Program-made: the position numbers and the translations under genes | Shown: one piece after another, positions 1 through 42,692 of the stretch | How the letters are laid out: the number at the start of each line of letters is the position of its first letter | Position numbering within the stretch: the first letter of the stretch is position 1 | NCBI GenBank assembly: GCA_009103225.1 | Contig: RHPI01000330.1 | Location: 81,347 to 124,038, forward strand | Length of the DNA stretch: 42,692 nt | Source: Chlorokybus atmophyticus | Taxonomy: Eukaryota > Plantae > Mesostigma and Chlorokybus algae | Reading direction: 5' to 3' | Notes under the pieces: generated by a model | What the model was told of the DNA's origin: nothing | The model's database searches: none | The model's input: the letters and a program-made list of their open reading frames with translations, nothing else

Positions 1-1330
1 GCCCCCCCCCCCCCCCCCCCTCGCGCGCACGCGCTCTTCCTCCTTGCAGAAACGCGCACACTCGCACACTTTATGCGCATGCTTGTATGACACAAGCATG
101 CACGCACGCACATGCGCACGCACACGCGCAGGTGCGCGGACTCCCCCCAAGCTGGCAATCAGCAACCTGCTGCTGAAGGAAGCATACGAGGTTGTAGTGC
201 GCGGCTTTGCGTTCGCAATCACCTCCTCGCTCCCAGCTGTGCCCTCCACCATCTTCAAGGTGCAATGCGTGTGCGTGCGTGCGTGTAATGAGACATTGAG
301 TTGTGTAAATGTTTGCAAGCACGTGCACATGCGTAGGTCAAGTTGCGCATGCTTGGCGTGTGCGGGCACACAATCGTTGACCATACATGCATACACCATA
401 ATGCACTCCTCGGCAGCCTCTGGCTTGTAGACGTGGCGGGAGTGCGCGGATTGCGCTCCAAGGCCAAAAGAGGTGTGTGTGCGCGTGTGTGTGTTGGCGG
501 GGGGAGGGGGCAGTTTGGGGATGTCCGCAGTCGTTGTTGTGCCATTGTGTTCAGTGACAGTGATAATTGCATGACTGTCGTCCTCATGTGCGCTCACACA
601 TGCACGCGCAGATGCTTGTGACTCTGCGTGTCTGTCAATTAGTAGGCTGCCAACTCGCCTGTTGCACAAGAATGCGTGTGCGTGTGTTGTTTTTCAAATG
701 TAAATATGTGTGGGATGTGGTAGCGTATCCGTGGATTAGTGAAATTGTAGTGGTAGCTGTACAACATAAAAATGCTTTACATACCTCCGTTGTATACCTC
801 CGTACTACAAGGTATGCTGCTGCTATGTCCATGCATGGCGCGGATTGCTTGCAGGCAGGCGATTAGTTGGCCTTGTGACTGTCACATGTGTCTCCAGGCG
901 TGCATTACCAAACGGCTGGTAGACCTGCATTTGTGGTTTCATGATGAATGTTACCAGGCCACCATCATGGCCTGCGGTTATGGTCAGTGGTGGTTATCAA
1001 CAGCGGCGACGGCGGCGTGGCATGGGTGGCAGCCATGGTTGTGGCCTGTTGCTGCGCGCCCGCTAAGCCGTTGACCTGGTCAGACTTGGTCGCCACCAGG
1101 CCAGCATGACCAGCGGCGTGGCCTGGTGCTCTTGGTATGGAGCACCAGGCCGCCCGCCAGGCCACCAGCAGCAGCGGCCTAACTGCAGTCAGTTGCGGCA
1201 ATCAAGCGGGCCTAATTGCCGCAGCTGACCGCAGTTAGCTGCCAAAGCACAGTTGTTTCAATTGCTACCGGTTGAATTCTTACAAGTCCGGCTGCAGCCG
1301 GCCAATGTGTAAACTATCTCAAAGACGCGC

Positions 1331-1643
1331 ACCAGCCATGGTTCGTAGGTGCGGACCATGGCTGGTGTGCGGCTCTTGTCACAGGCAACTAGGCTTGAAA
1401 AAAAAAAATCGGACCAAGAATGGTCCCTGCAAAGTACCATTCCCGGTCCGATTTACACCGGCTTTCAACCGGCACCAACCCTGGCCCGGTTTTGGGGGAC
1501 CGTGGGACAATTACGTACTGTTTGGACCAGCCCTGGTCCCCGCGTGCAGACCAAGGCGGGCGACCCTGGTCCGGACCCCAAGCCGCCCGGGCGTTTTGGC
1601 CCTGGTCCGTACCGCGGACCAGCCCTGGTCCACGGGAAAAATC
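1331..1643. repeat. Cluster 1 of the ACCA-N4-TGGT palindrome; 1481-1643 is a near-identical direct repeat of 18881-19046
   Basis: Perfect motifs start at 1331, 1355, 1413, 1526 and 1618, plus near-matches. The ~160-bp block ctggcccggtttt...ggaccagccctggtccacgggaaaaatc recurs at 18881. Confidence 0.9.
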
Positions 1644-1931
1644 TATGACTATGACTATGACAGCACAGAGTTGAGAGTCACTGCAGCCGACATCCCCTTG
1701 CCGGTGTGGCCAGAAAAGGGCGATGTCCTGCAGATGCGGCACAACAGCAAGTCCATTTTCGATTTTAGACTTCCGCATGAGCCCCCAGATGAAGATCCTG
1801 CTGACGCACCCCCTTGGGGTGTTGTGGTCAAAGAGGTGCGGTCCGACGGTCATATGGTAGTCGACTACCTGAAAAAGGCAGGGGGGAGGAGGCTAGGCGT
1901 TTGGGTGGTTAACACATCTGCGAGCGACTAG
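1644..1931 (+). pseudogene. Fragment of unknown gene P (paralog of 30780-31080)
   Basis: YDYDSTELRVTAADIPLPVWPEKGDVLQMRH..SIFDFRLP..PPWGVVV..DGHMVVDYLK aligns to AYDFSNPKLRLRAANIPLPVWPETGDVLLVRH..SVFDFRVP..PPWIVIV..EGNMLVDYLK. Homology starts right after the repeat end at 1643. Confidence 0.75.
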
Positions 1932-2390
1932 GTGGAGGACCCTTTCTCAGCCAAAACAAAGCTCGACTGGCCAAGGCAAGGGAGCAGCAGAAGCAGCTTT
2001 GCGTGGACTGAGAGGGGTAGAAGTGATGGACGCGAATGAAATGCAACCAACATCGCATGTATTGAAAGCCAGGACAGCAGGCAGCAAGTGAGTGTGTTTG
2101 CACTTGCATTCACGTGTTTGTGAAGTGTGTGTGTCTGCATCATAGACCAGTTCGGATAACTGCGCCTTGCAGACAACTATGTGCACTGTGCGCGTGTGCA
2201 TGCGACTGCATGTATGATGGCCGAGCAAGCAGGGCAAGCAATGAACATGTAATGGCAATATATTACTGTATACACTTATGCACATCTGTTCTGCAGGCTA
2301 TGTACACTGAATGGATGCCTATAAGCCCAGCCTGCAGCTGGACTATGAGCCCAGCCTACAACCGGAAGTAGGTACCTGGGTGCTACTGAC

Positions 2391-4870
2391 TCAGTCTATA
2401 GGCCATACTAGGGTTGGTGGTGGTGGTGAGTGTCTGCTCAAATAGTAGCCGATCAGGTTTTTATAAATGGCTTTGGTGTAGTGTGGGCTCAGGTGCATAA
2501 CTTGCCGTTGTGCCGCAGTGAGGTGTGTATATGATCTGTTCGCCATGTTCTGATCAAGCAGAAGCAAAAAGTGAGTGAGGCCCGGCTGCAGAGCACCAAA
2601 CGCCTCCAAAGTGTTGGCATACAAAGGGAGCCCATTTTCCGCTAGCTGTTGGTTGCTGTCACGGAGGTCATGGTGCGCTGTGTTTCGGATCAAAACACAC
2701 AGTGCAGCAGGATCACACTGTCCCAAGTGTCTCGTGTCGCTTGATTGTTCCTCTGCGCCCAGGCATTGCGAGCTTGTATGCAGACCGCAAGCTCTGGAGC
2801 CATCAGCTGTTGCCAACCTTGCAAGTACTGTTGTATGCGCTGGGTAGTCTGTGCTCCTCCTTCGCTCAACGAACGTGCCCGCGCGCCGGGACTTTCAGCC
2901 AGGAAGTCCTCCACCACAACCCGCATCCAATTATTAACCAGCACGCGTTCCATGCGAATTTTCTGTTTTTCAACGAGCTCCAAGTCATCTTCTAAGTTCG
3001 TGACCCGCCTGTTAAGTTGATTGTTCTCTCTTTGCTGTTCTCCCTTTGCTGTTCTCCCTTTGCTGTTCAATGATTTTCTCTTGCAGTTCAGCTTCTGGCG
3101 GTAGTGCGGACGTGGAAGGAATGTCAGCAGCTCCACCACCTGGCAGTACAGTCTGCAGCATCTGAAGCGTTTCTTCGAGCCTCTACTGGGTATCTTCTAG
3201 CAGCTTCTCTGTATGACTGACACGCTGCATGGCTTGAGCAACGTTTTCTTTCGATTCTGCAAGGTCCGCCTGCGCCTTCAGGGTTTTCGGGTCGTCCATG
3301 GTGGCTGGTCGCTTGCCGTCTTTGATAAGCTTCTTATTGAACTTCTGGAGTTTGGCATTTTCCTGACGCAGGCGTTTCACCTCTGCATTCAGGGCGTCTG
3401 CTTGCCTGCTTGCATCTGCTTGCAGCTTGCCCCCAGTTCCTTGCGTTTGAGAGGCCAGCCGTTGGAGTTGTTTGTTGAGAGACTCCACTCTTGCTTCGAG
3501 GCGGTTTCTCTCAGCAGTCAAAGATTCAACCTCTGTTTGCAGCTTGCGCCCAGCCTCTTGCGCCTGTTGTGAGGCCTTCCCGAGTTTTTCATTGGGAGAC
3601 TGCACTGCTGCACGGAGCTTCCTCCTGGCCTCCTCGCCTGTGCGCAGGCGCTCGCGCAGGCTCTCATTGTCCTGCCGTAGGCTGCTCGCCTGCAGCTTCT
3701 TCTTGGCCTCCTCGGCTTGGCGCAGGCGCTCACTCAGTTCTGCATTTTCCTTTTGTAGGCGGTCCGCCTCCTTACGCGCCTGCTGAGTGGACGCCTCCTG
3801 CTGCTTCTTTTTGACCTCCTCGGCTTGGCGCAGGCGCTCACTCAGTTCTGCATTTTCTTTTTGTAGGCGGTCCGCCTCCTCACGTGCCTGCCGCTGAAGG
3901 GAGGCCATTTGCTGAAGCTGGATTTGGAGTTGCGAGGCCTCCTCGGCTTTGCGCAGGCGCTCCTGCAGGCTCTGGATCTCCTCCAAGCGTGCTGCTGATC
4001 CTTTGAAGCTGCTCCTCGCCTGCCGTAGGCTCACATTCTCTGTTTCTAAGCGTTGCCTCTCCGCATTGGTCCACCTCAACTGGTGCTAAAGCGTGTCTTC
4101 TTGCTGCTTCCGAATGGAGTCTTGGTGTGACTGCTGACGCTGAAGTCTTGCATGAAGGGCGTCAACCTCTGCTTGGAGCTTTTGTGCTTGCGCGGAGGGC
4201 TGCTGCTGAAGCTGGTAAAGAAGGTTCTGCTGCTTTTTCCTGGCCTCCTCGGCTGTCGCCAACTGCTGTCGTAGGCGGTCCCTGTCAGCAGTGGTGGCAA
4301 CCAACACTTGCGCTGCATCCTCACGATGCAAGGCCAGCACCAACTCTTCATCCAACTCGCTGATCCTGTTAAAGGCGGCCTTGACGTAATCTTCAATGCG
4401 CTTGCAGCGGGTGAGGTGCTCTTTCAAGGCAGGGCGTTCACCGCACAGACGTTCAACTTCTTCCCTCGCCAGCTCTGAACGCCGAGCATTGATTTCTCCC
4501 AGCTCTTGCAACGTTTGTTGTAGCTGTTGTACGCGCTGGCTGTCTTCCGCTCTGGCCTGATCCTGCTGTTGCAGCCTTTGTCGCTCAGCATTGGCTGCAT
4601 CGAAAGCGGCCTGCAGCTGTGGTATGCGCCCCACGGCCTCTTCTCTTTCCTTCTCCTGCTTTGCAAGAGCCACCTCCAGCTCTTGTATGCGCCCCCCGGC
4701 CTCCTCTCTGGCCTTCTACTCCTGTTGCAGCAACTCTGCATGTTGTTGGCTAGCCTTGGCTGCTGCTTCAGCAGCGGTTGATGACTCCGCTGCATGGATG
4801 CGCTTGACATCAGCGCTGGCGGATGCAACGGCCTTAGTGCTTGTAGACGCCTCTTCTAGGTGTTGCTGCA
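2391..4870 (-). pseudogene. Long coiled-coil protein gene (unit A) with in-frame stops
   Basis: ORFs 4086-4673 and 3183-4079 are in the same frame, separated by a TAA. Heptad-like E/Q/R/K/L/A composition with a duplicated motif ARxEADRLQKENAELSERLRQAEE. Further ORF pieces run to 2391. Confidence 0.65.
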
Positions 4871-4964
4871 TCGAAACACCAAGTTAGAGCACGAACACGA
4901 AACAGCGGGGTCATAGACCGAAATGGACAGTGCGGCCTGTGACGCACAAGTAGCCATATACTGA

Positions 4965-5900
4965 CTAATGCTGACTTTGGTTCAGGGTTACCTGAAGTTG
5001 GGGCACTTGCTGTTGGAGGTTTTGGACAAAGCCTTCGACCAACTTGGCTATGTTGCTGGCATTGGCGACTCCTGAACGTGCAGCAGCGATACCGTCTTCC
5101 TTCTTCTTACGAGCGTCGTCGTCACCGTCACCGTTGCTGTCATCATCGCTGCTTTCATGATCGCTGGGTTCATCACCACTGCCGTCTCCATAATGATCAC
5201 CTCCAGCAGGTTCATGATGATCACCTCCAGCAGGTTCATCACGACCTCCAGCAGGTTCATCAACACCAGCAGGTTCATCACCTCCAGCAGGTTTATTACC
5301 GCTGACATGCTGACCCTCAGCAGCACCTTCTGGAGTCCCTCCAGCAGTTTGATGGCCACGGTCTATGGCATTCTTCTCTGCGCTTCCTGGTGGTGGCCTG
5401 TCCGAAAACACTAGAGGAACTGAAGGTCGCCCCAAAACCCCTCCCAATGCTGCAAGTGCCGCAGCAGCAGCGGCAGCAGCAGAGGCAAGAGCAGCATCAA
5501 CAGCAGCTTGAGCAGGATTGCTAGAGGTAGCCGTAGCACCATAAGCAGCACTAGAAGGAGTCGGACCAGGAGCTGCAGCAGGAATGAATGGCCAAGGATG
5601 GTTGCACTCCCACTTGTTGATGAGGTATGCGCGCAAGGACTTGTAATTCTCAGCCCATCCTAGATTCTAAAAATGGATGGTCTTCATCTGCTCTTCCAGC
5701 CAAACTTCTCGCTTCTGTTTCCTCCGATTAGCAATGGCGTTGATGCGTAGCCGGCGTGTCTCCCACTCCGCCTTGTTGCGTTGCTGCAATTGCTTTTGCT
5801 CAGCCTGCCACTGTGCAGTTGTATCTTGGGCGTTTTGAACATTGGTGCGCACGGCAGCTATTTGCTCCTCAGTCAACCAATGTCACCTGCTTTCATTCAG
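4965..5900 (-). pseudogene. Unknown helical/low-complexity protein gene R (unit A)
   Basis: KAEWETRRLR..KREVWLEEQMK and DGIAAARSGV resemble unit B KDWERKIR..RKEWLDELKR and EALAAARDTI. An EPAGG repeat tract lies between them. Confidence 0.45.
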
Positions 5901-6245
5901 ACCATTGCGCACCATGGACAAAATGGTCTTCTCGATTCTTGACTGATAATCCTGCACCTTCAGCCTGTGCTAATTTGCAGCCCGTGTCACCATGGCGCCC
6001 TGAGCGGCAATCTCTTGAAGGCCTTTGCGAATTGTAGTCTCTGCCTTACGGAACACTTCCTTGGTAAGTTTCTGCGAATCATAACCACCAGTTAGAATAA
6101 GAATTACACACAACTCATTTACGTTTAATAACACAAACATACCCTCTGTTCTTTGTCTCGTTCTATTTTGGAGTCTATCTGTCTTAACAGCAGGAATAGT
6201 CTATCTAGCACGCGTGTAAGCTCAGCGCACTTGCTTTCAGCTGAG

Positions 6246-8740
6246 TCAAATATCCCTTTTTACAAAGGCGTACAGACGCCTCTCTAACAGTGTGATTGAC
6301 TGTGTCATTCTGGTGACACAAGTGCAGTCTATGAATGCACAATGACATGTACGACCATATACTGACGAAGCGTTCTCAACACTTACATTCTGTCTTTGAT
6401 TTCGGGCGACTTGTGGTCGTTTCAGCACCCTCCATGTGTAGGCGCCTAAAGATTCACCAGCTTGACGCGGTGCAGTGCAAGCGGCGAGGTACGCGCCGTC
6501 TTCGAGCGCGACGCCATGGCGAGCTGCCATCTCTGTTGCCTCCTTGATAAACTTTTCTCTAGCCGCCTCGAAAAAGTACTCCATGACCTGAGGTAAGATG
6601 GTGATCAGCATATTGTTTGCAATGCTGAATGATAAGGTCATAGACCGCACAGCTCTCACAGATGCAGTCCATAACAGCAAGCGACAGTGTCTGGCAGAGC
6701 AAGTGATGTCTATAGGCATGAGCCACAGGCTGCATATACTCACATTGTTTGTAGGTTGCTCGTTTGGAGGTGGCGGGAAGGGATCGTATTCCATGAGCAG
6801 CTCTTCCCCGGCGGCAATGTCACTCTGACTCCTAACCTTAGCTGCGGTGTAGGCAGGCCTGCACCGCAGCCTCATCAACGGAGTCCATGATGTGGCAGTT
6901 GGGTTTGTACTGCGTATCGCGGCTGGAGTTGAGGAAGCCAGCTATGTTCCCATATCGAGGGTGGCCATCGATGACAGGGCTCTGGCGGCGTGGCACGTCC
7001 CTGATGACCTGCAGGTGGTATCGCTGGTGGTGCAGGTGCTCCTTCTGAGGGAATGTCTTCTGCATCTCCCGGTAGGAGTACCACTTGCCGTCAAAGACCA
7101 TGATGCGATCACCCTTCTTAATAGGCTGGCAGGTGAACAAGCCGAGCCCTGCGCCAGGGATATTAGAAGGCTTGATGACGAACTCTTTGCCAGCAAAATG
7201 GAAGAGTTCGCCTATGGGACTTGGACCATTCGTCCACAGCTGCCATTGGTCACCGGTCGCTCTATGTATGCGCTTGCGGTTGGGAAGCTCTTTGTCACTC
7301 TGCAAACAACAAGTGACGGTAAGTTGCTGTGGATTGTCATAGGCTGCAACTGAGCAGTGCATGCAGCATGGCGCCCATGGCATGTGATCAGCATGCATGA
7401 TACCATGCGAACAAAGACGCACCCGCAGATGTTCTTCTGATGGCGGTGGCAACTCCACAGCGTCCATCCCCGTCTTGGTGAATCGATTGACCTCGGCTGC
7501 AGCATTGGTCACAGCCAGTTCACGGGCCTGCGCTGATCGGTGTTGCCTTGGCGTAGTAGCCTGTGGGGCATCGCCTACAGGTTGGTTCACCCTGCCACCC
7601 TGTGTGTAAGACAATGGTAAGGATATCATATACATTTATTGACTCACAGACTGTCTCGGCCTATGACATAAGACAACGCGCACATGTCCTGATCAGAGCA
7701 GTCTATGAGTATTCGCATGGATACTCACAGGTGTTTGGGGAGTTTTGGGAGAGCCGGCTGCCGATGACGTTCCTATTTTCATGCCTCGCCAGCTGGCATG
7801 CCTCGGTTTCTTTGCAGGTGGCACCACCTCTTCCTCCTCAGACTGCTCCAATTCCAACACCTCCTCCGCAGCCTTCTGCGCTGACTCCTTCGACCCCTCC
7901 TGCATCACATCCTCTGGCTCCCTCCGCAGCAAAGTCGAACTCGGTTTCCTCCGCTGTTGACGCTTCTGCCGCTGAACCTGCAGCGGCAACACCTGAACCT
8001 TGCTGCCGCTGCCGCTTTGTCCGCTTTGGTGTGGTTTGCTCCTTCGGGTAGAGGGGGATGTTGTTGTAATCGTGCTCAGCGTCATCCCAGAATTTCTTGT
8101 TCTGTGTAACAAGCGACAAGGTTAGCAACCAAGGCGTTGTAATGGCATTTTTTTCGCTAACAGTTGCATGCTGCATGTGCTTACAAATGCAAAGGCTCCA
8201 GTGTGATGCTTTCGCAGATACTTCTCGGTAACTCTCCGCACGTTGTCGACGGAAACTCTGCTCTGTTTTGGATGTTTCGGGGCCTGCACGCCAACATATG
8301 CTTCACGTAAGTCAATTTTGTTGCATAGTCTTTTGCCCAGATATCAGTTCACTAGCATGCATACAACGTCTATGAGTCTACAAGTCTATAAGAACAAACG
8401 CACTTTCACAACATCACACGCACCCGTACTGCTTTGGACAGAGAATCCCCCATCCGTCCCTTCAGCTCGTCTGCTGTCTCCCTGCCGCCCTGGTTGGTTC
8501 GTCTGCGCATGTACTTGCAATATCTGATGTGCAGGTGCTGCGCGATCTTTGCAGTCTTGGTGTGTGTAGTTTTTGGAAGCCCGTTCGACTTTAATGGCCC
8601 GCCTTCACGTTTGTTCTGGAGTAGGGACAGTGCCAATAGAAAGTCCGCTAGTGTGAAGGCTGCCTCCGAGTCTCCTCTGAAGTCGACGATGCCGCCGACA
8701 CGGTTAGGATGTCATCATCCATGGTGTTTCTCAGCTTGCT
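6246..8740 (-). pseudogene. SET-domain (lysine methyltransferase-like) gene, unit A; SET core about 6783-7182, frameshift near 6860
   Basis: FVIKPSNIPGAGLGLFTCQPIKKGD...DG...GNIAGFLNSS...PNC, then in another frame DIAAGEELLMEYD. Flanking segments (KIAQH..NQGGRE; PRQAGES.AY) match unit B. Confidence 0.8.
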
Positions 8741-9780
8741 GATCTCTGCAACAACTTGCACTGGATAACACCCTTGTGCAACACAAGCCAGCACTCCGCT
8801 ACCACACCTCCGCCAGCACCGCCAGAACTACCTTAGGCACACCAAACATCAGGCTGCCGGCGGCGTGACAGGCGACCGCATAGGCCGCTCCGACGAACCC
8901 TAGGTCACAGGTACTGGAAGTTGATTCATTTGGAAGTGTTTGTTGTCATATTCCGTCATTTGGAAGTTTTGTTCGCTCGCGCGTGCGTTGTGCGTTGTGC
9001 GCAGTATAGACTTCGGCACTGGTTATCGCAGCTGCAATAAGTCGCGTGCTGTAGACTCTCGTGCTATAGACTGCTATGTGAGCCTATTGTCACCTGGAAG
9101 CTTAGGCGCTTTGTGCATAGTGTAACAATGGTGACCGCAGTGCCTTCTGCCAGCCAAGTGTTCAACTGTGGCAACAACGGCCAGAAAACTGGGGACAGGT
9201 TCATGAGGGACAACTTTTCCTCTGTGCACCCCACCCATGTGCGAAACATGGACAAGTTCACCAACAAGCTCAAACAGTGGGAGCAAATCCCTGGTCCAGG
9301 TTGGAAGGAGGTGAATTTCGACAAGTGGAGCAAGGATCATGCAGCGCAGGCCAGCATTGCCAAGCTGGAGAGGTTCTGTGAGGAGTTAGAGCCGGAGTGT
9401 TGAGATGGACGATGAGAAGCCTATACATACACATGTGTGCACGCCAACAGCAACACCAACATGAGGAAACCATGCACTACAGGACCTTAGCACATGCACA
9501 TGCTACATCGTGACTAGCGACTCTACACCAACAAGAGTGTTTCAGAGTGTACAAGTCCGGGCTTTTATACCCGCCAGCTACACATGCTTCTACTCTGGAA
9601 GCTACTGCGTCTAGCACACTCAACCTTAACCTGCGCTCTAAGTTGCTCCACGTAGCTAACTACAAGAGCTTTCTAACATGCCGCCATACGTGCCATATGG
9701 CCAAGTAACCACCGAGCTATCATCATTCTTCTAACCACGCCTGAGTCTTCCAGATTCATGTCCGCGCCGCGCCTGGAACC

Positions 9781-10211
9781 TGTTGAGAGTCATTCCTACA
9801 TACGATCAGCATCGACCCTCCACACAGGAGTAGAAGGTCGTAAGGATGAGCACTAGGTCCGGACTTAGCAAGATAGCGTCGTCGGACCAGACTCCGGACT
9901 CCAGACTGGAGCCTTACTAACTGCTTCGTATCTCCGCGTATACTTACTCATATTAGGCGTGTAAGAGCTTGTTGGAAAGCTCTGGTTGTAAGAAAGACAA
10001 CACCGCTTAGAGCGCGTCAAAAGGCTGAGTATAGCTTACGCAGTGCTTGCAAACGTAGACGTGTGTGTAACTGGCTGGTATAAGAACCAGCGGACAACTT
10101 GTAATAGATGAATGTGATGTGACTTGCGTATGCTCTGGTGGCGGTAGCTCTGTCTTTGTGTGTCTTTGTGTATGCTTGCCTCAGCTACATGTGCATGCTA
10201 GTTCTTCAATA
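9781..10211 (+). repeat. 5' LTR of copia-1 (431 bp, ends CAATA instead of CAACA)
   Basis: TG start, direct repeat of 15161-15585, followed immediately by the PBS. Confidence 0.95.
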
Positions 10212-10224
10212 GGTTATGGGCCCA
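10212..10224 (+). promoter_or_regulatory. Primer-binding site GGTTATGGGCCCA (half-tRNAiMet type); second copy at 11102-11114
   Basis: Directly abuts the LTR end. Same sequence as the internal-tRNAiMet PBS known from Drosophila copia. Confidence 0.85.
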
Positions 10225-10339
10225 CACTACGCTTGAGGAGTGTGAGACTAGCTTGTGTGCATGGTAGTTCTACACTACGGTAGCTTGTTGGTAGCAAAGC
10301 CTTGGGTGTCAACTGCGAGTGAAGGCAGGCACGACAAAG

Positions 10340-10956
10340 ATGGAGGCGACCTACGACAAGGGGCAGATTGCAAAGCTGGACACCGACAACTACAACACAT
10401 AGTGCGTGGAGATGAAGGCCTTGCTCATCCATAAGAAGGTGTGGAAGTTTGTTGATCCGAAGGCACCACCACCACCACCAGGAGCGAACACTGTGTGGTC
10501 AGAGCATTCAGCAGAAGCACACTCTTTGCTTGTGTTGAACTGCAAACCGCATCACTTTCCCATGCTCATTGCATGTGAAGATGGTAGACAAGTTTGGGAA
10601 AAGCTATCAGCCGTTTTCAGAGCCAAGAACAACGCCAGAAAGTTGCAGCTACGCAAGCAACTGAGCGCACTCAGGAAGGAGGCAGCAGAACCCATCACAA
10701 AGTATGTTGCACGCGCGAGAGAGCTGTGGGCGGACCTTATCAACGTCGGCCACGACATGGGGGAGACGGAGGTTGTGCTGGCTGCTGTTGCAGGGCTACC
10801 AGCAGAGTACGAGGTCGTTGCAACACTGCTGGAGACATCGTCATTGGAGCTGACGCTGGACGATGTACTACCGAAGCTGCTCACCGTGGAGCAGAGGGTG
10901 ATGAAGAAGGACGAGCAAGCTGATGCCGTGGCCTTCTACACCAACAAGCACGGGAA
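10340..10956 (+). pseudogene. gag: Truncated, diverged gag copy
   Basis: MEATYDKGQIAKLDTDNYNT*CVEMKALL... has TAG at 10400 where the sister copies have TGG, and breaks into LTR sequence at 10957. Confidence 0.9.
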
Positions 10957-11101
10957 GTGTGTGTAACTGGCTGGTATAAGACCCAGCGGACAACTTGTAA
11001 TAGATGAATGTGATGTGACTTGTGTATGCTCTGGTGGCGGTAGCTCTGTTTCTGTGTGTCTATGCTTGCCTCAACTACATGTGCATGCTAGTCCTTCAAC
11101 A
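10957..11101 (+). repeat. Internal partial LTR (last 145 bp) followed by a second PBS
   Basis: gtgtgtgtaactggctggtataag...gtccttcaaca followed by ggttatgggccca. Confidence 0.92.
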
Positions 11102-11229
11102 GGTTATGGGCCCACACTACGCTTGAGGAGTGTGAGTCTAGTTTGTGTGCATAGTGGTTCTACACTACGGTAGCTTGTTGGTAGCAGAGCCTTGGGTGTC
11201 AACTGCGAGTGAAGGCAGGCACGACAAAG

Positions 11230-14200
11230 ATGGAGGCGACCTACGACAAGGGGCAGATTGCAAAGCTGGACACCGACAACTACAACACATGGTGCGTGGA
11301 GATGAAGGCCTTGCTCATCCACAAGAAGGTGTGGAAGTACGTTGATCCGAAGGCACCACCACCAACACCAGGAGCGAACACTGTGTGGTCAGAGCATTCA
11401 GCAGAAGCACACTCTTTGCTTGTGTTGAACAGCAAACCGCATCACTTTCCCATGCTCACTGCATGTGAAGATGGTAGACAAGCTTGGGAAAAGCTATCAG
11501 CCGTTTTCAGAGCTAAGAACAATGCCAGAAAGTTGCATCTACGCAAGCAGCTCAGCGCACTCAGGAAGGAGGCAGCGGAACCCATCACCAAGTATGTTGC
11601 GCGCGCGAGAGAGCTGTGGGCGGACCTCATCAACGTCGGCCACAACATGGGGGAGACGGAGGTAGTGCTGGCCATTGTTGCAGGGCTACCAGCAGAGAAC
11701 GAGGTCGTCGCAACCCTGCTGGAGACGTCATCGTCGAAGTTGACATTGGACGATGTGCTACCGAAGCTGCTCACCGTGGAGCAGAGGGTTGTGATAAAGG
11801 ACGAGCAAGCGGATGCCGTCGCCTTCTACACCGGCAAGCATGCAAAGAAGAGCAACCATGAAAAGAAGTACAAGGGCAACAAGCCAGGCAATCCTCGTCA
11901 CAAAGACCTCACATGCCACTGGTGTGGTTGGAAGGGGCACATTGTAAAGGACTGTAGGAAGAAACAACAGGGGCAACTTAGAGCAAGCACCAGCAACAGC
12001 GGCAACGAGCACCAACACAAGGAGAAACATGTCGCCTTCACTGCATCCAGTTCGAGGGCGAGCACAGCTTTCTGGGTGGTGGACTCTGGCTGCGATCGTC
12101 ATCTCACAACAAACAAGGAGATGATGGAGGGCTACAGGAAGCTGACGTCTGCAATCAAGGTGGCGGGCTTCGGTGGCGAAGTACTGATGGCTGAGGGAGT
12201 TGGCAACGTACGACTCCAGTGCAAGGTTGGTAACACACTACGCGAGGTATTGTTACGCAACGTCCTGCATGTTCCTAAGGCTATTGCGAGTCTATTCTCT
12301 GTGAGGGTTGCGGAGCGCTTAGGCGCGGAGATCCTATTTCGGAAGGGTGGCTGCTCAATCATCCTTGATGGGGTCGTGCACATGGTTAGAATCGCTGATC
12401 CGGGAGGGCTCTACCACGTGAAGCACCCTCAGGACATTGACATTCAAGCCATGATGGTGAAGGACAAGGAGTCGCCAACATTGTGGCATCGAAGGTTCGG
12501 GCATCTCAGCTACGTCAACCTCACTCGCCTTGTTGCTGAGAAGATGGTCAAGGGCATCCATCTCAGCACTGAAGAACTCAAGAATGCATCAGGTGCACTT
12601 TGTGAACCATGCCTGGTTGCAAAGCAGCATGCTATGCCATTCTCATCATCCTCTTCAAGCAGTCAGCATCCTTGCGAGCTTGTGCACATGGATGTCTGTG
12701 GCCTTATGCGCATTGTGGCGAAGGGAGGAATCAGGTACTTCGCTACATTCCTCGACGACTGCAGCAAGCTATCCGTCATCTTTCCATTGACACTGAAGTC
12801 AAAAGTTGCTGGAGCTGTGCGCACAGTTGTGGCCTTGTTGGAGACCCAGTCTGGCAACAAGATGAAGGCAATGAGGAGTGATCGAGGAGGGGAGTACATC
12901 AACAAGGAGTTGAAGGAGTTCTTCGCCAGCAAGGGCATACGCCACGAGACAACCGCACCCTACACCCCGCAGCAGAATGGAGCAGCTGAACGCCTCAACA
13001 GGACACTCATGGAGCGTGTTCGAGCCATGCTCAACGACACAAAGATGGATGATAGTCTGTGGAAGGAGGCGGTACTCACTGCCAAGTACATCCGCAACAG
13101 GTCTCCGGTGAGCTCAGAGCAGAAGACTCCGTGGGAGCACTTCTATGGAGCCACACCAGATGTGAGTGATATACGTGTGTTTGGATGCACGGCATATGCA
13201 CTAGTGCCTAAACAGCTCAGGCACAAGCTGGAGCCGGTCAGCAAGAAGGGCATCTTCGTTGGCTATGAACCGGGTTCCAAGGCTTATAGGATCTTGCTCG
13301 AGGACACTCAGAAGATCATTGTAAGCAGAGAGGTGGTTTTTCACGAGGGATTATCACAACCAGAAGCAGGCTTCTTTCCTGAAGATGAAGCACAGCCGGA
13401 GCATCCTGAAACAGTGGAGGCTACAGGCAAGGCCATCATCAACAACAAGGGTGAGCAGGACTCAGCTGTAGCAGGCCAAGAGGAGCCGTACCAACAGCAG
13501 GAGCACGCAGCTCGGAGATACCCAGTGAGGGAGAGAAAGACACCTGACTTCTTATACAAGGCACACGTCGCCAGTATGCACAATGAGGAGCTAAGCACCT
13601 ACGAGGAGGCATTGTTAGCACCAGATGCGGAGCAATGGCAGCGTGCTATGGACGAGGAGATTGCGTCACTCCATGGCAACAACACTTGGTCACTGGAGCA
13701 GATTCCGCCAGGAGTAAAGACCATTCCAGTGAAATGGGTCTTCAAGGTGAAGCGTGATGGTCACGGCAACATTGAGCGCTACAAGGCAAGATCGGTGGCA
13801 AAGGGGTTCTTGCAGCAGGAAGGTGTGGACTTTAACGAAGTGTTTGCACCTGCAAGTAAGCATACCACCTTCCGTGCACTGCTAGCTATGGTTGCTGCTG
13901 AAGACCTAGAGCTGCATCACCTGGATGTGAAGACTGCCTTCCTCTACGGAGAGCTGGAGGAGGAGATCTTCATCGAGCAACCACCTGGATATGAAGAAGG
14001 GGAGAGAGGCACAGCGTGCAAGCTGATCAAGGCACTGTACGGGCTGCGACAGGCACCGCGTATGTGGCACATCAAGCTCACCAAGGAGCTGGAGGCACTT
14101 GGCTTCACCGCATCCTCTGCAGACCCTGGGCTCTTCATCCATGCAGACAACAAGGTCTGGCTGCTCGTGTATGTTGATGATATCATCATCACCGCCAGGC

Positions 14201-15118
14201 AGGTGCACCACCTGCAAGAGAAGAAACTTGCTCTACAGCAAGCATTCTCAGTTCGTGATCTTGGAGAGGCCAAGTGGTTCCTTGGCATGGTGATTGAGCG
14301 CGACAGGGCGGCTCGCACAATCAAGATCAGTCAGGAGCAGATGGTGAGAAGACTCGTCACCAAGTTTGGGCTCACTGAAGCGAAGACCAAGACCACACCG
14401 TTGGCACTTGGCACTGCCCTCATCAAGGCAAAGGATGAGGAGGTACTCGACAAGGCTCAGTATTCATATGGTGAGCTGGTAGGCAGCATGCTCTATCTGG
14501 CAGTGTGCACACGTCCCGATGTTGCACATGCTGTGGGAGTACTTGCTCGCTACATGTCTGCACCGAGCATGGAGCACTGGAGAGCAGCAAAGGGAGTACT
14601 ACGCTATGTTGCTGGGAGCGCAACAGTTGGCATCAAGTTTGGGAGCGGGAGCACTAAGTTGGAGGGCTACTGCGACTCGGATCTTGCTGATGACCAACAG
14701 CAGGAGGTCCACTACAGGCTACGTCTTCAAGCTGAACGGAGGCATGGTGAGCTGGAACAGCAGGCTGCAGCCAACAACAGCAGCATTTACATCAGAGGCT
14801 GAGTACATGGCAGCGGCAGCAGCAGTGAAGGAGGCACTCTGGCTTCGCAAGCTCATGGCAGACTTGGAGCACCCCATGGCGTGCATCGTCATCAACTGTG
14901 ACAACCAAGGAGCCATCAAGTTGTTGAAGCACCCTATCGCCTCGGCAAGGACGAAGCACATTGATGTCATGCATCACTTTGTGCGTGACAGAGTCACAAG
15001 GAAGGAGGTGGAGTTCCAGTACTGCAACACTGAGGGCATGCTGGCGGACTTCATGACAAAGCCATTGTCACCGCTCAAGTTCAAGACTTGTTGCGCAGGA
15101 CTTGGCATCTGTGTTTGA
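11230..15118 (+). pseudogene. gag-pol: copia-1 gag-pol, frameshifted in RNase H at about 14695
   Basis: CHWCGWKGHIVKDC knuckle, VVDSGC protease, LWHRRFGH, integrase D..D..E (HMDVCG, RSDRGGEY, NGAAER), RT YVDD. Relative to copia-2, gacctcaac is gaccaac (2-bp loss). Confidence 0.93.
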
Positions 15119-15160
15119 CTACAGGAGCAAGCGTTGGAGGTCAAGCTGCTCGCGTGGGAG

Positions 15161-15585
15161 TGTTGAGAGTCATTCCTACATACGATCAGCATCGACCCTC
15201 CACACAGGAGTAGAAGGTCGTAAGGATGAGCACTAGGTCCGGACTTAGCAAGATAGCGTCGTCGGACCAGACTCCGGACTCCAGACTGGAGCCTTACTAA
15301 CTGCTTCGTATCTCCGCGTATACTTACTCATATTAGGCGTGTAAGAGCTTGTTGAAAAGCTCTGGTTGTAAGGAAGACAACACCGCTTAGAGCGCGTCAA
15401 AAGGCTGAGTACAGCTTACGCAGTGGTTGCAAACGTAGACGTGTGTGTAACTGGCTGGTATAAGAACCAGTGGACAAGTTGTAATAGATGAATGTGATGT
15501 GACTTGTGTATGCTCTGGTGGCGGTAGCTCTGTTTCTGTGTGTCTATGCTTGCCTCAACTACATGTGCATGCTAGTCCTTCAACA
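15161..15585 (+). repeat. 3' LTR of copia-1 (425 bp)
   Basis: TG..CA termini, preceded by the short purine tract gtgggag and followed by TSD GAACC. Confidence 0.96.
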
Positions 15586-16076
15586 GAACCTTCTCTCAAC
15601 TCATGTCCGCGCCTGAACCTTCTCGAGTCTTTGCCTGGAACCTTCTGGCGGCTATTCCTATGTAGAGGGCAAGCTGACCGATTGACCTATTGACCTGAAT
15701 GTAGGAATATCCTCAACACGGAGCTGGAGCCTCTAGTGTTTGGGGAAGGCATAGAGCTCCGCATGTCCGGAGGTCAGTTGTTTTCTGTGAAGGTTTGCTC
15801 TGAATGCCTTGTGTGTAGATCGGTAACTGTTCAGGTGAAACTAGCCCGTATTCATGCATATAGCAAGCTTTGCTAGCCCTCAAGGTGTTGTTGCTGCTGG
15901 TCAGTGTTGCTATTGTTGCAAGTCAGTTGATATCACGCTACTTGCCGAGTTGTCACGTTACTTGACATAGATGGCTTGCTGTTCAGCTGAATTCAGCTAG
16001 TCTTCATGTATATCCAGCTGTTTTTACTACTGGTTAGTGGTGCCACTGTTGGTCAGTTACTGTTTGTCAAGCTGGA

Positions 16077-16390
16077 ACACTGGACAGTGCCTATGAGTCC
16101 TTAGGTCTCAGCAATGGATTGCATAAGTCGTAGACACTGGACAGTGCCTATGAGTCCTTGGGTCTCAGCAATGGAACGCATACGTCGTAGACGTTGACAA
16201 CAGTGCCTATGAGCACTTAGAAGCAATGGATTGCATATCTCGTAGACACTGGACAGTGTCTATAAGTCTTTAAGTCACAGCAATGGAGTGCATAAGTCGT
16301 AGACACTAGACAGTGCCTATGAGTCCCACGGTCTCAGCTATGAAAATGCATAAGTCGTAGAGTATCTTGGACGGTGCCAGCTTATGAGAC
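16077..16390. repeat. 57-bp minisatellite, about 5.5 copies, in a probable intron of gene Q-A
   Basis: Unit acactggacagtgcctatgagtccttaggtctcagcaatggattgcataagtcgtag at 16077, 16134 and onward. No unique spacers. Confidence 0.92.
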
Positions 16391-18500
16391 CAAAGCAGCT
16401 TTTTGGACATGTGGACATCCTTATAACTTTTGCTTGGCAGAGCACATCTGGGCATATTTTCATACAACGCCAATGGACTTATCGGAGGGGCGTTAAAGAA
16501 GAACGAGGTGAACGCCAAGGACAATCCAGGGAGCAGCGGGTCCAGCTCCATGCGCATGCTCGAGAAGCAGCGTGAACTGCCAAACACGGCACAGCTGCTC
16601 GCCGCCGGTCTGCAGGGTGGGGCACAGTTTTCAGCCCTGACGACTACAGCCCTTCGCAGACGGTCGTTCTGTGGTGCCCCTTGAGCGACGGGCCCCTTCC
16701 AGATGACGTGCTGCGGGCTACTTGGCTCAAATTCAGGTAAGGACTGTGTGCGCGCATGTATGATTGCAACCCTGAACTATGACAACTCCACTAGAAGTGA
16801 AGCAAGCTGAATGTACAGCTGTTGTGTTGTGTTATCTAACACGATGCCTGTTCATGAGGTGCAGACATGCAGACGATTACAACCGAGACAAAGTCTTTGA
16901 CGTCGATGTGCAATCCTCAAGTCGTGAAGACCCATGTGTGCCCGTGGCCATTGCCACCATCCTTGAGATTGCTGAGGTGGATGAGTTCTGCCGCACATAC
17001 AGCGTGCAGATCATTAATTGGCTGCCAGTGTTTTGTGTGGAGGACGACAGCGTGCGGCCGTTTATACCTATCAGGTCGCAAAGGCTCATGCATGGCAAGA
17101 CACCGGATCATTACACGCGCGCCGAGATGGAGGTAAGTTGGTGATTGTCAGTCACGCACAGTCTATGCTTTTGTCACTGCATATCATCAAGTGCGAGACA
17201 TGCGTCGCGTGTAGCTGGCTAAAGTGTGCACATGTGAACCGCCTATGACACTGACAATTAATGGAGTGCAGAGCGTGACGATTGAGTGGCCACTTATGTT
17301 CATGAGCCAGATGGGCACCTGCGTCTGTGAAAACGGTGAATGCAGCTTCAATACGCACGTCCTGATGGGGGAATGCCAGGCGAGAGTATTTGAAGAACTG
17401 AACACCAATGCGCAGCAAGACGATCAGGTTTGTCAGCTATGTGCGCGCAATTTCTTGTTTCAAGTGCTTGCTGGTTGTGCTGATGATGTGCCCATGCAGG
17501 ACCGCGAGGTTTCAGTGGATGATGAGAAGCTGGAGATGCTGGCGGCTATGTGCAGTGGCACTGAGCAAACACCTAATAGGGCGCAGGTTGGCCGGCAATG
17601 GGAATTCTGGCGGAAGAAGCAGGTGGCGCTGATGGAGAGCGTGGCACCTCTTCCCTTTCGAGACCAAGCCCGGATGGACATCATTACAACACAGCGTATC
17701 ATGCAAGCGGTTGTGCAGTTTGCAATGAAGAAGAAGTGGCCGGGCGAAGACCCAACGCAGGGTGGTCAGCTGGGCTGGATAAACACGAGAAAACGGCCAG
17801 GTATGTTTTGAGCTTATAGACCGCTCATAGGCTTGGTAGCTGTGACCAATGCACAGTGTCACAATGCAGTTTATAGGGTATGCTCGTAAGCTGGTAAGCT
17901 GTAAGCTAATAGTGCCATGTACGAGCAGTCTGTTCTCTGTGTATGTGATTTTACACATTCGCCACTCATTGTGAATGCAGGCATGCCGGATGAAAGTGAA
18001 ACGCCTGAGCCCAAGAGGTTCCGCTTCATGGGGCGATGGGAGCCATCAGGACGGCATCCTCCAAATGGTAGGTATCAGAGATGTGCAAAGTTGCAACTGT
18101 TGCATGTTGCTACTGTCACGTGTCTATTCTTTAAGAAATGTACATTGTGTTCAACAGTTGCGGTGTTGCTCATATGCAGTGTGCGCGCGCAGTGTCTACG
18201 ACAATCTGTTGTTGGCGCACGCGGCGTGCACTCGTTCATCTGAAAGGCCGTCTACAATTGCAAGTATGGAGCAGAGTATGGAATGAAGGAACGTGTGCGT
18301 GCAGTGCCGAGATCACGTGGTGTGCGCAGCATGCGCTCAGTCTCATCATAGGCAGGCTATGAGCGCTGGTGATCTTAGTAGCTATGAAAACACTGCTGTA
18401 GTTAGCATAGATGTTTGACACTTTGCAGGTCTCGCTGATTGCCAGACACGCATTATATAATAGAATGGGTTACCGTGAATTGCTGGTGCATGGGTCATAG

Positions 18501-19046
18501 ACCAGCATTGGTGTCGGATGTCAGCGGGTGTCGTGCACCAATGCTGGTCCCTGGATGCAAGCATGGACCAATGTAGTGAGATTCGGCTGGTGCAAAGAAA
18601 TGGTTGGGTGTGGACCAGGCATGGTCCCGCCAGCAGAGCCATGGTTGGTCCCACTAGTCGGAACCATCCTTGCAGACCATCTGGGCTAGACATTAAGATA
18701 CAAGTAGACCATGCATGGTCCCACAGTGCGAACCAAGGATGGTCCTGCTACTCGGGACCAGTAGTGGTGATGCTTTTGACAAAACTGTACGAAGAGCGGA
18801 CCATCCTTGGTGCATGCAGCAACACGCATGGCAGACCAGCATTGGTCCCATTGCGCTCGTCATGATAACAGCAACCCGGGCTGGCCCGGTTTTTTTGGGG
18901 ACCGTGGGACAATTACGTACTGTTTGGACCAGCCCTGGTCCCCGCGTGCAGACCAAGGCGGGCGACCCTGATCCGGACCCCAAGCCGCCCAAGCGTTTTG
19001 GCCCTGGTCCATACGTGCGGACCAGGGCTGGTCCATGGAAAAAATT
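18501..19046. repeat. Cluster 2 of ACCA-N4-TGGT (right end of unit A)
   Basis: About 10 perfect copies with variable 4-nt spacers (gcat, atgc, ggca, tgca, agga, gtag, tcct, gcat, gccc, gggc). Confidence 0.9.
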
Positions 19047-19673
19047 CCGTGTGCAGCCTTCGGCTCCCAACAAGAGTAGCTGAGTGCCTTCCTTCGCTTG
19101 GTAATGCGTGCATTTGAAGAGGTTGAAGGGGACACTCTGATGTTCGCATCAAATGCCTGAGGCATCATCGACACAATTATCGGATCCTTAAGACAACAGA
19201 TGCTGAGAGTCATTGATCAAATGCCCATGCCTCGAGTCAATGAGTTCCATGACCACTACCATCAGCCTACTGCCACGTGGGACGCTACGCTGGTCACCGA
19301 AGCCGCTCACGCACTCCGCTTCAATTCTTGGCTTGGGAGAACTAGACAAGCGCGCCTACCCTCGCCAAGCAGCTGGAGGGCCCGGCCCACACCGACGAAA
19401 CAAAGGCCATCCATTGCCGTCATTAGCAGCTGGTGGAGCATGATCATCCCAGCCACCATCACAACCGGGTGGCGCGCCCGGCGCTGGTTCGCCACAGCAA
19501 CCATCATCAAGTGGATCATCAGACATAGGCAAGCGCACAGCCATGGCAGCACATCGCACCATTGCCTTTGCCTCCACACCATTCTCTGCCTCCGCACCGC
19601 ACCGTGCTCATGATCGACTTAGCGTTTCAGCTGACGATGTAATTATTGCCAACCAAGGCAAGCACGTGCACTC

Positions 19674-20000
19674 GTCGATGGCAGAGCACCAAAGAGAGTA
19701 CCGCTGGACACTGGCGCACAGCCCGTGATCATAGGCAAGCACCTCACGCGCACCCTCGGCATCACAACAACTGACCTGCGCCCATACCCGTACTCTCTCA
19801 GCATTCTGCTCGAAACTGAGCAGCAAGCACTTGGCATCATAGTGCGTGCCATCCCCATTACCCTGGTAGGACTCGACCCTGCTCACACCACCTCGATGGA
19901 CTGACACTGTGTGGTTATGGGCTCCCGTAATTATAACTTGGTCCTCCGGCAGGAGTTCAAATTTCATGTTGGCATCGAGGTGCTGGCTAGATATACTAGT
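19674..20000 (+). pseudogene. Retropepsin aspartic protease domain
   Basis: VDGRAPKRVPLDTGAQPVIIGKHL (DTGA at 19707-19718) ... VVMGSRNYNLVLRQEF, with an internal TGA. Confidence 0.82.
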
Positions 20001-20337
20001 TTCGGCCCACCTGGTACATCGGCAGCAGCATCGCTGCAAAACTCCATGTCACCATAGTTGTGACAGACCGCGCCAACACATGCATTGCATCGGTAACAGT
20101 CCGCGTCGAAGGCTTTGACCGCATCCCTTTCAACGATGCCCAGCAACCAGCCGGTGTCAAGGTGGCTCTGTAGGACCCCACGCATTGCCGACAGCAAGCC
20201 GTCATCACTGCCAACTCCCAGCTGCACACACGATGCTTCCCAAAGTTCTTAGCCTATCGCGATTTAAGGTGGGTACGCGAACAGCATCGTGTGACTACCG
20301 GCATGGTAGAGTTCCACACATTCAGGCATAGACTAGC

Positions 20338-20682
20338 ATCACACCGTTTGAACTCTTTGATACCATTGGCAGTGACCTCACCGCTGTCCTCAACGCAAGC
20401 ATCACGGTCAATCAGTAATATTGCGACCCTGAACACACGCGCAGACCGCGCCGAAGCACCACCTCCAATTATTGCATAAACACTACCGCGAGCAACTGCC
20501 ACTATCCGCACTCAATGGCAGCCTCCGCGCTCTGCCGCAGAACATCCGCCTCATCTCAAAGGATCATTCGCTCTCGCTTGGCAACATAGACTTGCTTATT
20601 GCAGGCTGAGAATGTTAAGGCCATTGCAGAGTTGGAATTAGGGTTGAAGGATCCGCGCTCCACGTTGTTCCGAGAGCTGCTG
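20338..20682 (+). pseudogene. C5 cytosine DNA methyltransferase, N-terminal half (motifs I-V)
   Basis: ITPFELFDTIGSDLTAVL (degenerate motif I, FxGxG), YCDP (motif II region), IDLLIAG*EC*GH (motif IV, catalytic Cys at 20613-20615), GLKDPRSTLFRELL (20641-20682). Confidence 0.85.
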
Positions 20683-22185
20683 TTTGTCATCACTGATAAG
20701 ATTGGCCCCCCAACAGTCTCGCTTTGACCACAACTTCATTGGAGATTTAGCCATGACTTAATTGAGTATCTTCTAGCAACCGAAGTACTGGTTTCTACCT
20801 CTTTTCCTACCTTAGTCACAACTTGGTTCGGTATTCAGCAACCATAAAGGTGCAGTAGATGGCGTGCATTGTTTGCAGTATCGTACCGTCTTTTCTTGAA
20901 CTTGAAATTACTACTAGTCACATCCCAAATTAATGTCTGGTTAAATCACACGTTGAGGAGATTCAAATCGATGCGCGATATGACCAGATATATTATGGCC
21001 GCAGGTCGTCAAAAAATGGAAAATGTCGCACTGGTAGGCAGGTCACTATGGCATCGCCGAGTCTCAAACATGTGTGGGTAAGACGGCCGGATTTGCAAGT
21101 AACGCCTTACGACTTTCTCACTGACCAAGTCGACTATGATAGCACAAACACACGGCCGATTGCTTTCAAACATATTATAAAATATAGCTGCCTCAATTAT
21201 CACGTGATGCACTTTATTTCTCACGCACCAACCGCTGCAGCGGTAGCCACTACTGCCCGGCGGTAGGTACATTTAGCTAGACATATATGTATGTATACAT
21301 ATACTAACTACGCGGTACATGTACGTATAGATATACCTATGATATATATAGACATGTATATATATATTTATATACATATATCGCCTTTGATATTGTTTTA
21401 TATATGTGTACACATATAGGATGTATATACATGCATGGTACCGGTAGCTTCAATATGTGGGTGACTTGGGGATAACAACTTTGTGCAACCTGCCATGTAA
21501 CCAATTATACTGCTAGCTTCGGCGGCAGATATTTGCATTAAGCTGCCTGCGTCACCTACGTGAGTAAGGTTGGTGGCGGTGAGTTGAGGAAGCTTTAAAT
21601 ATGTCACGTAAGTGAAATGAGTCATGTGCAGTACTTTTTGATGTTATATATGCTTAGCAGCCTGCTCGCAGGCCGCGGGGCAAACCATATATAGGCCGCG
21701 GGGTTAAACTTGGCAATGATGACGTTGTAAAGTTATTAGGGTTTGTAACAGTGCAACGTAATGATTGTGACACACACCTTGCTAAGTATACATTCTCATA
21801 TCATTAACGGAACCAGTGACAACGCTAATGAAGATGTGTACATCTTTGCATGCAACGTCAATGTATTGTAAACTTGTCGCGGCCCCAGTTGCATTGGGGA
21901 TTTAAGCATTGTTAATCAACTGGGCACAACTGTAACCATTCACACAAGTCTTTCCCGCGACCTTAACCCTTGCTGGTTGTAACGCTGAATCCTTAAATGT
22001 GTTAAGGATTCGATACATACATTGTCGCCGGTTGATTGCCGGTTTGTGACAAGTCGTGACAAAGTCACAATTCACACAACTTTATTCAAGAATCCGCCAA
22101 AATCTGCCCGAATCCTCAACAAAGAATGCGCCAAAGCCTTAATAAAGTTATAGATCTAGCCATAACTGAAAAATTCCATTTCTAC
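20683..22185. other. About 1.5-kb AT-rich insertion splitting the methyltransferase
   Basis: The protein reads FRELL then RCIHLLQHH*VAKPLAYILENV once this block is removed. It contains a TA-rich tract at about 21283-21430. No TIR or TSD resolved. Confidence 0.75.
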
Positions 22186-22831
22186 CGTTGCATTCACCTT
22201 CTGCAACATCACTAGGTTGCCAAACCATTGGCCTACATTTTGGAGAATGTTTAATCTGAGGATGACAACCTGCTCAATGTGAGGGAGAACTTCCACCACA
22301 TCTGCTCTATGCTGGAACACCTTGTGCGCATCAACGCAGCACATCACGGGGCACGCACCAAGTGGACGAACCTGACTACTGTGGCAGAATTGTTCACTGT
22401 GGAATACTGGTTTCGCACACGACCTTACATTAGATGCTATTCTTGACTTTGATCGCAAAGCACAACCGGTCACTCGTCTTGACCACGCACGCTTCTATCC
22501 ATGCACCCAGCCCGACCAACCTCGCGCACTGCCCACATTGATGTCATACCCTGGCTCCTTCTACGCCTTCCACAATGGAGGGGAGGGCATGGTATGGGAC
22601 AGCACCACATGTCGGCTAGAAGAAATCGAGCGCGAACACGCCATGGGTTTCTGCCCAGACATTGTTTTTGCTCCCAACCTTAGCAACAATTACCAACGAC
22701 AGCTGCGAGGTCGCGCCATGGATCTAACTAGCATAGTGTGGTTACTTGAGACGTGTTTCGCCATGCAAGATCGTTATATGTCTCCTGAGGACTTTAAACA
22801 CATGACTGAGGGGTGGATCAATCGCCTTTAA
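22186..22831 (+). pseudogene. C5 cytosine DNA methyltransferase, C-terminal half (motifs VI-X)
   Basis: PLAYILENV (ENV at 22243-22251), VRINAAHHGARTKWTNL (motif VIII remnant), ALPTLMSYPGS, EREHAMGF (motif IX), QRQLRGRAMDLTSIVWLL (motif X). Confidence 0.87.
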
Positions 22832-23039
22832 CACGTCTCTGCTTACACAGCACTCAAGACTGCTCGCATAAACAAGCACGCAGCAGTCACGGTTGAAGAC
22901 ATCCCCGGGGTTATGGTGTGATCCCAATAAGTGGCACTGGCCTTTACGGGGATGTCTTCAACCGTACACCATAAGCCCCCTCGCCACCAAAACCACTCGT
23001 AATTAGCTGGAGGCCTTGTTGAGCAGGTGGAGAGCACAA

Positions 23040-23920
23040 TTTAGCTTCAACGTCAAGGAATTGGGCAAGTGTTCTGTCTCTCGATATTGACATCGACCTC
23101 GTTAATAAAGAGCTAGTCTTAAGGCGACAGTACAAGCTGTTCAAACTTGAGGAAGACTTGGTCGAACAACGCTGCCAAGCATTGCTTGAGGCAGGCCTCA
23201 TCGAGGAGTCCACACCTGACTTCGCCACTGCCACGGTCATGCCACTCAAAAAAGGTGCTAGCGGCAGCTGGACTGACATGCGTGTGTGTGGAGACTACCG
23301 CCCACTCAACAACAAGATCAACCAGGACCGCTACCCGAATCCCATAGCTGAAGGCATCTTTGACGACGTCGGTTCTTACATCATCTTCAGCATCCTTGAC
23401 ATTCGGCAAGGATACAAGCAGATCGAGATCCAGGTTGAGGTCAAACACAAAAGCTTATTTTGAGGCAATTGTCAACTGTACCAATTGAAGGTCATGCCTT
23501 TTGGACTGAAGCACGCACCCATCAACTTTTAGAAAGTTGTGGACAAGGCACTCAAAGGTTGTGGCTTTGCCCATTGCTGCATTGACGACATTTTTATTCT
23601 TAATCACACACCCGAAAAGCACGTGCTCCACAACAAGCAGGTGTTACGCAAAGTTAAGACAGTCGGCATGACGGTGCACCCCGACAAGTGCACCTTCTTG
23701 ATCAACAAGGTGCCATATCTGAGCCACGTGATCACGCCCAATGGTGTACACGTCCAGCAAGCAAAAGTCGAAGCGCTTGTGGCCATTCTTGCCCCTACCG
23801 ACCTCACACGGATATGCGCCTTCCTCGGGCTAGTTAACCACCACCGGCGGCTCTTATTACTAAAGAAAGAAGCTGAATGGGAGTGGAAGGACACCCGCAG
23901 GCCTTTCAGGAGCTAAAACA
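23040..23920 (+). pseudogene. Ty3/gypsy-type reverse transcriptase
   Basis: MRVCGDYRPLN, YPNP, FSILDIRQGYKQI, MPFGLKHAP, CCIDDIFI, CTFLINKVPYLSHVI, ICAFLGLVNHHRR, with stops. Confidence 0.93.
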
Positions 23921-24121
23921 GAGGCTCACCACGGCCCCCATCTTGCAACGATCCAACCATAACGTGTACAAGTCCTTCAACTTGCACACAGATGCGAGCA
24001 AGCTCGGCATGGGATCTGTGCTTGCGTAGCACGACAACAACAAAAAAGAGAGGATTGTCTGTTGCGCCAGCCGCAGCAACACCGCTGCCGAGATCAACTA
24101 CCGCAGATATGAGGGCGAGTG

Positions 24122-24545
24122 TGTTGAAGGACTAGCATGCACATGTAGTTGAGGCAAGCATAGATGCACAGAGACAGAGCTACCGCCACCAGAGCATACA
24201 CAGGTCACATCACATTCATCTATTACAAGTTGTCCTCTGGTTCTTATACCAGCCAGTTACACACACGTCTGCGTTTGCAAGCACTGCGTAAGCTATACTC
24301 AGCCGTTTGACGCGCTCTAAGCTGTGTTGTCTTCCTTACAACCAGAGCTTTCCAACAAGCTCTTACACGCCTAATATGAGTAAGTATACGCGGAGATACG
24401 AAGCAGTTAGTAAGGCTCCAGTCTGGAGTCCGGAGTCTGGTCCGACGATGCCATCTTGCTAAGTCCGGACCTAGTGCTCGTCCTTACGACCTTCTACTCC
24501 TGTGTGGAGGGTCGATGCTGATCGTATGTAGGAATACTCTCAACA
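24122..24545 (-). repeat. 3' LTR of copia-2
   Basis: TG..CA termini, repeat of 28603-29026. Confidence 0.97.
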
Positions 24546-24587
24546 CTCCCACGCGAGCAGCTTGACCTCCAACGCTTGCTCCTGTAG

Positions 24588-27500
24588 TCAAACACAGATG
24601 CCAAGTCCTGCACAACAAGTCTTGAACTTGAGTGGTGACAATGGCTTTGTCATGAAGTCCGCCAGCATGCCCTCGGTGTTGCAGTACTGGAACTCCACCT
24701 CCTTCCTTGTGACTCTGTCACGCACAAAGTGATGCATGACATCAATGTGCTTCGTCCTTGCCGAGGCGATAGGGTGCTTCAACAACTTGATGGCTCCTTG
24801 GTTGTCACAGTTGATGACGATGCACGCCATGGGGTGCTCCAAGTCTGCCATGAGCTTGCGAAGCCAGAGTGCCTCCTTCACTGCTGCTGCCGCTGCCATG
24901 TACTCAGCCTCTGATGTAGATGCTGCTGTTGTTGGCTGCAGCCTGCTGTTCCAGCTCACCACGCCTCCGTTCAGCTTGAAGACGTAGCCTGTAGTGGACC
25001 TCCTGCTGTTGAGGTCACCAGCAAAGTCCGAGTCGCAGTAGCCCTCCAACTCAGTGCTCCCGCTCCCAAACTTGATGCCAACTGTTGCGCTCCCAGCAAC
25101 ATAGCGTAGTACTCCCTTTGCTGCTCTCCAGTGCTCCATGCTCGGTGCAGACATGTAGCGAGCAAGTACTCCCACAGCATGTGCAACATCGGGACGTGTG
25201 CACACTGCCAGATAGAGCATGCTGCCTACCAGCTCACCATATGGATACTGAGCCTTGTCGAGTACCTCCTCATCCTTTGCCTTGATGAGGGCAGTGCCAA
25301 GTGCCAACGGTGTGGTCTTGGTCTTCGCTTCAGTGAGCCCAAACTTGGTGACGAGTCTTCTCACCATCTGCTCCTGACTGATCTTGATTGTGCGAGCCGC
25401 CCTGTCGCGCTCAATCACCATGCCAAGGAACCACTTGGCCTCTCCAAGATCACGAACTGAGAATGCTTGCTGCAAAGCAAGTTTCGTCTCCTGCAGGTGG
25501 TGCACCTGCCTGGCGGTGATGATGATGTCATCAACATACACGAGCAGCCAGACCTTGTTGTCTGCATGGATGAAGAGCCCAGGGTCTGCAGAGGATGCGG
25601 TGAAGCCAAGTGCCTCCAGCTCCTTGGTGAGCTTGATGTGCCACATACGCGGTGCCTGTCGCAGCCCGTACAGTGCCTTGATCAGCTTGCACGCTGTGCC
25701 TCTCTCCCCTTCTTCATATCCAGGTGGTTGCTCGATGAAGATCTCCTCCTCCAGCTCTCCGTAGAGGAAGGCAGTCTTCACATCCAGGTGATGCAGCTCT
25801 AGGTCTTCAGCAGCAACCATAGCTAGCAGTGCACGGAAGGTGGTATGCTTACTTGCAGGTGCAAACACTTCGTTGAAGTCCACACCTTCCTGCTGCAAAA
25901 AGCCCTTTGCCACCAGTCTTGCCTTGTAGCGCTCAATGTTGCCCTGACCATCACGCTTCACCTTGAAGACCCATTTCACTGGAATGGTCTTCACTCCTTG
26001 CGGTAACTGCTCCAGTGACCAAGTGTTGTTGGCATGGAGTGACGCAATCTCCTCGTCCATAGCACGCTGCCATTGCTCCGCATCTGGTGCTAACAATGCC
26101 TCCTCGTAGGTGCTTGGCTCCTCATTCTGCACACTGGCGACGTGTGCCTTGTGTAGGAAGTCAGGTGCCTTTCTCTCCCTCACTGGGTATCTCCGAGCTG
26201 CGTGCTCCTGCTGCAGGTGCGACTGCTTGTCTGCTACAGTGGAGTCCTGCTCACCCTTATCGTCGATGATGGCCTTGCCTGTAGCCTCCACTGTTTCAGG
26301 ATGCTCCGGCTGTGCTTCATCTTCAGGAAAGAAGCCTGCTTCTGGTTGTGATAATCCCTCGTGGAAAACCACCTCTCTGCTCACAATGATCTTCTGAGTG
26401 TCCTCGAGCAAGATCCTGTAAGCCTTGGAACCCGGTTCATAGCCAACGAAGATGCCCTTCTTGCTGACCGGCTCCAGCTTGTGCCTGAGCTGTTTAGGCA
26501 CTAGTGCATATGCCGTGCATCCAAACACACGCATACCACTCACATCTGGTGTGGCTCCATAGAAGTGCTCCCACGGAGTCTTCTGCTCTGAGCTCACCGG
26601 AGACCTGTTGCGGATGTAGTTGGCAGTGAGTACCGCCTCCTTCCACAGACTGTCTTCCATCTTTGTGTCGTTGAGCATGGCTCGAACACGCTCCAAGAGT
26701 GTCCTGTTGAGGCGTTCAGCTGCTCCATTCTGCTGCGGTGTGTAGGGTGCAGTTGTCTCGTGGCGTATGCCCTTGCTGGCGAAGAACTCCTTCAACTCCT
26801 TGTTGATGTACTCCCCTCCTCGATCACTCCTCATTGCCTTCATCTTGTTGCCAGACTGGGTCTCCAACAAGGCCACGACTGTGCGCACAGCTCCAGCAAC
26901 TTCTGACTTGAGCGTCAATGGAAAGATGATGGACAGCTTGCTGTAGTCGTCGAGGAATGTAGCAAAGTACCTGGCCCCTCCCTTCGCCACAATGCGCATA
27001 GGGCCACAGACATCCATGTGCACAAGCTCGCAAGGATGCTGACTGCTAGAAGAGGATGATGGGAATGGCATAGCATGCTGCTTTGCAACCAGGCATGGTT
27101 CACAAAGTGCACCTGATGCTTTCTTGAGTTCTTCTGTGCTGAGATGGATGCCCTTGACCATCTTCTCAGCGACAAGGCGAGTGAGGTTGACGTAGCTGAG
27201 ATGCCCGAACCTCCGATGCCACAATGTTGGCGACTCCTTGTCCTTCACCACCATGGCTTGAATGTCTCTGTCTTGAGGCTGCTCCACGTGGTAGAGCCCT
27301 CCCGGATCAGCGATTCCAACCATGTGCACGACCCCATCAAGGATGACTGAGCAGCCACCCTTCCGAAATAGGATCTCCGCGCCTAAGCGCTCCGCAACCC
27401 TCACAGAGAATAGACTCGCAATAGCCTTAGGAACATGCAGGACGTTGCGTAACAACACCTCGCGTAGTGTGTTACCAACCTTGCACTGGAGTCGTACGTT

Positions 27501-28475
27501 GCCAACTCCCTCAGCCACCAGTACTTCGCCACCGAAGCCCGCCACCTTGATTGTGGACGTCAGCTTCTTGTAGCCCTCCATCACCTCCTTGTTTGGTGTG
27601 AGATGACGATCGCAGCCAGAGTCCACCACCCAGAAAGCTGTGCCCGCCCTCGAACTGGATGCAGTGAAGGCGACATGTTTCTCCTTGTGTTGGTGCTCGT
27701 TGCCGCTGTTGCTGGTGCTTGCTCTAGGTTGCCCCTGTTGTTTCTTCCTACAGTCCTTCACAATGTGCCCCTTCCAACCACACCAGTGGCATGTGAGGTC
27801 TTTGTGACGAGGATTGCCTGGCTTGTTGCCCTTGTACTTCTCTTCATGGTTGCTCTTCTTTGCGTGCTTGCCGGTGTAGAAGGCGACGGCATCCGCTTGC
27901 TCGTCCTTCTTCACAACCCTCTGCTCCACGGTGAGCAGCTTCGGTAGCACATCGTCCAACGTCAACTCCGATGATGACGTCTCCAGCAGGGTTGCGACGA
28001 CCTCGTACTCTGCTGGTAGCCCTGCAACAATGGCCAGCACTACCTCCGTCTCCCCCATGTTGTGGCCGACGTTGATGAGGTCCGCCCACAGCTCTCTCGC
28101 GCGCGCAACATACTTTGTGATGGGTTCTGCTGCCTCCTTCCTGAGTGCGCTGAGCTGCTTGCGTAGATGCAACTTTCTGGCATTGTTCTTGGCTCTGAAA
28201 ACGGCTGATAGCTTTTCCCAAGCTTGTCTACCATCTTCACATGCAGTGAGCATGGGAAAGTGATGCGGTTTGCTGTTCAACACAAGCAAAGAGTGTGCTT
28301 CTGCTGAATGCTCTGACCACACAGTGTTCGCTCCTGGTGTTGGTGGTGGTGCCTTCGGATCAACGTACTTCCACACCTTCTTGTGGATGAGCAAGGCCTT
28401 CATCTCCACGCACCATGTGTTGTAGTTGTCGGTGTCCAGCTTTGCAATCTGCCCCTTGTCGTAGGTCGCCTCCAT
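24588..28475 (-). CDS. gag-pol: copia-2 Gag-Pol polyprotein, 1295 aa from the ATG at 28475
   Basis: Single ORF with zinc knuckle, DSG protease, GAG-pre-integrase, rve integrase, RT (YVDD) and RNase H (YCDSD..EAEY..CDN..KHID). Confidence 0.96.
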   Translation of the reverse strand: MEATYDKGQIAKLDTDNYNTWCVEMKALLIHKKVWKYVDPKAPPPTPGANTVWSEHSAEAHSLLVLNSKPHHFPMLTACEDGRQAWEKLSAVFRAKNNARKLHLRKQLSALRKEAAEPITKYVARARELWADLINVGHNMGETEVVLAIVAGLPAEYEVVATLLETSSSELTLDDVLPKLLTVEQRVVKKDEQADAVAFYTGKHAKKSNHEEKYKGNKPGNPRHKDLTCHWCGWKGHIVKDCRKKQQGQPRASTSNSGNEHQHKEKHVAFTASSSRAGTAFWVVDSGCDRHLTPNKEVMEGYKKLTSTIKVAGFGGEVLVAEGVGNVRLQCKVGNTLREVLLRNVLHVPKAIASLFSVRVAERLGAEILFRKGGCSVILDGVVHMVGIADPGGLYHVEQPQDRDIQAMVVKDKESPTLWHRRFGHLSYVNLTRLVAEKMVKGIHLSTEELKKASGALCEPCLVAKQHAMPFPSSSSSSQHPCELVHMDVCGPMRIVAKGGARYFATFLDDYSKLSIIFPLTLKSEVAGAVRTVVALLETQSGNKMKAMRSDRGGEYINKELKEFFASKGIRHETTAPYTPQQNGAAERLNRTLLERVRAMLNDTKMEDSLWKEAVLTANYIRNRSPVSSEQKTPWEHFYGATPDVSGMRVFGCTAYALVPKQLRHKLEPVSKKGIFVGYEPGSKAYRILLEDTQKIIVSREVVFHEGLSQPEAGFFPEDEAQPEHPETVEATGKAIIDDKGEQDSTVADKQSHLQQEHAARRYPVRERKAPDFLHKAHVASVQNEEPSTYEEALLAPDAEQWQRAMDEEIASLHANNTWSLEQLPQGVKTIPVKWVFKVKRDGQGNIERYKARLVAKGFLQQEGVDFNEVFAPASKHTTFRALLAMVAAEDLELHHLDVKTAFLYGELEEEIFIEQPPGYEEGERGTACKLIKALYGLRQAPRMWHIKLTKELEALGFTASSADPGLFIHADNKVWLLVYVDDIIITARQVHHLQETKLALQQAFSVRDLGEAKWFLGMVIERDRAARTIKISQEQMVRRLVTKFGLTEAKTKTTPLALGTALIKAKDEEVLDKAQYPYGELVGSMLYLAVCTRPDVAHAVGVLARYMSAPSMEHWRAAKGVLRYVAGSATVGIKFGSGSTELEGYCDSDFAGDLNSRRSTTGYVFKLNGGVVSWNSRLQPTTAASTSEAEYMAAAAAVKEALWLRKLMADLEHPMACIVINCDNQGAIKLLKHPIASARTKHIDVMHHFVRDRVTRKEVEFQYCNTEGMLADFMTKPLSPLKFKTCCAGLGICV

Positions 28476-28602
28476 TTCTGTCGAGCCTGCCTTTCTTGCA
28501 GTTGACACCCAAGGCTCTGCTACCAACAAGCTACCGTAGTGCAGAACTACTATGCACACAAGCTAGTCTCACACTCCTCAAGCGTAGTGTGGGCCCATAA
28601 CC

Positions 28603-29026
28603 TGTTGAAGGACTAGCATGCACATGTAGTTGAGGCAAGCATAGATGCACAGAGACAGAGCTACCGCCACCAGAGCATACACAGGTCACATCACATTCAT
28701 CTATTACAAGTTGTCCGCTGGTTCTTATACCAGCCAGTTACACACACGTCTACGTTTGCAAGCACTGCGTAAGCTATACTCAGCCTTTTGACGCGCTCTA
28801 AGCTGTGTTGTCTTCCTTACAACCAGAGCTTTCCAACAAGCTCTTACACGCCTAATATGAGTAAGTATACGCGGAGATACGAAGCAGTTAGTAAGGCTCC
28901 AGTCTGGAGTCCGGAGTCTGGTCCGACGATGCCATCTTGCTAAGTCCGGACCTAGTGCTCGTCCTTACGACCTTCTACTCCTGTGTGGAGGGTCGATGCT
29001 GATCGTATGTAGGAATACTCTCAACA
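28603..29026 (-). repeat. 5' LTR of copia-2, followed on the minus strand by PBS GGTTATGGGCCCA (28590-28602)
   Basis: TG..CA termini, PBS abuts the LTR. Confidence 0.97.
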
Positions 29027-29347
29027 GAGTGCCTTGCCGCTTTGTGGGCCACTTTTTCTTTAGGCCATTTTTGTTTGGGCGACAGTTCAATTTTATCACC
29101 AACCATCAGCCCCTGCGCTGGCTCATGACCAACCAACGCTTGACCGGCAAGCTGGCTCGCTCGGCACTCCTCCTCAAAGCGACCGACTTCCAGATTGAGC
29201 ATCGGGCAGGCCTCGCCAACAAGGACGCCGACGGCCTTAGCCGCAATCGTCACCTCTCCACCAAGCCACCGGAGCTCGCCACGGGTTGACATCCTCAGCT
29301 TTTCCACCAGGGGTAGGCACCATGTTTGCTATAGCAGCATTGCGTTC

Positions 29348-29460
29348 GGGCCGCACCACAGCCACAAGGGACACAACCTTACCGGATCTGGGCCGCACCA
29401 CAGCCACAACGGACACAGCATCACTGCATCCGGGCCACGCCACGGCCACAACTAATACGT
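29348..29460. repeat. 42-bp degenerate tandem repeat, about 2.7 copies
   Basis: gggccgcaccacagccacaa starts at 29348 and 29390, with a variant at 29432. Confidence 0.8.
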
Positions 29461-29933
29461 CACCGTCGTTGGACAATGAAGACCAAGACATGCCTGCTCT
29501 ATTCGCATCGAAGACAAGGAGGTCCCTGCTCCCCATCTACGAGAGGGCATCATCGCCGCTCCACAGGGCTTTGTGCGCGGACCAGTCTGGTCGCGTGTTC
29601 CGCGGCCTGCGAACCAGAGGAGCACGGGATTGAACCGGTACAGGTTTTTTGAAGCAAGCCCGGTCCGGACATAAGCATCGTAAGAACCAGGCCTAGCACG
29701 TACAGTGACAACCGATCGGGCGCCTCACACGTCAGCAGAGGTAAGTACGACAATGACCCTGTCGCATACTCAAACCCTAGTCGCTATGTGTCGTACTGGG
29801 GCACTGCTTGCGGCGTTGCAACCGGCAAGCTATCGGAGGCGGCGGTGCTAAGGGTAGGCCTTGAACATGTGGTGGTGTTGAAGCTTCAGTGCATGTGGCT
29901 TGCAAGTAGCGGATGCCAACAAAGCTATGATTC

Positions 29934-31240
29934 ATGCACTACTGTACAACGGCTCCTGTGGCCGGTGCTACTGCCAGTGTCTCAGTCGACAATGCGGCAC
30001 TGTTGCGCTGCCATAGAGTTGGCAACATACTGTCTACAATCTGCAGAACAAAATTCAACGGGTCCACCTGGTATGAGGTCGCCACAATCAAGCACGCAGA
30101 GGATATTTGGGCGCTTGTGGAAGCATACCCCACCCTGGCACACTCCAGGCGCATCAAAAAACAAGGCAGTGATTGGGCGAGGCAATACTCATTACGTCAC
30201 GAGCGACGGCTTGTTCGAGAGCATCTGTGCACAAGAGAACATTGCCATTGGCACCCCGACACGGCGGATAGTGCGCGACTACAAAGCCTATATGAGGGAC
30301 GGCCTGGTATACAGGTGTGCTTTATATCTTGATTATGCAGCACAGCTGTCATCGACAGTCCCACCAACGACTGTCACTGGTGCGGCTGTCCGTTAAAGGG
30401 TCTCCATCTCTGATATCTACAGTCCCAGCATTGACAGCCGCGCAGACTGTCAATGCTGAGACTGTCAAACAGCGACTGACAGATATTCTCTCTCTCTCTC
30501 ACACACAGGCGCGACTGCAAGGATGCTGTGATGCTGGATGGAAACAGGCCAGCCATCGTCAATAAAATCTTCATGTTCTTTCACACCGAGTGCCATGTGT
30601 ACATTGCTGTCAACCGCTACAGCCTGCAAACAGATGCTGCTGGAAATCAATGCATGGACGCAGACTCCGATGCCTTGCATGTGGGGCGTTTGGAAAACAC
30701 CAACATTCTTGTCCGAGGCCACCAGCTGCTGCGCAAAGTGTGGATGCTGACGGAGAGACCAAGGCTGCTCCCCTACATGCTGGCTTACGATTTCAGCAAC
30801 CCAAAGCTGCGATTGCGAGCAGCTAATATACCTCTGCCAGTATGGCCTGAAACCGGGGATGTGCTGCTTGTGAGACATGAGGATGAGAAGAAGTCGGTCT
30901 TTGACTTTCGCGTGCCAACTGACCCACCAGCACCTGTATCTGATGATCCTCCGCCATGGATTGTTATTGTTCGATAGCCTCAAGTTGACGATGAAGGCAA
31001 CATGTTGGTTGACTACCTGAAGCCTGCTCCTAGATCAGTGAGTGCTCGCCAAGGCCTACCGCGGTGGGTGGTCAATAAGGACTGTCGCAACCAGAAGGTG
31101 TCACCCATTGCGGTCAAGAGGAAGCTCAACTGGCAGCAAGTTGATCAAGGCAGATGGCAAGAGCAGCCAACAATTGAGGTTGTGCGTATGTTTTACGACA
31201 GGCACATCATGTACTACAAAGCAGGCGAGGCTGAGGCAGG
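29934..31240 (+). pseudogene. Unknown gene P (unit B), probably spliced, disrupted
   Basis: ORFs 29934-30332, 30528-30977 and 31002-31304. The last two are in one frame across a TAG (IVR*PQVDDEGNMLVDYLK). Homologous to 1644-1931. Confidence 0.6.
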
Positions 31241-31517
31241 TACGCATCACTTGTCTCATCAGTGTTGTTCCTTGACAGTCCCATGGACAGTCGGCTGTCC
31301 ATAGGACTGTCGGGTAACAACACTATCAGTGTGTGTTTTTGGCACAAGGCATTACACAAGGCATTACGAAGCACGCATTGGTTACTGTGAGTAACACACT
31401 TGTACATTTCACAGATTATGTACACAAGGAAGGGTCAAGCGTACCAGCAGATCTACTTGCAGCGCGCAAAGGCCAACTGCTAGGCAACTTACACTAAAGC
31501 TATAAACCAGGGAAACA

Positions 31518-33250
31518 TCAACCAGCATCAGGAGGAGGAGGTGGAGGACGAGGAGGACCAGCAGCAGCACCAACAGCAGGAGGAGGAGGAGGAGGAGGAG
31601 GAGGTCTTGGTATGGAGCACTGAGCGCGGTAGCTGCTGAGGGCTGATACACCTGCGGGGGTTTGCAACCACGCCCATGCAGCGGCATAGTCCATTGGACG
31701 CTGTAGCTGATACAATGGCGCTGCCGCTGGTCCTCGAAATGAAGCCATCCCTTCGTCAAGGTCACGGAGGTGGTGCACAAACGTTGATAGCATGACAACC
31801 ATTACGTCAAACATGGAAATTAGGGTAGCGCACCTTGTGATTTCGGGTTCCTGCAAGATGCCAGTGTAGTGCGACTCGGCGTTCCTGTAGAAGTCCCAGA
31901 ACCCACTGGCACCTTGTTGAAAGCCAGTGAATAGAATGGCACTCCGTTGTGATTGCTGCCACGCCTGCCTGATTGCAGCTGCACTCCGTATGAAGATACC
32001 CGGCCGTTCGACTGGGTCCTCCCGAAATCTTTGTGGCCAATCGTCAAAGAGCTGAGTGTTTGGCAAACGGCCCAACACTATTGTACGTTCGTAGTTTCGC
32101 AGTGCAAAAAATTGGTTGGAGACCTCACGCGCCCACTCCCTGTTTTTGCCGATGAGGTACTGCGCACGATCCTGCGCTACCTGCTGGAGCTGTGCTCTGT
32201 GATGAGCCACCTGCCTGTCCAGCTGTTCTTTGAGGTCTCTCACCTGCTTGTCTAAAGCTTCTGCACCTGCTAGCGCTTCATTCAGCTTTTCGTCAACGCA
32301 TGGGTCGACAGCCCCTCCGACAGCCTCTGATGTTGAAGGCACTGCAGCCAGCCTCTGCTCCAACTCTTGATAGCGGGTTTGCGCCTCTGCCAGCTGCCGC
32401 TCTGCTTCATTGGCTCTTCTTGTCGCGGCATCGACAGCCGCTGCATCGACAGCCCCTCCAACGGCCTCTGATGCTGACTGCCTCGCCGCTTGCTGTGCTA
32501 CCTCCTGCTCCAGCTGGCGAATGCGCTGCCGAGAACTCTCCATCTCTTCCCCAATCTTGGCGCCCGCAGAGGAGCTAGAGGCCATTGCCAGCATGCGCGA
32601 TTGCAAATCAAAGTTTCGCAATTCGAGGTAGCGAATCTGGGCGTCAATTGATGCCGCACGCTCCTTGGCGGCTTCGAGTGCTATAGCCAACCATTTGCAG
32701 TTTGGCGACCTCAGCATCGGTGGTTGCAGCCCTCTGCTGCAACTCCTCCCTCTCCTTGCGCAGGGCGTCCACCTGAGAGTTGGAAGCGGCAGCCCTCTGC
32801 TGCAACTCCGCCAATTCTTTTGGTAGCTTGGCGACCTCAGAGTTGGCTGCAGCCCTCTGCTCCGCATGCTCCAAATCCTTGCGCACATTGTTGACCTCAG
32901 CATCGGTTAATGCAGCCCTTTGCTCCGTCTCCTCCAAATCATTGCGCAGCTTGGCAATAACAGCATCTGATGCCCCAGCCCTCTGCTCCGACTCCTGGAA
33001 CCTCTTGCGCAGCTCGGCTAAGAGTAGGTTGAACTCATCGTTTGTTCTTGATGCTGTCTTCATCGTCTCCTCCAACTCCTTGCGCACCCGGGCGACCTCA
33101 GCGTTGGCATCTGCAGCCCTCTATTGCGTCTCCTGTAACTCCTCGTGAAGGATTGCAACCTGTTGCTGCGACTCCGCTACTTTAAGGTCAAGAGTACGCT
33201 GGTAATACTGCTTGCGCGCTTCGTTCTCACACTGACTAGGCTGGTCTGCA
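31518..33250 (-). pseudogene. Long coiled-coil protein gene (unit B) with a stop and a frameshift
   Basis: Repeated EQRAA..xAEV motifs in 32644-33148, continuing in ORF 31518-32903, which ends in a Pro-rich tail. Same position and strand as 2391-4870. Confidence 0.65.
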
Positions 33251-33352
33251 GGTTGTCACGAGTTGCAAGAACGCGCTCTTGTCCTTGCTGTCGCACATAG
33301 ACATCAAGTAAGTACAGAGGCCACAACAANGTACAGAGGCCACAACAGATTA

Positions 33353-34420
33353 TCAAAGCCCCCCCCCCTCTTCTTCCACAAAGACTGTACGCGATGCAAT
33401 TATTCTCACCAATGCTTGTCTTGTAAGCCCGAGGGCGAATGACAGCTGTTCTGCAGAAATCTCCACAGCGTTTGCCACTTCCTCGCTCAATTTCGATGCG
33501 TCATTGACGGCCTTGCGGTGCTCCTCGTGGGCCTTCTTGAAACCTTCAATTGTATCACGCGCTGCTGCTAAAGCCTCCTCTCCAGCTTGTGGCCGCACAG
33601 CTGGTGGAGTTTGCCGTGCAGGAGTGTCCGGCTAAAGGGGACGTTTCTTCTCAGCTGGGGGTGTAGACATGGGGGCACTTGTTCTCTCTCTCTTTCTCTT
33701 GGCAGATGGACGAGGACTGTCATGGAGACTGTCGTGAGGTGGACTGTGGTGAGGTGGACTGTCGGCTGGTGGACTGTCCGCGCGACTGTCATAAGGTGGA
33801 CTGTCCTTGGGACTGTGGGGAGGTGGAGTGTCAGGTGGAGGATTTTCACGCTCAGCTTGTCTCTCCAGCCAGGTCTTCAGTGGTGGAGGTGCGGGGTGCA
33901 AGGGCACTCTCAACTGATGGAGATGATCGTCGTGTGAATGGGGAGTATTAGGGTTGTTGATCGCCACCAACAAAGATGCTGCAGCTTGTGCCTCCGCCCG
34001 TGTGTTAGCTTCGCTCTGCTCTTTTACAAGTGTACGCACAATGTCCCGCTTGAGTTCGTCAAGCCATTCCTTTCTGGACTCCTTGAAGCCCTTCTGGAGC
34101 ATACCCCGGATCTTTCTCTCCCAATCCTTTTCCCAGTCCTCTCCCTTCAGTGCCAATGCTGTCGCCTGCCTGATGAGAGCCCCCTCTCTGGTAGCAATAG
34201 CTGCTGTCTGAGTTTTGTGCATCTCGGCAGTCTTTCCCTGGAGACCAGCGACCTTTTCCTGCAAAAACAGGTAACAGTTTAAGCAAATGTGTGAAGTGAA
34301 AGGTGCACCACATGCTGACGTACCCTGATCACGTTCTCTTGTTCTATTCGTAGGTCTAACTCCCTAATGACTTGTGTTAAGGCGTCGACTTGTCTGTTTG
34401 CGGCCTCTTTCATTTCGTAG
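33353..34420 (-). pseudogene. Unknown gene R (unit B) with a DSPP-repeat tract
   Basis: ORFs 33632-34264 and 33353-33598. The DSPP repeats are encoded by GACAGTC motifs. Weak homology to 4965-5900. Confidence 0.45.
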
Positions 34421-34619
34421 GCAGCATCATAAACCGCTTTACAGAAATGAACAGATATTTGACGCTGAATATGGGCTTTAGAATCTATCTGTTGACACAT
34501 GCACGGGATCTTGGTTGTTAGCATACATGTCACAGTGCATGCAAGTGCACTGCGACAGGAATGCAAACAGCAGACTGTCGATAAGACTGTCGGATAGACT
34601 GTCATTCTTGGAAGACTGT

Positions 34620-36740
34620 CAGTACAACTCACCATTCTTGTCTTTGCGTCCGCACTGGCATGCTGAAGACACGCTGGACTAAACGCATGGAATATGCGAA
34701 GTCACTCTCGCCCAGCTGCCTTGGTGGCTTGCTGGTAAGCAACCACATAGCGTCCTCCGTGGTCAACTTCCAACTTCTCGCAAGCCTCTACGCCGCATCC
34801 TCCGTTTGCCACAGTTGGGTCTGCCAGCAAAGAAGGCAAGTTAGTTTCCAGTGTCACAGTTGTGGAGTCATTGACAGTCTCGCATTGACAGTCGCATTAA
34901 CAAGGCATGCAAACTGGGCATGCAGCAATGCAATCACACTTACTTGGTCTGTCTGCCCATCTGGTGGCGCAGGGAAAGGGGTGTAGTCTAAGAGTAGCTC
35001 CTCCCCTGCCTTGATGTCCCTAGTCGCATACACAGTGACAGCTGGGTGGCCGACGTCATCGAAGTCCGAGTAGAACATGACGTTGGGCTGAGTGTGCCCA
35101 TGTGCGAATTGATATAAGCCGCTACACAGCCAGTGCGGGGGTGCCCGTCGATGACAACCTGAGATTGGCTTGGTGTATCTGGTGGAAACAGGTTGACGTG
35201 ATATCGCCGGTGGTGTCGGATGTCGCTGATTTGTTGGTAACGATGCAAGACCTCCTCCATCTCATGTTGCTTAAACCATTTGCCATCATATGGCAACAGG
35301 TAAGCCTCTGCACAGATGCGCACAAGTCATGAGTGATCCGCGAGTACACAGAGAGACATGCACACAAAGATACACACGCACACACGTGCACGTACCGTTT
35401 GGAATGTCTTCGCAGGCAAACAGTCCCAGTCCAGCACCAGTGATGGTTGAGTCTTTGATCAACCAGTTGTGCGTAAGATACTTGAACTGCTCGTTGACTG
35501 GGATGCGTGTGGATGCTCTTGCATCCTCCACAATATCCAGTCTCCACAGCTGGTGCTTGTCTCCAGCGCTACGATGGATGAGCTTGAGGTTTGGTATCTC
35601 CCGGTCAGTCTGTTTAATGCAGTGATAAGTAACCATCAGACTCTAGCGCAAAGACAAACACAGACCATTACATTGGCATAGGCTGTCATGATATGTTCTC
35701 ACCCTCAAGTAGTCAGCAGAAAGTTTGGGTGGCGCTTTAGAATCTGTTGAAGGGTAGCGTTTCACTTGGAATTTGTTCATCTCTTCAAGAGCACTGGCGA
35801 ATTCCGCTGCATAATCCACCGCTGCGGCTTAGCGACGCCTTGAGGGTTTCCGCTTCGGTGGACTAGGTATCGCACCCTCCTCGTCCTTGTCCTCGTCCTC
35901 GTCCTCATCCTGTGGTTCTCCTGCTACTCCTGCTCCTCTTGATCTTCCTGCTCCTCGAGATCGTGTTGCTCTGCGTGTCCAGGTATGCATAGCCGCCAGC
36001 TGTTGCATTTCTTCGTACAGTTCTTTGGTCTGAAACGTGGCAGGGTTAGTACGCATGTTGCAGTATGGGTTCATTGCTGCTGTGCGAATTCAGCAACTCG
36101 CATACCCTGGAATAGCCTTGATGTCTGCCATCTTGCAGTGCTTCAAGTTTGGGACTATGGGATTGGGGTAAGGGGGCAGTTGCTCATCCTGCAGCACGCC
36201 GCTGCTGGTGAGTTGCATTGTGCGTTCATACATGTCACGAAACTTCAAGTAGTCCAAGAACACGACGGTTGCACTCATATTACAACCGATATGCGCAGTA
36301 TTCAAGCAACGGCTGTCGAGTATCTGCACCATGCGCCAATGCGCTGTACGCACGCGCAAGGCACAGATCATTGACAGTCCAGGCAGGATGTTGCAAAAAC
36401 TTGGATCAAGAATGCCTGAGGGTTCCTACCCTGATGGATTGCTGGATTTCCTCTGCCAACTTTTCGAGTGTAGCCTTGTCCTCCCTCCCTCCCTTATTGC
36501 TGAGCACGCGCATCATTCGGCACAGAGCACCGTTCCAGTGCTGTGCGTTTTTCGTGGGCTTGGTCTCTCCCATACCAGGTTGGCCGTTTGCATAACGGTG
36601 ACCAGCATGCACGTTGTTCATACAGTAAAGGCAGCCCCATATAAACTGCGGCGCTGTGGACGACCTCCTTCGAGCCATGGTGTACTGCCTGGGACTGTCC
36701 ACTGTGCCAAGAGACTGTCGACGCCTACCCAACAGCACCC
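34620..36740 (-). pseudogene. SET-domain gene, unit B; SET core about 34980-35465, intron 35308-35395, frameshift near 35090
   Basis: LIKDSTITGAGLGLFACEDIPN, then EAYLLPYDG...VVIDGHPRTGCVAAYINSH, then in another frame PNVMFY..VTVYATRDIKAGEELLLDY. The GT-AG intron restores the frame. Confidence 0.82.
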
Positions 36741-37014
36741 TGAAACAAACCTTTCACCCCCAATCTTCGCTCAACAACAACAACAACCATGCCAAAGGTC
36801 TTGCAACGCTTGTGTACGCCGCCAACCCACAGACAGCCGCTGATCATGGTGCTGACAGCCGTCAATTCCTAGGCGAGTTCAACCCTAACTTACCGACAGC
36901 CGCGTCGCTCTCTTGGCGAGTTGCATTGTTGCGCTACTTGTGCGGCTTGTGTGGCTTGTGCGAACTCACAACGCTTGTGCGGCTTGTGCGGTTGTTTATG
37001 TAAGGCACTGGTCC

Positions 37015-37345
37015 GACAGTCCCTGTTGACAGTCGACAGCTTGGGTTGCTCACTTGCTGTGGTGCCAGGACACTTGCACTTCTGCTGTGCTGTTTGCCAG
37101 TTGATTTCAGCTGTTGAAAGGTGAGCAGGTTGCTTGCAAGCTTGAATGCTTGCTTGCTTGCATGACAGTCTCTGTTGACAGTCAACAGCTTGGGTTGCTC
37201 ACTTGCTGTGGTGCCAGGACACTTGCACTTCTGCTGTGCTTTTTGCCAGTTGATTTCAGCTTTTGAAAGGTGAGCAGGTTGCTTGCAAGCTTGAATGCTT
37301 GCTTGCTTGCATGACAGTCTCTGTTGACAGTCGACAGCTTGGGTT
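37015..37345. repeat. 149-bp tandem repeat, about 2.2 copies, each carrying two GACAGTC motifs
   Basis: Units start at 37015, 37164 and 37313 and are near-identical. Confidence 0.92.
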
Positions 37346-37413
37346 GCCCCAAGTGTGAAGTCAAACTGTTTGCTCTAAGTTCAGTTGTTTGTTCAGGCAG
37401 TCTAACTGACACC

Positions 37414-39630
37414 ATGTCCACTGGGGAGGCAAGACAAATGCCCGCTGCAGCTGATTGCTTCAGAGCAAAGGGGAACCACTTGCTGGGCCAAGTGACGGGC
37501 TCGCAGTTTCTGATGAAACCAGAGTTCAAGCATATGCGCACAACGCATATCAACAACCTGGCGAAGCTGAAAAAGAGATGCTGAGCAAGTGGCCACCACT
37601 TCAAGGCATGAAAGGCACAGACTTCAAGCAGAACGCCCAGCACCGGCATGAGCTGGACGATGTCTGCGAGACTGTATTGCAGGCGTCAGAGCAACTGGTC
37701 TTTGAGACAGACCACACCCTGAAATGGACCAAAGGCAAGCTGCTAGTAGAGTTGAGCTGTGTTGAAGCAAGCCTTCCAAGCAGCATGGCACTTACTCCTC
37801 GGTTTTATCATGTCTCCTTTTTTGTCTTGCCATTGACAGTCCTAGCCCTGCATATCATTCATGCTTTCAGTTCTCGGTTGCTCACTAACCAGTTGCGTTA
37901 TGCTATGTTCCAAGATGTGACCTCCTTGCTGATGGCTACCAAAGGACTGTCGCTGCCATGTCTCATCTGCTTGTGTTTCTGCAGCACAAATCAAGAGTCA
38001 TGTTCTCCAGCTACAGTATTCTGTTGGCGCGAAGTGCGGTAGTGATTACGGGCAAAGCATGGAAGAACGCAATGCTATTAAGAAGCAAAGGCGATCCAGC
38101 GACAGGGAAGCTACCCAAGGCAGCCGCGCTACTGAAGCTGCTGCTGGCTGGGGCATGACTTTTTCGATTGGCAGGGACTTGAGGGCCAACCAGCAGGTGG
38201 TCATGCTTGCACCTTTGACTGCTGAGCCTCTAACAGATGCTCAGTACCGGGCCACTTGGCTGAAAGAGAGGTAACTATTGTGCTGTCGGCTGTCGATCAA
38301 GTTCTACAGTCCTCACTGGTTTGCTTAGCTGTGCCTCCATGGCTGCGTATTGGATTCACATATGCTGCCTGCTAACTCAGAATTTCCTAACAGGGGTGCG
38401 GACGGGTTCGCTGAAGATCAGGTGTTTGACATTGCCAACAACGCAGTAGTTGTTGGCGTCGCCACCATCAAGTCCGTATGCGAGCCAGAACAACCAATGC
38501 GGACGTACAATGTCGGTGTTACCCACTGGATGCCAGTGAGAAGCGAGGATGGCAACCTTGGCATTCGCCTACCTGTGAAAGAGAGGCATTTTCTCTATGG
38601 CCAGCTGGCAAGCAGCTGCCATGGTGGGCGTACTCTGGAGGTACATTGCTTGCTGTGGATATGCTCCTGCTGTGACTGTATGGTGCATGAGTGCAAGAAC
38701 ATTTCTGTGTTAAACAACATGCAGGGCAGGGAGATGGAGTGGCCCATGATGTTCTTGGCCGGCGGAGGCATCTGTCCATGTGAGGCATGCGGCAACGACG
38801 ATCGCATTGTGGTGCCGGGTTGCATCAAGGACATACTGCCTACGACCGCAGCTCGGCACAGCACAGACACAGAGGTCAGTAAGGGCTGTTGTCAGCGCAT
38901 GGCATGACTCATTGGCACGCGTTTGCTCGCACACTCACAGTAGCACACATACCATCTCTTGCAACATCACGCACAGTGTCCAACTATCTGTTGCTCACTG
39001 CCTCTCACAGACACGGACACACACACACACACACACCATGCTTGTATGGCGTTATGTTATACCGCGCGCTCGTGGTCCTCACAGTCACTTGACAGTCGCA
39101 GGCTGTCCCATATGGACAGTCGCCAATGCACTCTATTGACGGATGTATGACATGTGCAGGCTGCTGGAGCCATCTCCGACTGTGAAGATCAAGCAGTTGC
39201 AATGGACTTGGATTTTGCAGCTGCAATTGTTTGCGACACCAAACCAAACGCCCCCACTAGAGAGCAGGCGATGGACGTGTACGAGTACTACCAGCACATT
39301 GAGCACGCGGTATTCACCAGTCGTCACCAGCTGCCATTCAAGGATCCTGAGCGAATGGAGTCTTATCGAGACGAGAGTATCTTGCGAGCAGTTGTCAGCT
39401 TTGCAGCAAAGAAAAAGTGGTTGGTGGCCAACGATGAGGTTGAAGGAGGGTGCGAGTGGCGATATGAATCTCGCAAACTACCAGGTATGCATATTGAACT
39501 GCAAGTCATTACACAGTCCTTTGGTAGTTGTCGAGGCGACTACACATTGCAGAGCTGTTGAGCGAGGGAAGGAAGAAAAAGCCATGGCAACCCAAGAAGC
39601 AGTGGATGCGACAGCCCTCGTCATCCTAGG
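37414..39630 (+). pseudogene. Unknown multi-exon gene Q (unit B)
   Basis: GQVTGSQF..THINNLAK, RATWLKER followed by GT, DQVFDI..ATI..RTY..WMPV, EWPMMF..GICPCEAC and LPFKDPERM..AVVSFAAKKKW all match gene Q-A. Confidence 0.65.
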
Positions 39631-40083
39631 TGGGTGGTTTATTGTGCTACAGTTGCATGTGTGTGTCAACACTGTATGTCTTGTGTAAGCACAGGTAGAC
39701 TCACAGTTGTTTTGCAGACATTTGATGCACGAGTTGGCTGCAGGGGCTGTTTACAGAGGCTGTCAAACAAGGGTGTCCCTGGCTCCAAAGGCTGTCGTTG
39801 GCTCCTGAGGCTGGGAGTCAGCACACAATGTGGAAAGATGGGAGTGGCTTCACATGGGGTCCAGCTGCCCAGGCGAAGGTGCAACACAACAAAGCTGTTG
39901 TCAGCTGCGACTGTCAACAGCAGCGTGCAGTGCATGTAGGAGACTGTAGGTATAGTACATGACGCTAGCTTAATACTGATGATCATGATCAGACTGTCCT
40001 TTGACAGTCCATTCCAGCATTTTTGTGAATTGTATGCATGGCGGATTGTATGCACTAGGCATGGTGCATGAAACAGCACGCAC

Positions 40084-40640
40084 ACCATGCATGGCTTCCA
40101 TGCATGCGACATTATGACAGACCATGATTGGTGCACCAAATAAAGGTAGACCGCACCATGTATGGTGCGGTGCCTGGCAGGACCATACGTGGTGCCGCTT
40201 GTGGACCATGTATGCGCAACACCTTGTCGGTAGCCATGGACCATTCATGGTGCGACTGTCGACCAGACTGGCACCATATGTGGTCCACTGTGCAAGGAGG
40301 GCAGCGCACCATGATTGGTCCAGGCAATCTCAGTAACAAACATGACTTGCGGTCCGTATCCATGGACCATGTATGGTGCGACTATCAGGCACCGGACATG
40401 AAGCAAGCAACAAACCATGGATGGTCCGCTGTTCCAGGGGGCATCGCACCATGCATGGTGCATAAATCTCATGCATACTGGCCACCATGCCTAGTGCGTC
40501 CCAAGGGACAATGGTACCATTCACGTGAAATTCGGACCATGCATGGTCCGACTGTCCATGAAAGCCGGACCATACATGGTCCGTCAATTTCACTTAGCAG
40601 GGGAAAATCCCGGTCCTGCGTCACGGACCACTCATGGTCC
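40084..40640. repeat. Cluster 3 of ACCA-N4-TGGT (right end of unit B)
   Basis: About 12 perfect copies (spacers tgat, tgta, tacg, ttca, tatg, tgat, tgta, tgga, tgca, tgca, taca, ctca) plus near-matches. Confidence 0.9.
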
Positions 40641-41009
40641 TTGAACGTCAATCCGTGTGACCCTCATAATCACTCAAGCAGCAGCGACGTAGGACAAGCC
40701 CAAGACACACAGCAGCAGCAAGCGCACGAGCCTATGCAGAACCCTCCAGAACAAAGGTGAGGGGATGCCTTTAAAAACCCCTCACACAGCCCCAGCAGCA
40801 TCAGCAATAAACACGGCACCAACAATCTCGCAAGCAGCACCAGCACTAGCAAACTTTTAAAAATCACTGCAATCGCCCCTCTCAACTGAAGACTTCGCCA
40901 GGATTGTTGCTCAAGCGACAGTGTCGGCCTTAGCAGCAACAGCGCCTCACACCCTTCAAAACCAGCCGCCAGCGCCAGCCTCACCTCAGCAGTAGCTTCT
41001 GGCGAACCT

Positions 41010-41710
41010 GCCTGGGCCGCTTGCGCCCTCGGTTCTTCTGTGGGGGACCAAAGGATGACGTCAGAAATTGGTTAGATCATGTTCACATGCATGCAGGTGC
41101 TTTGCAGGGGAGTGATGAATAGAAAAGCCGTTTATTGAATTTGAGTTTGCTAGGGGCCAGCTGCCTCCTGGTTTGTAAACCTCCCACCGATAGTGAAAAG
41201 TCAATGGCAGGTGTTAGAAACAAGTTAGCGTGAATTTCTTAGGCAACGAAGTAGTGTGCAGCAGCTCAATAAGCTCAGGCAAGGGAACGAAGCGGTTGTC
41301 ACCATCTTTGCTATCAGATTCAAGCACCTCCTGCTCACGACTGCGTTAAAACCGCCAGCTATGATGCAATTGCTATTCTTGTGGAATGCAATGCACAAGT
41401 ACCTGACCGACGCTGCCATGATGCAAGCCCCCAATGATCTCGACACAGCTATTGCTGTTACACAGCTATTGCTGTTTACACACGCTTGTTGCGAAGACGC
41501 TCACCCCAGCCTCAATTCCTCTTTTCGGTAGCCCAATTATTAGCTACGCAGGTGGTCCGAAGACAGTCATCAACACGGGGAGCAACTTCAGCTAATCGTA
41601 CCTCCACCTCAGCATTCAGACCTAGACTTTCTGCTACAGCTGACATGGACAAGCCCCAATAATTCGATTGTAACAATTACGGGCATATAATCAGATACAG
41701 TTCTCAGCTA
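41010..41710 (+). pseudogene. Degenerate Ty3/gypsy-type gag, with a possible protease remnant at about 42080-42300
   Basis: RPRFFCGGPKDDVRNWL, LNKLRQGNEAVVTIFAIRFKHLL (retrotransposon gag-like), knuckle remnant FDCNNYGHIIR. Downstream FTLGWDFICANNIIVN resembles the C-terminal half of a retropepsin. Confidence 0.55.
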
Positions 41711-42610
41711 CCCAGAAGGACTCAGCAGCAACAACAGCAACGCACACCACTCGGGGCATTTCAAAATGCTCAATTGGTTGCTCAAATACAAATCAAAGAG
41801 AGCGAGGGAGGAGTACCTGCAGCAGAAGAAGATGATGCACCTCTTATGCTGAACTGGACTGTTAATTAAAACTTGTAACCGTGATGGAGAAGCTGGAGCC
41901 ACGCGCTGGAGCCATGCGGAGACAAGTGTTGGAGCCACGCACTGGAGCCACGCGGAGATACATGAAGCCAGAAGAAGACTGGTGTGCACGGTTGCAGTAA
42001 AAGTTGGCGTGATACAGAATCTTCTTTAAGCACAATGCGTGAGAGCTTTGCACATCAACTTTGCTTTCTAGTGCATGTTAGTGCGTCACCCACACAGGTT
42101 ACCTTTGACGGTGGTCAAGCTTCATGCTCCTCATCCTGACTAAACACACAGTTCAGTCACTTTGCACAACACAAGAATTGAGCACAACTGGCACCTGTTA
42201 CCGGACAATTATTTGTCTTTACCCTTGGGTGGGACTTCATATGTGCCAATAATATCATCGTCAACAGAGATTGGCTACAGCTACCAAGCACAGGGCGTTT
42301 GTCATTAATGGTATCCGCACATGCAGCTACAGCATGCCCAAGTAGTGAAAACAATTGTGACCACAACTCAATAAGACTCAGATCGCGATGACCTTGGAGC
42401 ATATCTGCTACAGTATGCAACAGCATCACATCTGACGTGGCTCAGCTGTTACTTCTCGCATATTCACAGGGGACTTTCCATCAATCGTCCGATAAATGAG
42501 AAGGAAACCACCTAAGGCTTGGGACCTCCTGGGAGAGCATGTGAACAAGATGTTAGCAATGCTGGAAGGTCTCACTACCCATCTGCTAACTTAGCAGATG
42601 GCATAGTGAG

Positions 42611-42692
42611 TGTTGAGAGTATTCCTACATACGATCAGCATCGACCCTCCACACAGGAGTAGAAGGTCGTAAGGACGAGCACTAGGTCCGGA
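42611..42692 (+). mobile_element. Start of a third copia-family LTR, cut by the window end
   Basis: tgttgagagtattcctacatacgatcagc... matches the copia-2 LTR. Preceded by gtgag rather than the gtgggag purine tract, so it is a 5' or solo LTR. Confidence 0.93.

Follow-up and report, generated by a model that had tools for sequence, protein, structure and literature searches.

Gene content and order of units A and B

The window, the whole 42,692-nucleotide stretch of Chlorokybus atmophyticus DNA analyzed here, is eukaryotic, with many introns and nested elements throughout. It contains two collinear units, A and B, each with the order R (+), coiled-coil gene (-), SET-domain gene (-), P (-), Q (+), and a cluster of palindromic sites, at about 25-46% amino-acid identity. 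Self-comparison of the window reveals no alignable DNA between the two units, in line with the initial annotation, and, with the LTR insertion left out, the remnants are about 11.1 kb long for A and 10.7 kb for B. The features are given below by coordinates and strand, X1 being one of two public sequencing runs (X1, X2) and A0 a putative third element.

1329..1642, +, cluster 1: 5 perfect sites; probable right end of A0, in the same orientation as cluster 2
1643..1652, +, filler DNA: probable deletion junction between the end of A0 and truncated A; repeats CTATGA, a word also present in the neighboring R sequence
1653..2013, +, gene R of unit A: reduced to a 3' remnant; putative transposase C-terminal part; 43.5% identity to R-B across 131 aa
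2391..6176, -, coiled-coil gene of unit A: collinear with unit B
6380..7635, -, SET-domain gene of unit A: PF00856 at E=4e-5, passing the Pfam threshold
8406..8711, -, gene P exon of unit A: 32% to P-B; without a family assignment; perhaps a 5' portion of the SET gene
9128..9397, +, probable first coding exon of Q-A: separated from the other exons by LTR insertions; in X1 contigs, 9397 is followed directly by the sequence from 15724
9398..15718, +, nested LTR/copia insertions in Q-A: 5-bp duplication CGGAG (9393-9397, 15719-15723); not the element's own
15724..17808, +, remaining exons of gene Q of unit A: frameshifted; no known family; 25-45% to Q-B
18499..19034, +, cluster 2: 10 perfect sites; subterminal array at the right end of unit A
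19046..19053, +, right terminus of unit A: TCCGTG(TG), ending at 19051 or 19053
29931..31241, +, gene R of unit B: disrupted 3' portion with uncertain start, running into an upstream Ty3 relic; putative transposase C-terminus
31518..34701, -, coiled-coil gene of unit B: collinear with unit A
34628..35864, -, SET-domain gene of unit B: PF00856 at E=9e-6, likewise passing the Pfam threshold; 28-33% to SET-A
36090..36753, -, gene P of unit B: homologous to P-A
37455..39484, +, gene Q of unit B: homologous to Q-A
40119..40640, +, cluster 3: 12 perfect sites; subterminal array at the probable right end of unit B
40652..40659, +, predicted right terminus of unit B: TCCGTG(TG), spaced from the last palindrome exactly as in A; located from the sequence

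Clusters 2 and 3 both lie downstream of Q, as first annotated, and the two Q genes are homologous. The homology of 9128..9397 to the first exon of Q-B is not significant.

R survives in the window as 3' remnants, from which the catalytic DDE region is absent; in EnSpm/CACTA transposases the DDE core is accompanied by C(2)C and H(3-4)H motifs. It has no match in Pfam, NCBIfam, or PDB, and phmmer against 1.84 billion representatives returned 0 matches. R-B reaches atlas feature scores of 0.93-0.95 to fungal clusters, with DUF6830 in 17% of one of them and with low recognition (1560). DUF6830 is presumably a Plavaka-associated C-terminal domain, and R resembles such tails by eye, which weakly suggests that R may be the C-terminal part of a transposase. 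The DUF6830 profile gave no match in 8 prokaryote genomes, and a literature search found no paper on this domain.

Exon-wise searches of Pfam, NCBIfam, PDB, and the atlas assigned Q and P to no family, and profile, structure, and atlas searches found no DNA-binding domain in either. Word-index searches of longer proteins (R, SET-A, and the Q C-terminus) were also without a match, a null result of little weight. Predicted models were too poor (pLDDT 33 for R and 49 for the Q C-terminus), and the fold search yielded no match at E<=0.001. Three assignments proposed by eye were dropped after testing: a winged helix in Q; an ASCH/PUA domain in Q, for which profile comparison with 5 ASCH proteins gave a probability under 1%; and a Myb-like P, for which there was no family match.

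The palindromic word and its arrays

The exact sequence ACCA-N4-TGGT occurs 30 times in the window, compared with a mean of 0.98 and a maximum of 4 in 100 dinucleotide shuffles. Three clusters hold 27 of these sites, with 5 (1331-1629), 10 (18501-19032), and 12 (40121-40638) respectively, confirming the roughly 27 perfect copies counted initially, while the three solitary sites lie at 12606 and 27088, inside two copia copies, and at 35436. The start originally given for cluster 3, 40084, proved to be a one-mismatch site preceding the first perfect one at 40121; the cluster itself stands, and near-perfect sites extend it from 40052. Spacers of 0-3 and 5-11 nt gave 0-2 matches per length in the window, the 4-nt spacer alone being enriched. 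Site-to-site spacing is irregular, ranging from 24 to 113 nt, with no helical phasing seen.

The enrichment of eight fixed bases over chance holds as initially described, and the word is longer than these eight. Pooled half-sites of the 27 clustered sites carry G at -2 in 46 of 54 and G or C at -1 in 51 of 54, extending the word to GSACCA-N4-TGGTSC, which spans 16 bp and is two-fold symmetric. The spacer, first described as freely varying, does vary, with 20 different 4-mers among the 27 clustered sites; it is not entirely free, starting with T for 19 of 24 half-sites in cluster 3 and with G for 15 of the 30 from clusters 1-2.

ACCA-N4-TGGT could form a tetraloop stem, and cluster 3 contains local duplications of 126-170 nt, features that would suit decayed satellite or hairpin-forming DNA (a terminator or RNA structure downstream of Q) with no binding protein. 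This explanation is very improbable. Covariation between the halves is absent at five outer and two inner positions across the 27 sites, with Watson-Crick pairing of the variable outer base at 13 of 27 sites, compared with 13.6 for shuffled bases (G-G, n=8; C-C, n=3). None of the 40 Tandem Repeats Finder rows overlaps any cluster, and the head-to-tail tandem units of satellite DNA are thus not seen there; moreover, A and B have kept the word in common despite having lost any alignable DNA around it.

Satellites with ACCA-N4-TGGT do exist. The two-palindrome pattern was found in at least 120 stretches of metagenome contigs, and among the loci picked by it (at least 119), 19 of 119 carry 4 or more sites in 600 bp. 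Sixteen of these 19 dense loci use just 1-2 spacers, in a satellite-like manner, against 6 distinct spacers among 10 sites in cluster 2 and 8 among 12 in cluster 3. No homology to the window genes or arrays was found in the 119 metagenome loci or in 12 viral loci, and alignments of R and Q against viral contigs gave no locus. A fixed spacer length, a free spacer sequence, and independent half-sites together suggest a site of the dimer-binding type, and the arrays fit putative dimer-binding sites rather than a hairpin or satellite. Their binder would be element-encoded and dimeric.

Right ends of the elements

The end signature was spotted by eye first and tested afterwards. After the last palindrome of clusters 2 and 3 come CC, 11 nt, and TCCGTGTG; the signature comprises the last palindrome, 11 nt, and TCCGTG, reading 5'-CACGGA on the opposite strand, with a fixed 13 nt from the outermost site to TCCGTG in A and B. 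It matches only at 19021 and 40627 within the window. In a flank control, 3 of 720 pairings of A-type with B flanks shared at least 8 bases at a single offset; apart from the signature itself, the two remaining cases arise through neighboring palindromes. The signature common to clusters 2 and 3 is new here; across 596 Gb of prokaryote genomes, its full form has 8 scattered single matches, read as chance.

Contigs of runs X1 and X2, either of which could have a connection to the sample the window came from, were aligned over 16380-21200 on the unit A side. Over most of Q-A, contig depth lies at about 21 in X1 and 13-18 in X2; it is 40-57 (X1) and 23-35 (X2) over 18795-19116, and 0-5 from 19117 onward. 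Loose ends of X2 contigs, among the best 12 of 49 rows, lie behind 19051, 19053 (2 contigs with different flanks), and 19057; with one X1 piece reaching 19058, the boundary of unit A is blurred by a few bases. CCGTG is followed by TG in A and B and by CG in one X2 contig. The flank beyond A is covered by X1 pieces that show no mismatch, at a depth of 2.5-3.1, which suggests that the source organism or a very close relative is present in X1. Depth from 1653 to 9397 is similar to that over Q-A, and the long pieces there are about 97-98% identical to the window. Unit A is a dispersed multi-copy family with a sharp right boundary, contig depth not being equivalent to copy number.

Beyond the end of A lies a protease-like frame (weak Pfam match), with reverse transcriptase and RNase H further along, indicating a retrotransposon relic; beyond the end of B lies a gag-like frame (weak Pfam match), likewise a retrotransposon relic.

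The initial annotation had interpreted the clusters as subterminal arrays of protein-binding type and had proposed aligning their flanks for sharp termini, the lack of a common boundary being taken as the mark of a simple satellite. That interpretation is supported in kind, as subterminal arrays of a CACTA-like element: clusters 2 and 3 share a right terminus, CCGTG, at a fixed distance, and contigs leave unit A there. The arrays mark the ends of A and B, as had been claimed, insofar as clusters 2 and 3 lie at right ends; the three arrays do not bracket the two units. Searches of 1-1330 and 29300-30000 for a left end or inverted partner of A or B gave nothing above shuffles, and a left-end candidate, CACGGGATTGA at 29623, was rejected (p=0.41, no duplication, no array). 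Visible damage, the filler-DNA junction in A and the Ty3 relic abutting B, would account for the missing left ends, and because no left end lies in the window, no target-site duplication, expected at 2-3 bp for EnSpm/CACTA, is readable.

Cluster 1 is not the left end of A. The segment 1481-1642 is a direct copy of 18881-19045, 92% identical, which points to a right end. After its last site, the 11-nt spacer is kept, followed by CTATGA repeats in place of TCCGTG. In both runs, the R-A contigs carry different sequence before 1653 (316 and 117 nt), whose loose letters read into the frame of R as in R-B (best 12 of 96 loose-end rows). The DNA upstream of cluster 1 (700-1139) belongs to a different contig with a lower depth of 7. 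Since R continues upstream with other sequence in both runs, cluster 1 is probably the right end of a third element. This third family, A0, would share the last ~165 bp of A and would have been fused to A by a filler-repaired deletion that took the last bases of A0, the left end of A, and most of its gene R. With ends common to A0 and A, the enzymes of A could move A0.

Proposed role and comparison with known elements

The preferred interpretation, with a probability of about 0.7, is that the arrays consist of GSACCA-N4-TGGTSC sites just inside the right ends of three damaged, likely large cut-and-paste elements of the EnSpm/CACTA type, and likely bind a dimeric element protein. Such a dimer would occupy the array in the manner of TnpA at En/Spm ends. 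Being a constant distance away from the CAC end, the outermost site would bring the DDE transposase (putatively R, now reduced to its tail) into place for cleavage, and the inner sites would assist in pairing the ends, again as for TnpA. The SET gene would be cargo and may modify the chromatin of the element, so that the arrays may have a regulatory role through SET in addition to that in transposition. Accessory protein Q is the foremost candidate for the binder, at somewhat below even odds, followed tentatively by the N-terminal portion that R has lost; the product of P or of the coiled-coil gene is an outside candidate, and a host factor is more doubtful still.

A rather unlikely alternative is that the arrays are regulatory instead of transpositional, with Q or P binding them and bringing SET to keep the element unsilenced or tuned. 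VANDAL/VANC, in which an accessory protein regulates the element, serves as the model. The array adjoins Q in both units, the SET gene travels along, and the irregular, unphased spacing would suit such a function; a precedent exists in the red-algal Plavaka, where the accessible part of the source proposes a regulatory role for PAG3 (10.1101/2025.02.11.637652). Against it, the interval between the outermost site and the terminus is exactly conserved in A, B, and A0, pointing to a function at the cut site, and Q and P show no ParB, oxygenase, or DNA-methylase match. The regulatory and transposition roles are not mutually exclusive.

According to the accessible part of PMC12730594, EnSpm elements have 5'-CAC..GTG-3' termini and 3-bp duplications, CA..TG is common to the CMCT clade, and fungal Plavaka ends are TGT..ACA or CATCA..TGATG. 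The right ends of A and B carry the CAC..GTG-type terminus (CCGTG), coinciding in A with the contig boundary, and the clusters are subterminal arrays of a short motif; the fungal Plavaka termini were not found at these CCGTG ends. A SET domain, an accessory of red-algal Plavaka, is present in both units as PF00856. The terminus and the subterminal arrays make membership of A and B in EnSpm/CMCT likely. No window protein has a Pfam match to Harbinger transposase, Myb/SANT, or Tnp2/TnpA.

Starts with CACGG occur in ESTA as well as EnSpm, Table S1 of PMC12730594 giving, in its accessible part, at least 5 word-start matches, among those listed the consensus sequences ESTA-3_PCor and EnSpm-22_AB. 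The elements could accordingly fall into a different class whose ends are CAC-like (Chapaev/Transib/ESTA, or a lineage not yet described) or be one-ended, lacking an inverted left end; the left end is not seen in three elements, and R, P, and Q have no detectable homologues. This assignment is quite unlikely, as the visible damage accounts for both left ends (filler junction in A, Ty3 relic in B) and the nearest atlas clusters of the R tail are fungal, one carrying the presumably Plavaka-associated DUF6830. A further and rather unlikely proposal envisages an undescribed lineage of giant CAC-ended transposons, with Q as a new family of sequence-specific DNA-binding protein accompanied by a histone methyltransferase of the element, together forming an anti-silencing kit. 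Its ends would be bipartite and RAG-signal-like, composed of CAC(A)CGG, a fixed-length spacer, and a palindromic box repeated inwards as an array. Among the papers listed by literature searches, none describes the ACCA-N4-TGGT motif, and no paper was found that connects CACGG with Chapaev termini.

Subterminal arrays in CACTA-type elements are a long-known phenomenon. The combination of TCCGTG, 11 nt, and the palindrome provides a precise, searchable end signature for multi-family, gene-carrying large DNA transposons, whose proteins have no match in the libraries searched. The 16-bp palindrome, kept across families that are ~25-46% identical, offers an unusually clean candidate protein-DNA pair. 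With this pair it becomes testable whether, as proposed for red-algal Plavaka, the accessory genes in giant EnSpm/Plavaka elements act by binding the element's own ends and recruiting SET.

Harbinger ends and target sites differ from CACGG. HarbingerS, known here through a citation, is similar in being a DNA transposon with a SET gene. The nearest described counterpart, the giant Plavaka of the red alga Bostrychia moritziana (EnSpm superfamily), has, in the accessible text, a SET gene, inverted-repeat arrays beside an accessory gene, and mostly degenerate copies (10.1101/2025.02.11.637652), and the present units resemble it in their several accessory genes, one with SET, and in the placement of the arrays next to an accessory gene. 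They differ in that PAG3 there is ParB-like with a 2OG-oxygenase and PAG2 is an adenine methylase (N6) fused to SET, whereas searches of Q and P in Pfam, NCBIfam, PDB, and the atlas gave no match to ParB-like, 2OG-oxygenase, or adenine methylase domains, which needed HHpred in the published case.

With En/Spm, soybean Tgmt*, and the fungal EnSpm/ESTA elements, as far as the accessible sources describe them, the units share the CAC..GTG end, many subterminal motifs toward the right end, and CACGG starts (EnSpm-22_AB, ESTA-3_PCor). Tgmt* carries 4 subterminal repeats on the left and 24 on the right, and En/Spm TNPA binds such repeats (PMC2613891, accessible part). Plant CACTA motifs are described in these sources as asymmetric 12-20-mers in direct and inverted orientation that change quickly between families. 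Here, in contrast, each repeat is itself palindromic with a fixed 4-nt spacer, the word is kept across families ~25-46% identical, and an exact 11-nt spacer leads to the end.

Element A0 and repeats of units A and B

The interior of A0, the inferred third element or family upstream of unit A, carries its own short inverted repeats at 1080-1240, along with several GSACCA half-sites without full palindromes. Further left, the DNA at 140-700 resembles an intron and includes a short frame, around 146-260, that is exon-like. Since a contig from the public run X1, with a depth of 7, reaches about 560 nt leftward of position 700, this stretch may represent a gene of family A0.

GACAGTC/GACTGTC words recur within short inverted repeats of the introns and spacers of unit B, possibly constituting a second, family-specific candidate binding word. 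The stretches bearing these words, and the tandem repeats of both units, are as follows.

30419-30465, 31261-31324, 34516-34569 and 39900-40010: GACAGTC/GACTGTC words, unit B
16077-16361: 57-bp tandem repeat, 5 copies, in an intron of gene Q of unit A
37015-37347: 149-bp tandem repeat, 2.2 copies, between genes P and Q of unit B

An unrelated bacterial palindrome family

Locus L052 of the metagenome contigs contains, at 7750-8100, a dense palindrome array, GGGACCAC-NN-GTGGTCCC around a TTTCCCGTGTGAAA-like core, and similar arrays occur at no fewer than 27 further loci among L013-L131. The array-bearing family is high-GC bacterial and unrelated to the window; its member L074 shows ParA/ParB-like frames by eye. 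The L052-type array has the appearance of a plasmid origin or of a partition site.

Copia copies and the Ty3 relic

A single young copia family is represented in the window within 9398-15718 and at 24122-29026 and 42608-42692.

9781-15586: near-full copy with its 5' part duplicated, nested inside a different LTR element
24122-29026 (minus strand): intact copy, 1324 aa, LTRs 99% identical
42608-42692: third LTR, start only, at the window's end

Within the Ty3 relic, the retrotransposon remains beyond the right end of unit A, a frame at 22376-22828 (plus strand) lies between the protease and RT remnants. Judged by eye, it resembles the C-terminal portion of a cytosine methyltransferase of the Dnmt3 type, such as the Gypsy-Dnmt3 elements of Klebsormidium carry (PMC5890265), a likeness that would point towards a streptophyte alga as the host. 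Pfam and NCBIfam searches returned no match for this frame.

Follow-up and report, generated by a model that had tools for sequence, protein, structure and literature searches.

The window analysed here, a stretch of 42,692 nucleotides from Chlorokybus atmophyticus, contains two units of about 11 kb, A and B, whose genes are collinear, with the same order and strand (Table 1). Translated searches from A to B matched P (43.5% over 131 amino acids, E 2e-24), the SET region (31–33%, E 7e-26) and Q (30–39%, E 1e-6 to 2e-11), with protein identity at about 28–43% overall. At the DNA level, blastn matches between the units were confined to a Copia LTR, together with one 32-nt match at E 0.08, and stops and frameshifts are present in both. 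These data bear out the initial annotation in the collinearity of the units, in a low protein identity that speaks against recent segmental duplication, and in the decay of both copies; each peptide that it quoted was also found where it had been placed. Its start of unit B at 29.8 kb has to be revised, as the body of B begins at 30000 and 29562–29999 is a different sequence. Judged by their sequences, A and B are broken relatives with three genes and a hairpin-rich end in common.

Table 1 Features of units A and B and of their surroundings in the window.
Feature	Position	Strand	Description
Right-end fragment, third family member	1330..1642	+	Fused head-on into P of A; 4 palindrome sites
P of unit A	1643..2430	+	3′ remnant, truncated deeper than P of B
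SET-coiled-coil gene, unit A	2690..8710	-	Probably one multi-exon gene, from Pfam SET, splice phases and frames
Q of unit A	9131..18290	+	Orphan with small Cys cluster; LTR nest splits first exon
Later insertions in A	9402..15718	+	Solo LTR (TG..CA, TSD CGGAG) enclosing Copia
Right end of A	18473..19053	+	10 GACCA-N4-TGGT palindrome sites and CCGTGTG
Host-side flank	19054..29561	+	Decayed Gypsy: protease-like, RT, RNase H, integrase start; Pfam RVT_1, RT_RNaseH
Likely left end, another family member	29562..29999	+	CACAGGG, then one GGACCA..TGGTC palindrome; Gypsy break
P of unit B	30000..31470	+	3′ part of longer gene; upstream sequence differs in X1/X2 contigs
SET-coiled-coil gene, unit B	31520..36680	-	Probably one gene, from Pfam SET
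Q of unit B	37414..39630	+	Orphan; aligned to Q of A
Right end of B	40025..40659	+	10 palindrome sites and CCGTGTG

In unit A, the minus-strand gene is laid out as an N-terminal GGRE exon, an acidic linker, the SET domain (7299–6744, frameshifted), the R exons, a low-complexity linker and a long coiled coil. SET, R and coiled coil are joined by phase-0 introns and a long frame with three stops (6071–4973); unit B has a long frame with one stop (34258–33440), and its splice junction at 34632 is out of phase. Since these parts lie on one strand and are connected by phase-0 junctions and the long frame, we count three genes per unit instead of the five originally proposed, with SET, R and coiled coil probably forming a single gene. 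The SET domain passed the Pfam cut-off in both units (E 4.3e-5 in A, 8.7e-6 in B), that of B lying at about 35610–34944 and having one additional intron as well as a frameshift, and 66 of the 163 aligned core residues are identical (40.5%). The motifs GAGLGLF and EELL..Y are retained, with NSS or NSH replacing the NHS of ASH1L. Sequence searches of the PDB gave weak SET matches (best E 0.02), the remaining rows being at chance level, and neither a protein search covering longer proteins nor the viral contigs yielded a relative of the SET alignment or exon. The product is predicted to write histone methylation; as the domain is frameshifted in both copies in the window, methyltransferase activity stands as a prediction.

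Both copies of P are cut at their 5′ side, and that of A carries a stop codon at 1929. We compared the window with X1 and X2, two outside sequencing runs from two studies, in which contigs carry 201 and 130 other letters, respectively, before position 30000. Because P runs on upstream in both runs, the P seen in the window is the terminal part of a longer gene; likely, it is the C-terminal tail of a transposase whose remainder was deleted. A stretch at 29770–29856 had been considered as a catalytic exon and was ruled out, since B-family contigs begin at 30000. In the Atlas, P of B scored 0.94–0.95 to fungal clusters, with a recognition score of 1542 that is below the guide value of 2300; in one such cluster, 17% of members carry DUF6830, a domain that we take to be linked to Plavaka-type transposases. 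Even with the E-value limit relaxed to 10, Pfam assigned P no transposase domain, and no relatives of P were found among 1.84 billion representatives, a 5.8-billion set (longer proteins), metagenomes or viral contigs. AlphaFold models of P, with pLDDT values of 35 and 34, were unusable, and Foldseek returned no match at E 0.001.

Q was likewise without a Pfam family match, and without relatives among longer proteins and viral contigs, its best Atlas score (0.80) being at chance level. The spliced Q cores of A and B nevertheless align at 96 of 273 residues (35%) with a score of 354, compared with a best of −6.5 in 200 shuffles. All three Q introns examined have the same phase in A and B, two falling at the same residue and one within three residues.

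A sharp 3′ terminus, GGACCA-N4-TGGTCC-N12-CCGTGTG, which the initial annotation had not listed, closes both units, at 19053 in A and 40659 in B. This pattern matched twice in the window, once at each unit end, and never in 100 shuffles, and its CCGTGTG is an end of the 5′-CAC..GTG-3′ type. The last 36 nt of the two ends are alike at 25 positions, and the last 150 nt fold with z-scores of −4.0 (A) and −6.9 (B). All 35 palindrome matches lie within three end regions, where 0.47 were expected. One of these regions precedes A and contains 123 nt at 96% identity to 18892–19014, the alignment reaching 1642 and missing the CCGTGTG terminus by about 7 nt. In metagenomes the terminal pattern occurred at 19 loci, one of them bacterial (L004); none of the 19 resembled the units in translated or DNA comparison, and they were rejected as relatives.

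On the left side, the Gypsy homology of an X1 contig ceases at 29561, and CACAGGG starts at 29562; an X2 contig bearing further palindromes aligns to 29587–29624. This is likely a left end that was inserted into the Gypsy integrase and became fused to the body of B. It matches the right ends at six of seven terminal letters and belongs to another copy; over its 438 nt, similarity to the right ends was no longer than in shuffles, and its single palindrome site is imperfect. No target-site duplication, which would measure 2–5 bp in CMCT/EnSpm and 7–8 bp in KDZ elements, was found, the flanks being CTC on the left and ACC and CAG on the right, which come from different insertions. The surrounding retroelements are nested: within the solo LTR of A lies a Copia at 9781–15586 (TSD GAACC), and a second Copia breaks the Gypsy of the flank at 24122–29026 (TSD GAGTG).

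Unit B is present in X1 and X2 at about 97–99%, introns included, and both runs contain near-identical as well as diverged copies. They read C at the stop at 30975 and show indels at the frameshifts of B at 30167, 32691/32694 and 37569. The right flank of B (40860–41779) was without cover in either run, which does not count as evidence of an empty site. A relative at about 84% shares the donor at 30315 and has a different intron; selection between it and B is modest, with 12 synonymous and 18 non-synonymous codons among 83 (38 of 40 rows).

We consider it probable that A and B are left-truncated copies of a large cut-and-paste transposon of the CMCT type (EnSpm/CACTA/Plavaka-like), each belonging to a different old family, with P as the tail of its deleted transposase and a cargo predicted to methylate histones. 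An intact element would run from a left TIR through the transposase (ending in P), the SET-coiled-coil gene on the opposite strand, Q and the palindrome array to a right TIR. Its CAC..GTG ends would be cut by its own transposase, and the GGACCA-N4-TGGTCC repeats would be bound by an element protein, most likely Q, as TnpA binds CACTA subterminal repeats. Histone methylation by the SET protein could plausibly work against the silencing of the element. In this region, rich in retroelements, local deletions would have taken the left parts, and stray ends of sister elements would have been fused on.

The ends agree with this assignment. Both the CCGTGTG right ends and the CACAGGG left fragment have the 5′-CA(C)..(G)TG-3′ form of CMCT/EnSpm elements, and the subterminal repeats are reiterated and asymmetric, with 10 sites at each right end and one imperfect site on the left. 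In PMC12730594, EnSpm termini are 5′-CAC..GTG-3′ and CMCT termini mostly CA..TG; EnSpm-1_PGr starts CACCACGG, compared with CACACGG in the units. According to PMC2613891, CACTA elements are typically asymmetric in their stem-loop subterminal repeats, which are numerous at one end, sparse at the opposite one and bound by TnpA. We found no catalytic DDE region and no C(2)C or H(3-4)H motif in the window; most likely the transposase went unrecognised because both copies have lost its core by deletion, P being cut 5′ in each, and with no core present the class assignment is drawn from the ends and one weak Atlas match.

A giant KDZ (Kyakuja-Dileera-Zisupton) element, or another DDE transposon outside CMCT, would follow the same cut-and-paste logic with the same cargo but a different transposase class, and we regard this as unlikely. 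The unit ends also fit the CA..TG form of Kyakuja, which lacks TIRs and, like Dileera, starts with CAC in its consensus rows; the left end in the window makes a poor inverted repeat, Q carries a small Cys cluster, and KDZ elements are giant and often cargo-bearing (PMC12477816). However, the sole lead for P is to fungal clusters of the DUF6830 type, the surviving exons (the core being deleted) had no Pfam match to KDZ or CxC, and the dense subterminal palindromes with a CAC(C)ACGG-like start are better suited to EnSpm/ESTA. The absence of sequence relatives of P, Q and the SET gene in the databases searched might instead point to a new class of mobile element, mobilised by P and Q as machinery unlike any known transposase, as the initial annotation had envisaged. 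We judge this quite unlikely: the missing enzyme is accounted for by deletion, given that P extends upstream in X1 and X2, and the ends fit a known class, while the collections searched were mostly prokaryotic or word-limited, so that orphan status is weak evidence.

Rolling-circle movement of the Helitron or Replitron type would produce hairpin-rich 3′ ends and 5′-truncated, head-to-tail copies. Both units have indeed kept the right end and lost the left, a right-end copy in direct orientation precedes A, and capture of SET genes by Helitrons is possible according to bioRxiv 10.1101/2025.02.11.637652. Such an origin is nonetheless very improbable, since a CAC left end is present and Pfam found no Rep/helicase (HUH) in the surviving exons; moreover, the direct repeats of Replitrons are short and sit at the termini (PMC10288648), whereas the repeat before A measures about 150 nt, lies inside P, has no terminus and has no counterpart in B. 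Least probable of all is that ordinary host genes underwent segmental duplication long ago, or that a fragment of a virus was endogenised. Spliceosomal introns at common positions and a host-like SET domain would suit host genes, but the conserved non-coding termini, the several diverged copies and the decay within retroelement nests argue against them, and neither a conserved-gene nor a viral homologue was found. None of 13 pieces matched viral hallmarks in PHROGs, which is without eukaryotic viruses, and viral contigs held no relatives of P, Q or the SET gene, which leaves the virus-like unit of the initial annotation unsupported. Its broader proposal of a mobile, intron-containing DNA element with a SET gene gains support from the common termini, the subterminal palindromes, the left end that breaks a Gypsy and the copies outside the window. 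The proposal of an undescribed kind is not supported: the anatomy agrees with that of CACTA/EnSpm transposons, and giant SET-bearing EnSpm (Plavaka) elements have been published.

Indeed, SET cargo has been described on transposons in red algae and oomycetes (bioRxiv 10.1101/2025.02.11.637652, PMC12730594). The closest parallel in anatomy comes from the former, in which giant Plavaka elements (EnSpm superfamily) of Bostrychia moritziana are 17–19 kb long, multi-gene and mostly degenerate, and combine, like the units here, a SET accessory gene with inverted-repeat arrays beside an accessory gene; there, PAG2 joins SET to an adenine methylase and PAG3 joins ParB to a 2OG oxygenase. In the units here, by contrast, the partner of SET is a long coiled coil, and the accessory genes number two, not three, the other being the orphan Q; SET alone was detected, with no Pfam match to adenine methylase, ParB or oxygenase in the unit exons scanned. 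As identifying PAG3 required HHpred in that paper, Q and PAG3 may be remotely linked. PMC12730594 gives CAC..GTG ends and epigenetic-enzyme cargo, as found here, for EnSpm/CACTA, ESTA and Plavaka of CMCT, although the fungal CMCT cargo is TET/JBP rather than SET, and the PlavakaA (TGT..ACA) and PlavakaB (CATCA..TGATG) ends are unlike the CAC..GTG seen here. Plant CACTA elements (Spm/En, Tgmt*) likewise have a short terminal repeat and asymmetric stem-loop subterminal repeats, putatively protein-bound (PMC2613891), whereas the ends here are CACAC/CACAG, not CACTA, with the SET cargo on the opposite strand; the units gave no Pfam match to Tnp2 or Ptta. Phytophthora HarbingerS and MuDR elements and SET-carrying Helitrons share the SET cargo but belong to other superfamilies with other termini, and VANDAL, also of another superfamily with other termini, carries an anti-silencing protein that is not a SET (as named in PMC12730594 and bioRxiv 10.1101/2025.02.11.637652).

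The element class itself is not new. SET-carrying transposons are known from few lineages, the role of SET being a proposal in the sources cited here, and the cargo set here, for which no database homologue of P, Q or the SET gene was found, is apparently one more, independent of those published. That the cargo order was kept although the families share DNA only at their ends suggests that the cargo helps the element. Less probably, the units represent a deep, undescribed CMCT-like lineage in which the GGACCA-N4-TGGTCC array is bound by Q, which in turn brings in the SET-coiled-coil protein; the element would then mark its own histones and so evade silencing. If true, such a self-marking element would parallel VANDAL by way of histone methylation, and it would have stayed intact across families that are only 30–40% identical in protein; with apparently more intact copies in X1 and X2 and the array as a candidate binding site, the idea is testable.

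Six-frame translated comparison of window positions 1–24100 with 29001–42692 bore out the initial annotation's claim of collinear homologous units: the decayed units A and B match in gene P (43.5% identity over 131 amino acids, E 2e-24), in the SET region (31–33%, E 7e-26) and in gene Q (30–39%). At the DNA level, blastn found a shared Copia LTR, one 32-nt match (E 0.08) and nothing else, in agreement with the deep divergence, and not recent segmental duplication, that had been proposed. Spliced reconstruction of Q (exons joined by script) also upheld the relationship, with 96 of 273 residues identical (alignment score 354, against at most −6.5 in 200 shuffles) and with the phase of all three examined introns common to A and B, two at the same residue and one within three residues. 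The SET cores are identical at 66 of 163 residues and the domain lies above the Pfam cut-off in both units; a Pfam scan of P and Q returned no credible domain. Judged from sequence, the likeness of A and B is old homology retained at the protein level, not a recent duplication.

The order and strand of the five genes originally assigned to each unit stood, while their number did not. On the minus strand of both units, the SET exon is followed by an exon encoding PRQ.GES and then by the R exons, with introns at aligned positions that are all phase 0 in A, junction 34632 of B being out of phase; the last R exon reads on in a single frame through a low-complexity linker toward the coiled coil. 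The aligned intron positions and phases, together with this continuous frame, argue that SET, R and the coiled coil would form one SET-coiled-coil gene, giving three genes per unit. The SET motif is NSS or NSH in the units and NHS in ASH1L, so SET activity is only putative.

Coordinates of frames, repeats and palindrome matches
Feature	Position	Strand	Remark
Long frame, last R exon to linker, unit A	6071–4973	−	3 stops
Long frame, last R exon to linker, unit B	34258–33440	−	1 stop
Young Copia family, three copies	9781–15586, 24122–29026, 42611–42692		97–99% identical, within 33 kb
Tandem duplication of part of LTR and gag	~10058–10960		internal to Copia 9781–15586
57-bp tandem repeat units	16077–16361		in Q intron of A
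149-bp tandem repeat units	37015–37347		upstream of Q of B; place unrelated to the 57-bp repeat of A
GACCA-N4-TGGT strand matches	A's end		15
GACCA-N4-TGGT strand matches	B's end		13
GACCA-N4-TGGT strand matches	1354–1630		7

The terminus GGACCA-N4-TGGTCC-N12-CCGTGTG, CACACGG when read inward, closes both A (19053) and B (40659), with two matches and none in 100 shuffles. All 35 strand matches to GACCA-N4-TGGT are confined to three places (0.47 expected), the third being a further right end that is 96% identical to A's end over 123 nt, is without the last few letters of the terminus and is fused into P of A. Decayed frames, Gypsy gag-like by eye, adjoin both right ends (19054+, 40660+), hinting at insertion into retroelements; Pfam gave no match for 41229–41528 in the right flank of B. 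CACACGG also occurs at 21149, inside an AT-rich stretch of a Gypsy remnant (~20930–22200; 42% GC over 21001–22000) that is possibly another insertion. Among metagenome loci matched by terminal pattern, five GC-rich contigs (L004, L005, L012, L015, L017) carry a repeated palindrome-rich element, GGGACCAC..GTGGTCCC, rejected as unrelated to A and B; L004 holds bacterial genes and an MFS gene inserted between 205-nt inverted repeats. Five AT-rich contigs (L001, L003, L006, L010, L016) carry another common repeat, with a GGACCAC-N2-GTGGTCC-type palindrome, which has no similarity to either unit.

Sampled words of B were found in two public sequencing runs from two studies (fractions 0.53 and 0.50), whose contigs cover B, introns included, at ~97–99% identity, read C at the window's stop at 30975 and have indels at its frameshifts at 30167, 32691/32694 and 37569. 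Further contigs match P and Q exons and then jump to different intron sequence, which indicates that more diverged families exist. Its sequence suggests that the host is probably an alga with many introns. A ~84% relative of B has the donor at 30315 in common with it and differs over 83 codons by 12 silent and 18 non-silent changes (38 of 40 rows listed), a modest level of constraint. One contig per run aligns from 30000, preceded by 201 or 130 other letters; the 30 of these that were compared are identical in both runs and stop-free in P's frame (by eye, assuming that they abut 30000). The P present in the window therefore represents only the 3′ portion of some longer gene. Farther left, a contig of one run (X1) stays in the Gypsy frame as far as 29561 and, unlike the window, continues beyond it with sequence that resembles an integrase zinc finger; the window from 29562 reads CACAGGG, then one imperfect palindrome, and here a sister element likely has its left end. 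The flank of this end, CTC, does not agree with those of the right ends (ACC, CAG), and 29562–29999 has only short matches in the runs, mostly ~85%, which argues that B is a deletion fusion.

Direct searches with P against protein, metagenome and viral-contig collections and Pfam gave no homologue, and its predicted folds were unusable. In the Atlas protein-cluster resource, the stop-free P exon at 30510–30974 adjoins fungal clusters (0.94–0.95; 187–196 shared features) with a recognition score of 1542, too low for a score of this kind to be relied on; one neighbouring fungal cluster has DUF6830 in 17% of its members. DUF6830 lies at the C-terminus of Plavaka-type transposases, and the strand pattern of the exon presumably resembles such C-termini. 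Position, truncation and this one weak Atlas lead suggest that P is a transposase tail.

In PMC12730594, EnSpm ends are CAC..GTG and those of the CMCT clade (EnSpm/CACTA, ESTA, Plavaka) mostly CA..TG with 2–5-bp duplications; its supplement rows have EnSpm-1_PGr and ESTA-10_PSt beginning CACCACGG, and Kyakuja and Dileera also beginning CAC. The terminus of A and B is likewise of CAC..GTG type. CACTA elements characteristically have subterminal repeats that form stem-loops, are distributed asymmetrically and are bound by TnpA (PMC2613891). Accessory genes are described for giant Plavaka elements of Bostrychia, with a methylase-SET gene and inverted-repeat arrays (bioRxiv 10.1101/2025.02.11.637652), and for giant EnSpm and KDZ elements of Ectocarpus (PMC12477816); in Phytophthora, according to citing papers, SET is found on HarbingerS and MuDR elements. 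Our literature search, with Repbase Reports and most subscription papers outside its scope, yielded no element with a SET-coiled-coil gene and a Q-like orphan.

The observed collinearity of A and B is real, and membership of CMCT is unproven. In the mechanism that we propose, a transposase would act on the CAC..GTG ends, with Q a candidate binder of the subterminal palindrome array and the SET protein a candidate chromatin writer, both roles by analogy. Q of A was subsequently invaded by a solo LTR and by a Copia element, which have the target-site duplications CGGAG and GAACC, respectively, and deletions removed the left parts of the units. We consider it quite probable that A and B represent some cut-and-paste DDE element, CMCT or KDZ, and, with less assurance, favour a CMCT-type cut-and-paste transposon.

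Follow-up and report, generated by a model that had tools for sequence, protein, structure and literature searches.

Two paralogous units of a green alga carry different dispersed short words in orthologous introns

VANDALs are Mutator-like transposons that code for a VANA transposase and a VANC protein, and an element whose motif is bound by VANC loses DNA methylation along its full length. In En/Spm (CACTA) transposons, subterminal repeat arrays are bound by TnpA. To our knowledge, the way in which repeated or selfish DNA tells self from non-self is understood in molecular detail for very few systems, of which VANC/VANDAL is the main one. The target motif of VANC21 is family-specific and mainly non-coding, has been amplified in part as tandem repeats, and its sites are arrayed in one orientation (PMC5735166). 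Fungal DNA transposons that carry TET/JBP dioxygenases have also been described (PMC12730594).

The DNA analysed here, referred to as the window, is a stretch of 42,692 nt from Chlorokybus atmophyticus that holds two related units, A and B. What is new is that unit A, the paralogue, bears a dispersed word different from that of unit B at orthologous introns and in front of the corresponding gene, R.

Genes and ends of the two units

An exon model of unit B was built by hand from the genomic sequence and contains 16 GT-AG introns. Its main features are the following.

29900-40665: unit B, with genes P (plus strand), SET-coiled-coil SQ (minus strand) and R (plus strand), and a right-end palindrome array
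29900-31483, plus strand: gene P (hand model), with introns 30315-30508 and 31240-31414 and an in-frame stop at 30975-30977
31518-36678, minus strand: gene SQ, with eight modelled introns and at least six stops or frameshifts
37415-39939, plus strand: gene R, with seven exons, the first of them frameshifted and the fourth coding for four conserved Cys
40120-40639: right-end array, with 11 of the 24 SACCA-N4-TGGTS matches, mostly ACCATGNATGGT

In SQ, a basic N-terminal exon is followed by an acidic linker, the SET domain (exons 34944-35642), linker exons, the DSP repeat, 21-residue coiled-coil repeats and an orphan C-terminal domain. The first-pass annotation had treated Q and the SET gene as separate; in our model they most likely form a single minus-strand gene, SET first and then coiled coil, joined by exon 34633-34820. 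The conserved C-terminal domain of the unit B P protein is 56% identical to that encoded at 1650-1832 in unit A. A gypsy-like fragment lies to the left of unit B, and its RNase H end occupies 29017-29290.

Unit A (1643-9780 plus 15587-19045) is paralogous to unit B and colinear with it, at 30-55% amino-acid identity, and is split in two by the insertion of copia 1.

1331-1642: palindrome array to the left of unit A, left of its truncated P gene
1643-9780: left part of unit A, with a truncated P domain (1650-1991), an SQ paralogue with its SET ORF at 6838-7635 (minus strand), and 8 of 17 GYCTATGA copies
15587-19045: right part of unit A, with a tandem repeat, gene R, a right-end palindrome array and 8 of 17 GYCTATGA copies
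16077-16361: 57-bp tandem repeat in five copies, upstream of R, carrying four GCCTATGA
About 16390-18060: gene R of unit A
18500-19033: right-end palindrome array of unit A

SACCA-N4-TGGTS is matched 24 times in the window, against 0.43 expected, and all matches fall within the three arrays; both units finish in such an array at the right end. Both are also dead copies, with stops and frameshifts, and thus nothing operates at the locus now.

A and B may be mobile elements. No transposase was found among the Pfam matches of 40 ORFs of A, B and their flanks, a repeat search of 29017-42607 found no terminal inverted repeats, and no target-site duplication was found; these are the three marks by which a CACTA (En/Spm) element would be recognised. 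The units contain no reverse transcriptase or integrase and have GT-AG introns on both strands, and the sole long direct repeat is one of 165 bp in unit A (1481-1642 and 18881-19045, direct orientation, 92% identical), which does not make either unit an LTR retrotransposon. Copia and gypsy-like sequences are present as insertions distinct from the units or as their neighbours. A giant LTR element extending over the gypsy fragment and unit B was ruled out, given that the arrays 18500-19033 and 40120-40639 are not alike, and a retro-element as part of the unit was ruled out by the lack of similarity between the DNA downstream of B and that downstream of A. The best match of the copia polyprotein is 51% identical, and the named matches are from Chromochloris zofingiensis and Haematococcus lacustris.

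The SET domain is the only feature of the units that was recognised by profile. PF00856 is matched with 24.3 bits in unit A (6841-7635, minus strand) and 23.9 bits in unit B (34857-35078, minus strand), the cut-off being 22.4. GAGLGLF and EELL(M/L)(E/D)Y, corresponding to the GxG and ELLxxY motifs, are present in both, and both read NS at the place where the canonical SET signature (NH..C..PN and ELxxDY) has NH; in view of this change, the catalytic competence of the predicted enzyme is uncertain. The SET domain of unit B is, in addition, frameshifted at about 35090. A search with the unit A SET ORF against 1.84 billion representatives gave 29 weak matches, restricted to the SET core (about residues 133-252), the best with an E value of 1.9e-8, and the nearest solved structure to the domain is ASH1L (E 0.06). 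The two best SET-core matches were ruled out as relatives of the unit, being without P-, Q- or R-like neighbours; their contigs have dense, contiguous gene calls and a virus-like look.

Apart from SET, Pfam returned only coiled-coil noise and a reverse-transcriptase fragment (23539-23913, outside the units) for the 40 ORFs or exons of A, B and flanks, and no DNA-binding domain was recognised in any unit protein by Pfam or PDB sequence searches. The exons of P, R and the Q C-terminal part, searched singly, had no PDB sequence or Pfam match. No match came from a homologue word search with the Q C-terminal domain and the unit A SET ORF, and no relatives from a profile search of metagenome and viral contigs with A/B alignments of the P domain and R exon 5. 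AlphaFold models were of low confidence, with a pLDDT of 56 for SQ exon 1 and 43 for the P domain.

Distribution of the two words

GACWGTC occurs 44 times in the whole window, as compared with a mean of 7.95 (sd 2.95, maximum 14) in 100 dinucleotide-preserving shuffles. Thirty-nine copies lie in 29017-42607 and five in the remaining 29 kb (three in 1-9780, none in copia 1, one in 15587-24121 and one in copia 2), in agreement with the first-pass annotation, which had called the word rare in unit A and the copias. Within 30350-40560, 38 copies are observed against about 1.9 expected, scaling the shuffle mean to 10.2 kb. The earlier figures of 35-37 copies, with 1-2 expected, were right within one or two, and the positions given then hold to within one base: 30354, 30445, 31274-31311, 33715-33805 (six copies), 34573-34620 (four), 37015-37332 (six), 39091 and 39992. 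An unbiased scan of degenerate 8-mers returned [TC]GACAGTC as the top word of unit B (31 observed, 1.3 expected), with a score of 30.9 as against a best score of 8.0 in 40 shuffles. The variant GACAGCC adds 17 copies in unit B, and only two are found in the rest of the window.

The word had been described as a palindromic heptamer. GACAGTC is the reverse complement of GACTGTC, but the site has no real symmetry: with every copy turned so that its centre reads A, there is a preference for T at -2 and -1 and an avoidance of A at +1, giving an approximate consensus of TTGACAGTCB. T at position -1, which makes the reading TGACAG, is found in 20 of 39 copies. There is no strand bias, 17 copies having a central A and 22 a central T on the plus strand of unit B. 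The copies sit as follows.

30354-30466: P intron 1, with four GACWGTC and additional GACAGCC variants; part of it forms an inverted repeat with a 19-bp stem
31274-31311: three GACWGTC, in P intron 2, within a near-perfect, hairpin-forming palindrome of 56 nt
33715-33805: six GACTGTC, in a 12/15/27-bp tandem array in the SQ frame; the minus strand codes for the DSP(P) repeat
34573-34620: four GACTGTC, 12-17 bp apart, in SQ intron 34437-34632
34873-34893: two GACAGTC, in SQ intron 34821-34943, directly after the SET domain
36373-36379: one GACAGTC, in SQ intron 1 (36324-36429)
36693-37332: divergent SQ/R spacer, with eight GACWGTC, two of them just upstream of the SQ start
37835 and 37945: GACWGTC in R intron 37746-37984
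39091 and 39115: GACWGTC in R intron 38875-39159
39909, 39992/40003 (an inverted pair), 40254 and 40550: GACWGTC at the R 3' end and in the terminal array

According to the hand exon model, 30 of the 38 copies are non-coding (binomial P ~1e-8), with densities per kb of 8.4 in introns, 8.2 in spacers and 1.1 in exons; taken alone, the non-coding DNA of unit B has these 30 against 0.75 expected. Six of the eight exonic copies belong to the tandem array coding for the DSP peptide repeat. Copies group into 19 clusters, and since their flanks and spacers are unrelated, the word is not one satellite. In 14 of 19 close neighbour pairs the spacing is 11-15 bp. The earlier observation that the word lies mostly in introns and spacers, often in pairs, is therefore confirmed, as is its part in a DSPP peptide repeat, DSP(P) being present in the minus-strand ORF 33632-34264. 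Three clusters are tandem arrays (33714-33833, 34572-34603 and 37015-37347), the last of which consists of 2.2 copies, 97% alike, of a 149-bp repeat that holds six of the spacer copies, each repeat carrying a pair 13 bp apart.

The same kind of scan returned a different top word for unit A, G[CT]CTATGA (16 observed, 0.76 expected, score 15.5, best shuffle 6.2). GYCTATGA is found 17 times in the window, always between 2140 and 19729 and never in unit B or the copias; 16 copies lie within unit A, and the 17th, at 19729, just past its end. It is not self-complementary and is found in both orientations. In the hand-built model from genomic sequence, seven of nine unit A introns contain it. Together, these nine introns hold eight A-words and a single B-word, by which GACWGTC was ruled out as a general intron signal of the genome.

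The two units carry their respective words at matching places, namely SQ intron 1, the intron after SET, the next intron and the tandem repeat upstream of R, a correspondence that is drawn from one copy per subfamily, that is, a single A/B pair. In the intron that follows the YLR exon, A has a full GYCTATGA and B only the GACAGCC variant. The R genes of A and B have four intron positions in common, which argues that the introns are older than the A/B split and that their motif content was replaced later.

What the words may stand for

The most likely reading, though we hold it only tentatively, is that GACWGTC and GYCTATGA are co-evolving, unit-specific binding sites for a protein encoded by the unit itself. 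A and B are two old, diverged and decayed copies of one P/SQ/R unit ending in a SACCA-N4-TGGTS array, and in each lineage the introns, the divergent SQ/R promoter spacer and the 3' regions have been filled with its own word of 7-8 bp. These words would serve as dense sites on double-stranded DNA for a sequence-specific protein whose specificity changed along with them, so that the putative binder would act on members of its own subfamily alone and determine how their chromatin or transcription is set, in an anti-silencing or some other direction. The unit's own SET enzyme would be the obvious effector, purely by inference. One candidate for the protein part that reads the motif is encoded by the basic first exon of SQ, in view of its conserved Cys/His positions and its fusion to SET.

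An alternative to a protein of the unit is a host transcription factor, the words being its cis-regulatory sites and conferring a particular expression programme on the unit's genes; each paralogue would have come under a different host factor. The highest density of copies is reached in the divergent SQ/R promoter spacer and immediately before the start of SQ, their clustering and mixed orientation are reminiscent of enhancers, and about half of them (20/39) read TGACAG, which may correspond to the core of TALE homeodomain sites. However, this likeness suits just half of the copies, the word runs at about 8 per kb through the introns of three genes over 10 kb with no promoter focus, and a full switch to an unrelated word in the orthologous introns of unit A would be unusual for promoter evolution; we thus consider host-factor sites unlikely. 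Sites for the unit's own transposase or an end-binding protein, like En/Spm or Mutator subterminal repeats that had spread inward and serving transposition rather than chromatin control, appear less likely still. Both units do end in arrays that resemble end-specific protein-binding repeats, and two GACWGTC copies lie inside that of unit B, but the dispersed words are mostly internal, and neither a transposase domain nor terminal inverted repeats or target-site duplications were found in the searches described above. Moreover, the palindrome half-site is common to A and B whereas the words differ, so that two separate recognition systems are likely.

An action of the motif in RNA, with intron hairpins feeding small-RNA production or modulating splicing, would draw on the fact that GACAGTC and GACTGTC can pair, and P intron 1 (z -3.8), P intron 2 (z -6.3) and the 39992/40003 pair (z -4.3) fold much better than shuffles. 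The direct-repeat clusters fold no better than shuffles (34560-34625, z -2.1; 34860-34900, +0.3; 37010-37050, +0.1), eight copies lie in the SQ/R spacer between two modelled coding regions, and Rfam and tRNA scans gave no match. Since the B word and the asymmetric A word both occur either way relative to transcription, recognition would be of duplex DNA and not RNA, and a role in RNA is highly improbable. The same local palindromes, together with the tandem arrays, one of which grew within a reading frame, would also be expected of a functionless residue of slippage, unequal exchange and small palindromic duplications, homogenised in each unit by gene conversion, and two dead units are under no current selection. 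Slippage alone, however, would not carry the word to far-apart introns of three genes, and on both strands. The same 7-mer is found at about 17 independent places with unrelated surroundings, with no such recurrence in the paralogue, the copias or the gypsy fragment. The paralogue shows a like pattern with another word at orthologous positions, and we therefore doubt that the words are such a residue.

Returning to sites for a unit-encoded protein, a bolder form of this proposal, which we regard as unlikely, is that a selfish green-algal unit steers its own histone-methyltransferase-like enzyme, or a partner, via private co-evolving words, with subfamilies ceasing to recognise one another. This would be a VANC-like system of an origin independent of plant Mutator elements, with the 'writer' built in. 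In any case, the locus is a natural experiment, in which two paralogous units with the same genes and introns have different private words in these introns. If a unit protein reads the word and SET marks the unit, self-addressing would have arisen more than once and could be linked with histone methylation; should the reader be a host factor instead, we would still have a clean case of wholesale binding-site turnover.

Comparison with known elements

The units match SET-domain lysine methyltransferases (PF00856) above the gathering score, although they are orphans with NS for NH. They resemble the fungal TET/JBP transposons in that a repeated unit bears its own chromatin- or DNA-modifying enzyme, but the enzyme here is a SET protein without an adjacent transposase, and the fungal elements are not known to carry a dispersed private motif. 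With En/Spm elements they have in common dense short-repeat arrays (1331-1642, 18500-19033 and 40120-40639) and element genes with introns; neither CACTA termini or other terminal inverted repeats nor a transposase domain were found in them, and they carry a second motif, dispersed internally, which is not the same in A as in B.

The closest likeness is to VANDAL21/VANC21 (PMC5735166; PMC10398659), the analogy put forward in the first-pass annotation. Our results bear it out as far as a unit-specific, non-coding, tandem-amplified motif is concerned. In both cases the word is short (9 bp there, 7-8 bp here), is dense in one family and rare in related ones (here with one copy per subfamily), and lies at high density mainly in introns, intergenic and terminal non-coding DNA; tandem repeats differ between relatives (in B a 149-bp repeat in 2.2 copies and 12-27-bp arrays, in A a 57-bp repeat in five copies), and an element protein contains variable tandem peptide repeats. 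The analogy does not extend to orientation, which is mixed here, with some clusters uniform and some formed by inverted pairs, nor to the proteins, given that no MULE transposase and no VANC-like family were among the Pfam matches of the A and B ORFs and that a SET-domain protein, absent from VANDALs, is coded here. The host, in addition, is a green alga. The analogy is strengthened by a point beyond the first-pass annotation, namely that unit A carries a private motif of its own at the orthologous introns and ahead of R. Taken together, we tentatively consider the system to be VANC-like in logic, not in membership.

Two three-gene units in a nest of transposons

The region is a nest of transposons, and it holds two diverged paralogous units, A and B, with genes P, SQ (a SET-domain and coiled-coil gene) and R.

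Features of the window
about 29900-40665: unit B
29900-31483, plus strand: gene P of unit B
31518-36678, minus strand: gene SQ of unit B, a single long SET/coiled-coil gene
37415-39939, plus strand: gene R of unit B
1643-9780 and 15587-19045: unit A, two pieces with copia 1 between them
1354-1630, 18500-19033 and 40120-40639: arrays holding all matches to the palindrome SACCA-N4-TGGTS
9781-15586, plus strand: copia 1, splitting unit A
24122-29016, minus strand: copia 2, splitting a gypsy-like RNase H region
about 42608 to 42692: start of copia 3
about 19100-24121, resuming at 29017-29290: gypsy-like fragment (protease-like DTG near 19700, RT 23539-23913, RNase H end 28996-29289)

The three copia copies belong to a single family (coding region about 97% alike; the two LTRs of a copy, about 415 bp each, 99% alike), whose polyprotein has a best database identity of 51% and named relatives in Chromochloris zofingiensis and Haematococcus lacustris. 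By these matches the DNA would probably come from a chlorophycean green alga with no proteins of its own in the collections. Since the gypsy-like fragment resumes with its RNase H end at 29017-29290, it was split by copia 2; neither integrase nor LTRs were found in its two pieces. Its stretch 20600-22200, about 1.6 kb long, is an AT-rich island in which GC is about 0.46, and it includes a (TA)n run at 21326-21381. A single N at 33331, in an intron of the long gene beside a 22-nt near-duplicated stretch and a poly-C run, and a 19-nt poly-C run at the very start of the window (1-20) are possible assembly blemishes.

The units are colinear at the protein level, with identities of 56% in the P domain, 33-41% in the SET exons, 29-36% in the linker and coiled-coil exons and 30-38% in the R exons. 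The exon model of unit B, drawn up manually from ORFs, splice signals and conservation between A and B, has GT-AG borders in 16 of 16 introns and comprises three genes. The first-pass annotation had counted four; its 'SET' and 'Q' genes are joined by exon 34633-34820, the counterpart of which in unit A is 6387-6530. Protein searches and folds took the exons individually; SET matches exceeded the Pfam threshold in both units, and no Pfam or PDB match was obtained for exons of P, of R or of the C-terminal domain encoded by the long gene, searched singly. Both units are dead copies, with at least eight in-frame stops or frameshifts in B and several in A. SET domains canonically carry NH at a site where both units have NS (6900-6950 in A, 35085-35110 in B). 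Being present in both, NS is an inherited feature and not decay, and it makes the catalytic activity of these domains uncertain. Tandem peptide repeats occur at the equivalent linker of the long gene in A (5120-5293, DEPAGG-like) and B (33714-33833, DSPP-like), and are unrelated to each other.

Private words of the two units

The heptamer GACWGTC (the B word) had been described as dispersed through unit B, and this observation is confirmed and strengthened. It occurs 44 times in the 42.7-kb window, against a mean of 7.95 (sd 2.95, largest 14) in dinucleotide-preserving shuffles; 38 copies lie in 30350-40560, in agreement with the coordinates and counts first reported, 39 in 29017-42607 and five in the remaining 29 kb. 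No other 7-mer is as common in unit B, where the variant GACAGCC adds 17 further copies (two elsewhere in the window). An unbiased over-representation scan ranked [TC]GACAGTC as the top degenerate 8-mer of the unit (31 observed, 1.3 expected, score 30.9; best score in 40 shuffles, 8.0). When copies are oriented on the central A, T is favoured at -2 and -1 and A is avoided at +1. Given this asymmetry, the site is roughly TTGACAGTCB and not the true palindrome it had been taken for.

The placement in introns and spacers also holds: among the 38 copies in 29900-40640, 18 are intronic, 12 lie in spacers and eight are exonic by the hand-built model, which gives 8.4, 8.2 and 1.1 copies per kb, respectively (binomial P about 1e-8). 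Non-coding DNA of unit B alone has 30 copies for 0.75 expected. Six of the eight exonic copies form one tandem array (33715-33805) that encodes, on the minus strand, the DSP(P) repeat already attributed to the motif. The copies fall into 19 clusters with unrelated flanks; of 19 close neighbours, 14 are 11-15 bp apart. Both orientations with respect to transcription occur. The word is present in most introns above 100 nt and in none of those of 60-90 nt. P intron 2 includes a near-perfect 56-nt palindrome (31265-31320) with three or four motif copies and a DNA fold of -19 kcal/mol (z -6.3).

The main new result is that the paralogue has a private word of its own. In the same scan, the top degenerate word of unit A was G[CT]CTATGA (16 observed, 0.76 expected, score 15.5; best in shuffles, 6.2). 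This A word, GYCTATGA (core ATAGAC/GTCTAT), has 17 copies in the window, all between 2140 and 19729 (for example at 6327, 6638, 7337, 8368, 16089-16315, 17241 and 17825), and a search of the whole window found none in unit B, the copias or the gypsy fragment beyond 19729. The two words occupy orthologous places in their units.

Orthologous sites of the A and B words
Intron after exon 1 of the SET gene: A, 8368; B, 36373
Intron after the YLR exon: A, 7337; B, GACAGCC variant in 35643-35702
Intron after the SET domain: A, 6638; B, 34873 and 34887
Next intron after that: A, 6327 plus two ATAGAC; B, four copies in 34573-34620
Tandem repeat just upstream of R: A, 57 bp x5 with GCCTATGA; B, 149 bp x2.2 with GACAGTC pairs

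Unit A provides an internal control: its nine modelled GT-AG introns contain eight A words and only one B word, which argues against the B word being a general intron feature of this genome. Four intron positions in R are common to A and B (after TWLKxR, E, [QE] and RKxPG, each directly followed by GT), so the introns predate the A/B split, and their motif content was replaced later, in concert within each lineage. Each 57-bp repeat upstream of R in unit A (16077-16361) holds GGACAGTGCCTATGAG, a B-like GACAGT fused to the A word, and the unit B intron at 35643-35702 contains GACAGCCTATG; together these may hint that the ancestral site was longer and composite.

Unit ends and relatives

The palindrome SACCA-N4-TGGTS has 24 matches in the window for 0.43 expected, in arrays at the right ends of A and B and to the left of the truncated P gene of A. 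Both units have the same half-site around different centres: ACCATGNATGGT for B and ACCAGSNNTGGT for A. The DNA past the arrays is unrelated between A and B, and this combination suggests that the units are discrete and that their right ends are defined. Unit A has at its two ends a 165-bp direct repeat (1481-1642 and 18881-19045, 92% identical), which stops precisely at the start of the P domain on the left and of unrelated DNA on the right; this could represent either a terminal direct repeat or the end of an adjacent tandem unit. Neither unit yielded terminal inverted repeats, target-site duplications or a transposase, so the units are at most putatively mobile.

Two homologue searches with unit proteins were blank within their length limits, and pattern scans of metagenome and viral contigs, made with A/B alignments of P and R, yielded nothing. 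An exhaustive search with the 265-residue SET ORF gave weak matches to the SET core only, the nearest being SET proteins of 428-439 residues on contigs L001 (10001-11287, E 1.9e-8) and L003 (1265-2584, E 6e-6). These metagenome/Logan contigs are dense, their gene calls are contiguous, and a YqaJ-like nuclease or UvrD-type helicase lies nearby; they look like large viruses and have no P/Q/R neighbours, and their SET proteins were rejected as relatives of the units. None of these searches found a relative; the proposal that motif identity tracks subfamily phylogeny therefore rests on one pair of paralogues, between which the words do differ.

Possible function of the words and comparison with VANDAL21

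The words are dense and unit-private, non-coding, orientation-independent, partly tandem-amplified, and replaced wholesale between paralogues at the same sites. The best, if tentative, explanation of this pattern is that selection has favoured numerous sites for a sequence-specific DNA-binding protein with which they co-evolve. The binder may be encoded by the unit itself, with the SET enzyme of the unit as its putative effector. One candidate reader would be the basic first exon of the SET gene, in which Cys/His positions are kept between A and B; AlphaFold confidence is low for this exon (pLDDT 56) and for the P domain (pLDDT 43).

Sites for a host transcription factor would fit the arrays in promoter spacers, but they agree less well with copies scattered over all introns and with a paralogue that has switched completely to another word, and we regard this origin as unlikely. 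Neutral slippage and palindromic duplication is equally unlikely: it fits the tandem arrays and the hairpins of P intron 1, P intron 2 and 39992/40003 (z -3.8, -6.3 and -4.3), but leaves unexplained about 17 independent sites with unrelated spacers and the parallel in unit A. Binding sites for a transposase or end-binding protein, a quite improbable role for the internal words, would better suit the terminal palindromes. A function as RNA hairpins is less probable still, given that direct-repeat clusters fold no better than shuffles, that eight B-word copies lie in the SQ/R spacer and that the A word is asymmetric and non-self-complementary.

Hosaka et al. (PMC5735166) described the short-motif features of the targets of VANC21, the anti-silencing protein of the Arabidopsis transposon VANDAL21, and most of these are matched by the A and B words. 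VANC21 sites have a single orientation, whereas the words of units A and B occur in both; VANDAL21 is a Mutator-like transposon with VANA and VANC (PMC5735166). The linker peptide repeats of the units may be compared with the variable tandem peptide regions reported for VANC proteins. The self-recognition system first proposed by analogy with VANC is partly supported: the units would be VANC-like in logic while standing outside the VANC family.
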